Shown: positions 1 through 64,000 of the stretch, in pieces
Layout: the number at the start of each line of letters is the position of its first letter
How positions within the stretch are numbered: position 1 is the stretch's first letter
DNA from: a virus
Taxonomy: Duplodnaviria > Caudoviricetes
Virus record (IMG/VR): IMGVR_UViG_3300029288_005873
Coordinates: 377,905 to 441,904 of that record
Length of the DNA: 64,000 nucleotides
Strand: one strand, 5' to 3'
Position numbers and translations under genes: made by a program
Notes under the pieces: generated by a model
What the model was told of the DNA's origin: nothing
Seen by the model: the letters and a program-made list of their open reading frames with translations, nothing else
Databases searched by the model: none

Positions 1-1898
1 CCGTCAGCCTGATGCGACGGCAGAGGAATACCTGCCGACATCATAGCATTCTGTAGCTGCTGTAAATTTGGGCGTTGTTTCTTAGCTACGCCTTTGCCAC
101 GCGGAGCCGGTGCGCCTTTACTTGGAGTCTTGGCTGGAGCATTTCCTGGCACCGGCAGATCAAGCGGTCCAATAGGTGCGCCGGGGATTCCAACTGGGGG
201 AGCAGCCTCACGTACAATTTTATCGTTTTTAATAGAAGCAAAAAGGTCAGCCAATTTCGGATTACCTTTTAAGGGTCTAAGATAGCTGTTCCACAGAATT
301 TTGTTGTATTCGTTTAGTGTACCCCTTTCAGAAAGGGAAGTTGGCTCTTTTTGTTGGCGCAATTTCTTCAGCCAATCTATTGTCTCGTTCAACTTTCCCT
401 TAAGCATACGGTTTGCTTCAGTTTCCTTTACTGGATCCGGAAGTGCTTTAACAAGCCCATTTAGAAGCATATCGACAGTGCCAAGGTATCGTTTATGCGA
501 AAGCTTTAGCACATCACGAAGCTGTTTTTCGTATGCCTGCTCTTTTGGCGATGTATCGTGAAACCACTCTGGATGCTGTTGTTCAGCAATAGTCAAATTG
601 GCTTTGATTCCACGCAAATATGCCCCAATCATAAGCATAGTCCCAGAAGGAGCACCAGCCCGAAGCGACTGCTCAATCTCTGGAAATTCCTTATCCAATG
701 CTGCCGTAACTTTAGCTTCAGTCTTTGTACTATTATCGCGCTGAGCATTATACAGATCGCGCTGATAGTTTTTCAGCTTTGCTATTGTTTCAGCTTTGTT
801 GCGAACATATTCTGGCTCGTGTTGAGCCCAATCATTTATTTTTTCACGTAACGCATCTATGAGGGCGACTATCCCCCATAGTGCTACTTTAACGACGAAA
901 GGGCGGGGGGAGCCCTCCCTCAACTCGTCGAGTGTCTTATCGACAAGCAGGGCGGCCTCCGTCTTACCCTCGGCATCCAGCCTGTTGGCCAAAGCTACAA
1001 GCTGCTGTGCCACAAAAACAGCTTGTTTGCCTGTAGGTTTTGTCTCCACCACCTTTATGTCTCTTTTCTGCTGCTCGACCACAGTCTCTACTTTACCGCC
1101 CTCTTCTTTAGCGGGAGCCATAGTTGGTCCGCCGCCAGGATGAGCCTCACCAATAAGCTGTTCTCCAGTTTCACCAGTAATATCATATAGCTTATCAATA
1201 GCCTCTTTATAGATCCTAAGCTGCTCGTCTACTGCCTCTGCAATTTTTGTCTCGCCCATGTCGTCGAGGTCGTTGGCAAGCGACACAAGTTCGGTAACTA
1301 TAGCCGAGGCTTTGGGCGCAAGTTCTTTTATTGTAGGGTACTGCCATGGCTGTGTCATGTGAGGCTCCTTGATCAGTTCCAATGGCGCAGAGGGTTCCTT
1401 TGGAATTTCCTCCTTAACTGCTGCTGGGGCAGGTATGCGCCTTTTCTGAGCAATGTCTGTGAGAAACGACAATATATTCATGAGTGTGTTAACATTTGGA
1501 CGTACACTCGTAAGTCGTGAGACAAGGTCTGTCAAATTTTGTTGCCCTAAAACAAGAGCTATTTCGGAAAGAGTTGTAAGTGTCTTGGGTCCCCATTTTC
1601 CATCCACACCATTAGGAGCGGATTTTGTAGCCAACGCAGCTCTGAATCGTGGAGCTATACTGGACATGATCCCTTGGATCTGCTTAACAAGACCCTCGAC
1701 ATATTCACCAGATTGCTCGGAGACTCTCTCTTCAGAATTTGATTGATCCTGATTATTAATCATATGCTCAGGTATATGCTCTGGCTCTGGAGCAAATGTT
1801 GGCTCTTGGGCGGAATGCTTTACCATCCATCCTTTTTCGGCAGCTATGGCCTCAAACTCGCGCATAACTGCACTCTCGCCTTGTCTCATGTGACGCAT
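1..1898 (-). CDS. Putative virion/head-associated protein (partial, runs off the window's left end); two LxxLAxxLDxxG motifs and a peptidoglycan-binding-like motif
   Basis: Not in the ORF track. Translated by hand from ATG at 1898 (MRHMRQGESAVMREFEAIAAEKGW...) with no stop down to at least ~540. Contains GVDGKWGPKT, LVSLANDLDDMGETKIAEAVDEQL and LVALANRLDAEGKTEAALLVDKTL. Confidence 0.75.
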   Translation of the reverse strand, partial: MRHMRQGESAVMREFEAIAAEKGWMVKHSAQEPTFAPEPEHIPEHMINNQDQSNSEERVSEQSGEYVEGLVKQIQGIMSSIAPRFRAALATKSAPNGVDGKWGPKTLTTLSEIALVLGQQNLTDLVSRLTSVRPNVNTLMNILSFLTDIAQKRRIPAPAAVKEEIPKEPSAPLELIKEPHMTQPWQYPTIKELAPKASAIVTELVSLANDLDDMGETKIAEAVDEQLRIYKEAIDKLYDITGETGEQLIGEAHPGGGPTMAPAKEEGGKVETVVEQQKRDIKVVETKPTGKQAVFVAQQLVALANRLDAEGKTEAALLVDKTLDELREGSPRPFVVKVALWGIVALIDALREKINDWAQHEPEYVRNKAETIAKLKNYQRDLYNAQRDNSTKTEAKVTAALDKEFPEIEQSLRAGAPSGTMLMIGAYLRGIKANLTIAEQQHPEWFHDTSPKEQAYEKQLRDVLKLSHKRYLGTVDMLLNGLVKALPDPVKETEANRMLKGKLNETIDWLKKLRQQKEPTSLSERGTLNEYNKILWNSYLRPLKGNPKLADLFASIKNDKIVREAAPPVGIPGAPIGPLDLPVPGNAPAKTPSKGAPAPRGKGVAKKQRPNLQQLQNAMMSAGIPLPSHQAD

Positions 1899-1899
1899 C

Positions 1900-2232
1900 T
1901 TATTTTCCTCCGGCGATATCTTTGATGGCGCAAAGCGCCCTTTCTATACGATAAGCGATTTTCGTACGCCTAGCTTCAGCGATATCTTGCGCCATCTTTT
2001 CAATAGCTTCAACCAGCGCCACGTCTGCAGCAAAAGCCTTTGGCTCTACGTTATCCAATTCTGGAGCCTTTGGCTCCTCAATATCTTCATCTTCCCAGGT
2101 CTCTTCCTGGATAGGTTGGAAAGCCTCAGCAGGCGTACCTGTAAGCAAGTTAGTCTCTTTGGCTATTTTTTCAAGCTCAGACATTACTTCGCTTGCCTGC
2201 CATGCACGCTTGTCCTCTGGTACAAAAGCCAT
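1900..2232 (-). CDS. Hypothetical protein (head region)
   Basis: Start refined to MAFVPEDK after AGGAGG. N-terminal SEVMSELEKIA resembles SAVMREFEAIA of the downstream gene. Confidence 0.7.
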   Translation of the reverse strand: MAFVPEDKRAWQASEVMSELEKIAKETNLLTGTPAEAFQPIQEETWEDEDIEEPKAPELDNVEPKAFAADVALVEAIEKMAQDIAEARRTKIAYRIERALCAIKDIAGGK

Positions 2233-2257
2233 CGAAATCCTCCTAGAATAATAACAT

Positions 2258-2953
2258 TTACAACCAAAGAAACTCAAGAGTACCAATAAGTGCAGAAGGT
2301 GGGGCTGTAACAAGTCCTATAGCAGGGTGGTTTGGTGTAGCCTGCTTTGTAGTCAACTTGCCCTCCTCGTTCACAAAAAGAGCCGCATTGAGCGGATATT
2401 TCTGCGTTGAGTCATACTGGTCGGTAGCATATATGCCGCGAGTAATCCATATTGTTATTCTGTTGCTCCCGACAGTTGTGTCCTCGCCAGGTAGATTTGG
2501 AACCCTATATACGTAACTTACAACAGTTTTGATACTATCAGGTCTTCCGTCTCCATCTGAATCGTAGTTGAGTACACTTCCAGCTGGAGCCATAAGTACA
2601 CCATTAACAGGATTCAAAACAAGATTTTCATAGTCAGCGACAAAGCTTGATGCAACCACATCGGCAAAGCGTAATTCCTGTTTAACATCAGTCGTACTTA
2701 CCCAACGTCCATAGGCATCAAGAATTCCTGTAGCTGGAATGACCACAATTTCATCAGGCGATGGTTTTGTAAACGCCGTAGTTCTAGCGTCATCTATAAT
2801 ACCAAAAGGTGTTGTCCCATCAGAAAGTCCAGCAACAATATCCTGACCAAACAGCGTGAGCTGAGCAATACAGCCAGGCTCGAACACCGATGAGGAGTCG
2901 ACTGGATAAGACACTGGCAGCGCATTGCCTATCTGTATCAGCTGCAGAACCAT
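2258..2953 (-). CDS. Putative capsid-associated (decoration/cement-like) protein
   Basis: 231-aa beta-rich ORF near the scaffold gene (GIIDD...GIYATDQYD...EGKLTT...GLVTAPP). Function is inferred from context only. Confidence 0.4.
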   Translation of the reverse strand: MVLQLIQIGNALPVSYPVDSSSVFEPGCIAQLTLFGQDIVAGLSDGTTPFGIIDDARTTAFTKPSPDEIVVIPATGILDAYGRWVSTTDVKQELRFADVVASSFVADYENLVLNPVNGVLMAPAGSVLNYDSDGDGRPDSIKTVVSYVYRVPNLPGEDTTVGSNRITIWITRGIYATDQYDSTQKYPLNAALFVNEEGKLTTKQATPNHPAIGLVTAPPSALIGTLEFLWL

Positions 2954-2962
2954 GTTTGTTCC

Positions 2963-3748
2963 TTACTTGCTTTTTGAGGTTAGCGGTCCACTTTTTCCAG
3001 GACCATGTTCAGGACCCGGCTCATCCAGATATTTCTTGTCGACTTTATCCAAAGCTGTACGGATGGCATATTCTTCAGCCTTGTCACCCTTAAGACCCTT
3101 GTCCTTCTTAGCGGTCTCTAAAGCACTTTTGTAGGTCTTAGAGAACTTTTCCCCTTCTTTCTTACTCTTTTTGTTGAGGAAAGATACCCACTCAGAATGG
3201 CTACGACCCTTCTTGGCCTTCTTCTTCGCTTCGGCAACAATTGGACGCTGACCAGAAAGTTTCTGAAGTGCCTCGTCGAGTACCTGCGCAACCTTCGTAA
3301 AACCAACCCTGTCAAGAGCATCAGCCAGCTTTACTACATGTCCGATGGCAAAATCTATAGCAATCGCCAAACCAGCATCTGCGCACTGCGGGCATCCGTC
3401 CTCAGCCTCAACATGTTCTGGGCATCCATCTTCAGCTTTCTGGGGCACAGACTCAAGAGCTGCTTGTTTGTCCTCAGAATATTCAATCATCGGCGTGAAA
3501 TCATTGTGCTCTTTGCCGAGCGCAGTTGCGCCTTCAGAACCCGCAGCCAGCCATTTGTTGTGAATAGCTGCCGCCTCTGGCTGAGTTTTTGCAGCATCCA
3601 TTTCCGCCTTAAAAGCCTGCGACGCAGGTCCTTTTGTCCACCATGCGTCTTCTGCCTTTTTGTATAGTCCAACAAAATCCTCGTCTTTAAGCTTGGCATT
3701 AAAGGCTGAAGCAATCTCGTCTGAGCAATAATGCTTGAGTGTGGTCAT
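2963..3748 (-). CDS. Hypothetical head protein with LxxLAxxLDxxG motif
   Basis: Start refined to MTTLKHY. Contains VVKLADALDRVGFTKVAQVLDEAL and a Lys-rich C-terminus. Confidence 0.7.
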   Translation of the reverse strand: MTTLKHYCSDEIASAFNAKLKDEDFVGLYKKAEDAWWTKGPASQAFKAEMDAAKTQPEAAAIHNKWLAAGSEGATALGKEHNDFTPMIEYSEDKQAALESVPQKAEDGCPEHVEAEDGCPQCADAGLAIAIDFAIGHVVKLADALDRVGFTKVAQVLDEALQKLSGQRPIVAEAKKKAKKGRSHSEWVSFLNKKSKKEGEKFSKTYKSALETAKKDKGLKGDKAEEYAIRTALDKVDKKYLDEPGPEHGPGKSGPLTSKSK

Positions 3749-3773
3749 CTCACCAGTCCTCCATTGGGTTTCT

Positions 3774-4235
3774 TTACATTGACGGCTTGAAAGTCGGGCA
3801 TTTTGCCAGACAGTCAAGCCGAGCCCTCATGAAGGAATCCTCAGCCTCCAGAAAGGGCGCAAAACGCTTATACACGCCATTTACCGCCTGGCAATCCCCA
3901 GGCTCAATTCCTTTGAGAGCTTCAGTAAAATCGTCATACGCAGACGCCGATTTTACTATAGTAAACAGAGCTGGAAGATTGCCAAGTTGCCTAATAGCAC
4001 TATCCAGCATGTCGGCAACCGCTGTAAATCCAGCCGAATCCATATTGTCCGACAACTTGACCAAATATTCGCCTACTTGGCTCAAAGCTTGCCCGATTTT
4101 AGTATTTGCTTGTTTGGCAGCAAATTCAAAAGCCAAGGCTAACCTATCTTCTTGTACCTTATCGGTAGAACTAGGGAAGCCTAGCCTTTCAGCCATCGCA
4201 GCAGTGATCTCGTCAGAAACACATGATTGGCTCAT
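3774..4235 (-). CDS. Hypothetical head protein with LxxLAxxLDxxG motif
   Basis: Start refined to MSQSCVSDEI (GAGG RBS, ATGA overlap). Contains LVKLSDNMDSAGFTAVADMLDSAI. Confidence 0.7.
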   Translation of the reverse strand: MSQSCVSDEITAAMAERLGFPSSTDKVQEDRLALAFEFAAKQANTKIGQALSQVGEYLVKLSDNMDSAGFTAVADMLDSAIRQLGNLPALFTIVKSASAYDDFTEALKGIEPGDCQAVNGVYKRFAPFLEAEDSFMRARLDCLAKCPTFKPSM

Positions 4236-4411
4236 TTTTTCCTCGGCGGTTGACGTACCATATGCCTTACGCGCAACATGTGGACACGTCGTGGCTTCAA
4301 TCCGCACATCTCATAGATGACTTCAAGTTCTTCGTCCGTGACCCCTAATTCCGTAAGACACGCAAACTCAGCCTCAAGCTCCTGACGGAGCGTCTTTACA
4401 ATATCTGGCAT
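4232..4411 (-). CDS. Small hypothetical protein
   Basis: MPDIVKTLRQELEAEF...; its stop overlaps the next ATG. Confidence 0.4.
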   Translation of the reverse strand: MPDIVKTLRQELEAEFACLTELGVTDEELEVIYEMCGLKPRRVHMLRVRHMVRQPPRKK

Positions 4412-4427
4412 GATCGAATCCATAAGG

Positions 4428-4461
4428 AAAAAGGCGCCCCAGGGATAAACCTGGGGCGCCT
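4428..4461 (-). terminator. Rho-independent terminator after protease/scaffold gene
   Basis: Perfect 12-bp stem AGGCGCCCCAGG/CCTGGGGCGCCT with a 6-nt loop, followed by a T-run on the minus strand. Confidence 0.85.
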
Positions 4462-4467
4462 CGAACA

Positions 4468-7400
4468 CTACTTCCTTCTAGGTACCCAAAGGCGGTTAAG
4501 CTGATCGGGAAGATCTACCCTCTCTGGCTCTTCCTCTCTAATGCCAACCTGTACCGCTGATTCGGACTTAGAAGCGGTCTTTACCGTACCAGTCGTACGG
4601 GACAGTGCGCGTTTGAAAGCCTCAAAAGAAGGCTCGTCAAACTTCATGATGTCATCGACCTGCTTGTTCATGACGTCACGTCCCCTGCTAATAAGACCCT
4701 TCTCCTGCATGTCAAGTGCCAGGTCAACGGCGCGACGAAGCTTCAGTCTATAAGACTCTGCTTCAGCAGCTGCCTTCTTCTGGGCAAATTCCTTAGTCAG
4801 GTCCTGACCAAACTGCTTGCTCGCCGGATCGCCCTCGCCGAAATACTGTTTCCAATACTTCGCAGCTTCTGGGTCAACAGCTAGCGCCTTCAGCTTAGCA
4901 TCATCAGACAGGTCGGCTACCGAAAGCTTACCAGACTTGAGCAAATCACCTAGCTTAGCAGCAGCTTCGCGAACCTTCGGCAAGGTCTCGACCTGCCTCA
5001 TAATTTTTGCTTTAATCTCGTCGATTCCCTCGACATGCGCACCCTCGTCGGAGGGCTTGGTGTCAAGATTTCCAAGAGTCGTGCCGCGCTGCGGATGCGC
5101 CTTGGGAACCATATCGGTATCCATATCAGTCGCTGGCTCCAGCTTCAGCTGATACTTGGAACCGATTTCGGCTGCGATCTTCTCGCGCCTTGCGCGCCTG
5201 CTGGCAACATCGGAAATCTTGGGTTCAGCAACTGGTTCCTCAGCAGGCTTTTCCTCATCTAGCTGACCGAGCAGTTCTGCCACCAAACGCTCCTCGTCGT
5301 CGCCCGCATCGGCATACTGTACACCGTCATCGCCGTCATTGAGTTCCTTCATGTCGATATCCTCAAGCTCTTCAACCAGACCCTCAATTTCCTCGTGGAT
5401 CTCGTGCTCCTTCTCCTCCATATCTTTCTCTTTCTCATCAATCGCAAGGCGAACAAGTTCGCGCCTCTTTGCAGCACGAGCCTTCAGCATCTTCTCCAGG
5501 ACTAGTTCGGCTTCGGACTTCTTCTCTTTCTTGTCCTTCTTGTCCTCTTTGCCGTCACCCTCATCTTCATCCTCTTTATCTTCTTTATCTTCCTTCTCTT
5601 TCTTACCCTTCTTATCTTTCTTGTCGCCCTTCTTATCCTCTTTATCTTCCTTCTCATCTTCCTTCTTATCCTTCTTCTCTTTCTTGTCCTTCTTTCCTTC
5701 CTTCTCCTCAAGAGCCTTCTTTAGCCCTTCTGGCATACCTTTCTTAGCTTCAATGACCAAAGCCGCTTCGCGACGAATCTCAGCATTTGCCTCAAGCGAT
5801 TCAGCAGCTAGCTTCAGCAGCTCATCCATCTCAGCCCCAGAAACTAGCCCAGCTTCAATCCTCTTTCCGAGCACCTCAGAAAGGATAGCAAGCTCGTCAC
5901 CACTGTCATCAAGTTCGGCACAAATGACAGAAGCGGTCTTGGTCTCGCCATCACCAACCTCGATTGGGGGAAGTTCTTCCTTTCCACCCTCACCAGTCTT
6001 GCCCTCTTCCTTGAGGATCTCCTTCAGATCGCCGAAGGCCTTTTCAGTCTCAGCAAGAGCTTCCTCGACCCTATTTGTGGTCGCCTCTGCTCCAGGCTTC
6101 TCCTCATCCTTTGGCGGTTCAATCGGAGGCATAGGTCCAGCAGGTGGAACCGGAGGCTCTGCTGCCGTAACCGTTTTACCAGTGAGGATATATGTCGTCT
6201 TTTCGAGACCATTGTTCCTGATCTCTGCCATAATACGCTTACCATAGTCCTCAGACTTCAGGTGATTCCAATAGTCCTCACGAGCAAGGTCCTCGCCATA
6301 GATTTCATCCCCAGTGGCGCTAAGAACGAGCTTATCACCAGCGTATACATCCCAATGGGCTTTCTGTCTATCGGGGGATCCAGACTTGGTACGCGGGAAT
6401 TTGAACTCGGCGCGAAGCAGCTTCTGCTTCAGGGCAAGGTCATTACCAGCAAGACCGTCGTTTCCTGGCTCCATTCCCTCGCCTACCATCTGCTTATCCT
6501 GTGTATCACGGATCTTATCCGAGTCCTCTTTCGGATAGGTTTGCGGCTCATTTACACCACCGCCTCCCTGGAAATATGCCATCGACTCGAGACCCTCGTC
6601 TTCGACAGCCTGGACAACAGGCTTACCATCTGGTCCCTTGGTTACAGAAACCTTGGTACCATCCTTCAATGTAAAGGTCTCAGCCTCGCCCTTGACAAGC
6701 AACGCATGTCGGCGAAGTCGGCGCTCCTCTAGCTGAGCACGAGACAGCTTCTGCTTGATGGCGAGGTCGTTACCAGCAAGACCATCGCTACCAGGCTCCA
6801 TTCCCTCGCCTACCATCTGCTTATCCTGTGTATCACGGATCTTATCCGAGTCCTCTTTCGGATACACCTGCGGGTCGTTCACTCCGCCTCCACCCTGGTG
6901 GTAAGCGTTCTTCTCGAATGCCGCGCGACGGGCGCGAGCCCTTTCCTTCAGATCGGACATGTTCTTTTCCTCCTTCTGTGGTGTCCTGTTTGCTGCCGCC
7001 TGGATGCTCAGGAGAGCGCCATGCATGTCGTCAAGTCTGCTCGACACTGCCGCAATCTGCGCCTCCAGGCTTCCGCTGGCAAGACGGGTCTCTCGCCCGT
7101 CAAGGGACCATGGGGGAGGTCCGCTGGACTCCGGATCCTCCGTATATGTCTGTCCACGACCCCCCGTCATATTCTTATTTCCTGCAAGCCCGTAGGGCGG
7201 CTCTACTTCTCCGCCTTCAGGGTTGTCCTCAACATGTTCAACTTCTTTTCCTTCAACATTTGATCCATCTTCAGCCGCTGGCGTTTCAAGCTTGGTTAGT
7301 TCTTCAGGCGTCATATTTCCGCCAAGCATTTCCTCCAATCTCTTGTTAGCCTTATTCTTTACGTCGGCAGATACATTCGGCGCATTTAGCAGGTCAATCA

Positions 7401-8337
7401 GCGAACGAAAATTCGCACCTTGTCTTGGGTCCATGGCTGCCATGGCGTGAATCTTAGACACTGCGCCAACCTGATTACGTATAGCATCAATTTCGGCACG
7501 CAAACTATCAAGCTCTGCTGGAGTAACACAACCCGCCCGCTGAAGCTCTTCGATCCTTGCTTGCTTCTGCTGCGCATAACTGTTTAGACTGGCAATTATG
7601 TGGCGAAGCTTGGCGCGCGGATCTGCTCCAGTAACAACTAAACTCAATTCAATCGGAGATAGTTCGATATTTATCTCTCCATATGTTCGTCTACTACGCA
7701 CACACGGACAGTATTCAGACTCTACTTTAGCAACATTTCCGCACTCAAAACAGATGGATTTGCCAACTGCCGTACCCATACTGACATTTGTCGCATAACC
7801 ACTTTCAACTTTGCGCGCCAAATCAGGATAGTTTTTCTTATCCAAGGCACATAGTGCAATTACTCTTTTACGTTTATTATCATAATACGTATCGAGGATA
7901 AGACCACGCACACCATCAACTGTGCTGCTTTGATGATCTTGGCACAAAGGTTTGCCAACCCAGAGACGATAGGCTTTCTTCAATTCAGATTCAGCGAAAA
8001 TGTCCCCGTTGTTATTTTTCGCTGGTTTTATATTTGAATCAGAACATTTCCATTTCCAAGAACCAGTTTTTGGATTAATTTCCCACTCAGATGTCAAAGG
8101 TTTACCATCTTTTCCAAGAATAGGTTCTCCCGTATCCTGATTAATCAATATGGACTCTGCCGCATGCATCATCACACAACTAAAATATGTGAAATCATTA
8201 GCCTTTGGAGCAATAGCCTTTAGATCTTTGGCATATTTTGTAAACCTTTCAAGCAAAACGGCATCGGAGAGAACCTTTTCAGGCGAATGAATTTCCTCCA
8301 ATGTAAACTGCGAATCAGCATACTTCAAAAAAACCAT
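4468..8337 (-). CDS. Prohead maturation protease fused to scaffold protein
   Basis: N-terminal NNNGDIF..EL...KPLCQDH...GLILD...VSMG..C..C...ELSLV..GADP pattern typical of phage prohead proteases, then a long acidic/KEKE coiled-coil. Lies in the head module downstream of TerL and portal. Confidence 0.7.
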   Translation of the reverse strand: MVFLKYADSQFTLEEIHSPEKVLSDAVLLERFTKYAKDLKAIAPKANDFTYFSCVMMHAAESILINQDTGEPILGKDGKPLTSEWEINPKTGSWKWKCSDSNIKPAKNNNGDIFAESELKKAYRLWVGKPLCQDHQSSTVDGVRGLILDTYYDNKRKRVIALCALDKKNYPDLARKVESGYATNVSMGTAVGKSICFECGNVAKVESEYCPCVRSRRTYGEINIELSPIELSLVVTGADPRAKLRHIIASLNSYAQQKQARIEELQRAGCVTPAELDSLRAEIDAIRNQVGAVSKIHAMAAMDPRQGANFRSLIDLLNAPNVSADVKNKANKRLEEMLGGNMTPEELTKLETPAAEDGSNVEGKEVEHVEDNPEGGEVEPPYGLAGNKNMTGGRGQTYTEDPESSGPPPWSLDGRETRLASGSLEAQIAAVSSRLDDMHGALLSIQAAANRTPQKEEKNMSDLKERARARRAAFEKNAYHQGGGGVNDPQVYPKEDSDKIRDTQDKQMVGEGMEPGSDGLAGNDLAIKQKLSRAQLEERRLRRHALLVKGEAETFTLKDGTKVSVTKGPDGKPVVQAVEDEGLESMAYFQGGGGVNEPQTYPKEDSDKIRDTQDKQMVGEGMEPGNDGLAGNDLALKQKLLRAEFKFPRTKSGSPDRQKAHWDVYAGDKLVLSATGDEIYGEDLAREDYWNHLKSEDYGKRIMAEIRNNGLEKTTYILTGKTVTAAEPPVPPAGPMPPIEPPKDEEKPGAEATTNRVEEALAETEKAFGDLKEILKEEGKTGEGGKEELPPIEVGDGETKTASVICAELDDSGDELAILSEVLGKRIEAGLVSGAEMDELLKLAAESLEANAEIRREAALVIEAKKGMPEGLKKALEEKEGKKDKKEKKDKKEDEKEDKEDKKGDKKDKKGKKEKEDKEDKEDEDEGDGKEDKKDKKEKKSEAELVLEKMLKARAAKRRELVRLAIDEKEKDMEEKEHEIHEEIEGLVEELEDIDMKELNDGDDGVQYADAGDDEERLVAELLGQLDEEKPAEEPVAEPKISDVASRRARREKIAAEIGSKYQLKLEPATDMDTDMVPKAHPQRGTTLGNLDTKPSDEGAHVEGIDEIKAKIMRQVETLPKVREAAAKLGDLLKSGKLSVADLSDDAKLKALAVDPEAAKYWKQYFGEGDPASKQFGQDLTKEFAQKKAAAEAESYRLKLRRAVDLALDMQEKGLISRGRDVMNKQVDDIMKFDEPSFEAFKRALSRTTGTVKTASKSESAVQVGIREEEPERVDLPDQLNRLWVPRRK
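6409..6906 (-). repeat. Intragenic direct repeat, two 171-nt copies (6409-6579 and 6736-6906)
   Basis: AY(H/F)QGGGGVN(D/E)PQ(V/T)YPKEDSDKIRDTQDKQMVGEGMEPG(S/N)DGLAGNDLA(I/L)KQKL(S/L)RA occurs twice, with long identical nucleotide stretches. Confidence 0.95.
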
Positions 8338-8437
8338 TTGATTCCTCCAGAACTTTTGCCTTTTCGCAAATTCTCCTTGGCAGGAAGCCGTTGGTGGTTA
8401 TCAGCGCGAAAGCAATCCTTATTTAGTCACAAAATAC

Positions 8438-8599
8438 TTAATTCTTTCCTTTCTCCGTATCTGTTGGAATCTCGACCACATTCGGCAGATCTTGCTCCTC
8501 AGTATGGTCGATGATTTCTTTGACAACTTCATCCATATCAGCAAACACGTGTTCAATTGCGCAATCATCGTCGCCATCAGCATTTTTAATAAATCCCAT
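8438..8599 (-). CDS. Small acidic hypothetical protein (53 aa)
   Basis: Manually translated MGFIKNADGDDDCAIEH...TEKGKN*. Below the ORF-track cut-off; GGAGG upstream. Confidence 0.55.
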   Translation of the reverse strand: MGFIKNADGDDDCAIEHVFADMDEVVKEIIDHTEEQDLPNVVEIPTDTEKGKN

Positions 8600-8600
8600 A

Positions 8601-9200
8601 CTAGCCTCCCAGCATTGCTATGAGGCGCGCTCGGCGTCTCATACCTAGTCCTAATCCTAGGGCACTAATTTTTTGGCGTTTCAATATATTCTTTTCAAAA
8701 TGATCACGCAGTCGACCTTTGATCACGGATTCAATGCCCTGCGAAATCTGTTTAATTTTCTGAAACAGCGTCTTCAATCTTTGGATCTGATCAGGAGCAT
8801 TGAAGTCCTCGAAAGCTTCCATATATGCTTCAACAACACCAGATAACTGCTGCATAGTGTCGATAAGACCGTCGCGCATACGCCCTGTATCGGTGTCCTT
8901 CACAAATGGATTCAAAGTAGAAATCGCATTGGAGAAAACTGGAAGCAGAGTCGTAAAATGCTGCCGTACCTCATCCCTGAATCTGCGTATCAAATGACGT
9001 ATGGAGAACAACTGTTCAGGAGCGGCATCGGGCGTTTTGGACAGAATATCCATAAGTCTTTCACTATGTTGCTGGGCTGCCCATAGTCGTTGAAGGAATC
9101 CACCAAAAGCAGATAGGGCAGACTTAGCCGCTTGCTTCTCCTCTTCGGAGAAGGGTATAGACCTTGGAGTTTGCCATGCTTGGCGATAAGGAGATCCCAT
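8601..9200 (-). CDS. Hypothetical helical protein
   Basis: 199-aa ORF in the operon, preceded by the CTATCAAT motif. Confidence 0.7.
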   Translation of the reverse strand: MGSPYRQAWQTPRSIPFSEEEKQAAKSALSAFGGFLQRLWAAQQHSERLMDILSKTPDAAPEQLFSIRHLIRRFRDEVRQHFTTLLPVFSNAISTLNPFVKDTDTGRMRDGLIDTMQQLSGVVEAYMEAFEDFNAPDQIQRLKTLFQKIKQISQGIESVIKGRLRDHFEKNILKRQKISALGLGLGMRRRARLIAMLGG

Positions 9201-9209
9201 GTCATGCTA

Positions 9210-9227
9210 ATGCTGAATTATTGATAG
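9210..9227 (-). promoter_or_regulatory. Candidate phage promoter CTATCAATAATTCAGCAT
   Basis: 17/18 identical to 15939-15956. The core CTATCAAT recurs in other intergenic gaps. Confidence 0.55.
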
Positions 9228-9260
9228 ATTTTGGGGACTTGGTATAGGATTGCGGGAGGT

Positions 9261-9833
9261 TTACTGACCCAAGGTTCCGTAATTGCTAAAGAATGGTTCC
9301 AATACAAAACCTTGGTTCATATTGGAAAGAAGACCGTCTTCCTGGAGTCCAACAGCTCCAGCCATAAAGTCGCCATCTTCATTCATCTGGAGGACGCCCC
9401 CTGGGGTAAGAGGAAGAAGACGACATGCGCAGTTACCATTAGTACACACCCCAGAACCAGGAAGACCCTCTTCTCTCCATTGACGCAATGTGCGCATTCG
9501 TCCTTGACGGTCACCACATTCCTGACAGGAATTGGGAAACCTGTTACAAAACCAAAGAAAAAGGCGTTCATCTACGGGACCAGATTGTTTTCGACGAATC
9601 ATATCATCCAGGCGGTCACCAGCAGCATTATCATATTTGTTGGCTGCTCCAGAATCGTTTTTCTTTTTGGAAAAAAGTTGCTTCAGATGTTCATATTTTT
9701 TGCGCAACCAAGAAGAAAGTTTCGACCATTCCGCCGCATGTCGGATAAGACAATCGACAAAATCAGCCTCTCGTAACAGACCACGCTTGTCAAATTCATC
9801 TGCAAGACGCATAAGAGCAAATAGCTCGGTCAT
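9261..9833 (-). CDS. Head protein with LxxLAxxLDxxG motif and MuF-like Cys-rich C-terminal motif
   Basis: Start refined to MTELFALMRLADEFDKRGLLREADFVDCLI (ATGA overlap). CQEC..RQG...W...GLPG..C..NCAC.L resembles minor head (MuF/gp7) C-termini. Confidence 0.6.
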   Translation of the reverse strand: MTELFALMRLADEFDKRGLLREADFVDCLIRHAAEWSKLSSWLRKKYEHLKQLFSKKKNDSGAANKYDNAAGDRLDDMIRRKQSGPVDERLFLWFCNRFPNSCQECGDRQGRMRTLRQWREEGLPGSGVCTNGNCACRLLPLTPGGVLQMNEDGDFMAGAVGLQEDGLLSNMNQGFVLEPFFSNYGTLGQ

Positions 9834-11299
9834 CGACCGCCTCCAGGATATCCTGTTGGTATCGAGCATATAGAAAATGGAGAAAGAATAGTATCAATTC
9901 CACTGTCATAGGACATACTGTCAGTGGTATAATGTAAGTCAGACGGAGTTGGCTCAAGCAAGTTCTGTTCAGCATGCGGCTCAATTTCAGCAAGCATGCG
10001 ACGCATTGCGGCAGTATCAACTGGAGGGTGTCTATGAGTATGTGGATCGTGCTGGCATGTTTCCGTAAACCTATCAATCATATGTGGAAAACGATCTTTG
10101 AATCCGAAACTTTTTGCTTCAGCATAAGCAAGGTCACAGGGCCAGCCACTTTCAGTGCGATATCGTGCAACCACACCACCCGTACGATCTGCGCCATGTC
10201 TACAATGTACAAAAGCTGGTACCTCGTGTAGAAATCCAAAAATGTTAGGAGTAAGAACTTCCCAACCCTTATCTTCTGGACGTCCATCAGACAGTAGAGC
10301 ATGGACGTGATGTATACCAAGTTTTCGGCACCAATCAGCAAGCTCAGGCATGTCGTCATTAAGTGTAACGATACGACGTACACCTAATTTATCACGCATT
10401 GCAGCAAGTTGTTCAATATTATCTGGTTGTCTGCCACGATATAGACCATTGGAGACTTTTGCAAAATTCCTTGGGAATTCATGATATGGATCCATGCGTG
10501 CTCTAAGTAATGCTATCGTCGGATCATCTAACATACCATTAGGCTCCAGAAAATTCATTTCCTGCCAACGGGCAAGATCCATATCAAATTCTGGCATTGA
10601 CGGTATGCGCCCAATCGTTCCAATAATATGACCTAGGCATCTAGCAACATCCCTTCGTCGTACAGCAGAAAGGTTATGCTTACGCGCAACATCAAGCGCT
10701 AATACAACTGGTACGCTTCCCTGCCTAAGAATTCTCAATCCGTCGCGAATAGCTCCTGCTACATTTCCTGCTGCAATCTTTGCGGTAAAAGCAAGATCAG
10801 GTTCACCCATTGGAGCATTGGGCATAAATTTTTGCCTAATGCTGTCTAACTGGATGGCAGCATGTACAACATCAGGATACACTTTCCTTAAAGTTTCTCT
10901 AGCCTTAGCCTCTGCTTCAGACTCTCCAAGAAAAGGTGTAGCACCTGGGGAAATTGGACGTTCGGGTCCAATATGTCCACTCTCATGAGCTAAAACCTCA
11001 ACTATTGCGCGTTCAAGCGCGCTAGAAAAATCAGCAAGAGTGGGTTTGGCTCCTGCGGACTGTTCTCGAACCATTTGCTCTATTCGACCTTTGAATAAAT
11101 GAATTTCTTGCGGGTCATGCCCCTTCCCCGACTGGACATGACCGAGTTCTCCCCCACCACCAGAATGGACGATTATTTTACGAACACGAGAAAGTAGTCC
11201 TGGATCCCTCATCTTTATGCGCGACACAGCCTGCTGGACAGCTGGATCCAATGGTTCAATCACAACATCCATGGCACGTTTACTAATGGGGAGTTTCAT
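9830..11299 (-). CDS. Multidomain protein: HExxH metallopeptidase-like + peptidoglycan-binding-like + dual-specificity/tyrosine phosphatase
   Basis: Starts MKLPISKRA. Contains VLAHESGH...EAEA, WQEMNFLEPNGMLDDPT and NFAKVSNGLYRGRQP...VHCRHGADRTG (CX5R). Confidence 0.8.
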   Translation of the reverse strand: MKLPISKRAMDVVIEPLDPAVQQAVSRIKMRDPGLLSRVRKIIVHSGGGGELGHVQSGKGHDPQEIHLFKGRIEQMVREQSAGAKPTLADFSSALERAIVEVLAHESGHIGPERPISPGATPFLGESEAEAKARETLRKVYPDVVHAAIQLDSIRQKFMPNAPMGEPDLAFTAKIAAGNVAGAIRDGLRILRQGSVPVVLALDVARKHNLSAVRRRDVARCLGHIIGTIGRIPSMPEFDMDLARWQEMNFLEPNGMLDDPTIALLRARMDPYHEFPRNFAKVSNGLYRGRQPDNIEQLAAMRDKLGVRRIVTLNDDMPELADWCRKLGIHHVHALLSDGRPEDKGWEVLTPNIFGFLHEVPAFVHCRHGADRTGGVVARYRTESGWPCDLAYAEAKSFGFKDRFPHMIDRFTETCQHDPHTHRHPPVDTAAMRRMLAEIEPHAEQNLLEPTPSDLHYTTDSMSYDSGIDTILSPFSICSIPTGYPGGGR

Positions 11300-13026
11300 A
11301 TTTTTGCCCCGATCGGTGTGCGTTTACGCGCAGGAATCTGATGAAGCATAAGATTTGCTACTTCATCCATTACGCGCTTAACAAAGAATGGATTAAGACC
11401 AGATAAAATATTCTTAACTAGCGATATACTTTGTCCAATAGCGGCAGTCTGTGGCATCTTTTTCTGGCTCATTTGACCCGTGGGAACCCTCAATATCTTT
11501 CCCCTAATGCGCTGCATATATCTTGCTTTGTCCTTATCTGGTACACGGAACATAAGAAAATTGATAATCTTTACAATAGACTCAGCAGTTCTACGAACTG
11601 GATCCTGTGCTCTCTTAGAAATTGGAACAAGCCTAGTGGCTCTACTAGACAAAGGAAGCTCATCATCCGACATCATGTCTAGATCAACACCATCTTCTTT
11701 TGCTTTAATACGCTTCTTTACTGCATCTATAACAGGACGCAAAATTTCCTTCTCCATCTCCCAATCGGACATTGGTCCTGTTTCCCTATTACCAAGCAAT
11801 TCTGTTATTTCTGGATCTAATTCAGTCCGTTGTGCTTTATCGTAGTCGATTACAGTTGGTTCATCGCCCTCAGCATAATCATGATCAGCCAATTTCTTTT
11901 TGATCGGCATAATGGATGTTACTTTTTCCGCCCATCTTTTTCGGATGGGAGCCCCAATTACTGGATGTCTAACCCGTTCCAATTCACGTTTTGTTTGTTC
12001 CCAAGCTGTATTTTCTCGTTTAACATCTTCTGGGGATGCTGTAGTACCATCGGGAAATACCCAACTCGAATCATGTTGTTCCTCTGGATGTTTTGGCCAG
12101 TATTCTTCAATTGTAGTTTCAGACACCAAAAACTCGGGAGCACCAATGAGTAGATCATATCCAACAGGTGAAACACCTTTGACGAAACTGGAAATTACAC
12201 GATTCCTTGCCCGCTCGGCATGTTTGCGCGTTCGATAGAATGATATAGGAATTGTTCCCCACATTAGGGCAAAAGTCCCATGGGTAAGCCAGTTTTCCGG
12301 ACCGTGTGGCATAAGATCTTTGATTTTGATACCGGCTTTTTGGAGAGCACGAATTCCAGCTTCAAAACGGGAAAGTTCTGTTCCGTCAGGAAATTTAACT
12401 ACGGCAGAATCATTCCTCAACATTTCCATTAGTTTAGGAGTTTTGAAGACTTCCATCAGTTCTTCAGGTTTCCACATGGAAGGATCCAAGTGGATCGGCA
12501 AACGTTCCATTGCGGCACGCTTGGAGAATGGCAACAAAGCGGCCTGACGCGATGAAAGTGGAATAGAATCGATTTTCCTCAAAGTCTCATTCAAATCGCG
12601 CTCATGCTCCATCTCATCCTCCAGTATCGCCACAACTATACTGCTGGTGTCTTTATCTGTCTCCTCTGTAACCCGAAGCAACTCACGATAAACTGCTATG
12701 GCGCATTTTTCCGCTTCCAGGTTTTGTTCCAATACTTCAACAGCAGAAAATCCTTCAGGGTCTACGTATCTACAATTAGAATTAGCCGCCCACTTACTCG
12801 GATCACCTATCGGTCTAGCACCAAGTTGAACAAGGCGACTATATATTGCGTCAGCATGCCTCCTCTCATCATTGGCATGTTCAAGTAGTTCACCAACCGC
12901 ATGGGCTGGACCAAGAATAGCCTTTGCCCCAGCCCAATATTGATGGAATGCAAACCACTCATCAACATAAGCTTTACTAAGAAGTTCGACTACCCCAGGC
13001 ATATTACCTTTCCCGCTCATAGCCAT
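11296..13026 (-). CDS. Multidomain protein with N-terminal ferritin-like (bacterioferritin/Dps-like) domain
   Basis: AYVDEWFAFHQYW...EHANDERRHAD...LVQLG...NLEAEKCAIAVY...ILEDEMEHE di-iron motifs, followed by PLSSR/PFSKRA/PISKRA-delimited segments. Confidence 0.8.
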   Translation of the reverse strand: MAMSGKGNMPGVVELLSKAYVDEWFAFHQYWAGAKAILGPAHAVGELLEHANDERRHADAIYSRLVQLGARPIGDPSKWAANSNCRYVDPEGFSAVEVLEQNLEAEKCAIAVYRELLRVTEETDKDTSSIVVAILEDEMEHERDLNETLRKIDSIPLSSRQAALLPFSKRAAMERLPIHLDPSMWKPEELMEVFKTPKLMEMLRNDSAVVKFPDGTELSRFEAGIRALQKAGIKIKDLMPHGPENWLTHGTFALMWGTIPISFYRTRKHAERARNRVISSFVKGVSPVGYDLLIGAPEFLVSETTIEEYWPKHPEEQHDSSWVFPDGTTASPEDVKRENTAWEQTKRELERVRHPVIGAPIRKRWAEKVTSIMPIKKKLADHDYAEGDEPTVIDYDKAQRTELDPEITELLGNRETGPMSDWEMEKEILRPVIDAVKKRIKAKEDGVDLDMMSDDELPLSSRATRLVPISKRAQDPVRRTAESIVKIINFLMFRVPDKDKARYMQRIRGKILRVPTGQMSQKKMPQTAAIGQSISLVKNILSGLNPFFVKRVMDEVANLMLHQIPARKRTPIGAKI

Positions 13027-14152
13027 TGATTATACCGATCATGCGCTGTAGCAACTCCCACACATCAGATAAGGAGGTCCACCAGGTTCGCAGAGTCTGT
13101 TGTTCTTCCGCATCTCCCTTTTCCGAAGCCTTTTGCCATTTTGCCTGAAGTGTTGCGGCAAGTCTGGGTGCCGTGTCTTTCATTAGATAGCGCAGATATG
13201 CACGTGAAGCCTGTATCTCACCTTTCTTGCCAGCATCCTGTAATCCAGATGAAGGACCATACATGCGAGCATACATGTCTTGACCATCATTCATCGCCCA
13301 TGCGATAGCAGCAGGAATAAAAGCTCTTTCATCTTGTAGGACATCAGGTGGCGGAAAAGGCCAACGCAATTCTGTATCAGGTCGTATTTTCTGTTCAGAT
13401 TTAGGCGTAGATTTTGCCGGCGTGCCTGGTTTAGTAGTAGGTGTAACAGAAGACTTTCCTGGAGGGGACCAAGGCATATTGACATAGCCGAGCTGTTCAT
13501 GAACAGTTTTACGTCCAATGGATTCAGACAAGCGACCAAGCTGACCAAGATACTGTCCAAAGTTAATACCTTTAGCCTGCGCAAATTGTTTAGCACGATC
13601 AAGGAGTTGCTGATTTGCACTAAAGAACTTGTTTACCCAATTCTCCTCTGCTTCACTCACAAGCCGTGGATCCGTAAGCACGCGCACAAGAGCTGCGCTA
13701 TCCGCTTCGCCAAGCACCTCAAGAGCTTGAGCTAGAACCGTAAGCCTATGCATCTGTATTCCCTCCTTAATCAGGTCCTGTGCCAATCCCAGGTCAATCG
13801 GTTCTATTACGATGTCCTGGGGCGTTATCTTTACATCATCGATCTTTTTCCAGTTATAGCCGGCTCCCGTTTCATACACACCTGGTGGAATATCAATTAC
13901 AAAAGCAGAATACCCATCACTTGTAATAACCCATTGGTGGTCTTCTCCATCTGGCGCACCGGGGACAGCCTCAACATTTTGTAGATGATCATATATTGTT
14001 TCTATTATAGCATCAGCTACACGGTCACAGATTCCCCCAGTACCAAGTTCTGGGTCGAACCCCTCCTCGTCCAGCTGCCATTCGTCAACAATTTTTTGGG
14101 CTGCGAGAGCAATGTCAGGACGAATTGACTAAAGACGTTGCTGAAGATTCAT
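13004..14152 (-). CDS. Hypothetical protein with in-frame TAG at codon 8 (readthrough or pseudogene)
   Basis: ATG at 14152 overlaps the previous TGA. Reads MNLQQRL*SIRPDIALAAQKIVDEWQLDEEGFDPELGTGGICD..., continuous with the track ORF 13004-13879. Confidence 0.65.
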
Positions 14153-14910
14153 TCTTCTTCCATTTCCTCTGGATTTTCATAACGATATAAATCATCTTCC
14201 AAAGCATGAATTACATCAAACTCCGTAGATCTAAGCCATTCTTTCAGCTTTTGTAGAGAACTTTCCAAACTAGCAAGTAATGGATGATTTGTGGCAGCGG
14301 CAATTTTCGTCGCTTTATCAAAATTACGTACAATATCAATGGCTTCAAACCAAACATTATGTATTAAAGGTCTTGCCGCTTTTATGTATTTGACGACTTC
14401 ATCGTCATCAGAGGCATTTTGTTCTTTATTAGCTTTCTCTTCCATTTTCTCTAAACGAGTGTAGTAATCAGAAGGCAATTCAGTAAGATGATCTTTGGCA
14501 ATTTCCTTAGCAGTTCCAACATCATCTGTGTGTTCAAGTTCAACTTTAACACCTTTTTCCAGTTGTGCGGGATCGAAATCCGAGTCAGGTTTGCCTTCCG
14601 CAAGTCCGCCTGGGATTTTTTCGGATCCACCAATTTCATTCTGGACAATGCCAAGAATTTGTTCCTCTGCTTTCTCACCATCCATTCCAAGGTCTTTTAG
14701 AATGACAACACAGTCACCAATAGCTGCTACGGCCTCCTCGAGTCTGTTTGCAAGATCCTCAGCCCGTAGATCAAGATCTTTATCATTGGGTTCACCTTTT
14801 TGAAAAAGATCAGGACCACCACCTCGTGCGAATTCAAGCATCTTATCGGGCTTCTCCTTGACATCAATTATGGCAATAGCCTTAGCCAAGCTTAGAATCC
14901 TTTTGCTCAT
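14149..14910 (-). CDS. Protein with DUF5661-like domain
   Basis: IPGGLAEGK....FDPAQLEKGVKVELEHTDD...AKEIAKDHLTE...YYTRLEKME. Start refined to MSKRIL (ATGA overlap). Confidence 0.7.
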   Translation of the reverse strand: MSKRILSLAKAIAIIDVKEKPDKMLEFARGGGPDLFQKGEPNDKDLDLRAEDLANRLEEAVAAIGDCVVILKDLGMDGEKAEEQILGIVQNEIGGSEKIPGGLAEGKPDSDFDPAQLEKGVKVELEHTDDVGTAKEIAKDHLTELPSDYYTRLEKMEEKANKEQNASDDDEVVKYIKAARPLIHNVWFEAIDIVRNFDKATKIAAATNHPLLASLESSLQKLKEWLRSTEFDVIHALEDDLYRYENPEEMEEE

Positions 14911-15617
14911 TTCGCGGTCTCCTTTTCGAAGTGGTCCCACCAGTTGGCGGCATCTTTCGGAATCTCCTGCCCCTCGGGAGGCGGAAACAGGAAACCGGTG
15001 CGCAGCATGTAGCGCAGCTCACGGAATTTCCTGTACTCGAAACTGCCTTCGTCCACTAGACCGTCGCGGTACATGCCGCGGTAGCGCGCAGCCATCGCGT
15101 ACAGCTTGTCGGCCGGCACATTGCGCGTCACATTATGGCATCCCCCAAGATTGGCGGACACGACCATGTCCGGGCAATCGGGGCAATCGGTCACGCCGCA
15201 CTCCACGTCGAGCACCGCCGGCAGGATGGCGTCAAGCCTATCCGCCAGGACGATCTCCCCTTTCCTCTCCAGGAGCGCAGCTACCTTGCCCAATGTGACC
15301 GAAGCTGGCTTGTCGCCGGGAGGCTCCCCAAGGCTGGTGGCGACGATTTTCTCCAGGCAGTCCATCAGCGCGTCCGCGAAATGGAGCATGCCTTTCCTGT
15401 CCAGCTCGTCGGCTACCCCGACCATGCCATCCAAGGCGCCGCGACCCTTGAAAAAATAGATCTGCCCAAGGCGCTTCTTGGCTTCCTCCTTGGTCTTGTA
15501 GCAGCCGAAATTCTGGCGCTTGCCGCCCTTGGTCTTCTTGTGCCCGAAGACGCAGTACCCCTTGCCCTTCACCTTGCGGATGAAGGCGATCTTGATTATG
15601 TTGGCCTGCTTCTCCAT
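14907..15617 (-). CDS. Head-region protein with two LxxLAxxLDxxG motifs
   Basis: Start refined to MEKQAN. Contains IRK..GKGYCV...GCYKTKEEAKKRLGQIYFFK, MVGVADELDRKG and LGKVAALLERKG. Confidence 0.7.
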   Translation of the reverse strand: MEKQANIIKIAFIRKVKGKGYCVFGHKKTKGGKRQNFGCYKTKEEAKKRLGQIYFFKGRGALDGMVGVADELDRKGMLHFADALMDCLEKIVATSLGEPPGDKPASVTLGKVAALLERKGEIVLADRLDAILPAVLDVECGVTDCPDCPDMVVSANLGGCHNVTRNVPADKLYAMAARYRGMYRDGLVDEGSFEYRKFRELRYMLRTGFLFPPPEGQEIPKDAANWWDHFEKETAK

Positions 15618-15625
15618 GCGCACCC

Positions 15626-15919
15626 CTAGCGCCCGCTGGGGGCGATCGGCTTGCCTGTCAGGGAAACCTTGATAGCTTTCCGCCAGTTGAAAGACGGATC
15701 CCACGACATCTTGATGTGGTCGCCGTTTATGTGGACAACGCCAACGCCCGGCACCTCGAACTCGAGCACGCCCTCGTCCACGTTTCTGATAAAGCCTTGG
15801 AAGTATTCCTTGTTTTGCGCCCAAACCTCGGCGTAGGTGATCGTCTCGGCATCCTCGCCGACAACAACACAGATCTCCTTGCCCACGAAGCGTTTCGCCA
15901 AATACTCAGCCATTCCCAT
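15626..15919 (-). CDS. Small beta-rich hypothetical protein (Sm/Hfq-like size and pattern)
   Basis: 97-aa ORF (GKEICV...GFIRNVDEGVLEFE...HINGDHIK). The fold assignment is a guess. Confidence 0.55.
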   Translation of the reverse strand: MGMAEYLAKRFVGKEICVVVGEDAETITYAEVWAQNKEYFQGFIRNVDEGVLEFEVPGVGVVHINGDHIKMSWDPSFNWRKAIKVSLTGKPIAPSGR

Positions 15920-15938
15920 GTGTCAATCACCCCTACGG

Positions 15939-15956
15939 ATGCTGTATTATTGATAG
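15939..15956 (-). promoter_or_regulatory. Candidate phage promoter CTATCAATAATACAGCAT
   Basis: Near-identical to 9210-9227; lies ~20 nt upstream of the ATG at 15919. Confidence 0.55.
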
Positions 15957-18043
15957 GTTTTGGTCCGTTGCGACAGCGGGAGACTGTCGGCTCTTTTCGA
16001 CAGGGGAAACACCTCCAACGACTGGACGGTGGTCGATTCGGGTTTGGTCCAGACCACCTTGCCCCTATCCGGATCATCAACCATGGAGAAGGTGATCTGC
16101 GAGACATACATATTGCCCTCGGCGTTCCTGATCGCCTGGTCCAGGCTGTCGTATGAGGCGAGCACCCGCCCCCAGTAGTCCACTAGGTAGTAGGGTCCCC
16201 GTTTGGCGCGGAGCTCGGCCAGCATCTTCCTGGTCGACTCCGGCGACCTTTCCCACACGACCGGCTTGTCGCCCTTTTCCATGTACACGAACACATCCCA
16301 CGGATCGTCGTACTCGCTGTGGAACACCCGTGAGGACCACTGGAGATTCTCGGCGTTCCTGACGGCTTTGTCCTTGGTGGCATACCGCGCCACGATGTTG
16401 TCGTCCATGTCGACGACATAGTACCGACCATTTGGATCACTGGGCTCCAGGCTCTCGCCCGACGGAAGGTCTTGCGGTCTCTCCAGACCCTCGGCGGCCA
16501 CAGCCCAGTCCGGGATGTTCTGCGGCAGGATCACGCGCGGCTTGTCCTCGCGCATATGCTTGACGGGATCGTCGTATGTCTCCCAGATCCCTTTCCACAT
16601 GCGCTCATCCAGCGCAGGCTCGCGGAACAGCGGTTTCACCGTCCGCTTCACTTGGTCGGCGCGCCTCGACAGCGGTGGATCGTCCCCGCCCCTTTTCCTG
16701 CGGCCAATGGGGATGTCGGCAAATTTCTCGCCACCGACCTGGATGCGCACCTTGTCGGCTGTCCATTCCAGCTTCTCCGTGAGGTCCGGCAGCTCCGGCT
16801 TGTCATCGCAGGAATAGCACACGGTCATGTGCGGCACCCAGCCATGCTCGGACGGCAGCTCGATGATGTTGCCCACCGCCTCCTCGAGGTCCGCCTGTAG
16901 CGCGCTCAACCCCTTGGCATTCGGCACCACATACACCGGAGTGCCGTCCTTCTCTGGCGTGAACATGCCGGCCCCGGAAACGCTCATCTCCAGCGGCATG
17001 TGCCGCGCACAAACCCTCTCGACCGCCCGCTTGACCGCCGCGAGCGTCTTGTCATCCAGGTCGGCCGCCTTGCCGAGGTACAGCAGGGTCATGTGGAGGA
17101 CATCGGAAAGCTCCTTGTCCTCCACCATCTTGGCTTTGCGCATCTTCTTGGCAATTGCTGGAGGAGCCATAAGTGCAAGCATTGCTCCACTATGTGCGGC
17201 ACTTTTAGACAAAAGCGAGACATAAGATGCTCGCACCAGTGTATCTGGCGCCCATATGATTTCCATATCTGGCGGCAAAACAAGCTGGTCAAGCGGAGCA
17301 AAAACAGTCCTCTGATCCTCTAGCTCCGATTCGAATTGCAGATGTAACTGCGACTCGGACACCATAAATCGACCATTCAACTCACCCTTGTTTTCTGGCC
17401 AATGTTTAAGGCTAACGGGAATTCCCTCTAGTTTTTCATCAAAACTCATTCCCCTTCTTGGATTCCATGAACGAAAATTACCACCTTCGTCATATTCATA
17501 AGGTTCTTTCTGCTTGCCACCTTGAAGTACAATAACAGTCTTTGCTGCACGTTTTGAGATAGGCAATCCGTCAGAAGCCTTTTTTTCGCTACTAGCCTCC
17601 ATTACCATCCATTTATTTCCACCACCTGCGCGAAAAAGTTTATAGATTCCCTTCTCTTTCTTACCTTTTAGACGGAAAACGATTTTAGTTCTACTTGCCT
17701 CAATTTCCTCATATGTTCCCGAATCATGGATTTCTACAGTACCAGCACCATAGCCTGCTGCGATCTCTCCTTTGAACTTTAGATATTCAACTGGATGGTC
17801 TTCAGTTTTTATAGCTAGAAGCTTTTCCTTACCCTTGGGTAGTTTGTGCTTAGGGATACTCCATGACGACAATGTGCCATTATCGTTTTCCAATCGCAAA
17901 TCATAATGATCGCGAGCTTTTTTCGCATGATGTAGCTGAATGACAAAACGATGCCTATTTCCACCCTTCTCCTTTTTACCCTTGGGCTCAGATGTTTCGT
18001 CAAATTCTCTTTTACTTTTATACTTCGCAAGTGGATCGGTCAT
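15947..18043 (-). CDS. Multidomain protein: LigD 3'-phosphoesterase + 2H phosphoesterase + duplicated C-terminal domain
   Basis: KYKSKREFDETSEP...FVIQLH.A...HYDLRLE..G.L.SWSIPK...LAIKTEDHP..Y..F.GEI...YGAG.V.I.DSGTY (LigD PE domain). LHMTL...PHMTV (two HxT motifs). Confidence 0.85.
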   Translation of the reverse strand: MTDPLAKYKSKREFDETSEPKGKKEKGGNRHRFVIQLHHAKKARDHYDLRLENDNGTLSSWSIPKHKLPKGKEKLLAIKTEDHPVEYLKFKGEIAAGYGAGTVEIHDSGTYEEIEASRTKIVFRLKGKKEKGIYKLFRAGGGNKWMVMEASSEKKASDGLPISKRAAKTVIVLQGGKQKEPYEYDEGGNFRSWNPRRGMSFDEKLEGIPVSLKHWPENKGELNGRFMVSESQLHLQFESELEDQRTVFAPLDQLVLPPDMEIIWAPDTLVRASYVSLLSKSAAHSGAMLALMAPPAIAKKMRKAKMVEDKELSDVLHMTLLYLGKAADLDDKTLAAVKRAVERVCARHMPLEMSVSGAGMFTPEKDGTPVYVVPNAKGLSALQADLEEAVGNIIELPSEHGWVPHMTVCYSCDDKPELPDLTEKLEWTADKVRIQVGGEKFADIPIGRRKRGGDDPPLSRRADQVKRTVKPLFREPALDERMWKGIWETYDDPVKHMREDKPRVILPQNIPDWAVAAEGLERPQDLPSGESLEPSDPNGRYYVVDMDDNIVARYATKDKAVRNAENLQWSSRVFHSEYDDPWDVFVYMEKGDKPVVWERSPESTRKMLAELRAKRGPYYLVDYWGRVLASYDSLDQAIRNAEGNMYVSQITFSMVDDPDRGKVVWTKPESTTVQSLEVFPLSKRADSLPLSQRTKTYQ

Positions 18044-21000
18044 TTGCCTTCCTCCAGCCGTTTCTTGAGGATTTTGTCAAATTCTTCAAGCTGTTCGGGC
18101 ATGCCGAGCCTTCTTAATGTTTTACGCCAAATAGAGAACAGCTTGACATCGTTTTCTTTATTATCAGCCAAACGTCCGATTGCTCCCATCACACCGGCCA
18201 TCTCATCTTCCTTATCGGGAAGATCTTTACGCAGGTCAAGAATACGCTGTTTCGGACGCCATCCTGTATGGCTTGGCATCATTAGCGCTTTTACCAACAC
18301 AGGAGATCCTTCTGTCAAAGTTGTTGAGGAATCAAAAATTATGCGAGATTTATCATGCGTATCCATCTCGTCCAAATGGCTTGCCTTACCTTGCGCAAGT
18401 TTTTGTCCATCCTCTGGCAGTATTGGAGTCATCATCTGGATATTATTAGGCGTTCCTGAAAAATCCCAAATTCCCTCCACAAGAGCTAAGTATAGATTTT
18501 TGCTCTGCTTATCATATGAGCTACTCTTGCCTTCTTCAGCACGCATTGTCCTTTTGCCAAGTGGAGAGTTTTCTCCATAATGTAAACCACATTCGGCAAA
18601 CAAAACATCTCCAGAACGCTTTACGACTGAAAGGAAATAACATCTAGGAGGAACCCTATCTTGGTCAATATTGGTTAGATATGGGCGCAGATCTACAAAA
18701 CCATTTTCTTGCTGAAGAACTTTTGAGAACCATGTCTGTATAATACTTGATACTATTTGATCAGCCCCATTGCGTGGCATTGATCTAACTTCGAGGTGGT
18801 CCTTGATCTCCCCAGTTTTCTTATCGATAACTTTTCTTAGTACAGGCATGCGTTTTGTGAAAAATCCCACAAGATGTAGTGGATGTATATATGACCATTC
18901 TAAAACAGCATCATAGAGTAGAGATTGTAGTCTTGATGTGCGATTCCCCTTTATTCCACCAGTGCGTTCCGCATGCTCAAGTTTTCTGCGATAAAACTCC
19001 TGCCGCAAAGACGATGACAGTTCCATGTAGTAGAGTTTCTCATTTTGATCATTCAGAAACTCATTTGTGCCAGTCGTTTGTTCGATACCAGTCTGCTGCT
19101 TTGTATCCTCAACTCTGTTTTTGGCTGTCTCAGGATCAGCTGGTTCAAACGATGCTGGCTGTTCCCATCTAGTAGTTCTCGGAGGATCAATAAATAGACC
19201 ACCCATATGACTTCCACCAGGATCCATTTTTCCTTTCCCAAAAGCCTGTCTTGGTGTAAATTTGGCATCATCGAATGGGCAATGGAAAGGCACATCCCAC
19301 AACCACTTTGGTGGAGTTCTAGCAGCTGTTTCCGATACAGCACCCTCTTTACCACCATCTTCAGCTTTCTGTCCTTGTGGATTCTCAACAATACCATAAA
19401 CACTGGCAAGTTTTCGCCGCGCCTCATTTCCTTCAGCCGTCTGCCAGAATGGACTTTCCCAATCCACGAAAGTCAACGGAATTCGTTGACCTGGACAATT
19501 TTCATTTATACAAGACATGTGCTGACTTGGTATATCCAGCATTCTACGACGATTGCTTATTTCAACCCTGAGTGTATTTCTTTCTGCCTCAAGAGCTTCA
19601 ACCTGGTACCCGTCGGACCTTAATGTATCAGAAAGACTAACTATTCTTGCTTTCAGTTCCCTATTGCTCGGATCGAGCGCAAGCTCTTTTTCAGCTTCTG
19701 TTTTTTTAGCCTTGGTTTCATCCAATGTCTGATTCGCGTTTGCAACACCCATTTCCTTAATCCGTAGTTCCTTCTCCTTAGTATCTAGAATCTCAGCGCA
19801 TGTTGGACATTTGAATTTTGGATGCCTACGGGACAAACCTTCTTCCTGCGTCTCATGTATAGATGTCTGCGAAAGAATAGGTGGAGCAGTCTTTATATCG
19901 CGCCTATTGCGACAATAACTACATACGGGTTTTCTATTTGCCGAAAAACCTTGACGCTTTCCAGCATCTGCCATCATGCGCCTATTTAATGCGTCATATA
20001 TATATCCATCCAAACTACCAGCTGGTGTTTTGGTGGCTAGATAAAATTGTAGGATTTTGGCAACGTGCCAGTTAACCAATGCAATAAAGGCTCTTCCAAC
20101 ATCGGTTCCATCAAGATCCTCATTGCGTATTTTTTTATATTCCTCAGAAGTCAATAATCCAAAGGGCGCATCTCCTACACTTCTGCGCCGTTTGTTGATA
20201 TCCCACCAACGCTTGCCAACCGCCAGGACTATTTTCGGCAAAATAAATTCTTGTATCATTCCCTTTTTGGCAGGATTGGAAACCATCTCTTTCAGAGCTT
20301 CCCAAGTTTCGCGTTTCTGAAATAAACGTCTAATAGAAGCACCATCGGACAAATCCTCAGCATCAAAAGGAAATCCCGGAGGAGTGGCGGTTACCTCGAC
20401 CCACGTACCGTTGGTTGAGGGTGGATTTAGTTCAACTGACAGATTCCATTCATTTGATTCCTGTTTGCGATGAACTTTTGTCCAAAGATCAGGAGTAGAT
20501 TTTTCTACTGGTAGAACTGGAGGCGGAACAGGAGCCTGTGGGATTTCTTTTTCGTCATCCTCTTCAAACTCCTGACGTTCAAACTCAAGAAGGCGTCTTG
20601 CCACTTCTTCATCACTCATACGCCCCCCACCAACTTGATCAGCCAATTTCCAAAGCGCAGCTAGTTTGCGCATTGCGGCATTTTCATCCAACATTGCCTC
20701 TGACAAAGTTGGTGCCCCATCAAGCCGTCGCGCTAAAATATCCGCCAACGATTCCGCATCGTCAGGTCCGACCGCCGTGAAAAGGTCACCATCACGCTCC
20801 ACCGGCATTCCCGTCCATTCTGCTCCAGCCTCTAGCATATCGGGACGAATTTCCGACCAACCGGTTATTTGACGACCTTTAACTAGATTTGCCTTTGCAG
20901 CCAAAAGAGGAGCATGACAAATAAGCGCCACAGGTTTTTCACTCTCGACAAAATCACGAAGTAGTTGCTGAGCTATCAGATCGTCCGAAAAACCAATCAT

Positions 21001-22173
21001 GCCTTTGCCACCAACTACAAATAGTCCATCAAATTTTGTAGGCTTAACATCTTTGATTTCAATATCAATCTCAATAGTGGTCCCTTGCGCGCCAACAGCC
21101 TTAGTACCACTAGTTGCCACAGATACATCCATACCCCTCTCTGAAAACACTTTGCGCGGAATAGAATATTCTGTCTCATAAAACTCATTTGGAGCCACAA
21201 GCATAAGAACATGTTTGTGCGCATCTGATGCGCTCTGTTCAACGGTCTCAAGCTGCCCTTCGAATGGTGTCATAGTTTCCATGAATGCCCTCATGGCCTT
21301 CTCCGTAAGTCCAAGTTTCTTTGCGATAGCGTCAGCTGTCATCATTGAACCAGACATGTTGAGGATGCGGTTCCTGTATGTGGATATAAGCATATCTGCC
21401 TGCTGTCTTGCTTCCGCCAACTCGTTTGGGAAGAAAATATTACTCATGGACTTTTTGAATGCGGAGGTTGGACCATATAGCCGAAGCATTGCATCCATTG
21501 ATGATTCCCTAGCCTCGCGCTCGGCAGGCTGTTTTCGGTAACTCTCTACTCCCTTCTCCACTTGAATGTGTTCGCCAATAGCCTCTGGATAAAAAGCCAT
21601 CTGGACAAAGTGCGTAAGCTCATGCGCAGCAGATTCCACAACAAACTGTCGCCACGCCTCCTCATTGCCTTTTCCAGATGCCAATGCGTTGAGTTCTTCT
21701 GCTGATGCAAAGAACACATAGATGTTCGATTCAGGGAGAGCTTGCCCCCTTATGCCAAAGCTCTCTGGTCGGAATGACAAGAAAACATTTGGCTTTTTGT
21801 ACAAAAAGCGCTCCGGTCCAACTGGATCGAGCACAAGTTTACCTACTGGTGTGCGTAGCGCCAAAGATTGAAAAACTCGCTTCTCAAGCTGGTTTACAGC
21901 ATGTTCAATCCACGCCTCGCTCAGTTGCGGATCCATCCCTTTCTTTATCTGCTCCGACAATTTACTGCTTACAATATCCTCGATATGGTCTACCACTTTA
22001 CGGACATTTGGCACAAGTTTCCTAGCAGCCGCACGCAAAGTGGCAATGTTCGCCTGTGGACCTGAAGTGTTTGACAAGGCTGTACGCTCAGCCTCATGTA
22101 AACTAGAAACCAGCTTGCTTTTCATTTCTTGCGGCATGGATTCCCATGTTTGCCTTGTGAGCCGAACCATCAA
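18040..22173 (-). CDS. Multidomain protein: HExxH metallopeptidase-like + DJ-1/PfpI + Zn-binding domain paralogous to 57969-59969
   Basis: AAHELTH...EREA. VLMLVAPNEFYETE...FDGLFVVGG...VALICHAP...GRQITG (DJ-1 nucleophile elbow). Several CxxC pairs in the C-terminal half. Confidence 0.8.
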   Translation of the reverse strand: MMVRLTRQTWESMPQEMKSKLVSSLHEAERTALSNTSGPQANIATLRAAARKLVPNVRKVVDHIEDIVSSKLSEQIKKGMDPQLSEAWIEHAVNQLEKRVFQSLALRTPVGKLVLDPVGPERFLYKKPNVFLSFRPESFGIRGQALPESNIYVFFASAEELNALASGKGNEEAWRQFVVESAAHELTHFVQMAFYPEAIGEHIQVEKGVESYRKQPAEREARESSMDAMLRLYGPTSAFKKSMSNIFFPNELAEARQQADMLISTYRNRILNMSGSMMTADAIAKKLGLTEKAMRAFMETMTPFEGQLETVEQSASDAHKHVLMLVAPNEFYETEYSIPRKVFSERGMDVSVATSGTKAVGAQGTTIEIDIEIKDVKPTKFDGLFVVGGKGMIGFSDDLIAQQLLRDFVESEKPVALICHAPLLAAKANLVKGRQITGWSEIRPDMLEAGAEWTGMPVERDGDLFTAVGPDDAESLADILARRLDGAPTLSEAMLDENAAMRKLAALWKLADQVGGGRMSDEEVARRLLEFERQEFEEDDEKEIPQAPVPPPVLPVEKSTPDLWTKVHRKQESNEWNLSVELNPPSTNGTWVEVTATPPGFPFDAEDLSDGASIRRLFQKRETWEALKEMVSNPAKKGMIQEFILPKIVLAVGKRWWDINKRRRSVGDAPFGLLTSEEYKKIRNEDLDGTDVGRAFIALVNWHVAKILQFYLATKTPAGSLDGYIYDALNRRMMADAGKRQGFSANRKPVCSYCRNRRDIKTAPPILSQTSIHETQEEGLSRRHPKFKCPTCAEILDTKEKELRIKEMGVANANQTLDETKAKKTEAEKELALDPSNRELKARIVSLSDTLRSDGYQVEALEAERNTLRVEISNRRRMLDIPSQHMSCINENCPGQRIPLTFVDWESPFWQTAEGNEARRKLASVYGIVENPQGQKAEDGGKEGAVSETAARTPPKWLWDVPFHCPFDDAKFTPRQAFGKGKMDPGGSHMGGLFIDPPRTTRWEQPASFEPADPETAKNRVEDTKQQTGIEQTTGTNEFLNDQNEKLYYMELSSSLRQEFYRRKLEHAERTGGIKGNRTSRLQSLLYDAVLEWSYIHPLHLVGFFTKRMPVLRKVIDKKTGEIKDHLEVRSMPRNGADQIVSSIIQTWFSKVLQQENGFVDLRPYLTNIDQDRVPPRCYFLSVVKRSGDVLFAECGLHYGENSPLGKRTMRAEEGKSSSYDKQSKNLYLALVEGIWDFSGTPNNIQMMTPILPEDGQKLAQGKASHLDEMDTHDKSRIIFDSSTTLTEGSPVLVKALMMPSHTGWRPKQRILDLRKDLPDKEDEMAGVMGAIGRLADNKENDVKLFSIWRKTLRRLGMPEQLEEFDKILKKRLEEGK

Positions 22174-25100
22174 TCGTTTCCTCTTTTGATTTTACCAGCG
22201 TCTCTGAAAAGCGCCAGTCGTAAAGAAGCAACAGCTATGCCCGGCTGTCCCTGCGCCGAAGACTGGTATGGCATCGGTGTAATTGCCCCACCGTCCCCAA
22301 ATGGTCCAGTATCCGAGTCTTTGCCGCCAAAATTGTTATTCCCATAGTCGTCGTCCGTGTTCTGAGACAACGGCTTCTTCACCTTCCCCCAGGTTTCGCC
22401 CAACGACCCCGGAACACGCAAACTACCCTTGTTGTGAAGCGTACTTACATCGGTCCGCATTCCTTTACCCTTTACCGTACTGGTAGTCGCACCCTCAAAA
22501 TCTTCATTAAGTTTATCAAGTAGTGCGCGCAATTCTTTACGCAAACCATCTATCCCAACTTTCTCGCCTAACTTAAATTCAATATGTAGACCCGTGCCAC
22601 CGCTCTGATATATCTTGGACGGAACACCATACTTCTCTTTAATGGCGGATGAAGCTTTTCTAGCATACTCTTTTGCTTTATCTAAGGAATATCCTCCATG
22701 GAGATCTAGGTCGACAAAACCAATATCAGTTTTGGTCCCAAAGACCTCATGTATTGCCAACATTCGTCGTTTCACCCAATACCAATAGTTGTTTGGTGAA
22801 TCCGAGTTTTTCTCTTCATCATTTTCAATTACGATAGATTTGTCGTCATGATTACGCTTTAGGATTTTCTCATTTTTGCCAACCCCAAGATAGATCAGCA
22901 CAGGAACGCTTTTAATACGAGACATTATCTGTTTACGAACAATAGGCTTGGCATAATGGTCATATATCTGTCCACGCGTCAACTTTACACCATCCTTGTC
23001 GATCAAAACCTCGCCGCGCTTCTTCTCATCCAAGTCCCCATCGTCAGCCTTGTTTTCGAACCGGCAAAAACGAATTACCACATAGCGCCTGTTTGGTCCA
23101 AACTTATGCTCAAGAGACCTAGCAACGTGTTTACCGAAGCTTTTTTCGATACGTGGTAAACTCATTGTCTCTTTTGAAAGGATCTTGATACGACAAATAT
23201 CTCCACCAGAATAGGTAACAGCCCTTACAACCTCATCCACTGCCACTGGCATATCAGCTAATCGTATAGTCCTTTCCATCTTGCCAGACTTGATATCCTG
23301 GGCAAAATTACCTGGGAATGCCAATGTGCCTGTATTTTCCGAAGCTTCCTTGCGCAAATGATCAATTCTCCGTGAAAAACGTAGCCAAGCATGTTCGCCT
23401 ATCATTTTCTTCAGCTTTTCTTTCGGGATCCCAGCACGCTCCGCCACCTCAAGAAAAACTGTGCGCCGCAAATCATCTTCGGGTACTTGCCTACCTTCGC
23501 TTTCTAGAATATCCCTAACCTGCTTTAGCATATGCTTATATTTCCCGAACAAGTTCGGAGGCATACGCGACTCGACATCCACCTGGGTACGACCAACTGG
23601 TTCATGCGTTTTGCGCACGTCAGTATTCAGAACAATAGGCATACCCCACATCTCAGATGGAAGAAACCATCCAAGTTCCATGGGATCGTCCACTGTCCAT
23701 AGCATCAGTTTTGGTTGTGGTTGACTCCTATCTATACGCATAAGTGTCAGACCAACCGACCTTAGGTCATCAGGGCGAACAATATCATAATTCAACCAGC
23801 GCTTAACTAGATCAATTATACCTGATGCACGTTCTACATAGTCCGGACGTTCTTTTGAACTGATAGGATGTGTTTCCGCCAGTGCCATTTTGAGAGCATG
23901 AGTACGGCAAACCTTTTTGCCGCCAAGGAAAGCAGCTATACGATCAGCAACTTTTCCAGGAAAGCCTCCCGTTCCACCATTGGATGGAATTCCAGCAAGC
24001 ATGGCATTCGCGATCCCGGCAAGGTCGGGTTCAGTTTTTTTCAGCGCTTCTAATGCCTGCCTATATCTTGAACTCTGTATGTAGTGTAAATTTCCTTTTC
24101 CAAAAGGTTTCCTGTTGAGGAGAAACTGTTGGACGCGACCTACACCACTTGCATTTGCAATAACAATGAGCTGATATGGATTAAAGGCACCAGGAGCCGA
24201 CGTGTCATATCCAGATTTTCGCAGCATATCAACTACAGCGTTGATCCTGGATGTAAAATCGGCCATCGAAGCCTTCTCCAATAGATTTGACAACGCCTTA
24301 TTCTTTCGTATACTGGCAGAATTAAATTGTCGTCTAAATTTCTGAAAAGCTGTTGGAGCCATCTGCGATAAATAAGCTTGTGTCAATGAACTCAAGGCAA
24401 CATTATCTGTTATGTATTGTTCATATACACGCTCAAGTATACGTTTGAAAGTCTCCGAATCGGTGTCAAAACCAAGATTGCGCAAAACAGAAGTATCTAT
24501 AACCCTGCCCACAAACCCATCGCCCCTTTTCTCTACAACCATATCAGGACGCCTGATGAAAGTCTTTTCCATGCGCCTCACTGGCGAAAGACCTTGGATA
24601 TCCTTGGGATTAACTGGAACGGTTTTCCAGATATTTACCTTCTTCAGTTTTCCAATAGTATCTAACCAGATTTTTGAAAGTTCCTTCATCTCCTCTGGAG
24701 ACATGGTAGTAGCTGCCTGCGCACCAGGCATACGGGAAAGTTTAGATAGCAAATATGGTCCATGTACCTGCGTAGGTCCAAAAGATGTGCCAGCATCTCC
24801 GACCGTATCGGTCCTCCCTCCAGATTCAAGTTTGGACATAATCCTAAACATTTTGTCGCCATCTACGCCACCAATATTACCGATACCTCCAACTGTTTGT
24901 GGTTTTTTATCAACAGCTCCCTCAAGTGCCGTCACAAGTTCGTTCGGATCGGGAATACCCGCAAACGCAAACATAGCTTTACGACTAATTTCTGCTGGCT
25001 TGAACTCATCAATATGTTCTACATGGAATTCATGCATGGTTGCATCCTTTGGCTTTTTATCATCCCGAAATCTTAGAAACTTTTGGTGGCGAAGACCTCC

Positions 25101-25976
25101 AGGAACACGTTCCTGGAAACCTATCTCAATGACAAAAAGTCCCTTTTCTAGATGCTTCTTGATCTCAGCTTCATTTTCTTCGGAAAAATTGTCTATCTCG
25201 CTGATTGCATACAATTTACCTTTATGGTATTGACCAAACTGCGCCATCAGCTTTCCAGTTTTACTTCTTGTTGTTCCGTAAACAACATAGTCATCAGAGT
25301 CGTGTTTTCCAGCGCCGCCTTTGTATTTCCACATTGTATCTGCAGGTTTTGGCTCATTCTCACCTTTAGGTTTCCACTGGTATTTTGCACCCTTAAGTTT
25401 AAGTACGATGCCTTCGCCTCCTTTCTTAACCGCACTATTCATTACATTCTGCCATTCGGAAAATGGATACTGTTCGGTAAGCTTCACTATATCTGACACT
25501 TTCACGGCAGATTCCAAAAGTTTACGCCGATCGGAAAAAGGTTTACCTGCTACATTATTTCCCTTGTGCCACAGGATGTCATACAAATACAACCTCATCT
25601 CTCCAGGTAAACTTTTAGCCTTCTCCACAGCCTTATCTGCCGAACTCCCAGCAAGTGATGTAACCTTTGTCACATCCTGCTTACCCTTGTCCCAATATGT
25701 CAACTCACCTTCGACCAACGTGCCATCGGGTAGATTTTCCAGCTCTTTGACGATTGATGGAAAGTTTCCAGTGACATCTTCACCGCTGCGACTGTATATA
25801 CTGATTTTTCCACCAGTTTTTATAACTTGTGCCTTCCAACCATCGAGCTTTGGTTCTACGACAATATCTTCACGACGATGGTCCTTCAGGACCTCGTCGG
25901 CATCGTCAACCTCAGTCAGACGCATCAGAGTCACTGGCACGAGTTCAGCGGCATGCCGAGAAATGGGCAGATACAT
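22170..25976 (-). CDS. Multidomain protein: ATP-dependent DNA ligase + lysozyme/SLT-like + ASCH + LigD-type primase-polymerase
   Basis: Ligase: EPKLDG, EGEL, YLYDIL, EGIVLK, WKYK, LRHQKFLRFRDDK. Lysozyme-like: LESGG...GDAGTSFGPTQ. ASCH: LAF...AQDIKSGKMERTIR. AEP: LTRGQIYDHY...FVDLD...SGGTGLHI...SLRVPGSL. Confidence 0.85.
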   Translation of the reverse strand: MYLPISRHAAELVPVTLMRLTEVDDADEVLKDHRREDIVVEPKLDGWKAQVIKTGGKISIYSRSGEDVTGNFPSIVKELENLPDGTLVEGELTYWDKGKQDVTKVTSLAGSSADKAVEKAKSLPGEMRLYLYDILWHKGNNVAGKPFSDRRKLLESAVKVSDIVKLTEQYPFSEWQNVMNSAVKKGGEGIVLKLKGAKYQWKPKGENEPKPADTMWKYKGGAGKHDSDDYVVYGTTRSKTGKLMAQFGQYHKGKLYAISEIDNFSEENEAEIKKHLEKGLFVIEIGFQERVPGGLRHQKFLRFRDDKKPKDATMHEFHVEHIDEFKPAEISRKAMFAFAGIPDPNELVTALEGAVDKKPQTVGGIGNIGGVDGDKMFRIMSKLESGGRTDTVGDAGTSFGPTQVHGPYLLSKLSRMPGAQAATTMSPEEMKELSKIWLDTIGKLKKVNIWKTVPVNPKDIQGLSPVRRMEKTFIRRPDMVVEKRGDGFVGRVIDTSVLRNLGFDTDSETFKRILERVYEQYITDNVALSSLTQAYLSQMAPTAFQKFRRQFNSASIRKNKALSNLLEKASMADFTSRINAVVDMLRKSGYDTSAPGAFNPYQLIVIANASGVGRVQQFLLNRKPFGKGNLHYIQSSRYRQALEALKKTEPDLAGIANAMLAGIPSNGGTGGFPGKVADRIAAFLGGKKVCRTHALKMALAETHPISSKERPDYVERASGIIDLVKRWLNYDIVRPDDLRSVGLTLMRIDRSQPQPKLMLWTVDDPMELGWFLPSEMWGMPIVLNTDVRKTHEPVGRTQVDVESRMPPNLFGKYKHMLKQVRDILESEGRQVPEDDLRRTVFLEVAERAGIPKEKLKKMIGEHAWLRFSRRIDHLRKEASENTGTLAFPGNFAQDIKSGKMERTIRLADMPVAVDEVVRAVTYSGGDICRIKILSKETMSLPRIEKSFGKHVARSLEHKFGPNRRYVVIRFCRFENKADDGDLDEKKRGEVLIDKDGVKLTRGQIYDHYAKPIVRKQIMSRIKSVPVLIYLGVGKNEKILKRNHDDKSIVIENDEEKNSDSPNNYWYWVKRRMLAIHEVFGTKTDIGFVDLDLHGGYSLDKAKEYARKASSAIKEKYGVPSKIYQSGGTGLHIEFKLGEKVGIDGLRKELRALLDKLNEDFEGATTSTVKGKGMRTDVSTLHNKGSLRVPGSLGETWGKVKKPLSQNTDDDYGNNNFGGKDSDTGPFGDGGAITPMPYQSSAQGQPGIAVASLRLALFRDAGKIKRGND

Positions 25977-27244
25977 TATTCTTCCTCCTCGTCCATCTCC
26001 ATCTCTTCGTCCTCATATTCTCGCAACATGGCTTCAGCTGCAGCATCAAGCTTCTCCTCGTCACTCATATCTGCGATAGCCAAAGTTATGATTCCAGCTC
26101 GTCGAAACGCAGACGATTTGCCTAGATCTTTCAACTTCCGTGCCTGCTCAAGCGGTTCTTGGCGCATCGACAATGGGAAAGGTACCGTTTCATCTGTGCG
26201 CTCGAGGATTACCATGTTTGGGTCAGAAGGATCTTCTTCCCCCTCCCAGAAAACATTTCCCATAAGATTACGCAGCTTTATACTGGAAGTTCCGCCAGTT
26301 GGTCTAAACTTCTTCCCTTGTCTATGTAATATCTTTCCTTTGCCACTAGATGCAGCACCAAGCTGGCTTTTAGGAAGGCGCAATTTATCACCCTCTGGTG
26401 ATACTTCCCACTCCCACTCCCATCCATGTTTACCACTGGTACCAAAACGTTCTTTCCTCCATCCTGGAAGTGGCTCCGCAACCGGCTTAACTGGTGGAGC
26501 TTCCTCTGGTTTTGCTGGCTCTACAGGAGCCACAGGCTCTTCAATTTTTGGCTCAATAGGCTTTTCTTCTGGCTCGATCGGTTTAGTTTCTGGAGCAGAA
26601 ACAGTAGGAGGTTCCACAGGAGTTTCATCTGGACGCTTTTTAACATTTGTCAGTGGAATAACCTCTGGTTTCAGCGACTCATTCAAAGCCTCCTCTAAAG
26701 AACTTTCCTCTCCCTTTCCCATTGGGGGCGGTGGAATAGGGGGTTTCTCTCCTTTATCCTCTGGCAATAGCGGCGAGACAACAGGTTTGCCCTTCTCTGG
26801 TTCCTTTTTGGGCGTCAGCTTTAGCAGCTGAGCTGTCATTTTTGCACGTTGTTCATCATAGTCAGAAAGAATATCGGCCTCAGTCTTTCCAAGACTAGTG
26901 ATCAAAGGTGTAGCTTTTCCTCGCCATTCCGAAAGTTCATGTTGCGAAAGCATTTCCTCAAGCTCATCGTTGGCAGATTGGAGTTCTTCGATTCTGGCAT
27001 TAATGGCTTCCTGGGCTTTTTTAGCAGCGCCATACATTGTACGATACTCGCTAAAAAGGGCTTTCCTAGCCCAGCCACTTAGCCTGGATAGAATGTTCCT
27101 CCAAAGTCCAGCCTCTTTGATAAGACCGCGATCGGCTACAGCTTCTAGTAAACCATCCATGATAGCTGCATCGTCATATAGACCTGCGTCATCCAACATC
27201 TGCGCCATCGCCGCAATTTTGGCCAAAACGGTTTCCCTACTCAT
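25976..27244 (-). CDS. Head-region protein with N-terminal LxxLAxxLDxxG motif and Pro/Glu-rich linker
   Basis: IAAMAQMLDDAGLYDDAAIMDGLL followed by LIKEAG. Confidence 0.7.
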   Translation of the reverse strand: MSRETVLAKIAAMAQMLDDAGLYDDAAIMDGLLEAVADRGLIKEAGLWRNILSRLSGWARKALFSEYRTMYGAAKKAQEAINARIEELQSANDELEEMLSQHELSEWRGKATPLITSLGKTEADILSDYDEQRAKMTAQLLKLTPKKEPEKGKPVVSPLLPEDKGEKPPIPPPPMGKGEESSLEEALNESLKPEVIPLTNVKKRPDETPVEPPTVSAPETKPIEPEEKPIEPKIEEPVAPVEPAKPEEAPPVKPVAEPLPGWRKERFGTSGKHGWEWEWEVSPEGDKLRLPKSQLGAASSGKGKILHRQGKKFRPTGGTSSIKLRNLMGNVFWEGEEDPSDPNMVILERTDETVPFPLSMRQEPLEQARKLKDLGKSSAFRRAGIITLAIADMSDEEKLDAAAEAMLREYEDEEMEMDEEEE

Positions 27245-27611
27245 TGTCGCCTCCGTTATCCTCTTCTTCCTTCACGGTCTCTTCTTTCATAGTTAATTCG
27301 CGTCGTTCTGCTCGACGCTCATTATTCTCTTTTTTAGCAAAGCTTGTCTCGGCAAATTTTACAAGCTGTCCAAGCATCCGTAACTTCATCTGGATTGATG
27401 CCTCTTTAGCTCGACATTCCAATATCCGCTTTTGAGCTGCCCGTGTCTCAATCTTAGCAGCAACAAGCGATTCTTTCCATTGGGCAAGATATCTACTTAT
27501 GACAGCCAAAAGCCCTTTGGCTTCATTAACATTATTTGCCCTAATACATCTATCCAAATGTGTATGCCACTGCCTACAACCATTTCTGAAGATAATGTCT
27601 TGATTATTCAT
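27237..27611 (-). CDS. Hypothetical protein
   Basis: 124-aa ORF coupled between portal and the next gene. Confidence 0.6.
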   Translation of the reverse strand: MNNQDIIFRNGCRQWHTHLDRCIRANNVNEAKGLLAVISRYLAQWKESLVAAKIETRAAQKRILECRAKEASIQMKLRMLGQLVKFAETSFAKKENNERRAERRELTMKEETVKEEEDNGGDNE

Positions 27612-27613
27612 AG

Positions 27614-30600
27614 TTATTTACCGGGACCGCCCAAAGGTGCCCCAGGACCGCCTGGACCCAATGGTGGTGTCATACCACCAGTGGAAGGAGCTCCAGCTCC
27701 TCCAGGACCGCCCAAAGCTTCACCAGGAGGTGGTGCTAACTCAGGAAGCCCACCGGGCAAACTCCCTCCGCCACCAATTGGTGGCATTCCACCAGGTGCT
27801 CCTAAACCGCCTGCTGGAGGCATACCAGCCTCCATTCCAGGCATACCTGCACTCATTCCGCCAGCAGGCTGTTCGGAAATAATAGGCTCCATGATCTCGC
27901 GCGTTGGGTCAAGAGCGCGAAGCTCGATAAGCGACATGCCCGCAAGAGCCTGTTCTTCTCTTTGACGTATTGCATCATTAACAGACTCTGCGCGCATCTT
28001 CTCACGCTCGTCCTCATAATTCAAACCAAGACTCTTATACAAGGTCTGTAGTGAAGCTTGTTTAGCTGTCACAAGACTAGAGATGTTACCGATGTAGTCC
28101 TGTAGATCATACAGGTTCATCTGGTTCCATTCTACCTCTGGCACTATTAGCTTTTTGTATCCACCTTCTGCCCTATAGTATCCACGCAAATCACTAATTG
28201 GCGCAAATATCTTGTTCATCAACCAACGTGCTAACATATTGCGAAAATTGAAATACCTCTGGCGTAACACCTCAAGTCCAATAGACGCAGAGGCATATAC
28301 CGCGCTCTCTGTATCAATTACCGCCTGCGGAACCATTAGACCATGCATAATATTCTTGATGATTAGTTCATTATCCTGCGAAATATCAATAATACCACCT
28401 TGTGCGCCAACGCGCTCAATTGAAACACCAGCATGAGTTACGATTTTGAAATTCTTATCATATTGAGCTTCTTCAATTATCTGACGCCACGTTTCAATTG
28501 CCTCCGGATCTGGATGGTACTCGCCCTCCCCAGCTCCACCAATTTTAACCAAGGTAATAGGATTTACCATGTCATCAGCCTGGGCAAATTTACATTCTCT
28601 TAATTTGTCGTAAAGCATCAGGTCTTTGAATACGGACACAATAACGCTTGTGCCACGTACATCATACGGGCTGGACAACATCTTTAGATGTGATACGTTG
28701 AAATTGTCCAATGGAATGTTTTCACCCCTGCGCACATGGTATACGATATTCTGGGGAATCTGTTTGCGCAGTTGGACGTCGGCTGGAGCGTTACTCATAA
28801 CAAGACGCTGGAGAACAGCATCAGGACGCATGGAAATGATTGGTTCGCTTGCAATAACCATCTTTTTCACATGGATGTAATCGGGATTCTGAACAACAAT
28901 CCTTCTCCATTTTAGACCATTTTCATCAAGTTCAGCATATGGGAAGGCTTCGCCAAGTTTCCAGAATTCAAGAGATATATCACCAAGGGCGCCGAGAAGA
29001 TCCATCTCCTCGATCATGTCCTCGAACTCCTGCTGAACCTTTTTGTCAGAGCATTTAATGTTGATCTTAGAGATCGGATAGGTCGCATGAAGCGTAATCG
29101 CATTACGAACAAGGGGGTGTAAATCAAAAAAATTTCTACAGTTACGAACACTTACACCATATCCTACCGTATAAGTATGGTCCGTTTCAACTTCAATATT
29201 ATGGACAATACCAACATATTGACGATACTCAATAGTGTTGACCCATTGAATGGCTTTGTCTTTATAAAAAAAACAACACCCATCTCGTTTATGTGAACGT
29301 TTAATGGTAGCAAATCTGTAGAAATTTGACACAAAGCATTCAGCCAATTTCAATGCCGATTTTCCACGAATTTTAACATAGTAACGAGGGTGTACTTCAT
29401 ATGTTTTACCATTGCTTGGTGATACCATAGTTTTTTGACTATGTTCCCGAAACACATGTGCCACTAACCCACATCGCAGACACAGCATCCTCATTTGCCA
29501 GGCAAGATTTTCAGAAGAAGTATTGCCACAGAAAATGCCGCCGTTATATTTCTCTTGTCCACCATCGCCGTCCAGCCAAGCAACCAGAAATCTGAGTAAC
29601 AGTCCAGGTTCTACCGACATAAGCTCGAACGACAGGCGTTTTGTCAATGATCCCTTGCCACAATGCCGAAGGACAAATTTTGCTAGGTTAGCGTCGGTAC
29701 AATTTACATATATCTCAGTTTTCCTATCTGGGCGCACATATACCTTTGCCTCAGAAGACAATCGTACAGCAAGTTCCTGTATCCTATAGGCTAACTTCTC
29801 TTCATGGGCGCCTAAGGAGAAAGTTACTGTATTGTGTGAAATTGATCCCTCAGCTGCGTAGTACCCCAGCAATTCCAATGCCTCTGGATTCTCAAGCAAA
29901 GGATCGTCGGAAACTGGTTCCAATTTCGGAACGGGCATATATAGCGCATCTCGCGCTTCTAGTTTACCTGCTTCGATTTTTCCGAATACATAAGGATCAT
30001 CCTGTCTTTTACAACGAGAACAGAAACACTCTTGTCCATCAGGTTTACATTTCACATATGTCGTATGATCGTGACAGCGGACTTCGTCACCTTTGACAGC
30101 GTTAAAGTTGTGATTTTTAGTACACCAAATAGTCTCTTGTGAACCTTTTATACGAATGCCGACAATCTCCTCATTAATAGGACGTTGAAATACTGTCGTT
30201 ACACGACGAGGAACTCCCGCTCCAGACAGAACCATATCACCAACTTCGATTTCCTCAATAGATTTACGAGTTCCATCTGCCATCCATACCATTGTTCCTG
30301 GAATAAAACACCAAGCATTAACAGTAATTCTATCACGTGGCAGGTTTAAGTTTGCCATAGTAAACAGTGGCGAATAGACCTCAGGCGCAAGGCGTTCAAC
30401 AGGAGCGCCTGCGGATGAGCCTAGACCGCTGCTTAGAGTGGAAGCTTGTTTTCTGAAGGATGGACTGTGAGCTATTGCTCCATGTAGACCTGCTTGCTGC
30501 TTTCCCCCACCAGAGACCACACCTCCTGGCATCCAGGTGCCGCGATTTACGTCTTTTTCTGAATCATATGGCGGCGGTGGTTCCGTTACACCACGACGAA

Positions 30601-30775
30601 GCAGGCTTCCAGAGAGTTGTGCTGTTTCCTTGAGGTTTCCTCTCTCGATTTCATCCTGAAGAACACCTCTCCTGACGGAGGATACCGACTGAGCCAATTT
30701 AGGAGACGTGCGAATTGACACTGGTCCCGCTGGCGTCTGCGCTACTCCCCTCGCCATCCTTCTGCTGTCTGACAT
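27614..30775 (-). CDS. Portal protein interrupted by an intein
   Basis: Directly downstream of TerL. Portal-like extein (HPLVRNAI..H..YP...EFWKLGEAFP...SHLK...Y..RG.S...) with a Gly/Pro-rich tail; ~663 aa after splicing. Confidence 0.8.
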   Translation of the reverse strand: MSDSRRMARGVAQTPAGPVSIRTSPKLAQSVSSVRRGVLQDEIERGNLKETAQLSGSLLRRGVTEPPPPYDSEKDVNRGTWMPGGVVSGGGKQQAGLHGAIAHSPSFRKQASTLSSGLGSSAGAPVERLAPEVYSPLFTMANLNLPRDRITVNAWCFIPGTMVWMADGTRKSIEEIEVGDMVLSGAGVPRRVTTVFQRPINEEIVGIRIKGSQETIWCTKNHNFNAVKGDEVRCHDHTTYVKCKPDGQECFCSRCKRQDDPYVFGKIEAGKLEARDALYMPVPKLEPVSDDPLLENPEALELLGYYAAEGSISHNTVTFSLGAHEEKLAYRIQELAVRLSSEAKVYVRPDRKTEIYVNCTDANLAKFVLRHCGKGSLTKRLSFELMSVEPGLLLRFLVAWLDGDGGQEKYNGGIFCGNTSSENLAWQMRMLCLRCGLVAHVFREHSQKTMVSPSNGKTYEVHPRYYVKIRGKSALKLAECFVSNFYRFATIKRSHKRDGCCFFYKDKAIQWVNTIEYRQYVGIVHNIEVETDHTYTVGYGVSVRNCRNFFDLHPLVRNAITLHATYPISKINIKCSDKKVQQEFEDMIEEMDLLGALGDISLEFWKLGEAFPYAELDENGLKWRRIVVQNPDYIHVKKMVIASEPIISMRPDAVLQRLVMSNAPADVQLRKQIPQNIVYHVRRGENIPLDNFNVSHLKMLSSPYDVRGTSVIVSVFKDLMLYDKLRECKFAQADDMVNPITLVKIGGAGEGEYHPDPEAIETWRQIIEEAQYDKNFKIVTHAGVSIERVGAQGGIIDISQDNELIIKNIMHGLMVPQAVIDTESAVYASASIGLEVLRQRYFNFRNMLARWLMNKIFAPISDLRGYYRAEGGYKKLIVPEVEWNQMNLYDLQDYIGNISSLVTAKQASLQTLYKSLGLNYEDEREKMRAESVNDAIRQREEQALAGMSLIELRALDPTREIMEPIISEQPAGGMSAGMPGMEAGMPPAGGLGAPGGMPPIGGGGSLPGGLPELAPPPGEALGGPGGAGAPSTGGMTPPLGPGGPGAPLGGPGK
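29141..30310 (-). mobile_element. Intein with LAGLIDADG homing endonuclease (390 aa) in portal gene
   Basis: AW|CFIPGTMVWMADG...IEEIEVGD.V, block B CTKNH, LLGYYAAEG and FLVAWLDGDG, VHNIEVETDHTY...VRN|C. Confidence 0.92.
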
Positions 30776-30787
30776 GATTTCTCCTTA

Positions 30788-32617
30788 TCATCTCATACGC
30801 GGAACATAGGCGAGGACGGGTTTTGCGGCGGTCTTGGCTGCTGCTGTGCCCGGACCTGCCTTGAACCCGTGCGTTTGCTCAAACTTATATGCGACGAAAG
30901 CATTGATGAGAGCCATCAGCCCGTCGTTCTGAACCTTTCCTTTCACATACATGGTGTGCGGCATTCCCTGCCGTATGGTTTGTTTACTCTCCATTGAGCA
31001 ACAATGGTCTACCAACCAAGCTATACGCTCATAACTTCCCCAAGGAAAACGTATGGCACCTCGGCGCAGAAGAGCAAACATATCACTAATCCATTTATCC
31101 TTATCGATAACTATCTCTAATTCATCCTCACGATATTTTGTACCAGTCAAAACCTGACCAGAGTTGCGTACCGTCTTAAATCTATCGCCAAGAATAGATT
31201 TTAATTTTCCAGAAATATCCTCGGCATAACCGACGTCTCCAGCGGCTATCCTGACATTAAATAGCCGATACATTTCTTCAACAAATTGTATCTTCGAATC
31301 CATATCAAGTTTCTTGAGTTTTTGTGCAAACTCTATTACAATACGCCCATCATGTTCGACCGAAATAACGACCGCGCAAGAGAAGGACTGTCCGCGCGTA
31401 ACACCATCAATATCTGGTCTACCACCCCAGTCAATACCCATATAGACCATTTTCTTCTGGTCTTTGGTAATCTGTTTTGTCATCGGACGCATAGGATCAC
31501 GACAAGCTTTGTAAATCTCTTCGCGAGTGATGGGTAGACCTGTACCAGAATGGAATTCTCCTAGTACCTCATTATTCCAATCAATCTCCCTCTTCATAGG
31601 ATTGTGTTCTGGAGATTCTTTAAGGATAACCTCTTTGTGAAACTCTGGGATAAACAACTGGTTAAAATGAAAACCAACGTAGGTGGCGTCCTCTTTTCCA
31701 GGCGTCGCTAACCATTTTCCACGTTCAATAGCTTCAACCTTATCCTGTTCACGACCGCAGTTTGGACACTTCACTACATTTTCATATAGCCAAATATCCT
31801 TCTCCCATTTGTCGGAACCAGGAGTATACAAAAGAAAATAACGCTGACATTCTACACATCCGAGATAATACCTGCGTTGATCGGAATTCTCCCACATTTT
31901 ATAGAATTCCGAATTCTTATGTTCTGGAGTACCGAAATAAACCTGTACACCACCAGGCTGTGTACCATACTGAGCACGTGTTAAACACTTAACGGCTGTG
32001 TCAATAGCCTGCTTGGTCATTAGCTGAGCTTCATCAAAAAAGATGACATCAATGGTTCGACCGCGTACTCTGATACCCTCATTACCTATAGAGTCGCACC
32101 AAAGAGTATTACCATACCTAAATTGTTTATATGTTAGGCTGTCAGAAGCTTCGCGAGTAGTGTCTTTTCTTGTTTCGATATATGGGCGCAGAATCTGCTT
32201 TTGGCTATTCTCATCTGGAACCATAATGGATTCGCGAATCATCTTTTCCAATTTATCTTTGGAGAAGGCATGCATAAGTTCCAACTGTGGAAACGCATGC
32301 ATGACACGAATCGGACGAGAACCCCCCTGCCCAAACATACCGCCAGCAACCATGTCGAGTTCAAGAACAGACGCCATGGTTGTGGCACCGACCTGACGCC
32401 CTTTGACAATCACAACAGGTTTGCCATTGGGTGAAATAGCCGTTGTCATGATGTATCGGTAGATATCAGCGATAAACTTCCATCCATTCCCTGTAAGTTG
32501 TAGAGGTTTCCCGTCAAGGGTGAGATAAGATTCGGCAAAATACACGGGATCCAGATGAAGCAACTCGCGCTTCAGTTCCTCGAAACTCCTGTCTGGTCCC
32601 CATGCTTTGTTTACCAT
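30788..32617 (-). CDS. terL: Terminase large subunit
   Basis: KGRQVGATT (Walker A-like), FFDEAQ (Walker B), GTP, CxxC pairs, GIDWG nuclease motif and C-terminal NDGLMA. Confidence 0.88.
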   Translation of the reverse strand: MVNKAWGPDRSFEELKRELLHLDPVYFAESYLTLDGKPLQLTGNGWKFIADIYRYIMTTAISPNGKPVVIVKGRQVGATTMASVLELDMVAGGMFGQGGSRPIRVMHAFPQLELMHAFSKDKLEKMIRESIMVPDENSQKQILRPYIETRKDTTREASDSLTYKQFRYGNTLWCDSIGNEGIRVRGRTIDVIFFDEAQLMTKQAIDTAVKCLTRAQYGTQPGGVQVYFGTPEHKNSEFYKMWENSDQRRYYLGCVECQRYFLLYTPGSDKWEKDIWLYENVVKCPNCGREQDKVEAIERGKWLATPGKEDATYVGFHFNQLFIPEFHKEVILKESPEHNPMKREIDWNNEVLGEFHSGTGLPITREEIYKACRDPMRPMTKQITKDQKKMVYMGIDWGGRPDIDGVTRGQSFSCAVVISVEHDGRIVIEFAQKLKKLDMDSKIQFVEEMYRLFNVRIAAGDVGYAEDISGKLKSILGDRFKTVRNSGQVLTGTKYREDELEIVIDKDKWISDMFALLRRGAIRFPWGSYERIAWLVDHCCSMESKQTIRQGMPHTMYVKGKVQNDGLMALINAFVAYKFEQTHGFKAGPGTAAAKTAAKPVLAYVPRMR

Positions 32618-32620
32618 ATA

Positions 32621-33298
32621 TCACCTTTGCGGTTTCGAAGGCTCGAACATTTTATTATCTTCCTGCATTTCTTCCCATGAAGTGCTTAATCCCACACCAA
32701 GACCTGCAATATTATCACTAGAGTCTACCATCTCACGCTTCTCCTGACCAATTCTCTTCTCGATATAATCACAAAGAGCCTGGTTCGAAGCGGCTTCAGT
32801 CCCCTCTGGTCGCTCGTCTCTAATCATTTTAAGAATAGCGGGAATAGTTACATGCCCACCACGAGATCTTATAACATTGTCTACAAACATCTGAAGTTTT
32901 GGATATTTGCCAAACAATTCTTCGACAGCCGCACGATCGCGAAGAATTCCATCGATCTCTTCTGCCTCGGCACGTAAACCATTATCATCCAGCCAATTGG
33001 CAAGACGCACAAGACGGAGGACAGATCCACATCGAGCGGACGCCGTTTTAACAGTAGGTTCCGCTTGACCCTCGGACGCGTTTCGTTCAGCAAGTAGGTT
33101 AAGCCCAATCCTATCCTTCATTTCGCGTACGCGTTCCTCTATAGCAGAAAGCTCCTTGTTCTTTTTGAACAGATCGCTTATCTCGTGAAATGGGTTAGAT
33201 CCGTCGGCTTCCCTGCGAAGTGCCCCTTCAGCAAAATCCTTCATCCAGTCTGGAATTGCGGAAGGTCTGGCGACCTCATGTTCTCTGCCAAAAGCCAT
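32621..33298 (-). CDS. Head-region protein with LxxLAxxLDxxG motif
   Basis: VKTAS followed by LVRLANWLDDNGLRAEAEEIDGIL; AGGAGG RBS. Confidence 0.75.
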   Translation of the reverse strand: MAFGREHEVARPSAIPDWMKDFAEGALRREADGSNPFHEISDLFKKNKELSAIEERVREMKDRIGLNLLAERNASEGQAEPTVKTASARCGSVLRLVRLANWLDDNGLRAEAEEIDGILRDRAAVEELFGKYPKLQMFVDNVIRSRGGHVTIPAILKMIRDERPEGTEAASNQALCDYIEKRIGQEKREMVDSSDNIAGLGVGLSTSWEEMQEDNKMFEPSKPQR

Positions 33299-33328
33299 GG
33301 CTAAACCTCCTTGTTACCTATTGATATC

Positions 33329-34180
33329 TTATGCATAATACTGGCTCTGCCATTCTCTTGGCTTATCAGGATCCCTTGGGTCCTCATCCTCGCCAATATT
33401 AGCGCGGTCTTTGAACACAGGATATCCCATATCCGCAAGGATCTGCTGGATAGCTAATCTTTCCCGATCATCAATCTTATATTTCTTCTCCAATTTCTTG
33501 AACATTTCTTCAATATCACGTCCACCAGAAACCACGGAGTTGATAAGCGTTCCCACAAAAGCGCGTTCGAAAGCAGATATTTGATATTGCATGCCTTCAA
33601 AATGAGGCGTCCCTGCCTCTTTCTTCAATCCTGTATTATCGCATGCTAAACAGACTGTTCCGTTTTCGTCTTCCCATAATGGAGCAGAGCATGATGGACA
33701 AGCCGATCCATCAGAGGCATGTCTACGGACCTGCTTCCGTTGTCTCTTCATATCCTTATGCGCATCAAGCATTCGTGTCAAGGCTTCGATATTTTGCTCA
33801 AGCTGGTGACGCAGTTTGTCAATACTGCCAATTGGAATGTGACCATCCCAGTCGGATTGTAGAGCGCGCGAAATATAGTTATTCAGTTTTTTGTTCTGCC
33901 CCAGGGCGCGCTCAGCTTCATTACGCCGTCCAACGCATGCGCTGGGCGTTTTAATGCGTCCCATTTCCCCAATAAGGAACGGTTCAAAATCCTTAGCATC
34001 CTGCGAATCAAGCCAGGATTTTCTGGACTGTGTTTCTGTTTCTTCGGGAAGCTCAACCGTAGGAGCTATAGGCTCTTGAACAGGGACCTCCTGATCGAAG
34101 GCTTCCTTCACTACGACGGTATCGCCGTCCACCACAGTGGTGTGGGTATCAGAAACCGTGATGATCGTCTCCTCGCTCAT
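33329..34180 (-). CDS. Hypothetical protein with small Zn-ribbon
   Basis: CPSC...CLAC flanked by RHAS and KKEAG; GGAGG RBS. Confidence 0.7.
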   Translation of the reverse strand: MSEETIITVSDTHTTVVDGDTVVVKEAFDQEVPVQEPIAPTVELPEETETQSRKSWLDSQDAKDFEPFLIGEMGRIKTPSACVGRRNEAERALGQNKKLNNYISRALQSDWDGHIPIGSIDKLRHQLEQNIEALTRMLDAHKDMKRQRKQVRRHASDGSACPSCSAPLWEDENGTVCLACDNTGLKKEAGTPHFEGMQYQISAFERAFVGTLINSVVSGGRDIEEMFKKLEKKYKIDDRERLAIQQILADMGYPVFKDRANIGEDEDPRDPDKPREWQSQYYA

Positions 34181-34199
34181 ATCGCATCCTCCATAGGAT

Positions 34200-34544
34200 C
34201 TATCTATTCTTTATGTTCTTTATATCAGCCATGCCGTCCGCTAGGCGTTCAATTCCTGTTACAACATCGCCTAGGCGTTCAATCATGCGTTCGTGTGCGC
34301 TTTCTGCAGCAGCCATATGCTCTGTGAGCTGCTGCCTGCTCTGTCTAAGCTCAACAACTGCGGAAGTCAGCATATCCAGCTTTATGTCGATCCTGGTTAA
34401 AGCTTCTCCAGAACCATTGTATTCCTTTGCCTGTTTCACCGTCTTCCCATTCGCGTTCTTCTTCATTAACCACTCGATAACCTTGGTCAGGACGACAATC
34501 ACTCCGACCAAGGCGGCAGTCAAAGTTGCGCCAGCAATTTCCAT
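34200..34544 (-). CDS. Membrane protein with single N-terminal TM and coiled-coil (holin-like)
   Basis: Hydrophobic GATLTAALVGVIVVLTKVIEWL followed by a heptad-rich tail. Confidence 0.45.
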   Translation of the reverse strand: MEIAGATLTAALVGVIVVLTKVIEWLMKKNANGKTVKQAKEYNGSGEALTRIDIKLDMLTSAVVELRQSRQQLTEHMAAAESAHERMIERLGDVVTGIERLADGMADIKNIKNR

Positions 34545-34607
34545 AGGTTACCTCTCAAATATTGAATTTACTATAACCATGATTTAATAAAGCCATCATG
34601 AAAATTA

Positions 34608-35240
34608 TCATATTCTTTTCCTAAGGCTAAACCTGCCAACTAATTCTTCAATTTTGGCTGGATCAATACGCTCACCCTCAAACTCCTGACGACATGTTTC
34701 AACCATTGTCTCAAGTCTTGTCCGTTCCTCTTTTGTAAGTGCTTCACCGCGCTTCAACTTATCCCAAAGTACAGGTTCTTCTGCTGTAATCGCAAACTTT
34801 ACTATGATTGGAACCTGAGATCCCAATAATGAAAACAGACCTTGGAATAGATTACGAGATTCGTTGTTGTCTGCGTAAAATCCCATTGGGAATGCATACA
34901 ATCCATCAAGCCCAATACCACTGAATGTCTGTGCATATAGCGGACTACCAGAAAAGGCTGTGTTTCCAAAACCTTGTCCTGAATCTCCGAAATCACAGTT
35001 AACCGCTTTGGCATCCTCCATAACATTGACGGCATACAAACAGCGCTGGTTATCCTTATGGTATATATATATCCTCTTATTAGCTAATGCTACTTTTTCC
35101 GACCTATTTTCTGGAAGTGTTTCAAGTGGACACATATGTGTCACAGAATCGCCAGCATTAGCGCAAGAAAGGGGAATAGGCAAACCAAACGGGCAAAGCT
35201 TACCCTGCTTTTCGCCACGTATCCAGCAATTCTTTCTCAT
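34608..35240 (-). CDS. Cys-rich hypothetical protein
   Basis: CPFGLPIP..C..AG...C...RC.YA...NCDFGD. Confidence 0.7.
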   Translation of the reverse strand: MRKNCWIRGEKQGKLCPFGLPIPLSCANAGDSVTHMCPLETLPENRSEKVALANKRIYIYHKDNQRCLYAVNVMEDAKAVNCDFGDSGQGFGNTAFSGSPLYAQTFSGIGLDGLYAFPMGFYADNNESRNLFQGLFSLLGSQVPIIVKFAITAEEPVLWDKLKRGEALTKEERTRLETMVETCRQEFEGERIDPAKIEELVGRFSLRKRI

Positions 35241-35962
35241 TCATTTCCTCCAGGCTGCTTTGTCGTTAGTTTCCAATATTTAACAAAATCGCGCGCTGCC
35301 TTGAGGGCTGCATCATCAGCATCCTGTCCATAATGCTTGCGATGCGCCTTGAGGAACTCCCCAATGCTTTTCCATTTTGGATCATCCGACCAGAGTTTCG
35401 GCTCTTTATCACCGAGTTTGTCAACATCATCGCCACCCTCGGGAACAAAATGAGCCAAAGAGAGCATGTCCCCAATATCGTCCCATGCCTCTTTGAGAAA
35501 ATTCTCCAAATCAACATCGACGTCCGTATCGGTCATAAGTGAAGCAATGCGCCATTTGCGCTCCCGCCGTTTACGGGATTTTTCACGCCATTTTCGCCAT
35601 TCGGAAATCCCCTTGGGGAATTTTTTCAAAAACTCTGATGCGCTACCAAAATATGGAGACTCCTCTTCGGGTGTATAATCCATATTTTTGCGCCACATTG
35701 GTGGCGTATTGGTTTCTTTACTTGGCACCATATGAGCTTGGCGTTCTAAGCTGCGTTCCAAATAGAGGTCTAGCTGACGATCGAGGACATCGTCGTCTTG
35801 AAATGCCGCCAAGCGTAGCATGCGGTCCAATGAAGCCTTCTTTTCAGGCTTCTCCTTCTCCAGCATTTTCTTTAGCCTCTTTTTCCTATTTTTGCGTTCA
35901 TGCCTTGTATGTTGCCTTTCCTCATCGAGGAGGAATGGCAATTTAGTTTCCTGCTTGTCCAT
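35237..35962 (-). CDS. Hypothetical basic protein
   Basis: Track ORF 35237-36010; the start at MDKQETK minimises overlap with the upstream gene. Confidence 0.6.
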   Translation of the reverse strand: MDKQETKLPFLLDEERQHTRHERKNRKKRLKKMLEKEKPEKKASLDRMLRLAAFQDDDVLDRQLDLYLERSLERQAHMVPSKETNTPPMWRKNMDYTPEEESPYFGSASEFLKKFPKGISEWRKWREKSRKRRERKWRIASLMTDTDVDVDLENFLKEAWDDIGDMLSLAHFVPEGGDDVDKLGDKEPKLWSDDPKWKSIGEFLKAHRKHYGQDADDAALKAARDFVKYWKLTTKQPGGNE

Positions 35963-36176
35963 ATCCGTCTTTGGAAAAGGGCACATTATTATAATCCTCC
36001 TCATCCCCAAGCCCGCGCCTCAGTGCCTCACGGCGAACTGCCATATATAGTTTTACATCCCCACGAAAAAGATCAGGACGATGTAAAGCTTCATCCAATT
36101 GAAGATCATTCCAACCCTGAAAAGGTTTACATGGCAGTATATCGAGACCAGCCTTGCGAACAAGCCGATATCCCAT
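35943..36176 (-). CDS. Small hypothetical protein
   Basis: 77-aa ORF with GAGG RBS. Confidence 0.5.
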   Translation of the reverse strand: MGYRLVRKAGLDILPCKPFQGWNDLQLDEALHRPDLFRGDVKLYMAVRREALRRGLGDEEDYNNVPFSKDGYGQAGN

Positions 36177-36183
36177 TCTAACC

Positions 36184-36954
36184 TCAACAGTCCAAAAGAT
36201 GCTGTACCATACGATGTTTGGCCATTTCCATAGACATAAGCCTACTTAGCGGAATTATCGGAAGGAGCTTATATTCCGACAAAAGACTTATGGCTTTCTT
36301 GGCATCTATGCGAAACATCTGGTGTACTTGGCGGCGTACATGTCCAGAAGGCAGCTGTCCGACGGCACCACGATATTTCAACATGGCTTGACCAAGGTCG
36401 TCATCTATTTCAAAACCAAACCGAAGCGATAACTTTATAGCTCGCAATATTCTCCTAGCATCATGACCTATCGTCAGGTCTGGATCAACTGGTGTACGTA
36501 AACGCCGTGCTCCAATATCAGCGGCAGCCAAGCCCGTCGGATCATCAGGTTTTCTGCCCAAATCCATGGGCTGAAGAAGAGTATTTGCTGTAAAATCCCT
36601 AGAAAACATCTCCTTCTGAAGATCGCTTGGTTTCTCAATACCGCGTTTCCCAAGTTCTACATCTATACCAGGTAGCACAAAATTATTGGAAAAATCCATC
36701 CTTATATTCTGAAATGCCAAAGATGAATGTCCATCATCATAGGAACGAAAAGGAGCATCAGGCCATTGTTTACTTGCCAAAAGTGCCAATGCAAAGCAAT
36801 CCCTGTCACCAGTTGTTATGTCTATATCTTCAACCTGCGCCGAAACTAATCCTAAAGCTCTATCCCTTGGAAAACCACCAACCACAAAAGGCTTGGAAAG
36901 CCCAGAACTTTCCGCGAGATTGCTTAGCGTTCCAAGCAGTTCCTCAAGCCTCAT
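36184..36954 (-). CDS. tRNA nucleotidyltransferase / poly(A) polymerase family (class II)
   Basis: VVGGFPRD, DIDI, RDFTAN, DARRILRAIK. Confidence 0.88.
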   Translation of the reverse strand: MRLEELLGTLSNLAESSGLSKPFVVGGFPRDRALGLVSAQVEDIDITTGDRDCFALALLASKQWPDAPFRSYDDGHSSLAFQNIRMDFSNNFVLPGIDVELGKRGIEKPSDLQKEMFSRDFTANTLLQPMDLGRKPDDPTGLAAADIGARRLRTPVDPDLTIGHDARRILRAIKLSLRFGFEIDDDLGQAMLKYRGAVGQLPSGHVRRQVHQMFRIDAKKAISLLSEYKLLPIIPLSRLMSMEMAKHRMVQHLLDC

Positions 36955-36956
36955 CT

Positions 36957-38552
36957 TTATACTCCTTGTGGCGTTTTGGCTGGTAGCTGTTCTTTAACTT
37001 CAGTCGCAGTCTCCTCAGCTGGAGCTGGAGGCAAAGAAGGCTTGCCCTTTTCTGTGGACTGTTCCGTAGGCTGTTCGGCTGGTTTTTCAGAAACACTAGC
37101 TGCCGTTTCTTCTGCTGAAGGACCCATATCTACACTTGGTGCCTTCTTTTCCTGCTTATCACTTTCATCACGCAGACCACCGCGCAATTTCCCTATAATT
37201 TTCTCGAGTCTAGTGCCCACATATGAGTCGGTCTCCAGCAAACGTCCTATGGCTTCACCCAATTCTGGAAAATAAGAAACAATGTTACGACTATCCATCA
37301 TCATATCAACTTTGGAAAGTTGACGCACCGTTTCACGTTCCTTGAACCGTTTCACAATTGGCTCAAGAGTATTGATTATATCCATGATGGTCGATCCAGC
37401 AAACGGATTTTCATCCTTAGGAGAGGAATTTTCTGTTTCTGGTTCAGGTTTAGGCTCTGGAGGTGGAGGCGGTTCAGGAAGACTTTCCATTGCTCCTGGA
37501 GGCATTCCTTCAGGAGCAGCATTTGCGTCTGGAGATGCCGACGGTTCATCAGGCATTGGGGAGGGACTACCCAAATCCTCAGAAGGGGGTGTAGAAGGCA
37601 AATCTGTAGTTCCCGAGGGTTTAATTTCGTATTCATGACCTGTAAGAGCTTTTTCAATTTGGCTAGCTATATCCTGACCAGGTTCCTGTGCTATCTTAAG
37701 CAGGGTTTCTGCTCCATCATGAAACCCTTCCCTTGTCCACAATCCTGCGGTTCTTATAATCCTATCTCGCATAGATGAAGCTGTTCTCAAACCAGTAATT
37801 TCCTGTTCTAGATCAGACAGTGCTCTATATATGCTATTCCAACGTTCTTGTGACCACACTGGCGGCACGAAAAGACGTAAAAGCTTTTTAGCAGAATCGA
37901 GCCTACCAATAAGGGATTTTCTATTTTCTTCTATAGAGCGTTCTTCTGGTTTTCGCCTAACACGAGTTAGAGGAACCTCAACTTGTTGTCCAACGGGAGG
38001 TTGCTGGACAGCAGCATATTTCTCATGGTCGCCGCGCTCATAATACCTGAGCCATTGTTGGAAATCTGTTATCTCCACAGGATCCCACTCCTCAGTTAAA
38101 CTACGGAACACATGGTCTCTATGTGCTCCTATGCGCTCGGCAGCATGAATCTCTCCGAGCGTTTTTACCCACTTGTCAACATTGCGCTGCGGCTTCATAT
38201 TCGTCTCCATGACTCCAGCCGTATTGGGGTACGCTACCTTCGTCCTTCTCCCCCCCATTGCGCGATATAAAGCACTACGAATATCCGTCAAATCGACATT
38301 CTCGGTATTGCGCAACTCATTGAAAGCCTTAGTAATAACAGTATCTCTATCAGATGGCATAGGAAAACCAGTCTCATCGCAAAGCTCATCTAAAAAAAGA
38401 TCCAAATAAAACACAAGGTTACGTTGACGCTCACCTTCTACTTCAAGCTTTTCAAGAAGTCTGGCATCATCATCCACCATCTGGAGAAGATCATCGTCGA
38501 AACCATCGTCGGACATGTTATACAACATGTCCTTAACATAGCTAGTCGGCAT
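36957..38552 (-). CDS. Hypothetical head-region protein with Pro/Glu-rich linkers
   Basis: 531-aa ORF with KVAYP, RTASS and KIAQ motifs. Confidence 0.7.
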   Translation of the reverse strand: MPTSYVKDMLYNMSDDGFDDDLLQMVDDDARLLEKLEVEGERQRNLVFYLDLFLDELCDETGFPMPSDRDTVITKAFNELRNTENVDLTDIRSALYRAMGGRRTKVAYPNTAGVMETNMKPQRNVDKWVKTLGEIHAAERIGAHRDHVFRSLTEEWDPVEITDFQQWLRYYERGDHEKYAAVQQPPVGQQVEVPLTRVRRKPEERSIEENRKSLIGRLDSAKKLLRLFVPPVWSQERWNSIYRALSDLEQEITGLRTASSMRDRIIRTAGLWTREGFHDGAETLLKIAQEPGQDIASQIEKALTGHEYEIKPSGTTDLPSTPPSEDLGSPSPMPDEPSASPDANAAPEGMPPGAMESLPEPPPPPEPKPEPETENSSPKDENPFAGSTIMDIINTLEPIVKRFKERETVRQLSKVDMMMDSRNIVSYFPELGEAIGRLLETDSYVGTRLEKIIGKLRGGLRDESDKQEKKAPSVDMGPSAEETAASVSEKPAEQPTEQSTEKGKPSLPPAPAEETATEVKEQLPAKTPQGV

Positions 38553-39300
38553 CTAAATCCTCCGATGGCTCGACCACTTCAGCCTCTGGCAGGGCGGCAA
38601 TTTCATCACGCATACTAGCCAATGACTTTGCGGAAGAAACCGTGGGTGGAGAATATGTAAGATCGCGTACACTAGTGTTTAGACGATCCAAGAAAACAAC
38701 AGCCAATTCTGGATCCATCTCCTTCAGCAATTCATGAACTGCCTGCCTGAGAATTGCCATCTGATCCTGAATGACTGTTACGCTTATGTTCGTCTCAACT
38801 TTACAATCTGCCACCTTATCTACATATTTTGCCCATTTATCTATCATCATAAAATAGCGGTCAAAATATCCTTGGAGCAACTTTTCCTTATCTACCGAAA
38901 TTTCTCCGCGCTGTGCCATGTCAAAAAGGTCTTCAAGCCTGGAGGTAATAAGAGTCTCCATCGCCACAAGACCCTTTTTGATATCTACGTGCATGTTTAC
39001 TATCTCATTTATCTTTTGCTTATAAGATGGAAGGTTCTTGACGATCGTATGCTCCTTGGACAATGCTTTGTCGTTCTCATGTTCTCTGGTAACTTTCTTA
39101 ATATCATCTAGAACTTCTCCCTCCAGCTTCAAATGCTTTTTACGAAATTCCTGGAGTGTAGGAACGGACAGTTGCTTGCCTTTGTCATCAGGGTACATTT
39201 CGCGCAAGGTTTTACTCACCCAGCGCACGCCTTTTCCATCCCTCAGCCATTTGATTATCCGGTTCTTGTCCGGATGCTCCATGATTTTGGGGAAAGCCAT
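38542..39300 (-). CDS. Helical protein with N-terminal HTH-like region (possible terminase small subunit)
   Basis: HPDKNRIIKWLRDGKGVRWVSKTL followed by coiled-coil; upstream of TerL. The TerS call is inference only. Confidence 0.35.
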   Translation of the reverse strand: MAFPKIMEHPDKNRIIKWLRDGKGVRWVSKTLREMYPDDKGKQLSVPTLQEFRKKHLKLEGEVLDDIKKVTREHENDKALSKEHTIVKNLPSYKQKINEIVNMHVDIKKGLVAMETLITSRLEDLFDMAQRGEISVDKEKLLQGYFDRYFMMIDKWAKYVDKVADCKVETNISVTVIQDQMAILRQAVHELLKEMDPELAVVFLDRLNTSVRDLTYSPPTVSSAKSLASMRDEIAALPEAEVVEPSEDLDAD

Positions 39301-39310
39301 TCTAATGCCC

Positions 39311-40018
39311 CTAGTTGATTGTGTTTAGTACACTCTGCCGCGAATCGAACAGTCTTTGTGGAAGAGCATATGGGGTTGTCATTGGGGTCTGGGCAGCAAT
39401 ACTTCCACCAGGAACCCTCTGTCCTCTATAGTTGGTATATCCGCCTTCGTAGTCATATGTCCTACCATCAACTGGACACTGGTATACACATTCGGAAACA
39501 CGAACAGCTTGAACCCCAACATGATCTGGACAATAGCGTGTAGACAGTGACGATTTATGCCCAGGTTTCATTGGTAGGTTTTCATCAAAATTATTAACGA
39601 TCTCGGCAGCTCTATCTACCATTTCAGCAAGAACATGTTTTCCTACAGAATCTAGCTGGTCAGCAAGCACTACAAGTTCTTGTATAGTCTGTGATGCTGT
39701 AACCGGAGTCGAGATCGATTGTTTCATATCATGTGCCGCAAGTCCAAATTCCCTAACCTGGTCCAATAGACGCTTCATAGCCGTTGGCATTTGCGCAGAA
39801 GATGAAAACATACGCAAAGCATTAAGCATTTCGGCATGAATATTTACGAGCCTGTCGGCAAGCTGCGCCTGTTGCATTTGCTGTACCTGTTGAGCTCTTT
39901 TCAACATTATGGCGCTCTCATCAAGAATATCAGCCATCGCATATGCGCCAATCGCATCAAGCTTATCAGCGAGCTTGACAAGATATCCTGATCGTCCCAA
40001 GGTGGAATTTATCGTCAT
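39311..40018 (-). CDS. Head-region protein with two LxxLAxxLDxxG motifs and a CPDH...CP Zn-binding motif
   Basis: LVKLADKLDAIGAYAMADILD, LVVLADQLDSVGKHVLAEMVD and LSTRYCPDH...YQCPVDG. Confidence 0.75.
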   Translation of the reverse strand: MTINSTLGRSGYLVKLADKLDAIGAYAMADILDESAIMLKRAQQVQQMQQAQLADRLVNIHAEMLNALRMFSSSAQMPTAMKRLLDQVREFGLAAHDMKQSISTPVTASQTIQELVVLADQLDSVGKHVLAEMVDRAAEIVNNFDENLPMKPGHKSSLSTRYCPDHVGVQAVRVSECVYQCPVDGRTYDYEGGYTNYRGQRVPGGSIAAQTPMTTPYALPQRLFDSRQSVLNTIN

Positions 40019-41682
40019 TTGTCTCCAACTAGAACCTTGGCATTGCTAAAAAAAGCACCCTCGTCGGACTGATTCTTACGCGCATGATATGTAGAAGCCA
40101 AATGGCACACACCATCATCGTCCTGTACCACCTTATGTAGTGGAACCATAAAATGTCCACAAAGTGGGAAAATAGAATTGGAACTTTTCAGAATACGCCC
40201 ACAGCGTGATTCCTGGGCTTGTTTTGCGCTGCCGACATCAACTAGTATCTTCTGATAATCAAGTATAGCGTTACGATAAGTTTCCTTATCAAAACGCTCA
40301 GCAATAGCTTCCATGATTTCGTCACAAGCTTTGAGGTTACCCTCAGCAGCATTCCTGATTATAGCATCTTTTAGATCATGATACCCCATGGAAAGAAGCT
40401 GGCTATCTCTACGTACGGCAACATTAATAGTCTCTGGCTCACGAGCAAGCATAACCTTAAGGTTCTTTTCACTAAAGTCTTCAACCTTATCTCCCTGCGC
40501 AAAGACAGATGGCATAAGGGGCTGGTTGTCTCGCATCTCAATCGGTACATCAATACCCACTTTACCACGCGGCGTATTAAGAATTGCCTCACAAATAAAC
40601 CCGTCCTGGGTGGGCGCAGATACACGAACTTGCGAACCCTTAAAACCCATAGAGGCAAGTTCTGCCAAGAGCATGCGCTTGGCTAGCCTTACAGCAAGTT
40701 GTGGAAAACCAACAGCTGCTTCAAGAACACTTTCTTCTATTTCAGAGGTAAGCGCTTTCAAAGGTTCGGGAACAGGAGAACGCGGAATCTCTACATCGCC
40801 AACAACCTTTTCATCATGTATAGGAGCAAAAAGCCCAGGGGCAGACAGTCCTTGAGTACCATTCTCGCTAGGCAACATATTAGCAATCTTCTCCACTTGA
40901 TCGGCGGAGGCTTTTGGTTTTGACTGCATAGTGAGAATGTCCAAAGATTTAAGGACGGCTGATACATCAGGCAAACGTTCGTTACGAACAGAAGCCTTAT
41001 CAAGGTGGGTCTTGAGGTTGGATGCGGTCAACTCCACAAATCGGTTTCCAGAGACGAAAACGCTGGGCAGCTTATCCCCGGAAGCCTCCATTGGGATATA
41101 AACTCGAACGGCTCCACGATTTGTATCCAAATCAGCCGCGAAGACCAAGTGACGGACATTTCCGCCCGCAATACGAACTCGCGTATTACGCAACCCCATT
41201 GCATAGAGTTCAATACCGACCTTATCGCGAGCTTCAGCCATACATTTTGGATCATAATGACCTTCCGCTAGGTCAAATATTGTGCTAAGTTCCTTAGTCA
41301 GGATTGGCTCCGTCTCGGAAATTGCCTCCTGTAAAGGATCTCTATTTGCTTGTACATATTTTGGGTCTGGAGCTGCTGACGCAGGTTTCCTAGACAGCAG
41401 CAAATCGCCAAGAACTTCACGGAAACGTGTGCCGCTGGCATCTAGACCAATAAGCTGATTGTATATTTGGTCAATCTCCCCTTGACTTATTAGTCTATTT
41501 GGATTCTGACGACTCATGTTTTCGAACACGCCCGCCACCGCTCGGATGACGGCATCCTGCGGATTATCAGCCGCCGCCTTCTCAAGCCTCTGGCTTACAT
41601 GTCCGACCATGTACTCCTTGCCGCATTCCATCTACGACAGCAGGGCCTGGGCCCGGCGCTTGAGTTCATTGAAATGGCTCAT
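40015..41682 (-). CDS. Large hypothetical protein with in-frame TAG at codon 17
   Basis: GGAGGAGAGG RBS precedes ATG 41682: MSHFNELKRRAQALLS*MECGKEY..., in frame with track ORF 40015-41631. Internal duplication (..T.RG.V...IP.E.....LPSVF..G) occurs twice. Confidence 0.7.
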
Positions 41683-41705
41683 GAAACCTCTCCTCCGTAG
41701 GATGT

Positions 41706-42533
41706 CTATTTTACTTTACCACCAAGGAACCAAAAATCTCCTTGTGTATCGCCCTTTGGGGCAACACGAACTATGCTCTTTCCTGCGTCCTTGGCTTTAT
41801 TCAAAGTATCTGCTATTTGGCTTTTCGGAATGTTTAATTCCGATTGTATCCAATCTATACCATAAACATAAGCAAAATTAGCAAGCCTATACATATCATC
41901 AGCACTATTTCTATCAAGTTCTATTAAATCAGGATATGTTGGCAAACTGCCGTCAGATTCATCCGCATTTTGAATGCCATATTCTTTTGCGGAATCGGGC
42001 TCAATACCTTCCAAGGGATCTTCCCCCACAGGCTGTGGGATTTTGGGCATAATGGCAGCTAGTTTTGGGAATGTAGAAGCAAGGGCTGCTTGTTTAGTCA
42101 CTGGCATGGAAGCCAACATCTTGCTAGCAAATCCAGCGTCGGCAAGCTTCGTTTGGACAAAATCGCGAAGTAGTCCAATATCTTTGGGAGTGTTTGCGCC
42201 ATATTCGGCACCCACAAGACGATGGACTGGAAATCCGCAATACGATATAGTTAGACTTGCTTTCTTATTATCTTCTGCCACGCTCCAATCTGACTTCACC
42301 AACATAGCATCATCCTTGGGAAGTTCATAAGTGCGCACAAGAAATTCATTACCGTCATCATCAGCCTGGACCTGCCAGAGGTTTTCCTTGTCATCGTCCA
42401 GCCGAAACATGTCAAAAGCAATCCTTGTAATGCGATGCTCATTCCCAAGCAGAGGAATCCTATCTGGCGCAACAACTGTACAAAGCTGGGAAAAGTCCAG
42501 GTCAAAATGCCCCATCTCAAGCCTCCTTGGCAT
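41706..42533 (-). CDS. Hypothetical protein
   Basis: 275-aa ORF (AFDMFR...LWQVQ..DDG.EFLV) preceded by CTATCAAT. Confidence 0.7.
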   Translation of the reverse strand: MPRRLEMGHFDLDFSQLCTVVAPDRIPLLGNEHRITRIAFDMFRLDDDKENLWQVQADDDGNEFLVRTYELPKDDAMLVKSDWSVAEDNKKASLTISYCGFPVHRLVGAEYGANTPKDIGLLRDFVQTKLADAGFASKMLASMPVTKQAALASTFPKLAAIMPKIPQPVGEDPLEGIEPDSAKEYGIQNADESDGSLPTYPDLIELDRNSADDMYRLANFAYVYGIDWIQSELNIPKSQIADTLNKAKDAGKSIVRVAPKGDTQGDFWFLGGKVK

Positions 42534-42676
42534 ATGGTATTGCGTCCAAAAGGCGCATGTCCAAGTTAATATTCACATATTGATAGAATTTTGCGCACAT
42601 TTGTAGTCCAATTGGGGAAGAATCGGCAGAAATGCCACAAGGAAAACAATAGGAAGGAAAGAATGAGTGCTATAGA

Positions 42677-45439
42677 TTATAACACTACGATTTTGCTAGA
42701 GAATTTAGATCGCAAACCTTTGGTGGCATTGCGCGAATCCACAATCAACTTAGCAACAGAACAGATTTGATGATAGTCTACAATCTTATGGTTTGTTACC
42801 ACAAGAACACAATCAGAGAATTTGGCTGCCGATATGGGATCATCAACCCGTCTCATGTTCTCATTAGAATGCTCCAAATAGATGCTCTCCACATATGGAT
42901 CATGAAAACTTACTTTAGCACCGCCTTCCATCAGAAGGCGGATGACGTCTAATGCTGGAGATTCACGAACATCGGACACATTCGATTTGTATGCCACCCC
43001 AAGAACAAGAATGTTAGCCCCACATAAAGCTTTTTGGCATTTTTTGGACAGAGCATCAACAACCATCCTGACAACATGCTCGGGCATAGATGAATTAATT
43101 TGTTCCGCCAATTCTATAAAACGTGACCGGTAATTGAGACCTCTTAGCTTCCATGCAAGATAATGTGGATCTAGAGAAATACAGTTGTGAACAAAACATC
43201 CAAATCCTGAACAAAAAGTATGTGAATTTTCCACATCAAATGAAAATACTTCTCGATTTGTAACTTTTTCTTTCACAATGTTGGTAATTGCTACTGACGT
43301 AATTTCTCCGTGCCTTTTTACATTCCTAGCTTCAACATTTCTAATCCTACTCTTGAAAATCTCTTTTATCTTTTCGCATTTTCTTTCACCCAAAAAATCT
43401 ATACAGTTATAAACAGCAGAGGTTCCTCCGCCAACTTCAACAAAAAAACCACTTTCATTCCTATGTACCCTAGCTAAAATTCCAAGAGATTGTATTAAAA
43501 ATACTACACCTCTAGCCAAATATTCGCTTGAAGAAAAAAATGAAATTTGTGCGCTATTACAATTATGAAAATAAATTTTGTTTCCTTTTTTACAAATCTT
43601 TTTTCCTATTGAACCGCCGCAAAAACCATCTCCCTTTATAAGAGCTCCTAATAAATTTTTCTTTTGTTCTTGTGGCAAATCAAAACACACTGAGGGTATT
43701 TTTTTATTATAACAATCACAACCACATCCTAAAACATCCCTGAGTACAAATCCTAAAATCGAGGAAGAAATTCTAATATGAAAAGAATTATCCTGTATAT
43801 ATGTTGAAAATGAAATACCCATTTTATTTAGAATCGATTTAACATCTTCTATGTATTCTTTTTCATGAGTTCCAAAAGTCAACCTAACTCTTGGGATATG
43901 TTTCTCTTCAGTTAAACATCCCTCACTTAAAAAATATCCAACCAATCTAGAAAAATCATTATCAAAATTTATTATTGCTGGAATGCTAGAATAAGAAGGT
44001 CCCCTACCAGTTACTATGTTAGCTTTATTTCTTAAATTAAAACCATGACACTCTTCTAATTTTATAAACAAATCGGCTGGTAGGTAATTATTAGAAATAA
44101 AATCATACTTTTTATCATTATTACAAATACTATATATTTCTTTTTTGAATTCTGACCATGTATGATTTTTAAGTTTAATTCTTAATCTATTAATGCGATT
44201 TTCAGGTATACTTTTTAATACATCTATAAAAGGTATAAATGTATTATTTGTAATATTTTTATATAAAAAGGGAATGCGGTTATTTATTTGTAATTTTGTT
44301 GCTTCTATTATGTTAAACTTATCTCCATCTAAAACTAACATTGGATGATCTTCTGTTATACAGAGCTTATATCCATAATTTGTTTTAATATTAATCATAT
44401 TTCCAGAGAAACATCTTTTAGAAAAAGATGTTACTTTGTTCCATTCTATTTTTCCTTTTTCATCTATGCTTAACAATTCTAAACCTGGAACGTTTACGGC
44501 ATTTATATCATTAAAACAAAACTTATTCCAAATTTTCCAAACTTGGTCTAAGTTTATCTGTCCATTATAACGATAATATATCCATTCATTTTCATCTAAA
44601 CAATGTCCTCCTACACCGGGACCTGGCCAGAATGGCATAAAGCCAAAAGGCTTGGTTGCAGCAGCACCTATAACCTCCCACACGTCAAGCCCAAGTTTCT
44701 CACATTCCAAAGCTGTCTCATTGGCTAAGGCTATATTAACCATTCTAAAAGTATTCTCAATCACTTTTGCCATTTCCGCTGCGTCACAGGAACTAACAGG
44801 AATGATTTCCGATACCAGAACAGAATAGAATAAAGTAGCAACTACCGAAGATTCTTTATCTATTCCGCCAACAACTTTAGGAGTATTTTGAACACCGAAA
44901 CGCTCATTACTAGGATCAACCCGTTCTGGAGAAAAAGCAACCATCAAATTCGTATCCAAGGACAATTTTCCATCCGTGGTAAGTTCAGGCACCATTGCCT
45001 CACGGGTTAAACCGGGATAAACAGTTGATTCAAGAATAACTAGACGTTCTGGACATGGATGCGGAGAATTAACACGAATCATGCGAACCGAATCCATGAC
45101 CATTGTTACGTCTGGGTCCTTAGTTTTGTTGAGCGGGGTGGGTACACAAATTATCACAATATCAGGATCACGCATTGCAATAATTGGATCACTTGTAGCA
45201 AATAAAATAGGTTGCCCATCTACAGGATTTGTTAATTGATCATCCTGTATATCGCCTATATATGACTTACCAGCAAGTATGCTGTCTACCTTATTCCTAT
45301 TAATATCAAAGACAGTTACTTTATACCCAACATTGGCGCACCGTACAGCCAAAGGCAAACCAACATATCCGCCTCCGATGATAGTGACTTTTGCGTTTTT
45401 TGTATGAATTTTCGCAATAATCTCGTCGCCTTTGATCAT
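42677..45439 (-). CDS. Nucleotide-sugar (UDP-GlcNAc/UDP-glucose/GDP-mannose family) dehydrogenase with intein
   Basis: GGGYVGLP, ICVPTP, ESTVYPG, FSPERVDP, K..ENTFR.VNIA, GPGVGGH|C..DP, LGVAYK...D.RESP; ~447 aa after splicing. Confidence 0.92.
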   Translation of the reverse strand: MIKGDEIIAKIHTKNAKVTIIGGGYVGLPLAVRCANVGYKVTVFDINRNKVDSILAGKSYIGDIQDDQLTNPVDGQPILFATSDPIIAMRDPDIVIICVPTPLNKTKDPDVTMVMDSVRMIRVNSPHPCPERLVILESTVYPGLTREAMVPELTTDGKLSLDTNLMVAFSPERVDPSNERFGVQNTPKVVGGIDKESSVVATLFYSVLVSEIIPVSSCDAAEMAKVIENTFRMVNIALANETALECEKLGLDVWEVIGAAATKPFGFMPFWPGPGVGGHCLDENEWIYYRYNGQINLDQVWKIWNKFCFNDINAVNVPGLELLSIDEKGKIEWNKVTSFSKRCFSGNMINIKTNYGYKLCITEDHPMLVLDGDKFNIIEATKLQINNRIPFLYKNITNNTFIPFIDVLKSIPENRINRLRIKLKNHTWSEFKKEIYSICNNDKKYDFISNNYLPADLFIKLEECHGFNLRNKANIVTGRGPSYSSIPAIINFDNDFSRLVGYFLSEGCLTEEKHIPRVRLTFGTHEKEYIEDVKSILNKMGISFSTYIQDNSFHIRISSSILGFVLRDVLGCGCDCYNKKIPSVCFDLPQEQKKNLLGALIKGDGFCGGSIGKKICKKGNKIYFHNCNSAQISFFSSSEYLARGVVFLIQSLGILARVHRNESGFFVEVGGGTSAVYNCIDFLGERKCEKIKEIFKSRIRNVEARNVKRHGEITSVAITNIVKEKVTNREVFSFDVENSHTFCSGFGCFVHNCISLDPHYLAWKLRGLNYRSRFIELAEQINSSMPEHVVRMVVDALSKKCQKALCGANILVLGVAYKSNVSDVRESPALDVIRLLMEGGAKVSFHDPYVESIYLEHSNENMRRVDDPISAAKFSDCVLVVTNHKIVDYHQICSVAKLIVDSRNATKGLRSKFSSKIVVL
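43184..44602 (-). mobile_element. Intein with LAGLIDADG endonuclease (473 aa), strongly AT-rich
   Basis: GGH|CLDENE...ITEDHP...LVGYFLSEG...LLGALIKGDG...VFSFDVENSHTF...FVHN|CIS. Confidence 0.93.
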
Positions 45440-45622
45440 TTTACATCCTTATTGGAAGATTTTCCAGGCTATTCGCCACAGTTTACTGACACAGGAAAAG
45501 CTCAAAATGCCTATCTTGGCATTGCCTGTCTTATTGCTAGATTTCGCAAAACCTTCTGCGCAAATGTGCTCATGTTCAATTGATAGAAGATTTTTACAAT
45601 CTATACAAAAGAAAAGACGCAT

Positions 45623-46159
45623 TTAATCATCATCCTCTTCAGCATAAACTTCCCCAATGCGTTTAAGTATAGCCAACACTCGCTCATCCTTCAAACACAT
45701 CTTTCGCAACTTTTTGATAGCTCCTCCATAGCATGCCCCACCATTACCGTAGTCTATGTTCCCGCTTATAGTTTTATGTACTGTTGTCTGGTGTATTCCC
45801 AATCTTTGCCCTATCTCAATCTGTGTTTTACCTTGAAGGCGCAATGCCATAACCTGAGCCTGTCTTTTTGTAAGTACGCTTTTGATTAGACGCCTAACTT
45901 CTTTCATAAGCTGCTGACGTAGATCAAGAAGTTCCTCGGAATAACCTGCCGAACTTGCTTGAGCACCAAGGCTGCCTTCGCTCGGGAAATCCGACAAAAC
46001 AAATGGGTCTATGGGAATCTCTATTATACGATACTGGTATGAATCTGATTTATTCTTGCGCGACACCGTAAACGCCTCAGAGGAGGGCTGTTCGCCCTCC
46101 TCCTCATCATCAGATATCTTGTCCGCAATGTCGTCGTCAATATCGTCGTGCGTTGACAT
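45623..46159 (-). CDS. Sigma-70 region 4 / LuxR-type HTH protein
   Basis: LTKRQAQVMALRLQGKTQIEIGQRLGIHQTTVHK. Confidence 0.75.
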   Translation of the reverse strand: MSTHDDIDDDIADKISDDEEEGEQPSSEAFTVSRKNKSDSYQYRIIEIPIDPFVLSDFPSEGSLGAQASSAGYSEELLDLRQQLMKEVRRLIKSVLTKRQAQVMALRLQGKTQIEIGQRLGIHQTTVHKTISGNIDYGNGGACYGGAIKKLRKMCLKDERVLAILKRIGEVYAEEDDD

Positions 46160-46179
46160 GACCGTTCTCCCCTAAGCGA

Positions 46180-46518
46180 TCATTTGTCTTGTTTATTGTT
46201 TTTCTTTTCTTGGCATTCCTTGAATGCTCTTAGGAAAGCTGCCGACATGTGAAGCTCTGTTCCACAGGTTACACAATGGGCAACACCTTCCGATAGCGTA
46301 AACTCTTTTGGTGCTGCACAAGTTGGACAACGTACCTGAAAAGGTTTATTCTCTGCCGAACGCCTCACTTGACCAAATGCTACAAGAGTCCTCTTCATTT
46401 GTTCCGTAATATTAGATATTGGCTTTCCGCAAGTCATACATATCACTTCATTTGTTGATTTGTCCAGCTGAGCTTCAGTGGTCTGTAAACACCCCTTGTT
46501 TGTACAAGTTATCAGCAT
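46180..46518 (-). CDS. Double Zn-ribbon protein
   Basis: CTNKGC..CMTC..CPTC..CVTC. Confidence 0.7.
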   Translation of the reverse strand: MLITCTNKGCLQTTEAQLDKSTNEVICMTCGKPISNITEQMKRTLVAFGQVRRSAENKPFQVRCPTCAAPKEFTLSEGVAHCVTCGTELHMSAAFLRAFKECQEKKNNKQDK

Positions 46519-46519
46519 A

Positions 46520-47635
46520 CTACTCCTCCTCGGCGGTTGTTGCCGCCTTTTTTCCTGAGGCTTTAGCCTCTTTGACTAGCAACAACAGCTTTTCGCACAA
46601 TTCCTGATTTTGCTCCAAGTGTGCCAGGAAATTGTCCTTGCCGCGCACGTTCAAATCCTCAAACACATATGTCTGATTGTTTGGTCTGGTTACAATACCA
46701 TATTTCACAGCAAGGTCTTTGATCTCAGTATGTCTGTTGGTGAATCCGCCAAGATATAGGATATCCATTTCAGCCTCACGAAATGGCGGAGCGGTTTTAT
46801 TCTTTCCAATTTTTGCCCGAATGCGATGACCAACCAGTTCCTTTGTATTATCGTAAATTCGACAATCTTCTCTCTTGATCCTAGCCACATTAACCATTAG
46901 TGAGCAATGAAAAAACCACGCTTTGCCTCCAGGACTAGTCTCAGGATCCCCATATTGACCTATAGTTGTTTTAAGATGATTAATCCCAATAAATACTACT
47001 TGGCTATCGGCCAAAATTGGCACTATTCTACGCAACTCAGGTGTCAAGAATCTAGCAAGTGCTGCCACGTTTTGTTTACCAACTTCGCTTGCCTCTTCCT
47101 GTGGTGGTACAACAGCGGCCACACTATCAAGAACAATAATACCAAGACCTGACTTGTCCGCACCCCCTTGCTCTATTACTAGATCAAGAATTCCCTTTTT
47201 TACCTTTGGTTTTCCCGGCTCCTTATGCGGTTTTCCACATAAGCGCTCAAAAATCTCAACCCCATCGTTTGTTTTCATGATGCGCAAACGCGAAAGATCA
47301 ACCCCAAGGCGTTCTGCCCAGCTAGGATCAAATGTATATTCAGCATCGATGAAAAGCGCCCAGTTGTGAGGTGCTTTACGTTGCCATTCACGAATAGCCA
47401 TAAGCGAGATCAATGTTTTTCCGCTGCTTTCATGTCCAGCAACCTGGATCAAACGTCCTTTTGGCCATCCCCAAATACCAATCGCTTCATCCAGTGCCGG
47501 ACTACCAGTTGACTCAGGTCTGGCTGGCTCGATGAAGCTGCCATTTCCCTCGAAAAGACCATCTGATCCAAAAGTCTTTTCAACTTCCGCCCAGATGCTA
47601 TCCATGGCACCCTTTACATGCTTTTCAGCAACCAT
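46520..47635 (-). CDS. recA: RecA recombinase
   Basis: STGS..LD.A.G..GWPKGR, GHESSGKT, FIDAE, LGVD, LDSVAA, INH, PGGKA, KNKTAPPFREAE. Confidence 0.95.
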   Translation of the reverse strand: MVAEKHVKGAMDSIWAEVEKTFGSDGLFEGNGSFIEPARPESTGSPALDEAIGIWGWPKGRLIQVAGHESSGKTLISLMAIREWQRKAPHNWALFIDAEYTFDPSWAERLGVDLSRLRIMKTNDGVEIFERLCGKPHKEPGKPKVKKGILDLVIEQGGADKSGLGIIVLDSVAAVVPPQEEASEVGKQNVAALARFLTPELRRIVPILADSQVVFIGINHLKTTIGQYGDPETSPGGKAWFFHCSLMVNVARIKREDCRIYDNTKELVGHRIRAKIGKNKTAPPFREAEMDILYLGGFTNRHTEIKDLAVKYGIVTRPNNQTYVFEDLNVRGKDNFLAHLEQNQELCEKLLLLVKEAKASGKKAATTAEEE

Positions 47636-47646
47636 TTTCCTTCTCC

Positions 47647-48417
47647 CTATTTCGCCAGATCGGCAAAGCCGCTTTTTTTCAAAAATGCTTTAATTTCATC
47701 CAAGGGTACGGCAATTCCAAGATGAGTAACACCTATAAATATTGGCAATGGACGATCATCCTCAAGACGCAGCCTTATTGCGCCAATCGACACATTTACA
47801 CCAATCACTTCCCCATTAGCATTAAATGATGGTCCACCACTGTTTCCATTAATGATTGGAGCACTTACTAGCATATATTTTATACCATCCATTACAACTT
47901 CTGGACGACTCACAATTCCCCTTGTTAAAACGTAATTTGAGAGCGCAGGATGCCCAACAGCATATACTACATTTCCAAGCTTTGGTGCTGAACGAGCTAA
48001 TTTGGCAACCAAAGTAGGTAATGTACATTTGGATACAGTAATAACTGCAAGATCACGTTCCACTGAAACATTGCCAACAGTACCTATACATGACATATCT
48101 TTGTTCAAATCCGCCATAACGGGGACTGGGAGAAACATATCCTTCCCATCTGGCAATTTAACACGGAATCTTGCAACGCAGTGCGCAGCAGTAAGCACCA
48201 CGGCATCTTTCCCATTATTCTTAAGCACAATTCCAGTACATCCTGGTAGTACTACTACCGAATTCACCATGCGTTCAAAAATAGTAAAACTTCTAGCATC
48301 TATTGGCGAATCAGGCGTTGATACCGCACAACCATTAAAAATCAACACAAACGCAAGCATAGCCAAAACCAAAAACCTACGCATGAGCTGAACCATCTGA
48401 TGCTCCTTCGATTTCAA
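47647..48417 (-). CDS. Trypsin-like (S1) serine protease with lipoprotein-like signal
   Basis: TAAHC, DLA and GNSGG triad motifs; hydrophobic N-terminus ending LIFNGC. Confidence 0.85.
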   Translation of the reverse strand: MKSKEHQMVQLMRRFLVLAMLAFVLIFNGCAVSTPDSPIDARSFTIFERMVNSVVVLPGCTGIVLKNNGKDAVVLTAAHCVARFRVKLPDGKDMFLPVPVMADLNKDMSCIGTVGNVSVERDLAVITVSKCTLPTLVAKLARSAPKLGNVVYAVGHPALSNYVLTRGIVSRPEVVMDGIKYMLVSAPIINGNSGGPSFNANGEVIGVNVSIGAIRLRLEDDRPLPIFIGVTHLGIAVPLDEIKAFLKKSGFADLAK

Positions 48418-49312
48418 CCCTCATCTTCATTAGGGTCTGTTGTTGGTCCGCTGTTAACTTTGGCATTTTAGCCAAAATACGAACCATATGGTCTCCCTTT
48501 CCACCACGACGATCTGGCATACCTGCGCCTTTGATGCGCAAACAACTGCCAGGCTGTAGCCCCTGATCAATCTTTATGCGTTTTTCTCCAGACAAAGTGG
48601 GCACAATAGTTTCACCACCAAGTATAAGGTCAAACAAATTTACCTCAACATTACTTTCCACATTTGGGGTACCGCGCACAATCCTGAAAACTGGATGATC
48701 ATCAAGACAAACGCAAATAGGAAATCCATCCACTGATAATACTACCTCTCCATTCATGACACCAGGAGGAATATCTACAGCTGTTTTGTGATGGGAAATA
48801 TTTGCGCCAAGACCTCCACATTTTACACATTTACCACCCAACTGTTTTCCAGAACCACGACATATATGACATTCTCTAAAAATACTAAATACAGCAGTGC
48901 CACCCATACTAACCCTTCCTGATCCGCCACACTGTGTACAAGCATTTTCGCTAGTAGCCTTTCCAATTCCATGACACTCTTGACATTGTTTTCGGCTAGA
49001 GAATTCTATAGTCTTGCGTCCACCAACAAAAGCATCTTCAAACGAGATTCGCATCGTCAAATTGACCATTTGATGCGCAAAAGGTCCAAAATTGAAAAGA
49101 TCTTCAAAACCTTCAGGAGGACTAGAAAAACCCCCTTTCTGTTTGTTTGTCAATGCCTGGTAAGCAGCATTAATCTCTTTGAATTTCTCTTCCGCATCCT
49201 TACTTCCCCCATGCCTGTCAGGATGCCACTCTAAAGCCAACTTCTTGTAAGCTTTCTTTATATCCTCATCGGAAGCCTCAGATGAAACCCCCAAAACTTC
49301 ATGTGGATTCAT
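48377..49312 (-). CDS. dnaJ: DnaJ chaperone
   Basis: J-domain with HPD, four CxxCxGxG repeats and C-terminal G.GMP....GD. Start refined to MNPHEVLG. Confidence 0.93.
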   Translation of the reverse strand: MNPHEVLGVSSEASDEDIKKAYKKLALEWHPDRHGGSKDAEEKFKEINAAYQALTNKQKGGFSSPPEGFEDLFNFGPFAHQMVNLTMRISFEDAFVGGRKTIEFSSRKQCQECHGIGKATSENACTQCGGSGRVSMGGTAVFSIFRECHICRGSGKQLGGKCVKCGGLGANISHHKTAVDIPPGVMNGEVVLSVDGFPICVCLDDHPVFRIVRGTPNVESNVEVNLFDLILGGETIVPTLSGEKRIKIDQGLQPGSCLRIKGAGMPDRRGGKGDHMVRILAKMPKLTADQQQTLMKMRVEIEGASDGSAHA

Positions 49313-49881
49313 CAGGCACCACCTTTCGAAAGAATATGACACCACGCTACAGCAATGCCATCAGCCTCATCCATAGTAAAATCGGAAATTTTGCCCCTTT
49401 TGGATAGTACATCAGAAAACTTGTTAGACAAATGCGCCCGCACGATTGTTGGCATATCTCCCTTTTCTATCTTCTCCTTTTGTCCAATACCTTCACGAAT
49501 CGTCTTACGTATGGTGGCTACAGGATAGAAAGTAAGGTTACCAGCCACCTGAAGCCAAGCGGCAAGAGCTGCTACGCGATTAAAAGCCGCCAAAATGGTA
49601 ATTGTTTGGGCGCTTGATCCACCCTTCATATGCTGAATAATATCTTCTACAGCAACAGCTGATGGTCGAAGATCTAGACATAAATTGGTGATCTGATTAA
49701 ATACATCATTAAGTCGCTCCATGAGCGAATGATCAGATGACAGAGGATTGAAATGACCATGCGCAACAAGAACCGGGGGTCTACTCCCAAGTAGACCCCA
49801 ACCCACTGTCTTGGAACTACAATCCAGACCTAGGACGGAATCTTGGCAATTCGGTAGGAGGACAATTTTACGTGAACTCAT
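49312..49881 (-). CDS. ruvC: RuvC-like Holliday junction resolvase
   Basis: LGLDCSS...GWG, VAVED, DEADGIAVA. Confidence 0.82.
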   Translation of the reverse strand: MSSRKIVLLPNCQDSVLGLDCSSKTVGWGLLGSRPPVLVAHGHFNPLSSDHSLMERLNDVFNQITNLCLDLRPSAVAVEDIIQHMKGGSSAQTITILAAFNRVAALAAWLQVAGNLTFYPVATIRKTIREGIGQKEKIEKGDMPTIVRAHLSNKFSDVLSKRGKISDFTMDEADGIAVAWCHILSKGGA

Positions 49882-49886
49882 GGTAT

Positions 49887-50480
49887 TCAGTTTTTGTCTG
49901 GAGTAGAATCTCCAACCACCAAAAGAGTCTCAAGTAATTTATTACCAACAAGAGCTATGTCTCTTTTGTTTACCTTTTCAAATTCTCTACACATATCTAC
50001 AACAGAGGCTTCCTCATCACGACCACTCTCTCTTAATGCTTTTAGAAAATTCTCCCAGTTTCCCGAATGTTGCTGATCGCGCACGGCAGAGATTAACGAC
50101 AAATCTAGATCAGATATATCAAAGCCAGAAAACATGGATACATCTAGTGTGCTAAAGTCTAACTGTCTAGCAAAATCTACAGAAAAATCAGCAACCTCCT
50201 CTAAACATTTCGAAAGTTTCTTTGAAAATCGTCCAAGGGAACGTGACGATGGAAGAATGGTACCTATGGAAAAGATCAGGTCCCCATTTTCTTCAAATTC
50301 TGGGGCTGAACAACCAAAACCGTGCCGCCATGATATATCCATCATCTGGAAAATAAGTTTTTGGCTGAGGTCCTGACCATCGAAAGCAACAGCAGCCTCC
50401 AGGCGTGGAGGTACCGAATTAAAGTACAGTGCTTTGAAGCGACCAACGTCCACTATTTGTGCTGGTATGATTTTTGGCAT
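49887..50480 (-). CDS. Hypothetical protein
   Basis: Start refined to MPKIIP, downstream of the terminator. Confidence 0.6.
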   Translation of the reverse strand: MPKIIPAQIVDVGRFKALYFNSVPPRLEAAVAFDGQDLSQKLIFQMMDISWRHGFGCSAPEFEENGDLIFSIGTILPSSRSLGRFSKKLSKCLEEVADFSVDFARQLDFSTLDVSMFSGFDISDLDLSLISAVRDQQHSGNWENFLKALRESGRDEEASVVDMCREFEKVNKRDIALVGNKLLETLLVVGDSTPDKN

Positions 50481-50496
50481 AATGGGTAAATGGTAG

Positions 50497-50536
50497 AAAC
50501 AAAAGGAGGGGGACCGTATTTTTTCGGTCCCCCTCC
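50497..50536 (-). terminator. Rho-independent terminator after SSB gene
   Basis: Perfect 12-bp stem GGAGGGGGACCG/CGGTCCCCCTCC followed by TTTTGTTT on the minus strand. Confidence 0.88.
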
Positions 50537-50546
50537 ATGTCAATGA

Positions 50547-51182
50547 CTAGAGCTGCTCAGTGTCGAAGTTAAAAAGGTTTGGGTCCATACCAGGTCTTCC
50601 GCCCTTTCCCTGACCACCACCCTGGGCTGCCTGTCCACCCTCAATAGCCACCAGTCGCTCTGCTACCTCTTCTGGAGTAGGTGGCTTTGTCATCTTGGCG
50701 AAATCGGTATTCTCTATAAAAGCCTTCACAAGCGCTACCTCAGCATCAGTAAGGGGCTTCTTTGGCTTGGCAATAACGCGATACAATGGCTGCGAACCTG
50801 GATTTCCACGCTTAATATCTACGTCATAACCCTTTGGATTACCCCAATCGGAATCATTAGCGAGATCCTTGAGACCAGCCATGATCTGACTTGATACTTC
50901 CAAAACCTTGGGCGTTCCAGAACGTCTCTCAATAACGCCAACATACCAGCGCTTCTGTAGCTTTTCCCCTCTCTTAACCAGTGGACAAGAAGGAACTAGC
51001 GCACTGCGCACCTTGCGCGAAACATCCTGTGGATCCTTTACCCAGCAAACGCTAAACTGATATGGCTGCGTAACAATACGCACCACATTACTTCCCTGCT
51101 CGAGCTTCATATAATCCGAACCAGACTTAACATCGACATCGTCCCAACTCTCAAGCTCACCATACTTGTACTCATTAGACAT
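50547..51182 (-). CDS. Single-stranded DNA-binding protein (T4 gp32-like)
   Basis: YMKL..G.N.VRI...KVLE....I...L......WG.P.GYD..IKR with an acidic/aromatic tail; strong RBS and its own terminator. Confidence 0.65.
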   Translation of the reverse strand: MSNEYKYGELESWDDVDVKSGSDYMKLEQGSNVVRIVTQPYQFSVCWVKDPQDVSRKVRSALVPSCPLVKRGEKLQKRWYVGVIERRSGTPKVLEVSSQIMAGLKDLANDSDWGNPKGYDVDIKRGNPGSQPLYRVIAKPKKPLTDAEVALVKAFIENTDFAKMTKPPTPEEVAERLVAIEGGQAAQGGGQGKGGRPGMDPNLFNFDTEQL

Positions 51183-51262
51183 TGTGTCCTCCTAATGTTC
51201 CCCCTTTGGCTTTTGCCTTTTTTGGGGTGTTTGCCACAACGGCAAAAATACCGTGTGGATTC

Positions 51263-51757
51263 TTATTTCCAGATAGGTTCTTCATCCTGACTAAACAAAG
51301 AACCTGCTTTTTGGTGTGAACGCCCGCCCTTGGCTATATCCTTCATGAGATAATGGGCACTTACCAAACTCTCATGTTTATTCTTAAACCACTGCTTCAT
51401 TGCTTTGGCTCTATTGCTTACTTCGCAAGCTTTAAGATATTCTGTATCTCCTTCTGCATATGTGCGCTTTTCTGTAGCTGTTTTCAAACCTTTCTGAGAA
51501 GCTGTTACTATGGAAGCAAATGCAAGTGCGTGACGCTTCATATCATCAGCTTTGGCTTCCCACCACGTCAATTGAGCCAATATCTCAGAACATCTATCGG
51601 CGCCCCTTAGGAACTTAACAGCTAAAGTCTCCGCTATAGAGACATCAACATTACCGTCCTTCGGTATGGCGTCCGTGAGTTCCTTGATTTCCGTCACATC
51701 AATCTTTTCTGGATCAAAATCCGAAAATCCAAGGACGGCTCCAAGCTCATTAGCCAT
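51263..51757 (-). CDS. UvsY-like recombination mediator
   Basis: Helical protein with TATEKRTYAEGDTEY; located next to SSB and near RecA. Confidence 0.45.
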   Translation of the reverse strand: MANELGAVLGFSDFDPEKIDVTEIKELTDAIPKDGNVDVSIAETLAVKFLRGADRCSEILAQLTWWEAKADDMKRHALAFASIVTASQKGLKTATEKRTYAEGDTEYLKACEVSNRAKAMKQWFKNKHESLVSAHYLMKDIAKGGRSHQKAGSLFSQDEEPIWK

Positions 51758-52049
51758 CTTTTCCTCCAGCGGATACCTGTGTAAAACTGCCCACTAGGCG
51801 CTCAATGCGCCTAAGGCGCTGATTTATCATAAGATTTTGTACAAAGAAAAGAACTCCCCAACCAATCTCCTTTCTTATGGGTGGATGTATGGACATAATA
51901 CAACCGTCCTCGTCCACATCAAAAAGATCATGAAACTGGTCCTTGCCGTTTAACATACCAATAGTGAACTCACCAACCAGTTTCCTGTAATAGGTAAATT
52001 CATCTTCGGTCATATCGACTGACTTATGATCAACAATCTGTCTTGTCAT
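51750..52049 (-). CDS. Hypothetical protein
   Basis: Start refined to MTRQIVD (ATGA overlap). Confidence 0.65.
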   Translation of the reverse strand: MTRQIVDHKSVDMTEDEFTYYRKLVGEFTIGMLNGKDQFHDLFDVDEDGCIMSIHPPIRKEIGWGVLFFVQNLMINQRLRRIERLVGSFTQVSAGGKDG

Positions 52050-52648
52050 GGATTCCTGCGTGTAATGACAGAACACTGACTACTTGGATTATTTAATCTA
52101 TTCGATTCTTGACGTTGTAAACGCATAAGTCTATCGGCCTCCAGTATTGGACTGTCAGCCATTTGACTATCGGATAGTTGCGCAGCAGAAGAAGTTTTAA
52201 CTCGCGCAGCAACTTGGGAAGGAATCATATTCTGCGCAATTAGGCGCGTCTCTATTCTTTCTTTAAGAATCTCCTCCTTCTCAGCTTGGGATATTGGACT
52301 GTCTGGATCAAACAAATCTGAAGCTTTCACTATTCCACCATCCCCAGCTTCTCCATCTTCTTCAGATCTCTGAACTTGAGCAATACCTTTTGACTGAGGC
52401 GCCGAACGTTTCCGCATTGGTGAATCATCAGGTCTAGATATACTATACGACACCACTAAAGCCATAGCCAAAGTGTCAGCCGTTTCCTCTCTAACCTTGA
52501 CCGTTTGGAGGATAAAACCCCGTAATTCCTCAACAATAGCCATGGATTCTTCATCCATTATAGCCTTGCCGCAGGCTGGGCATTCGTTTTTGCGAAGCGC
52601 ATACCCAAACGAAGCTGGTACTTGTGTTCCACAACTGGCACAATTCAT
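52046..52648 (-). CDS. Zn-ribbon protein
   Basis: MNCASC...ECPACG after AAGGAG RBS. Confidence 0.7.
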   Translation of the reverse strand: MNCASCGTQVPASFGYALRKNECPACGKAIMDEESMAIVEELRGFILQTVKVREETADTLAMALVVSYSISRPDDSPMRKRSAPQSKGIAQVQRSEEDGEAGDGGIVKASDLFDPDSPISQAEKEEILKERIETRLIAQNMIPSQVAARVKTSSAAQLSDSQMADSPILEADRLMRLQRQESNRLNNPSSQCSVITRRNP

Positions 52649-52716
52649 GGCATTTAATCTCCTTTCTGTATAGATATTACGACATACTGAAAATGTCAAG
52701 AGGCTGTTGTAAAAAA

Positions 52717-55700
52717 TCAACTCCCAGAATTGTTCCTACTCTCTCCATATATGTTTTGAAACTTCATAAGCATTAGCGTTTTTTGCCCATTGAAATCGCT
52801 AACTTGACATTGGGCTCTAATTGGAGTATCTGGAGACAAGCGACGTTTTGCCATTTCATATTGATCTGGCCATACTGTAAGCTCTGTTACAGTACCTTCA
52901 ATATCTTCCACACTATACTTGGCCATTTTACGTCCCTTGTTACGTCCCTCCTTTTTTATGGAAAACTCACGTGTTGCCGCTTTCACCAAAACTTCCACCA
53001 CTATTTCATAACGATTCGGCAACCCCTTAAGACGCGACAATGGCGTTACTCCAACACCAGTAAAAAAGCCACCATAGATCTCATTCATTGATCCAGATAA
53101 GCACTGACCAAGAACCTTTGCTTCGTTCTCAAGAAGAGTTTTACGATCCCATTCTTCGGATGTCCCAAGCTGAAAATCCTGTAAAGCGTCTGTAGCAGCA
53201 CAGCCTTCTTTTTGGCGTTTAGCCATCGCCCGTCTCATCCTCTCCCTGGCATCTTTGCCTGATTCGAATACAAACCGTCTCGTAACTCCAAGAGAATCAA
53301 AACATCCAGCCTTAGCCATTGCTTCAAGTTTGCTTTTATTGACAATACGTGCTTCGGTACGACAAAGGAAATCAGCAAATGAAACATAAGGCTTCTTCGA
53401 TACAATTTCCTGAGCAGCTTTTTCACCAAGCCCATCAATTGCGGCCATACCCATAATAATCGTTTTGCTATCCACAACATCAAAACCCGTCCCACTCCTA
53501 TTGACGTCAGGTGGCAAGATTCTTATACCAAGTCGCTTACACTCTTGTCTGGCAGCTTCAATTTCATCGTCACTAGTGAGACTATTACTTCCCGTCTCGA
53601 TCTTCATTTTTGCAGCCATAAAAGCTGCTGGATGATGGCATTTTAGCCATGCTGTATAGTAACCATTAATTGAATAGAAAACAGCATGACTAAGATTGAA
53701 TCCGTATCCCGCGAATTTGCCTACGATTTTGTCCCAAATCTCCTGCGCAAGCTCTTGTGTCATACCATGAGTGGTAATCGCACCTTCTACGAATTCCTTC
53801 TCTAACTTGGCAGCAAGATCTTTACCTTTCTCTTTCAACTTTGTAAGTTTCCGCAAACCATCAGCTTTGTTTAGGTTCCATCCAGCAACATGCTGAGCTA
53901 CCTTCATTAGTTGATCTTCAATAATACACATGCCTTTGGTTTCTTTCAGGCATTCCAAACTTGGATGAAGATATGTTACCTTGATCGCACCACTTCTGCG
54001 TCCGACAAACTCTTCACGCTCGCTACGACCCGTATCCTTATCCACCAATTTCGAAGATGGTCTACCAAGAGCATTAATGATAGCAATATCTATAATGCGT
54101 GAGGGCTTAATTTGCTTACAAAGAGCTGCCATCATACCCGTCTTCCCTAATTGGAATACACAACGGGTATGACCCTTGGATATCATGGCATAGGTATCTG
54201 GATCATTCAGAGGAATATCTTCCATTCTTTGTGGTCCCGGCTCACCAAGTTTCTTTATGTTTTTGAAGGCTTCATCGATAATATCTAGTGTACTAATAGC
54301 TAGAAAATCCATTTTGACGAGACCGAGTTCTTCGCAACGATTCTTTTCAAGTTGTACAGCTACTTTGCCATCTTTGTCCACCCGAAGTGGAGCAAATTCA
54401 ACCAAAGGAATGTCCGACACAACCATACCAGCTGCATGTGTACTGTATTCCTTCTCAAGTCCAATAAACATGTTTGCATAATCCATGAGTTCAGGATATT
54501 GCCTAGAAAATTCCACAAAACCTGGAGATACCCTCATAGCCTGGTCCAAAGTTGTAATCTTACGGTCGTTCTCATCTTTCTCTGGAATAGAGTCTTTTAT
54601 TGCAGCTGCCAGTTGGAAATAATTCTTTCCCTCCTCCTGATCACTAATACGCATTGAGCGAGCTAGGTCGCTTATCGTATTCTTTGGTGTGTATGTATTT
54701 ATATTACTTACCTGAGCACACCTATTATAACCATACTTACCCCTAACATATTCTTCTACAATATCACGCCCAGCCGATGTAAAATCTGTGTCAATGTCTG
54801 GTAGGCTTTTCTTTTCGGCGTTCTGAAATCTTTCAAAAATCAAGTCATAGTCAAATGGATCCACTCCATGAATGCCAAGAAGATGAGCTACCAGACTGCC
54901 GCCAACGCTTCCTCTTCCACAACCAACAAGAATTCCGTTATTTTTTGCCCAATTGATAAAGTCAGCCACAACAAGCATATAGCTAGAGAACTTGTTTTTC
55001 TCCAAAATGCTTACTTCGTATTTAACCCTATCCCAGCGTTTTTTTAGTTCTTCGTCCGGCAAACCTTCAAAACGCGTAAGAAAACGTTTGAAACACCTAA
55101 ATCTCATAAGGGCAGCAGCTGGATCGAGGTTTGGAGCTTTTGCCTCACGCCATTCCTTGAACTCAGCAAAATCAGGTTCATTTTCAACTTGAAAAACCGG
55201 AAGATGATTTCCTGTTGGATTAAGATAAGAGGCATCACCACACATTCCAGCAATTCTTACTGTATTACCAACTGCCTCATTAGCAATATCATCTCCATAA
55301 TGTTTTGCGAAAAATGCGAATACTTCGTCACCATCCTTCATATAGAATTCATCTAGTGTTGGACCGTCTTCGGCAAGCTGTTCTTCCAAAGAACGTTTCA
55401 TGCGCAATGCAGCAAACATATCTTTGTATTTAGCCATACCTTTGGAAAGATAATGGGTATCAATACCTGCCACTAAAGATATGCCAAGTTTTCGCGCAAT
55501 TTCAATGGATCCGGTGTTTATCAACTCTTGATCAACTCTTGGAACCTTCAAATGGTGCGGTTGAATCTCCAAAAAGAAACGACCAGGAAAGATTCCAGCT
55601 AATCTGGATGCTACAGTTTCAGCGCCAACATGGTCACCAAGCATCAATTTTTCAGCCACTATACCCTGACCACAAGCGGATGTACAAATTAAACCCTCAG

Positions 55701-56109
55701 AATGTTCAGACAAAATATCCCACCCAAGTCGCGGGTATACTCTTCCAACGCTAATATCACTGTTACCAAAAGCTTTATAGCTAGCTGCTAATAAATTCTT
55801 ATATCCACGTTCATCCTGAGCAAGAAGTACAAGATGCTTACGAGATTCATTTTTCTTTCGCTTTTCACCCGTGTCGACAGGATCATACGAATTAACAAAA
55901 TATGCTTCCATCCCCGGTATAAGCTTCACACCAGTGCGTCTACTTGCCTTAATGGCATCAAAATGAGCAGCCAGTGTTCCATGGTCCGTTACCCCCATTG
56001 CGGTCAAGCCTAGTTCCTTTGCTCGATCAAACATCTTATCCACTGACACCAAGGCATCTAGCATGGATCCCATGCTTGTATGAGCGTGTAAATTTGCAAA
56101 AGGAACCAT
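52717..56109 (-). CDS. dnaE: DNA polymerase III alpha subunit (family C)
   Basis: PHP domain (HAHT..S.LD, TDHG, HLVLLA), GRGS, PDIDTDF, HAAG.V, KMDFL, YGFN.SHA, PPDVN.S and OB-fold. Confidence 0.97.
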   Translation of the reverse strand: MVPFANLHAHTSMGSMLDALVSVDKMFDRAKELGLTAMGVTDHGTLAAHFDAIKASRRTGVKLIPGMEAYFVNSYDPVDTGEKRKKNESRKHLVLLAQDERGYKNLLAASYKAFGNSDISVGRVYPRLGWDILSEHSEGLICTSACGQGIVAEKLMLGDHVGAETVASRLAGIFPGRFFLEIQPHHLKVPRVDQELINTGSIEIARKLGISLVAGIDTHYLSKGMAKYKDMFAALRMKRSLEEQLAEDGPTLDEFYMKDGDEVFAFFAKHYGDDIANEAVGNTVRIAGMCGDASYLNPTGNHLPVFQVENEPDFAEFKEWREAKAPNLDPAAALMRFRCFKRFLTRFEGLPDEELKKRWDRVKYEVSILEKNKFSSYMLVVADFINWAKNNGILVGCGRGSVGGSLVAHLLGIHGVDPFDYDLIFERFQNAEKKSLPDIDTDFTSAGRDIVEEYVRGKYGYNRCAQVSNINTYTPKNTISDLARSMRISDQEEGKNYFQLAAAIKDSIPEKDENDRKITTLDQAMRVSPGFVEFSRQYPELMDYANMFIGLEKEYSTHAAGMVVSDIPLVEFAPLRVDKDGKVAVQLEKNRCEELGLVKMDFLAISTLDIIDEAFKNIKKLGEPGPQRMEDIPLNDPDTYAMISKGHTRCVFQLGKTGMMAALCKQIKPSRIIDIAIINALGRPSSKLVDKDTGRSEREEFVGRRSGAIKVTYLHPSLECLKETKGMCIIEDQLMKVAQHVAGWNLNKADGLRKLTKLKEKGKDLAAKLEKEFVEGAITTHGMTQELAQEIWDKIVGKFAGYGFNLSHAVFYSINGYYTAWLKCHHPAAFMAAKMKIETGSNSLTSDDEIEAARQECKRLGIRILPPDVNRSGTGFDVVDSKTIIMGMAAIDGLGEKAAQEIVSKKPYVSFADFLCRTEARIVNKSKLEAMAKAGCFDSLGVTRRFVFESGKDARERMRRAMAKRQKEGCAATDALQDFQLGTSEEWDRKTLLENEAKVLGQCLSGSMNEIYGGFFTGVGVTPLSRLKGLPNRYEIVVEVLVKAATREFSIKKEGRNKGRKMAKYSVEDIEGTVTELTVWPDQYEMAKRRLSPDTPIRAQCQVSDFNGQKTLMLMKFQNIYGESRNNSGS

Positions 56110-56133
56110 TCTAAACCCCTTTCTAACTAGCTT

Positions 56134-56445
56134 CTAACCATTGGCTTGGGAGAGCCAATTTTCCAAAGCCTCTTCAAACGGAAGGATATCTTTCTCTACT
56201 GTACCCTTTTGGAGAACAACGCGAATTTCTTTAAGACGCTTGATGCCACTAACCGTAAATCCAGCACATTCGAGCTTAAGCACTGAAGTTTTATCAAATG
56301 GAAAAGCAAGCTTGCCGAGCGGCTGTAGGAAAGGTAAAATACTCTCGTTCAGACGCACGGGCAAGTCATATGCAAATGTAACACATCCGCTTGGACATGT
56401 TCCAAGTTTGCGCCTTTGGAGCCGCCCGGCAAGCTGATCACTCAT
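56134..56445 (-). CDS. Hypothetical protein
   Basis: 103-aa ORF, ATGA-coupled. Confidence 0.6.
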   Translation of the reverse strand: MSDQLAGRLQRRKLGTCPSGCVTFAYDLPVRLNESILPFLQPLGKLAFPFDKTSVLKLECAGFTVSGIKRLKEIRVVLQKGTVEKDILPFEEALENWLSQANG

Positions 56446-56660
56446 TCCCCTCCCTCCTCCGTAACCAAAGAAAGCTCTACTCCATAATCAGCTGTACTGT
56501 GAAGTTCAAGCATCGATAGAACATCACCAAGATTAAATGCTCCAGCACGGACTTCGTCCTTCTGACATGTTAACACAAGCTTGACCTCATCCTTCTTGAC
56601 CAAGAAACTAAATACCTTGAAACCTTGTACAAGCTGTGTATGGATATTATTTTCCGCCAT
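56442..56660 (-). CDS. Hypothetical protein
   Basis: 72-aa ORF with GGAGG RBS. Confidence 0.6.
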   Translation of the reverse strand: MAENNIHTQLVQGFKVFSFLVKKDEVKLVLTCQKDEVRAGAFNLGDVLSMLELHSTADYGVELSLVTEEGGE

Positions 56661-56669
56661 TTCATCCTC

Positions 56670-57968
56670 CTACTGGCTTTGCGGAGCACTTTCTGGCTCC
56701 TGCGTTTCGATCTCAGCATTTGAGATCAGAAAATCCATGATCTTTTTACCCTTTACTAATTCAACCACACTTCCCATCATTCCCTGTTTCGTTAACATCC
56801 TTTTCATCTGCGTCTTGGGAACTGCCTGCCTAGATGCTTCCTGGTCAAGTAGAGCCTCTACTTCTTCAGGCTTGACATGAAGATTTGGTTCCGCTTCGTA
56901 AATAGCATCCAGCATAAAGGAACGCTTAACATTCCTCATCGACATATCGTAAACCACATTTTTAGTCGCTTCATCCATTTCACCCACAATACCAAGCTGT
57001 TTAACAAGATACTGACATTCTTTGTCGACCCAATCCTCGGGAACATCGAACTCATGTGTAGTAAGTAGAAGATCAACAACCTGCGCCTCAAGGAATTGTC
57101 TACTCTGCCTTCCAACCTCAATATTGGCCTGTTGCTGTATTTCACGCATAAGATCATCCACAGAATTTAGACCATTGCGCGTAGCAAGCTCACTATCTGT
57201 TGGAACAATATTTTCCATGATTTTTCTAATCTTGACGTATACCTGCGCTTCTTTACCACCATGTCCATGAAAATCTTCAGGAAGGACCATTGTGGTTGTC
57301 ACCTCACCATCAATTTGTAATCCGGACACTTTTACCATACCAATTGGTAATTGACCATTTGGTGGAATAACAAATGGTACTCCCTGATGTGCCGAAATTT
57401 CTTTTCCATCTACAGAGATAGAATAGTCGACTACTACGGTTCTTCCAGGTTCCGCTTCCAAACGCTCTTCCGCTTTGGCAAAACGTCTTCGCAATCCTTC
57501 TAGAAGATCGGAAGCTATTTTAGCCTGATCAACAGGCGGTTTGGAAAGACGAAGACCAACATATCCAGAAGGAGTCAAAGTTGGTCGCACCTCTACCACA
57601 ATATCACACGAAAATGTACCATCTATATTGAATTTTGGGTCTTCAACCTTTGGTTCAGACAATGCGGCCAGTTTGTGCTCATATACTGCGTGTAGAAATC
57701 CCTCCTGCGCAAGCATAGTAGAAGCGGTCATTTCGATTTCTTTCGCACAAAACTTTTCAACTAAAGCCTTTGGTGCTTTGCCTTGGCGAAAGCCCTTAAT
57801 TACAACACGCTTACCAACTCCAGTAAGCGCTTTGTCGAAAGCCATCTTTACAGCATCGGCATCATAGGTTATTCCAACCTTTCGCTTAAGACCTCCAAGA
57901 TCTTCAACCGTTACAACGTGATGCCACTGTTCTTCATTCTTTAGTTCATTCTTGTTTTGTTCTTCCAT
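56670..57968 (-). CDS. tig: Trigger factor
   Basis: Ribosome-binding signature GFRQGKAP, FKBP-like middle region, C-terminal helical domain and canonical length (432 aa). Confidence 0.88.
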   Translation of the reverse strand: MEEQNKNELKNEEQWHHVVTVEDLGGLKRKVGITYDADAVKMAFDKALTGVGKRVVIKGFRQGKAPKALVEKFCAKEIEMTASTMLAQEGFLHAVYEHKLAALSEPKVEDPKFNIDGTFSCDIVVEVRPTLTPSGYVGLRLSKPPVDQAKIASDLLEGLRRRFAKAEERLEAEPGRTVVVDYSISVDGKEISAHQGVPFVIPPNGQLPIGMVKVSGLQIDGEVTTTMVLPEDFHGHGGKEAQVYVKIRKIMENIVPTDSELATRNGLNSVDDLMREIQQQANIEVGRQSRQFLEAQVVDLLLTTHEFDVPEDWVDKECQYLVKQLGIVGEMDEATKNVVYDMSMRNVKRSFMLDAIYEAEPNLHVKPEEVEALLDQEASRQAVPKTQMKRMLTKQGMMGSVVELVKGKKIMDFLISNAEIETQEPESAPQSQ

Positions 57969-59969
57969 TCAAGCTCCTTGTCGGATCCCGATGCCAGTCG
58001 CTTTTTTAGCAACATCGGCTTGTCTATGCCATTCTTGCCAAAATACTTTGTCACTAGATTGTCCGCCTTCTTCTAGTCTTATCCGTTCAATCATGGCGGA
58101 CAACAAAGACGTTCTTAATCTAATTATCCTTTGGATCGGCGCATGGCAATGGTGACCTGGCATCAAAAGCGCAACAATTTTTATCATGTCACCAGCGATC
58201 AAACCAGATTTTGGCGACATTGTCACACTCCGCCAATCACAAGCCCTCATTTGTAGTAAGAGTTCTGGTCCAAATATATTATTTGATTCAATTTTTTTAA
58301 TAGACATTATCCAAGCCATACGCGGTTTATCTTTAGTTTTACCAATGGATAATGTATTATTATTGATTTGTATCCGCAAACCTTGGTCTAAGACCCCAGT
58401 AAATGATACTTTTGGTCCTCCAGCATATGTTGGAGGGTGGCAGAACCATTTAAGATCCTCCAAGGATTTCATTTTTGAACCACGCGCATTGCGAATCTCA
58501 ACAATACGCCCAGATATACGTTTAATCCAAGCGCGCAATATGGCATGATGTATTGCTGTTTCGCTACCCTTCATAACATGTGTAGTTTTTTTGCTACCCT
58601 CAGACACAGTCCAGTCAAAAAAGTAGCGAGACGCATCACAAGGATGCTCCATCATCCAATCAGCTACCCCTTCGTAGAAACATCTTGAGATAATGGAAGG
58701 AGCGGTTAACATATTGGAACTTTGCGCATGAATAGCTAATTCTCCAACAAGAAAACCAACTCTCTGCCATGCTGTAATCGCCTGCGAAGGATCTATGTTT
58801 GAATCATCAACCATAGCTCCTTTTATTTGTGTAATCTCCTCACCATCTACACTAGCGTCCCTACCGATAACTTTTGTCCATATGAAAGCGGAAGGTAAGC
58901 CTGTAAACTTTCCAGAACATCCTTGAAAACCAGCTTTTGCGCGCAAAGCTGAAGCTGGAGTGAAATGCTCTCCACAAAAAGGACAACAAAGCGGAAGCAT
59001 CATTAGGTCATCAGATGGTGCGCGGAAACTACGCGCATCTTTGAGAATGCGCACATGCGATAAAGCTTTGGAAGCTCTAATACCATCGGGAGTTGACCAC
59101 CATTTCTCGTTTTCCACGAAATTTACTGGAACAAAATGTCCACGACACTCATTGTTTGGACATACACACACTATTCCACTAAACTCAGAAAATCGCAGTG
59201 CTCGCCCAAAGTTATCGGAAATCTTTGCCGAAATAGGAATACCTTCCGCCTTATGTCTCTCCACAACTAATGAAAGATTGCGCGCATCTTCAGAACAGCG
59301 CTCACAAGAATAAAGACCATCGCGGATATGCTTTGCTTCACATCGTCTAGCTCGTCCACGCTTAGTAGCAAGACAATTAGGGCACATCTTTGTCCTAGCA
59401 AGACGATATCCCATATCAGAACATATTTCTCGCACAAATTCATTAGCTATGGAGCGTACGATATAGCCGCCGGGTTTCTTTGTTGCCTTTCCAGCACAAC
59501 CCCCTCCAGAAAGATATCTATCTAGGGCATGCTCAACTCGCGCTACTATTCTGAATATTACTGAACGCCCAATTGTAGTATTAGCTATTGGATTTCCATT
59601 CTCCTGAGTATTTTCCCCAAAAATAGAATGCGACCATTGACGCATTCCCCATTGTCTACGATTAAACCACGGTCTTCCAAAAATAGATACAGCTTGTGGA
59701 ACAATCCAAGCTTGATACATATCTGACCGTCCTAAAATTGCTGCCCAGTTGGTCTGGTCTCCAACTATCCTATTGAAGCTTTCTTCGTCAGATATTTCCG
59801 CAAAAATACCCATATATGGAACCTTATATGGGATTGGCCACTCTCCATCTTTTGCGCGAAATGTGTCCTGAATTTTTTCCTCCTCAAAAGGCAGTTCTTC
59901 AGGACCAAGAAGGACAGCGTGCTTTGCCAACCACTCCTGGGCTTCCTTACCTAGTTCTTCCATATTCAC
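57969..59969 (-). CDS. Large Zn-binding hypothetical protein, paralog of the C-terminal half of 18040-22173
   Basis: Collinear shared blocks (see finding). Confidence 0.75.
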   Translation of the reverse strand: MNMEELGKEAQEWLAKHAVLLGPEELPFEEEKIQDTFRAKDGEWPIPYKVPYMGIFAEISDEESFNRIVGDQTNWAAILGRSDMYQAWIVPQAVSIFGRPWFNRRQWGMRQWSHSIFGENTQENGNPIANTTIGRSVIFRIVARVEHALDRYLSGGGCAGKATKKPGGYIVRSIANEFVREICSDMGYRLARTKMCPNCLATKRGRARRCEAKHIRDGLYSCERCSEDARNLSLVVERHKAEGIPISAKISDNFGRALRFSEFSGIVCVCPNNECRGHFVPVNFVENEKWWSTPDGIRASKALSHVRILKDARSFRAPSDDLMMLPLCCPFCGEHFTPASALRAKAGFQGCSGKFTGLPSAFIWTKVIGRDASVDGEEITQIKGAMVDDSNIDPSQAITAWQRVGFLVGELAIHAQSSNMLTAPSIISRCFYEGVADWMMEHPCDASRYFFDWTVSEGSKKTTHVMKGSETAIHHAILRAWIKRISGRIVEIRNARGSKMKSLEDLKWFCHPPTYAGGPKVSFTGVLDQGLRIQINNNTLSIGKTKDKPRMAWIMSIKKIESNNIFGPELLLQMRACDWRSVTMSPKSGLIAGDMIKIVALLMPGHHCHAPIQRIIRLRTSLLSAMIERIRLEEGGQSSDKVFWQEWHRQADVAKKATGIGIRQGA

Positions 59970-59973
59970 CGTT

Positions 59974-60525
59974 TCAGCGCATCAAATGATGCCTTGCTTC
60001 TACAAGGCGTTTCCTGAGAACTCTCGTGAGCCCCCATGGCGACATGTTTTCAGAATGTGCTACTTCGCCTATTTTTTCCCCATCGACAAAGATCTTGCGC
60101 ATTATGCGCCCCCACCGTTCATCAAGATTACCAATCTCTCTGGCTAGGTCTATACCCTCTTCTATTCCAATTCCGACTCCACAGGCAATATCTGTAATAT
60201 CAGCTTCCTGTCGCAACAGAAATCCTCGACGCCCAATATCAATCATCCTGTTTCGTACATGTCGATGTAGGAAAGTAGAAAGTTGTGTGTGGAAATCAGA
60301 CCGATATGCCCTCATACCTTCCAAAGCGGCAGCATAAGCTTCCTGATGCATATCAATTTTTTCAAATGCGGGATCAAAACGCCGCCAGTTGGAGAAGCCT
60401 TCTAGGAATTTTGACATCATCTCCAAGACACGTCCAACGCCTATGCCTCCAACAGTATCTACGTATATGGGTACACCATATACCATTGCCAGACCAACAA
60501 AGGGTCTATCATTGGTGTTTGACAA
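59974..60525 (-). CDS. Sigma-70 family RNA polymerase sigma factor (ECF-size)
   Basis: DMHQEAYAAALEGMRAY......LSTFLHRHVRNRMID (region 2) and a region-4-like HTH. Confidence 0.75.
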   Translation of the reverse strand: MSNTNDRPFVGLAMVYGVPIYVDTVGGIGVGRVLEMMSKFLEGFSNWRRFDPAFEKIDMHQEAYAAALEGMRAYRSDFHTQLSTFLHRHVRNRMIDIGRRGFLLRQEADITDIACGVGIGIEEGIDLAREIGNLDERWGRIMRKIFVDGEKIGEVAHSENMSPWGLTRVLRKRLVEARHHLMR

Positions 60526-60537
60526 ATTTTTTTCCTT

Positions 60538-61323
60538 TTACCAGGAGTTAAGGCAGACTTCCTTGAAGTCGCACCAGTCACAGAGCCTGCTCGGCTTTGT
60601 GCGCCAGCGTTCTTCGGCAGTTATACTGTCGGCATACTGGACAAGTTTGTCACGGCATTTCGCAACATCCTCGACAGTAAATTCATACGGAATGATTTGG
60701 CAATCAAGTTTCAGCATAATATATGAAGCACGAAAACGCTCAATATCTGGGAATCTATCCAACATTAGGAGACCATATGTGTTAAGCTGGAAAGGTTCCA
60801 TATATTTAGCATTTTTGCTGGTCTTATAATCACGGACATGTAGCATACCATCTGGATCTCGGTCAATCCTGTCGATAACGCCCGTAAGATCGTATTGTTC
60901 ATTCAGCTGAAGCGTAAATGGAAATTCGACATCTAGGACATTTGGCATGCCTTCACGCTCAATAAAACAAAGATAGTTTGTCAGCATAACTTTTGCTTCA
61001 TGTAGATGCTCATCAGGAAGAGATTTGCCATTGTCTTTCATACGTTTGAAAGCTTCCTCGCTAGAAAGTCCCATCAGTTTGCGTAAGGACTCATTTGAAC
61101 CATCCTTTACATAACGATGGAAAATTTCAAGAGCAGCATGAACATATGTACCAAGCTCCAAATGATCCCATTCCTTTTTTGGAAGCTGGGCTACATATTG
61201 GTAGTAGTATTTTCGCTTACACTGTTCAAACGTTTTTGCGCGTGAAGCTGACAATTTAATTAACGCTTTACGAACTTCTTGTTCGGCATTCTCTTTTTTC
61301 TGTTCATTACTTTCATCTGCCAT
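60538..61323 (-). CDS. PD-(D/E)XK nuclease (RecB/Cas4-like, 4-Cys)
   Basis: LSAS....F.QC.RKY, GT..H..LE, GVIDRID, DYKT, QL..Y, CDWCDFKEVC. Confidence 0.9.
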   Translation of the reverse strand: MADESNEQKKENAEQEVRKALIKLSASRAKTFEQCKRKYYYQYVAQLPKKEWDHLELGTYVHAALEIFHRYVKDGSNESLRKLMGLSSEEAFKRMKDNGKSLPDEHLHEAKVMLTNYLCFIEREGMPNVLDVEFPFTLQLNEQYDLTGVIDRIDRDPDGMLHVRDYKTSKNAKYMEPFQLNTYGLLMLDRFPDIERFRASYIMLKLDCQIIPYEFTVEDVAKCRDKLVQYADSITAEERWRTKPSRLCDWCDFKEVCLNSW

Positions 61324-61419
61324 TTGCTGCCCCTTATATTAAAGCATCTTATTTCCAAGAAAATCATATATTTGATATTAATTGGTTTATATTAATAATC
61401 AAAGCTTGTTTTTCCTATA

Positions 61420-62313
61420 TTAAATCATACTTCTCTTATTATAGATCCAAGTAAAAACAAAGGGCATCACGCCTCGCCTCATACCCACTCCAGAAGGAAG
61501 AACTGCTTCCATCTTCTGAATGCTTTTTATCCACCTACATTCGTTCGAATCGAAATAGTAGAAGACACCAATTCGCTTGTCATAGTCATAAAACTGTCTA
61601 ACTAGCGACCCAGAAATGTATGGCGAAGGCTCATATAAAGATTTTCCACCAAGATATTTAGTCTGGTCCATTGTACCACCCATGGGACGGTTTATGATAA
61701 AGACCGACTGATCTTGGTATCCATCACGCCCATCTATGACGATGAATTGCGACCTTGGATTGAAATAGGCATTGTTGTTGTTTGGCGAACTAGCCTGGGC
61801 ATCAACCGCAGATTCCCTTTCTCCAAGATCACGTGGAAAACCTATGGAGATTAAAGTACCTGGACCTTCACCATCAAAACCCGTTCTTGAGTACTTGGTC
61901 TCAAGTTCTATAAGAGGTATGTCTGATCCCCTTACCGGTATGTCTACAGGATATTCGTTATCTGACAGAGGATGTAATTCATCTGGTCCATATCCGTCTA
62001 CAACAACCTCTTGTATACCATATGCATCAATTACTGGTCCCCTAGGTTGATTTGGTAATCCAGATAAAGAATAGAATGAAATATCAAGAACACCAGTATC
62101 AGGACCGCTCACAGCAAAGACCCTGAGTCGTACATGCATCGTGGTGGGTAGCTGAATTGGCTCAACATATAGAGCCGAAGACACTGTTGGTTCAGAACCG
62201 TCCATTGTATAATAGATAACAGCAGGAAGGTTTGTCTCAAGCCCTATTAGCAAAGGTATTCCAGCAATTAACTGTGATCCCAAGCTGACAGCTGTAACAG
62301 TCAAAACAGCCAT
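61420..62313 (-). CDS. Protein with Fn3-associated/chitobiase C-terminal-like domain
   Basis: IYYTMDGSEPT..S.LY..PI.L......LRVFA. Confidence 0.7.
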   Translation of the reverse strand: MAVLTVTAVSLGSQLIAGIPLLIGLETNLPAVIYYTMDGSEPTVSSALYVEPIQLPTTMHVRLRVFAVSGPDTGVLDISFYSLSGLPNQPRGPVIDAYGIQEVVVDGYGPDELHPLSDNEYPVDIPVRGSDIPLIELETKYSRTGFDGEGPGTLISIGFPRDLGERESAVDAQASSPNNNNAYFNPRSQFIVIDGRDGYQDQSVFIINRPMGGTMDQTKYLGGKSLYEPSPYISGSLVRQFYDYDKRIGVFYYFDSNECRWIKSIQKMEAVLPSGVGMRRGVMPFVFTWIYNKRSMI

Positions 62314-62319
62314 ACGGAG

Positions 62320-62637
62320 TTACCTCCCACCTATCACAAGACGCAAAAGTCTCTGATCGTCCGCCGATTCACCGTTTCTTATATGTAACCTGTGTGCAAC
62401 AGTTCTTAAAGATGTTGATATTGTACGCATACTGTCAGCTACTACTGGATCCACTTCTTTTCCTTCGCGCCACAAGTCAAGGAACTTGTCCGACATATTC
62501 ATCAAATATGTTGCTAAATCCTTCCTTCCTTTGGAGATTTCTCTTTCTGCCATCTCGATTAATGAATCGATAGCCGGTGTGTCGCCTAGATGTGCAAAAA
62601 GCTCAATAGTATAAGCTATTTCATCTGTGTCTATCAT
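62320..62637 (-). CDS. Hypothetical protein
   Basis: Start refined to MIDTDE (ATGA overlap). Confidence 0.6.
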   Translation of the reverse strand: MIDTDEIAYTIELFAHLGDTPAIDSLIEMAEREISKGRKDLATYLMNMSDKFLDLWREGKEVDPVVADSMRTISTSLRTVAHRLHIRNGESADDQRLLRLVIGGR

Positions 62638-63215
62638 TCCATATCCCTCAATATTCCAGAATGTATACAAAACATCTCTATAGCTTTACTTCGCGCCTCC
62701 TGATCAATACATTCATAATTAAGGAACAGTTTGTCGCCCCTCTTCTCAACATCACCGTACTTCAACCTGCTGCCAGGTATTAAAACATTTTCTTCTGGGT
62801 TGAACATATTGGAATTGTTACCTTTTTTTATCTTCATCACCAGAACAACATTTGCTCCCATTGAACGCATGGCACAAAGTTCATCTTGCGTCCTGATATC
62901 AGTTACTACAGCTGGTTGCTTACAATCTGAAATTGCTCCAACCAGCAGATCCACAAAATAGAGAGAACCACGTTCAGATTTAACACGATCACTATGCTTC
63001 CAAAGTCCTTCTCTTATCTCCCGCTCAAGCGGAGCACCTCTTGCTGCCTTAAATTTCTCTTCAGAATACCCACTTGCGGCATAATAGTTACGCTTTATCT
63101 CATCGGCAAAAGCAAAACGCCTGAAATCATGGCGCTCTACAAGATGCTGAGCCAGCGTATCCTTACCAGCTTCAAGCGCCCCAACTAATGCGACGATTAC
63201 CTTTTGGCGTACCAT
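62634..63215 (-). CDS. Deoxynucleoside monophosphate kinase
   Basis: G...AGKDT P-loop, FAFADEIK, VVTDIR..DE. Confidence 0.8.
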   Translation of the reverse strand: MVRQKVIVALVGALEAGKDTLAQHLVERHDFRRFAFADEIKRNYYAASGYSEEKFKAARGAPLEREIREGLWKHSDRVKSERGSLYFVDLLVGAISDCKQPAVVTDIRTQDELCAMRSMGANVVLVMKIKKGNNSNMFNPEENVLIPGSRLKYGDVEKRGDKLFLNYECIDQEARSKAIEMFCIHSGILRDME

Positions 63216-63265
63216 TTTTGCCTCCGTTAGATAAATATAGGAAAATTGATAGTTTTTCGTAACAG

Positions 63266-64000
63266 CTACTGCCGCAGGAAACTTCCAATAGGTCCCTTTT
63301 GTACTGTAATTACGTGGTCAAAGCGCTCCTTCATAGCGTCGTTGTGAGTTATCACCAGAATTTTGAACTCTTTAGATAGGACCAGGAGCGCGTCCGCTAA
63401 AGCTTGTACGCCTCTGCGATCAAGAGCCTGGTCTACCTCATCAAGTAACAGGAATCGCATGCTACTTCCCATGCGTTTCATCAGCACTCCGCTAAGTGCA
63501 AGTCTTACCGCTATAGCAACGCGAACCTGCTCTCCGCCACTTAGGTCCTCAAATTCAAGTGTTTCATCATCCATGGATACCATTATATCAAATGTCTCAC
63601 TCCATGACCCAGACTCGGTTCGTTTTTGGGTGATGAAATCCACTGACATTGGCTTGTCTGATATACGTCTAAGCATATCGTTCGCATACTTCCGCAAATC
63701 ATCTGTTACATTCTCCATGATGATTGCTGGTATTCCCGCTTTACCAAAAGCCTTAGCAAGCTGATTGTGTATATCAAGCTCTTTAACCAGTGCGGGTCTT
63801 TGTGCCAAAAGGGTATTTCGTTCAGAGATGCGGCGACCAAGATCTTCCGAATGTCCTTGGAAATTACCATATTCGACACTCATCTTTACCAAAGACTGTC
63901 TATCGTTTTCTAGTTCTTTTTCTAGTTCGAGTACCTTGGTTCTTCCTCCATCATCCGTACTTTCTTGGATAAGAGCCTTTTTTGTTTTAAGGTCCTGCCA
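63266..64000 (-). CDS. SbcC/Rad50 (gp46-like) ATPase, C-terminal part (5' end outside window)
   Basis: LSGGEQ signature, LLLDE..ALD and VITH; frame open to position 64000. Confidence 0.9.
   Translation of the reverse strand, partial: WQDLKTKKALIQESTDDGGRTKVLELEKELENDRQSLVKMSVEYGNFQGHSEDLGRRISERNTLLAQRPALVKELDIHNQLAKAFGKAGIPAIIMENVTDDLRKYANDMLRRISDKPMSVDFITQKRTESGSWSETFDIMVSMDDETLEFEDLSGGEQVRVAIAVRLALSGVLMKRMGSSMRFLLLDEVDQALDRRGVQALADALLVLSKEFKILVITHNDAMKERFDHVITVQKGPIGSFLRQ

Follow-up and report, generated by a model that had tools for sequence, protein, structure and literature searches.

The window analysed here is a 64,000-nt stretch (record positions 377,905-441,904) of IMGVR_UViG_3300029288_005873, the 441,904-bp genome of an uncultured phage (Caudoviricetes) with a proteome of 142,147 aa. 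The phage belongs to a huge-phage clade with a capsid related to that of phage G; its capsid protein matches phage G gp27 (6wkk) with an E value of 3e-93 as well as the phrog_2522 major head protein, and both a portal and a terminase are present. Within the head-morphogenesis operon, from the portal gene to a protease-scaffold fusion, lies a block of translationally coupled genes for large proteins assembled from enzyme modules (Table 1). In this phage and its close relatives, a peptide resembling Pro-Leu/Ile-Ser-Lys-Arg-Ala recurs at the starts, ends and joints of these repair-enzyme modules. The modules bordered by the peptide are a DNA ligase, a LigD phosphoesterase, a 2H phosphoesterase, a topoisomerase IB, an ASCH domain, a Dps-like ferritin (Pfam 1.4e-19; 3e-31 against 2vzb and Dps-like chains), a PTP phosphatase and several domains without assignment. 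Pfam gave no match for module X, Cdom, the 110-aa insert and C-terminal module of the 698-aa protein, residues 335-1080 of the 1268-aa protein or the flanks of a 1216-aa protein encoded elsewhere in the genome.

Table 1 Genes of the portal-to-protease block and the copies of the peptide that they encode (window coordinates)
Feature	Position	Strand	Description
Protease-scaffold fusion, 1289 aa	4468..8337	-	Predicted prohead protease at residues ~45-250; remainder coiled-coil, acidic, repetitive, scaffold-like
489-aa protein	9830..11299	-	N-terminal motif; domain without assignment; dual-specificity/tyrosine phosphatase domain 276-416 (Pfam)
PISKRA, residues 4-9 of 489-aa protein	11273..11290	-	N-terminus MKLPISKRA
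576-aa protein	11296..13026	-	Dps-like ferritin, module X and C-terminal helical domain (Cdom), joined by two tandem motif pairs
PLSSRA-trlv-PISKRA, residues 458-473 of 576-aa protein	11608..11655	-	Tandem pair (copies at 458, 468) at module X/Cdom border
PLSSRQ-aall-PFSKRA, residues 156-171 of 576-aa protein	12514..12561	-	Tandem pair (copies at 156, 166) at ferritin/module X border
698-aa protein	15947..18043	-	LigD 3'-phosphoesterase 36-138, ~110-aa insert, 2H phosphoesterase 294-431, then module without assignment
PLSKRA-ds-l-PLSQRT, residues 680-694 of 698	15962..16006	-	C-terminal tandem pair (copies at 680, 689)
PLSRRA, residues 457-462 of 698-aa protein	16658..16675	-	After 2H domain
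LLSKSA, residues 277-282 of 698-aa protein	17198..17215	-	Decayed copy just before 2H; homologous to VPLSKMA in closest relative
PISKRA, residues 161-166 of 698-aa protein	17546..17563	-	After LigD phosphoesterase (PE) domain
1377-aa protein	18040..22173	-	DJ-1/PfpI domain 320-477 (7e-36); zero motif copies
1268-aa protein	22170..25976	-	ATP-dependent DNA ligase 23-206; weak LigD primase-polymerase match 1083-1169
EISRKA, residues 329-334 of 1268-aa protein	24975..24992	-	Decayed copy after ligase; aligns with FQLSKRA (L078) and FKISKRA (L082)
PISRHA, residues 4-9 of 1268-aa protein	25950..25967	-	N-terminus MYLPISRHA
422-aa protein	25976..27244	-	Pro/Glu-rich; single motif copy
PLSMRQ, residue 357 of 422-aa protein	26159-26176	-	Kept in L076
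Portal protein with intein	27614..30775	-	Hint + LAGLIDADG; upstream end of block

The sequence-only reading of this DNA had reported the peptide at the N-termini and domain borders of the proteins encoded between portal and protease, and all strong instances were located where it had placed them. Among its weaker instances, the copies before the 2H domain and after the ligase align with motif copies in relatives, whereas HPISSK is unconserved. The motif takes the form Φ-[P/Φ]-[L/I/F]-S-[K/x]-R-[A], with Ser and Arg invariant. Across the whole genome, Φ-P-[ILF]-S-x-R-[A] has 15-16 strong copies confined to seven proteins, five between portal and protease in the window and two in a second locus that encodes an ASCH-topoisomerase IB polyprotein. 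The strict pattern P[ILFV]S[KR]RA occurs eight times genome-wide, with six copies in three window proteins and two in that 1216-aa polyprotein (genome 254.5-258.2 kb), and the second locus adjoins a paralogue 53% identical to a protein encoded beside the capsid gene. A profile scan scored 15 instances at 20-25 bits, with the next best at 16.9 and shuffled proteomes at 11.7-17.7. Unbiased motif discovery, as suggested earlier, also recovered the motif: it ranks first among the 6-mer clusters of the cargo proteins and first among the non-cysteine reduced-alphabet 6-mers of the genome (9 observed against 0.51 expected). The replication genes, in which the sequence-only reading had noticed no copy, contain zero copies in the genome-wide scan. 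Because the codons of the 16 copies differ synonymously at all positions, selection acts on the peptide, and a promoter, ribosome-binding site, recombination site or other DNA-level signal behind it is ruled out. The motif is thus a lineage-specific short linear motif, selected at the protein level, that borders the N- and C-termini of independently swappable modules. A literature search for the peptide strings returned irrelevant matches only.

The placement of the copies relative to domains agreed with the idea that they mark boundaries. Copies sit 2-27 residues beyond Pfam domain edges and fall in predicted flexible linkers between folded domains rather than inside folds. In the model of the 576-aa protein, the only long segments with pLDDT <50 are 153-170 and 450-466 (568-aa numbering), which correspond to the two motif pairs. 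The description of the proteins as punctuated polyproteins holds for the 576-aa protein, the 698-aa protein (four strong copies and one decayed) and the 1216-aa protein, but not for the 1377-aa protein, which has no copy, or the 1268-aa protein, in which the only strong copy is N-terminal and the internal sites are decayed. The motif is missing from several fused junctions: all of those in the 1377-aa protein, those inside the 1268-aa protein, and the one between DJ-1 and PE in one relative (L073).

The further claim that unrelated enzymes encoded in the head module are bordered by the motif was supported. In relatives, homologous modules are fused, split or moved with the motif as breakpoint. 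Module X follows the ferritin in the present phage and the 2H domain in L073, where it comes after the counterpart of the PLSRRA copy, and the alignment of the two begins and ends at the motif. The 110-aa module lies between two motif copies that are adjacent in L073, and the counterpart of the 698-aa C-terminus in that relative reads ..PLSKRTETYQ. Cdom stands alone in L004, as a 127-aa ORF beginning with the tandem pair that precedes Cdom in the 576-aa protein. In database homologues, the order of ferritin, X, Y, Cdom, topoisomerase IB, 2H, PTP and a CCA-adding enzyme varies widely, and ΦΦSKRA marks each junction. Terminal copies are conserved as well: about 33 of 47 homologues of the 489-aa protein begin M-x(0-5)-ΦLSKRA-xxVVIEPLDPAV, homologues of the 1268-aa protein begin MAWPSLSRRAS and MFPLSIRLAS, and other ORFs of relatives start with MFYLSKRA and similar. 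The pattern [ILFVM]SKR[AS] was observed 25 times in the subclade loci (0.85 expected) and 51 times in database homologues (0.15 expected). The motif accounts for the reshuffling of modules between proteins without loss of function.

The motif is restricted to the subclade with large fused proteins. More distant relatives encode small Cdom and PTP proteins that lack it, and in relatives whose protease is below 58% identity it is absent upstream of the protease gene, the only similar string being 'MISKR[AS]', which five loci carry close to the N-terminus of a head protein encoded downstream. A viral-contig search with the 576-aa protein returned no locus, and no homologue was found in cultured or GenBank phages, phage G included. 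Phage G was dropped as a cultured model: its head genes contain zero motif copies, and neither the 489-aa protein nor the ferritin domain has a homologue there. Virion proteomics of phage G lists ferritin-like and phosphatase proteins (PMC12484599), which are not detectable orthologues of the cargo described here.

The product of 4468-8337 had been proposed as the protease of this system. It matches the phrog_18299 head maturation protease (4.8e-12) and shares 34% identity with phage G gp19. A PDB sequence search with its protease domain returned no match and the fold search alone succeeded, with 5jbl as the top Foldseek match (E 3e-3). In VIA-align comparisons, the protease model (pLDDT 79) aligned with the VZV protease 1vzv (Z 10.2, rmsd 2.4, 113 aa) and T4 gp21 5jbl_A (Z 10.1, rmsd 3.0, 128 aa), and herpes proteases occupied the top rows. 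By its modelled structure, the N-terminal domain is a prohead serine protease of the gp21/herpes-assemblin fold, in keeping with the proposal. H135 (..DH..) and S186 (..VSMGT..), the putative catalytic His and Ser, are invariant in 27 relatives of 49-80% identity. Neither the fusion nor the capsid protein contains a motif copy, and ΦSxR shows no enrichment in the scaffold part (~2 sites, with ~1.6 expected). A possible copy at the protease-scaffold junction (AVSKIHA; AISKKA in L006) was rejected as unconserved among 58 aligned fusions. The portal lacks the motif, its N-terminal PVSIRT being discarded because, judging from relatives, it belongs to another conserved motif of the portal, xLR[IVT][ST]PK.

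Taken together, the peptide most likely serves as a signal to cut and to load, by which enzymes would be carried in the phage head. Specifically, we propose that it may be recognised and cleaved, plausibly as [LI]-S-x-R↓A, and may label cargo as well, a reading for which the chances appear evenly balanced. The modules would be co-assembled into the prohead, where cutting at the motif during head maturation would separate fused modules and trim terminal tags, and the scaffold-fused protease of the gp21/assemblin fold would be the likely cutting enzyme. The proposed site would place a hydrophobic residue at P4, a small one at P3, any at P2, a charged one at P1 and a small one at P1'. This layout parallels the cleavage rule of SPN3US gp245 (PMC10052503), and the reading is also supported by the gp21/assemblin-fold protease gene in the cargo operon, by the specificity, linker position and conservation of the copies, by the exchange of modules at them and by the restriction of the motif to the subclade with large fused proteins. 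The register of the sequence-only reading, with a cut after Ala in K/R-x-A, is no better supported than S-x-R↓A, and its interpretation as a whole is only partly supported, although the observation behind it is stronger than first stated. Since copies at the extreme N- and C-termini are conserved, the separation of fused enzymes cannot alone explain them; a cut there would free only 3-10 residues, so cleavage by itself is insufficient to account for their conservation. These copies point to a tag or recognition role beyond that of a separator, and for this reason the peptide probably doubles as an address through which modules are recognised and loaded. Packaged in this way, the ready-made cargo would accompany the DNA and serve in repair and protection. 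Against cleavage stand the absence of the motif from the capsid protein and from the scaffold, which is a normal substrate of prohead proteases, the motif-free fused junctions, and the lack of a conserved copy at the protease-scaffold junction. The reading as a whole is also weakened by the lack of a homologue in cultured phages.

Processed head proteins are among the closest precedents for a cut-and-load signal. The T4 internal proteins IPI-III and Alt carry a capsid targeting sequence that is cleaved by gp21 (PMC9026906, PMC3012670). As in T4, a short N-terminal peptide is shared by several head-module proteins, the prohead protease fold is common to both, and the proposed tag would both target the protein and be removed. 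Unlike the T4 L/I-x-E consensus, the present motif (Φ-[LIF]-S-x-R-A) has no conserved Glu; it also occurs at C-termini and between fused domains, and its bearers are large multi-enzyme chains. The heads of phiKZ and SPN3US hold many processed proteins, with phiKZ gp175 and SPN3US gp245 cutting after S/A/G-x-E (PMC10052503, PMC5694885) and V-A-x-E↓S as the measured gp245 rule (PMC10052503). The SPN3US substrates, among them capsid protein, portal and protease, are trimmed of long propeptides and, unlike the cargo here, do not consist of strung-together enzymes (PMC10052503, PMC5694885). The likeness to SPN3US is confined to the proposed layout of the rule, as the putative P1 residue here is Arg rather than Glu and the capsid protein, scaffold-protease and portal are free of the motif. 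If the proposed signal is real, it would extend T4/phiKZ head-protein processing to a basic-P1 rule and to enzyme polyproteins, and would offer a readable code for the head cargo of an entire clade of uncultured huge phages. That cargo would amount to an almost complete set for end joining and nucleic-acid repair, together with a ferritin that protects DNA, suggesting that very large genomes bring their own repair enzymes along. The 6-10-residue tag would also be a candidate for packaging foreign enzymes into phage capsids.

The motif-free scaffold and capsid protein are what would be expected if the motif were not the protease's general site, and they favour an alternative that we consider unlikely overall: an uncut docking peptide that binds a common prohead receptor (scaffold, capsid inner face or portal), in the manner of encapsulin cargo-loading peptides or the HK97 protease tail, leaving multi-module proteins intact with several tags for avidity. 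Docking fits the copies at both N- and C-termini, their retention in single-module proteins after a variable prefix of 0-5 residues, and the tag directly after the Dps-like ferritin domain. One tag would suffice for docking, yet nearly every junction of the 576-, 698- and 1216-aa proteins is tagged, often by tandem pairs, and the sequence of hydrophobic, small, any, Arg and small residues resembles protease subsites. The motif also tracks the fused-polyprotein subclade and is missing from the small distant Cdom and PTP homologues, and an N-terminal extension of the capsid protein is present in relatives both with and without the motif.

It seems more doubtful still that the motif is processed in the cytoplasm by another peptidase, either the DJ-1/PfpI-type domain of the 1377-aa protein or a host protease, yielding late-expressed 'polyvalent' enzymes for which packaging would be unnecessary. 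The DJ-1/PfpI domain is an alternative candidate peptidase within the cargo, as it shares the operon and retains a Cys-His 'ICH' elbow conserved in the operon of several relatives, and the usual prohead protease substrates lack the motif. However, most DJ-1/PfpI members are not known to be endopeptidases. The translational coupling within the portal-to-protease block and the position of the second motif locus beside a paralogue of the capsid-neighbour protein also argue against cytoplasmic processing. Polyvalent proteins combine many unrelated enzymatic domains per polypeptide, are mosaic and are predicted to be packaged and delivered with DNA (Iyer et al. 2017, PMC5512222), and members with their own peptidase domains are documented (PMC5512222). 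The proteins described here resemble them in joining several unrelated enzymatic domains per chain, in mosaicism between relatives and in occurring in a portal-terminase phage. They differ in the conserved border peptide, none being described in that paper, where the word 'linker' is absent (PMC5512222), and in a domain set devoted to DNA/RNA repair and protection; the zincin-like metallopeptidase, the usual polyvalent hub, and other hub domains were not found in Pfam scans, in which large segments have no assignment. A cut-and-load signal, if confirmed, would supply the concept of polyvalent proteins with a mechanism.

In encapsulins, short terminal peptides on enzymes, including ferritin-like and peroxidase cargo, direct loading into an HK97-fold shell. 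A literal equivalent, in which an uncut tag docks every one of the repair and protection enzymes (Dps-like ferritin, ligase, phosphoesterases, topoisomerase IB, phosphatase) to the scaffold or the inside of the capsid and the head of this 442-kb phage doubles as a protein nanocompartment, appears very unlikely. The short terminal peptides on enzymes, a ferritin-like protein among them, are a likeness, with shell binding hypothetical here. Unlike encapsulins, the phage has a true tailed-phage capsid (the phage G gp27 homologue) with portal, terminase and protease, and the motif differs in sequence and is also internal. If such a tag existed, it would provide a living link between phage capsids and encapsulins and a portable enzyme-loading code.

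Least probable is a linker feature of some other role (a Ser phosphorylation or other modification site, a DNA-contact patch or a fold-capping element) co-inherited with shuffled modules, which would suit the invariant Ser and Arg and the conserved sequence directly following several copies (..RA-xx-VVIEPLDPAV; ..RA-AMERLPIxxDPxMW), a possible longer N-terminal element, but the motif is predicted to be disordered, has nothing downstream of its C-terminal copies and, since the folds that it flanks are unrelated (ferritin, TopoIB, 2H, ligase, CCA-adding enzyme), does not belong to a single domain. The 489-aa protein additionally ends in a conserved C-terminal tail, ..PFSI(C/R)SIPxxxxGGGR.

A genome-wide search for P[ILFV]S[KR]RA (602 ORFs, 142,147 aa) returned eight matches, six of them in the 489-, 576- and 698-aa cargo proteins; the other two belong to a 1216-aa protein encoded at genome 254.5-258.2 kb. 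A profile made from the motif copies scored 15 sites at 20-25 bits, with the next best site at 16.9 and shuffled proteomes at 11.7-17.7; a sixteenth site is at the extreme end of a 351-aa protein. When the cargo proteins were clustered blind by BLOSUM 6-mers, the motif came first, and it was the top non-cysteine word in the reduced-alphabet 6-mer count of the genome (9 observed vs 0.51 expected). Since every synonymous codon for Pro, Ser, Arg and Ala is used among the 16 copies, the constraint acts on the peptide and not on DNA or RNA. The strong instances listed in the sequence-only reading were each present in their places, and the replication genes, where that reading had noticed no motif, contained no copies in a whole-genome scan. 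Its description of the large proteins as punctuated by the motif was too broad, the 1377-aa protein having no copy and the 1268-aa protein an N-terminal copy only. Among its weaker sites are some decayed copies, such as EISRKA (it aligns with FQLSKRA and FKISKRA); HPISSK lacks conservation. The most over-represented word of the proteome is a different one, the C-terminal ..DPGMGxxY[RK][YH]CPKCEP* of eight small proteins (8 observed, ~0 expected) encoded beyond the window at genome 168-215 kb (e.g. 168435-169127, 194702-195346 and 201569-202982).

The window covers the final 64 kb of the virus record (441,904 bp in IMG/VR). All genes of the window lie on the minus strand, and neighbouring ORFs of the head block overlap by a few bases.

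Head block in transcription order, followed by the second cargo-like locus (window coordinates unless marked genome)
Feature	Coordinates	Strand	Remarks
Large terminase	30788-32617	minus	
Portal	27614-30775	minus	interrupted by Hint/LAGLIDADG intein (residues ~150-550)
Small acidic protein	27237-27611	minus	
422-aa protein	25976-27244	minus	Pro/Glu-rich
1268-aa protein	22170-25976	minus	ATP-dependent DNA ligase; weak LigD primase-polymerase match
1377-aa protein	18040-22173	minus	DJ-1/PfpI
698-aa protein	15947-18043	minus	LigD 3'-phosphoesterase and 2H phosphoesterase
Three smaller genes	between 13004 and 15824	minus	
576-aa protein	11296-13026	minus	ferritin-like
489-aa protein	9830-11299	minus	tyrosine/dual-specificity phosphatase
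Two small conserved proteins	8601-9869	minus	
1289-aa protease-scaffold fusion	4468-8337	minus	
Major capsid protein	genome 372770-373795 (L003 6771-7796)		just beyond window; phrog_2522 3e-75; phage G gp27 (6wkk) 3e-93
Second cargo-like locus (L002)	genome 252695-258185		beyond window

Portals of relatives are 987 to 1428 aa long, which means that they differ in intein content. The N-terminus of the capsid protein is ~45 residues longer than that of phage G gp27, and this extension is kept in distant relatives, without the SKRA motif. The gene at 13004-14152 (minus) has an in-frame TAG at codon 8 (14129-14152; MNLQQRL*SIRP..) and is otherwise intact (~380 codons); the closest relative has Leu at this position (MNLRQRLLVLRP, 374 aa), and the TAG may reflect an error in sequencing, a recent nonsense mutation or suppression.

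The motif copies lie outside Pfam domains and near domain edges. In the 576-aa protein the ferritin domain runs to 154 and a motif copy begins at 156; in the 698-aa protein LigD-PE ends at 138 and 2H at 431, with motifs starting at 161 and 457. Copies at 404 and 660 of the 1216-aa protein flank its topoisomerase IB core (435-633). Modelled with AlphaFold2 from a 13-row alignment (mean pLDDT 77, 568-aa numbering), the ferritin protein has three folded parts, and its only long low-confidence segments, 153-170 and 450-466, are its two tandem motif pairs, which therefore fall in linkers of the model and not inside folded domains.

Relatives were collected through a protease-domain scan (68 loci, 44-80% identity), and queries with the portal and the 698-aa protein added more. 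The closest subclade carries the motif, mostly relaxed to Φ-Φ-S-K-R-A (Φ, hydrophobic), with 25 copies of [ILFVM]SKR[AS] in its loci vs 0.85 expected. Three kinds of evidence (moved modules, fission and fusion, and terminal conservation) show the motif to be a module border. Module X, the middle module of the 576-aa protein (residues 166-474), comes after ferritin here, but in the closest relative it comes after the 2H domain, and both ends of the alignment (E 2e-21) fall at the motif. Before 2H, that relative has the adjacent pair LFSKRIGSVPLSKMA where PISKRA, a 110-aa insert and LLSKSA are found here. Nine relatives encode the C-terminal domain of the 576-aa protein as an ORF of its own (108-130 aa), which always begins with the motif; in database homologues the domain is fused to the phosphatase protein, with a copy at the joint. 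Other homologues carry ferritin, X, a further module and the C-terminal domain in varied orders with a copy at every junction; a 953-aa protein reads MIMLSKRM-TopoIB-MLSKRA-2H-FISKRA-phosphatase, and an 801-aa protein brackets a CCA-adding enzyme with MVSLSKRA and LLSRRA and has a C-terminal FPLSKRA. For the 489-aa protein, about 33 of its 47 homologues (independent contigs, 40-77% identity) start with M-x(0-5)-[PFLIY][LIF]SKRA, the N-terminal motif being followed by a conserved VVIEPLDPAV, and ligase proteins of relatives start with MAWPSLSRRAS or MFPLSIRLAS. The head block of relatives holds the same enzyme repertoire in other fusion orders. The tag is confined to the subclade with large fusions; in more distant relatives the small C-terminal domain and the phosphatase are present but untagged.

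At the second locus, the 1216-aa ASCH-TopoIB protein has three motif copies and the 351-aa protein ends in PLSKRVTIPISSRSK. Their neighbours are a SET-domain protein and a paralogue, 53% identical, of the protein whose gene is directly upstream of the capsid gene; in phage G the decoration protein takes this place. The tag thus extends to a second, head-linked and cargo-like locus beyond the window.

The first ~290 residues of the 1289-aa fusion match a PHROG head-maturation protease and phage G gp19, and the remaining ~1000 are coiled, acidic, repetitive and scaffold-like. The best structural matches to a model of the protease (27 sequences, pLDDT 79) were VZV protease (Z 10.2) and T4 gp21 (Z 10.1), followed closely by other herpes proteases; His135 and Ser186 are invariant in the 27 sequences. 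The domain also contains an inserted Cys cluster, CFEC..x10..CPC (7700-7760, residues 196-212), whose C196, C199 and C210 are invariant in the 27 relatives and which is probably a zinc ribbon; gp21 and the herpes proteases are not known to have one.

At the peptide level, the motif is a border tag that is conserved in the lineage and marks swappable enzyme modules encoded in the head operon, next to a protease of gp21/assemblin fold. By architecture, the proteins fall among the 'polyvalent proteins' described by Iyer et al. 2017 (PMC5512222), whose paper reports no conserved border peptide. The sequence-only reading had proposed polyproteins that are packaged, cut by this protease at K/R-x-A and injected. 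A reading in which the motif is both cleavage site and tag has, in our judgement, an even chance of being correct: the enzyme modules would enter the prohead and then be cut at the tag. The measured rule of SPN3US gp245 is V at P4, A-x-E at P3-P1 and Ser at P1' (PMC10052503), and the present pattern (hydrophobic, Ser, any, Arg, Ala) has the same layout with the charge reversed. On this analogy we favour a putative cut at [L/I]-S-x-R↓A over the earlier proposal of a cut after Ala. Terminal copies are conserved though a cut there would release few residues, so by this reasoning the tag must double as a recognition handle, like the T4 capsid-targeting sequence. In one parsimonious reading, the scaffold-fused protease would bind its substrates through the tag and so bring them into the head. 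That the tag is restricted to the large-fusion subclade speaks for a function linked to fusion and so points to cleavage. The logic resembles T4 CTS/gp21 and phiKZ/SPN3US processing, although with a different residue rule and different substrates. The motif system is not an encapsulin system, but the arrangement of ferritin plus tag keeps that analogy alive.

Several observations count against a link to the protease. Neither the scaffold nor the capsid protein contains a motif copy, ΦSxR is not enriched in the scaffold, the protease-scaffold junction bears no conserved copy, several module junctions are without the tag, the DJ-1/PfpI domain, whose Cys-His elbow is intact, is an alternative candidate peptidase, and none of the cultured relatives carries these cargo proteins. 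Particle proteomics of phage G includes ferritin-like and phosphatase proteins (PMC12484599), which are not detectable orthologues of the cargo here. A tag serving for docking only is an unlikely explanation. It is more doubtful still that another peptidase, such as the DJ-1/PfpI domain, cuts the motif. Other roles for the motif are less probable again.

A different N-terminal amphipathic tag, ..S-x-V-M-x-E-F-x-K-I-A-x-E-x-G, is found on several head-module proteins downstream of the protease (3-1898; genome 374729-379802). It is clade-wide (relatives L005, L010, L014 and L025), occurring also where the SKRA motif is absent, and may be a second addressing signal.
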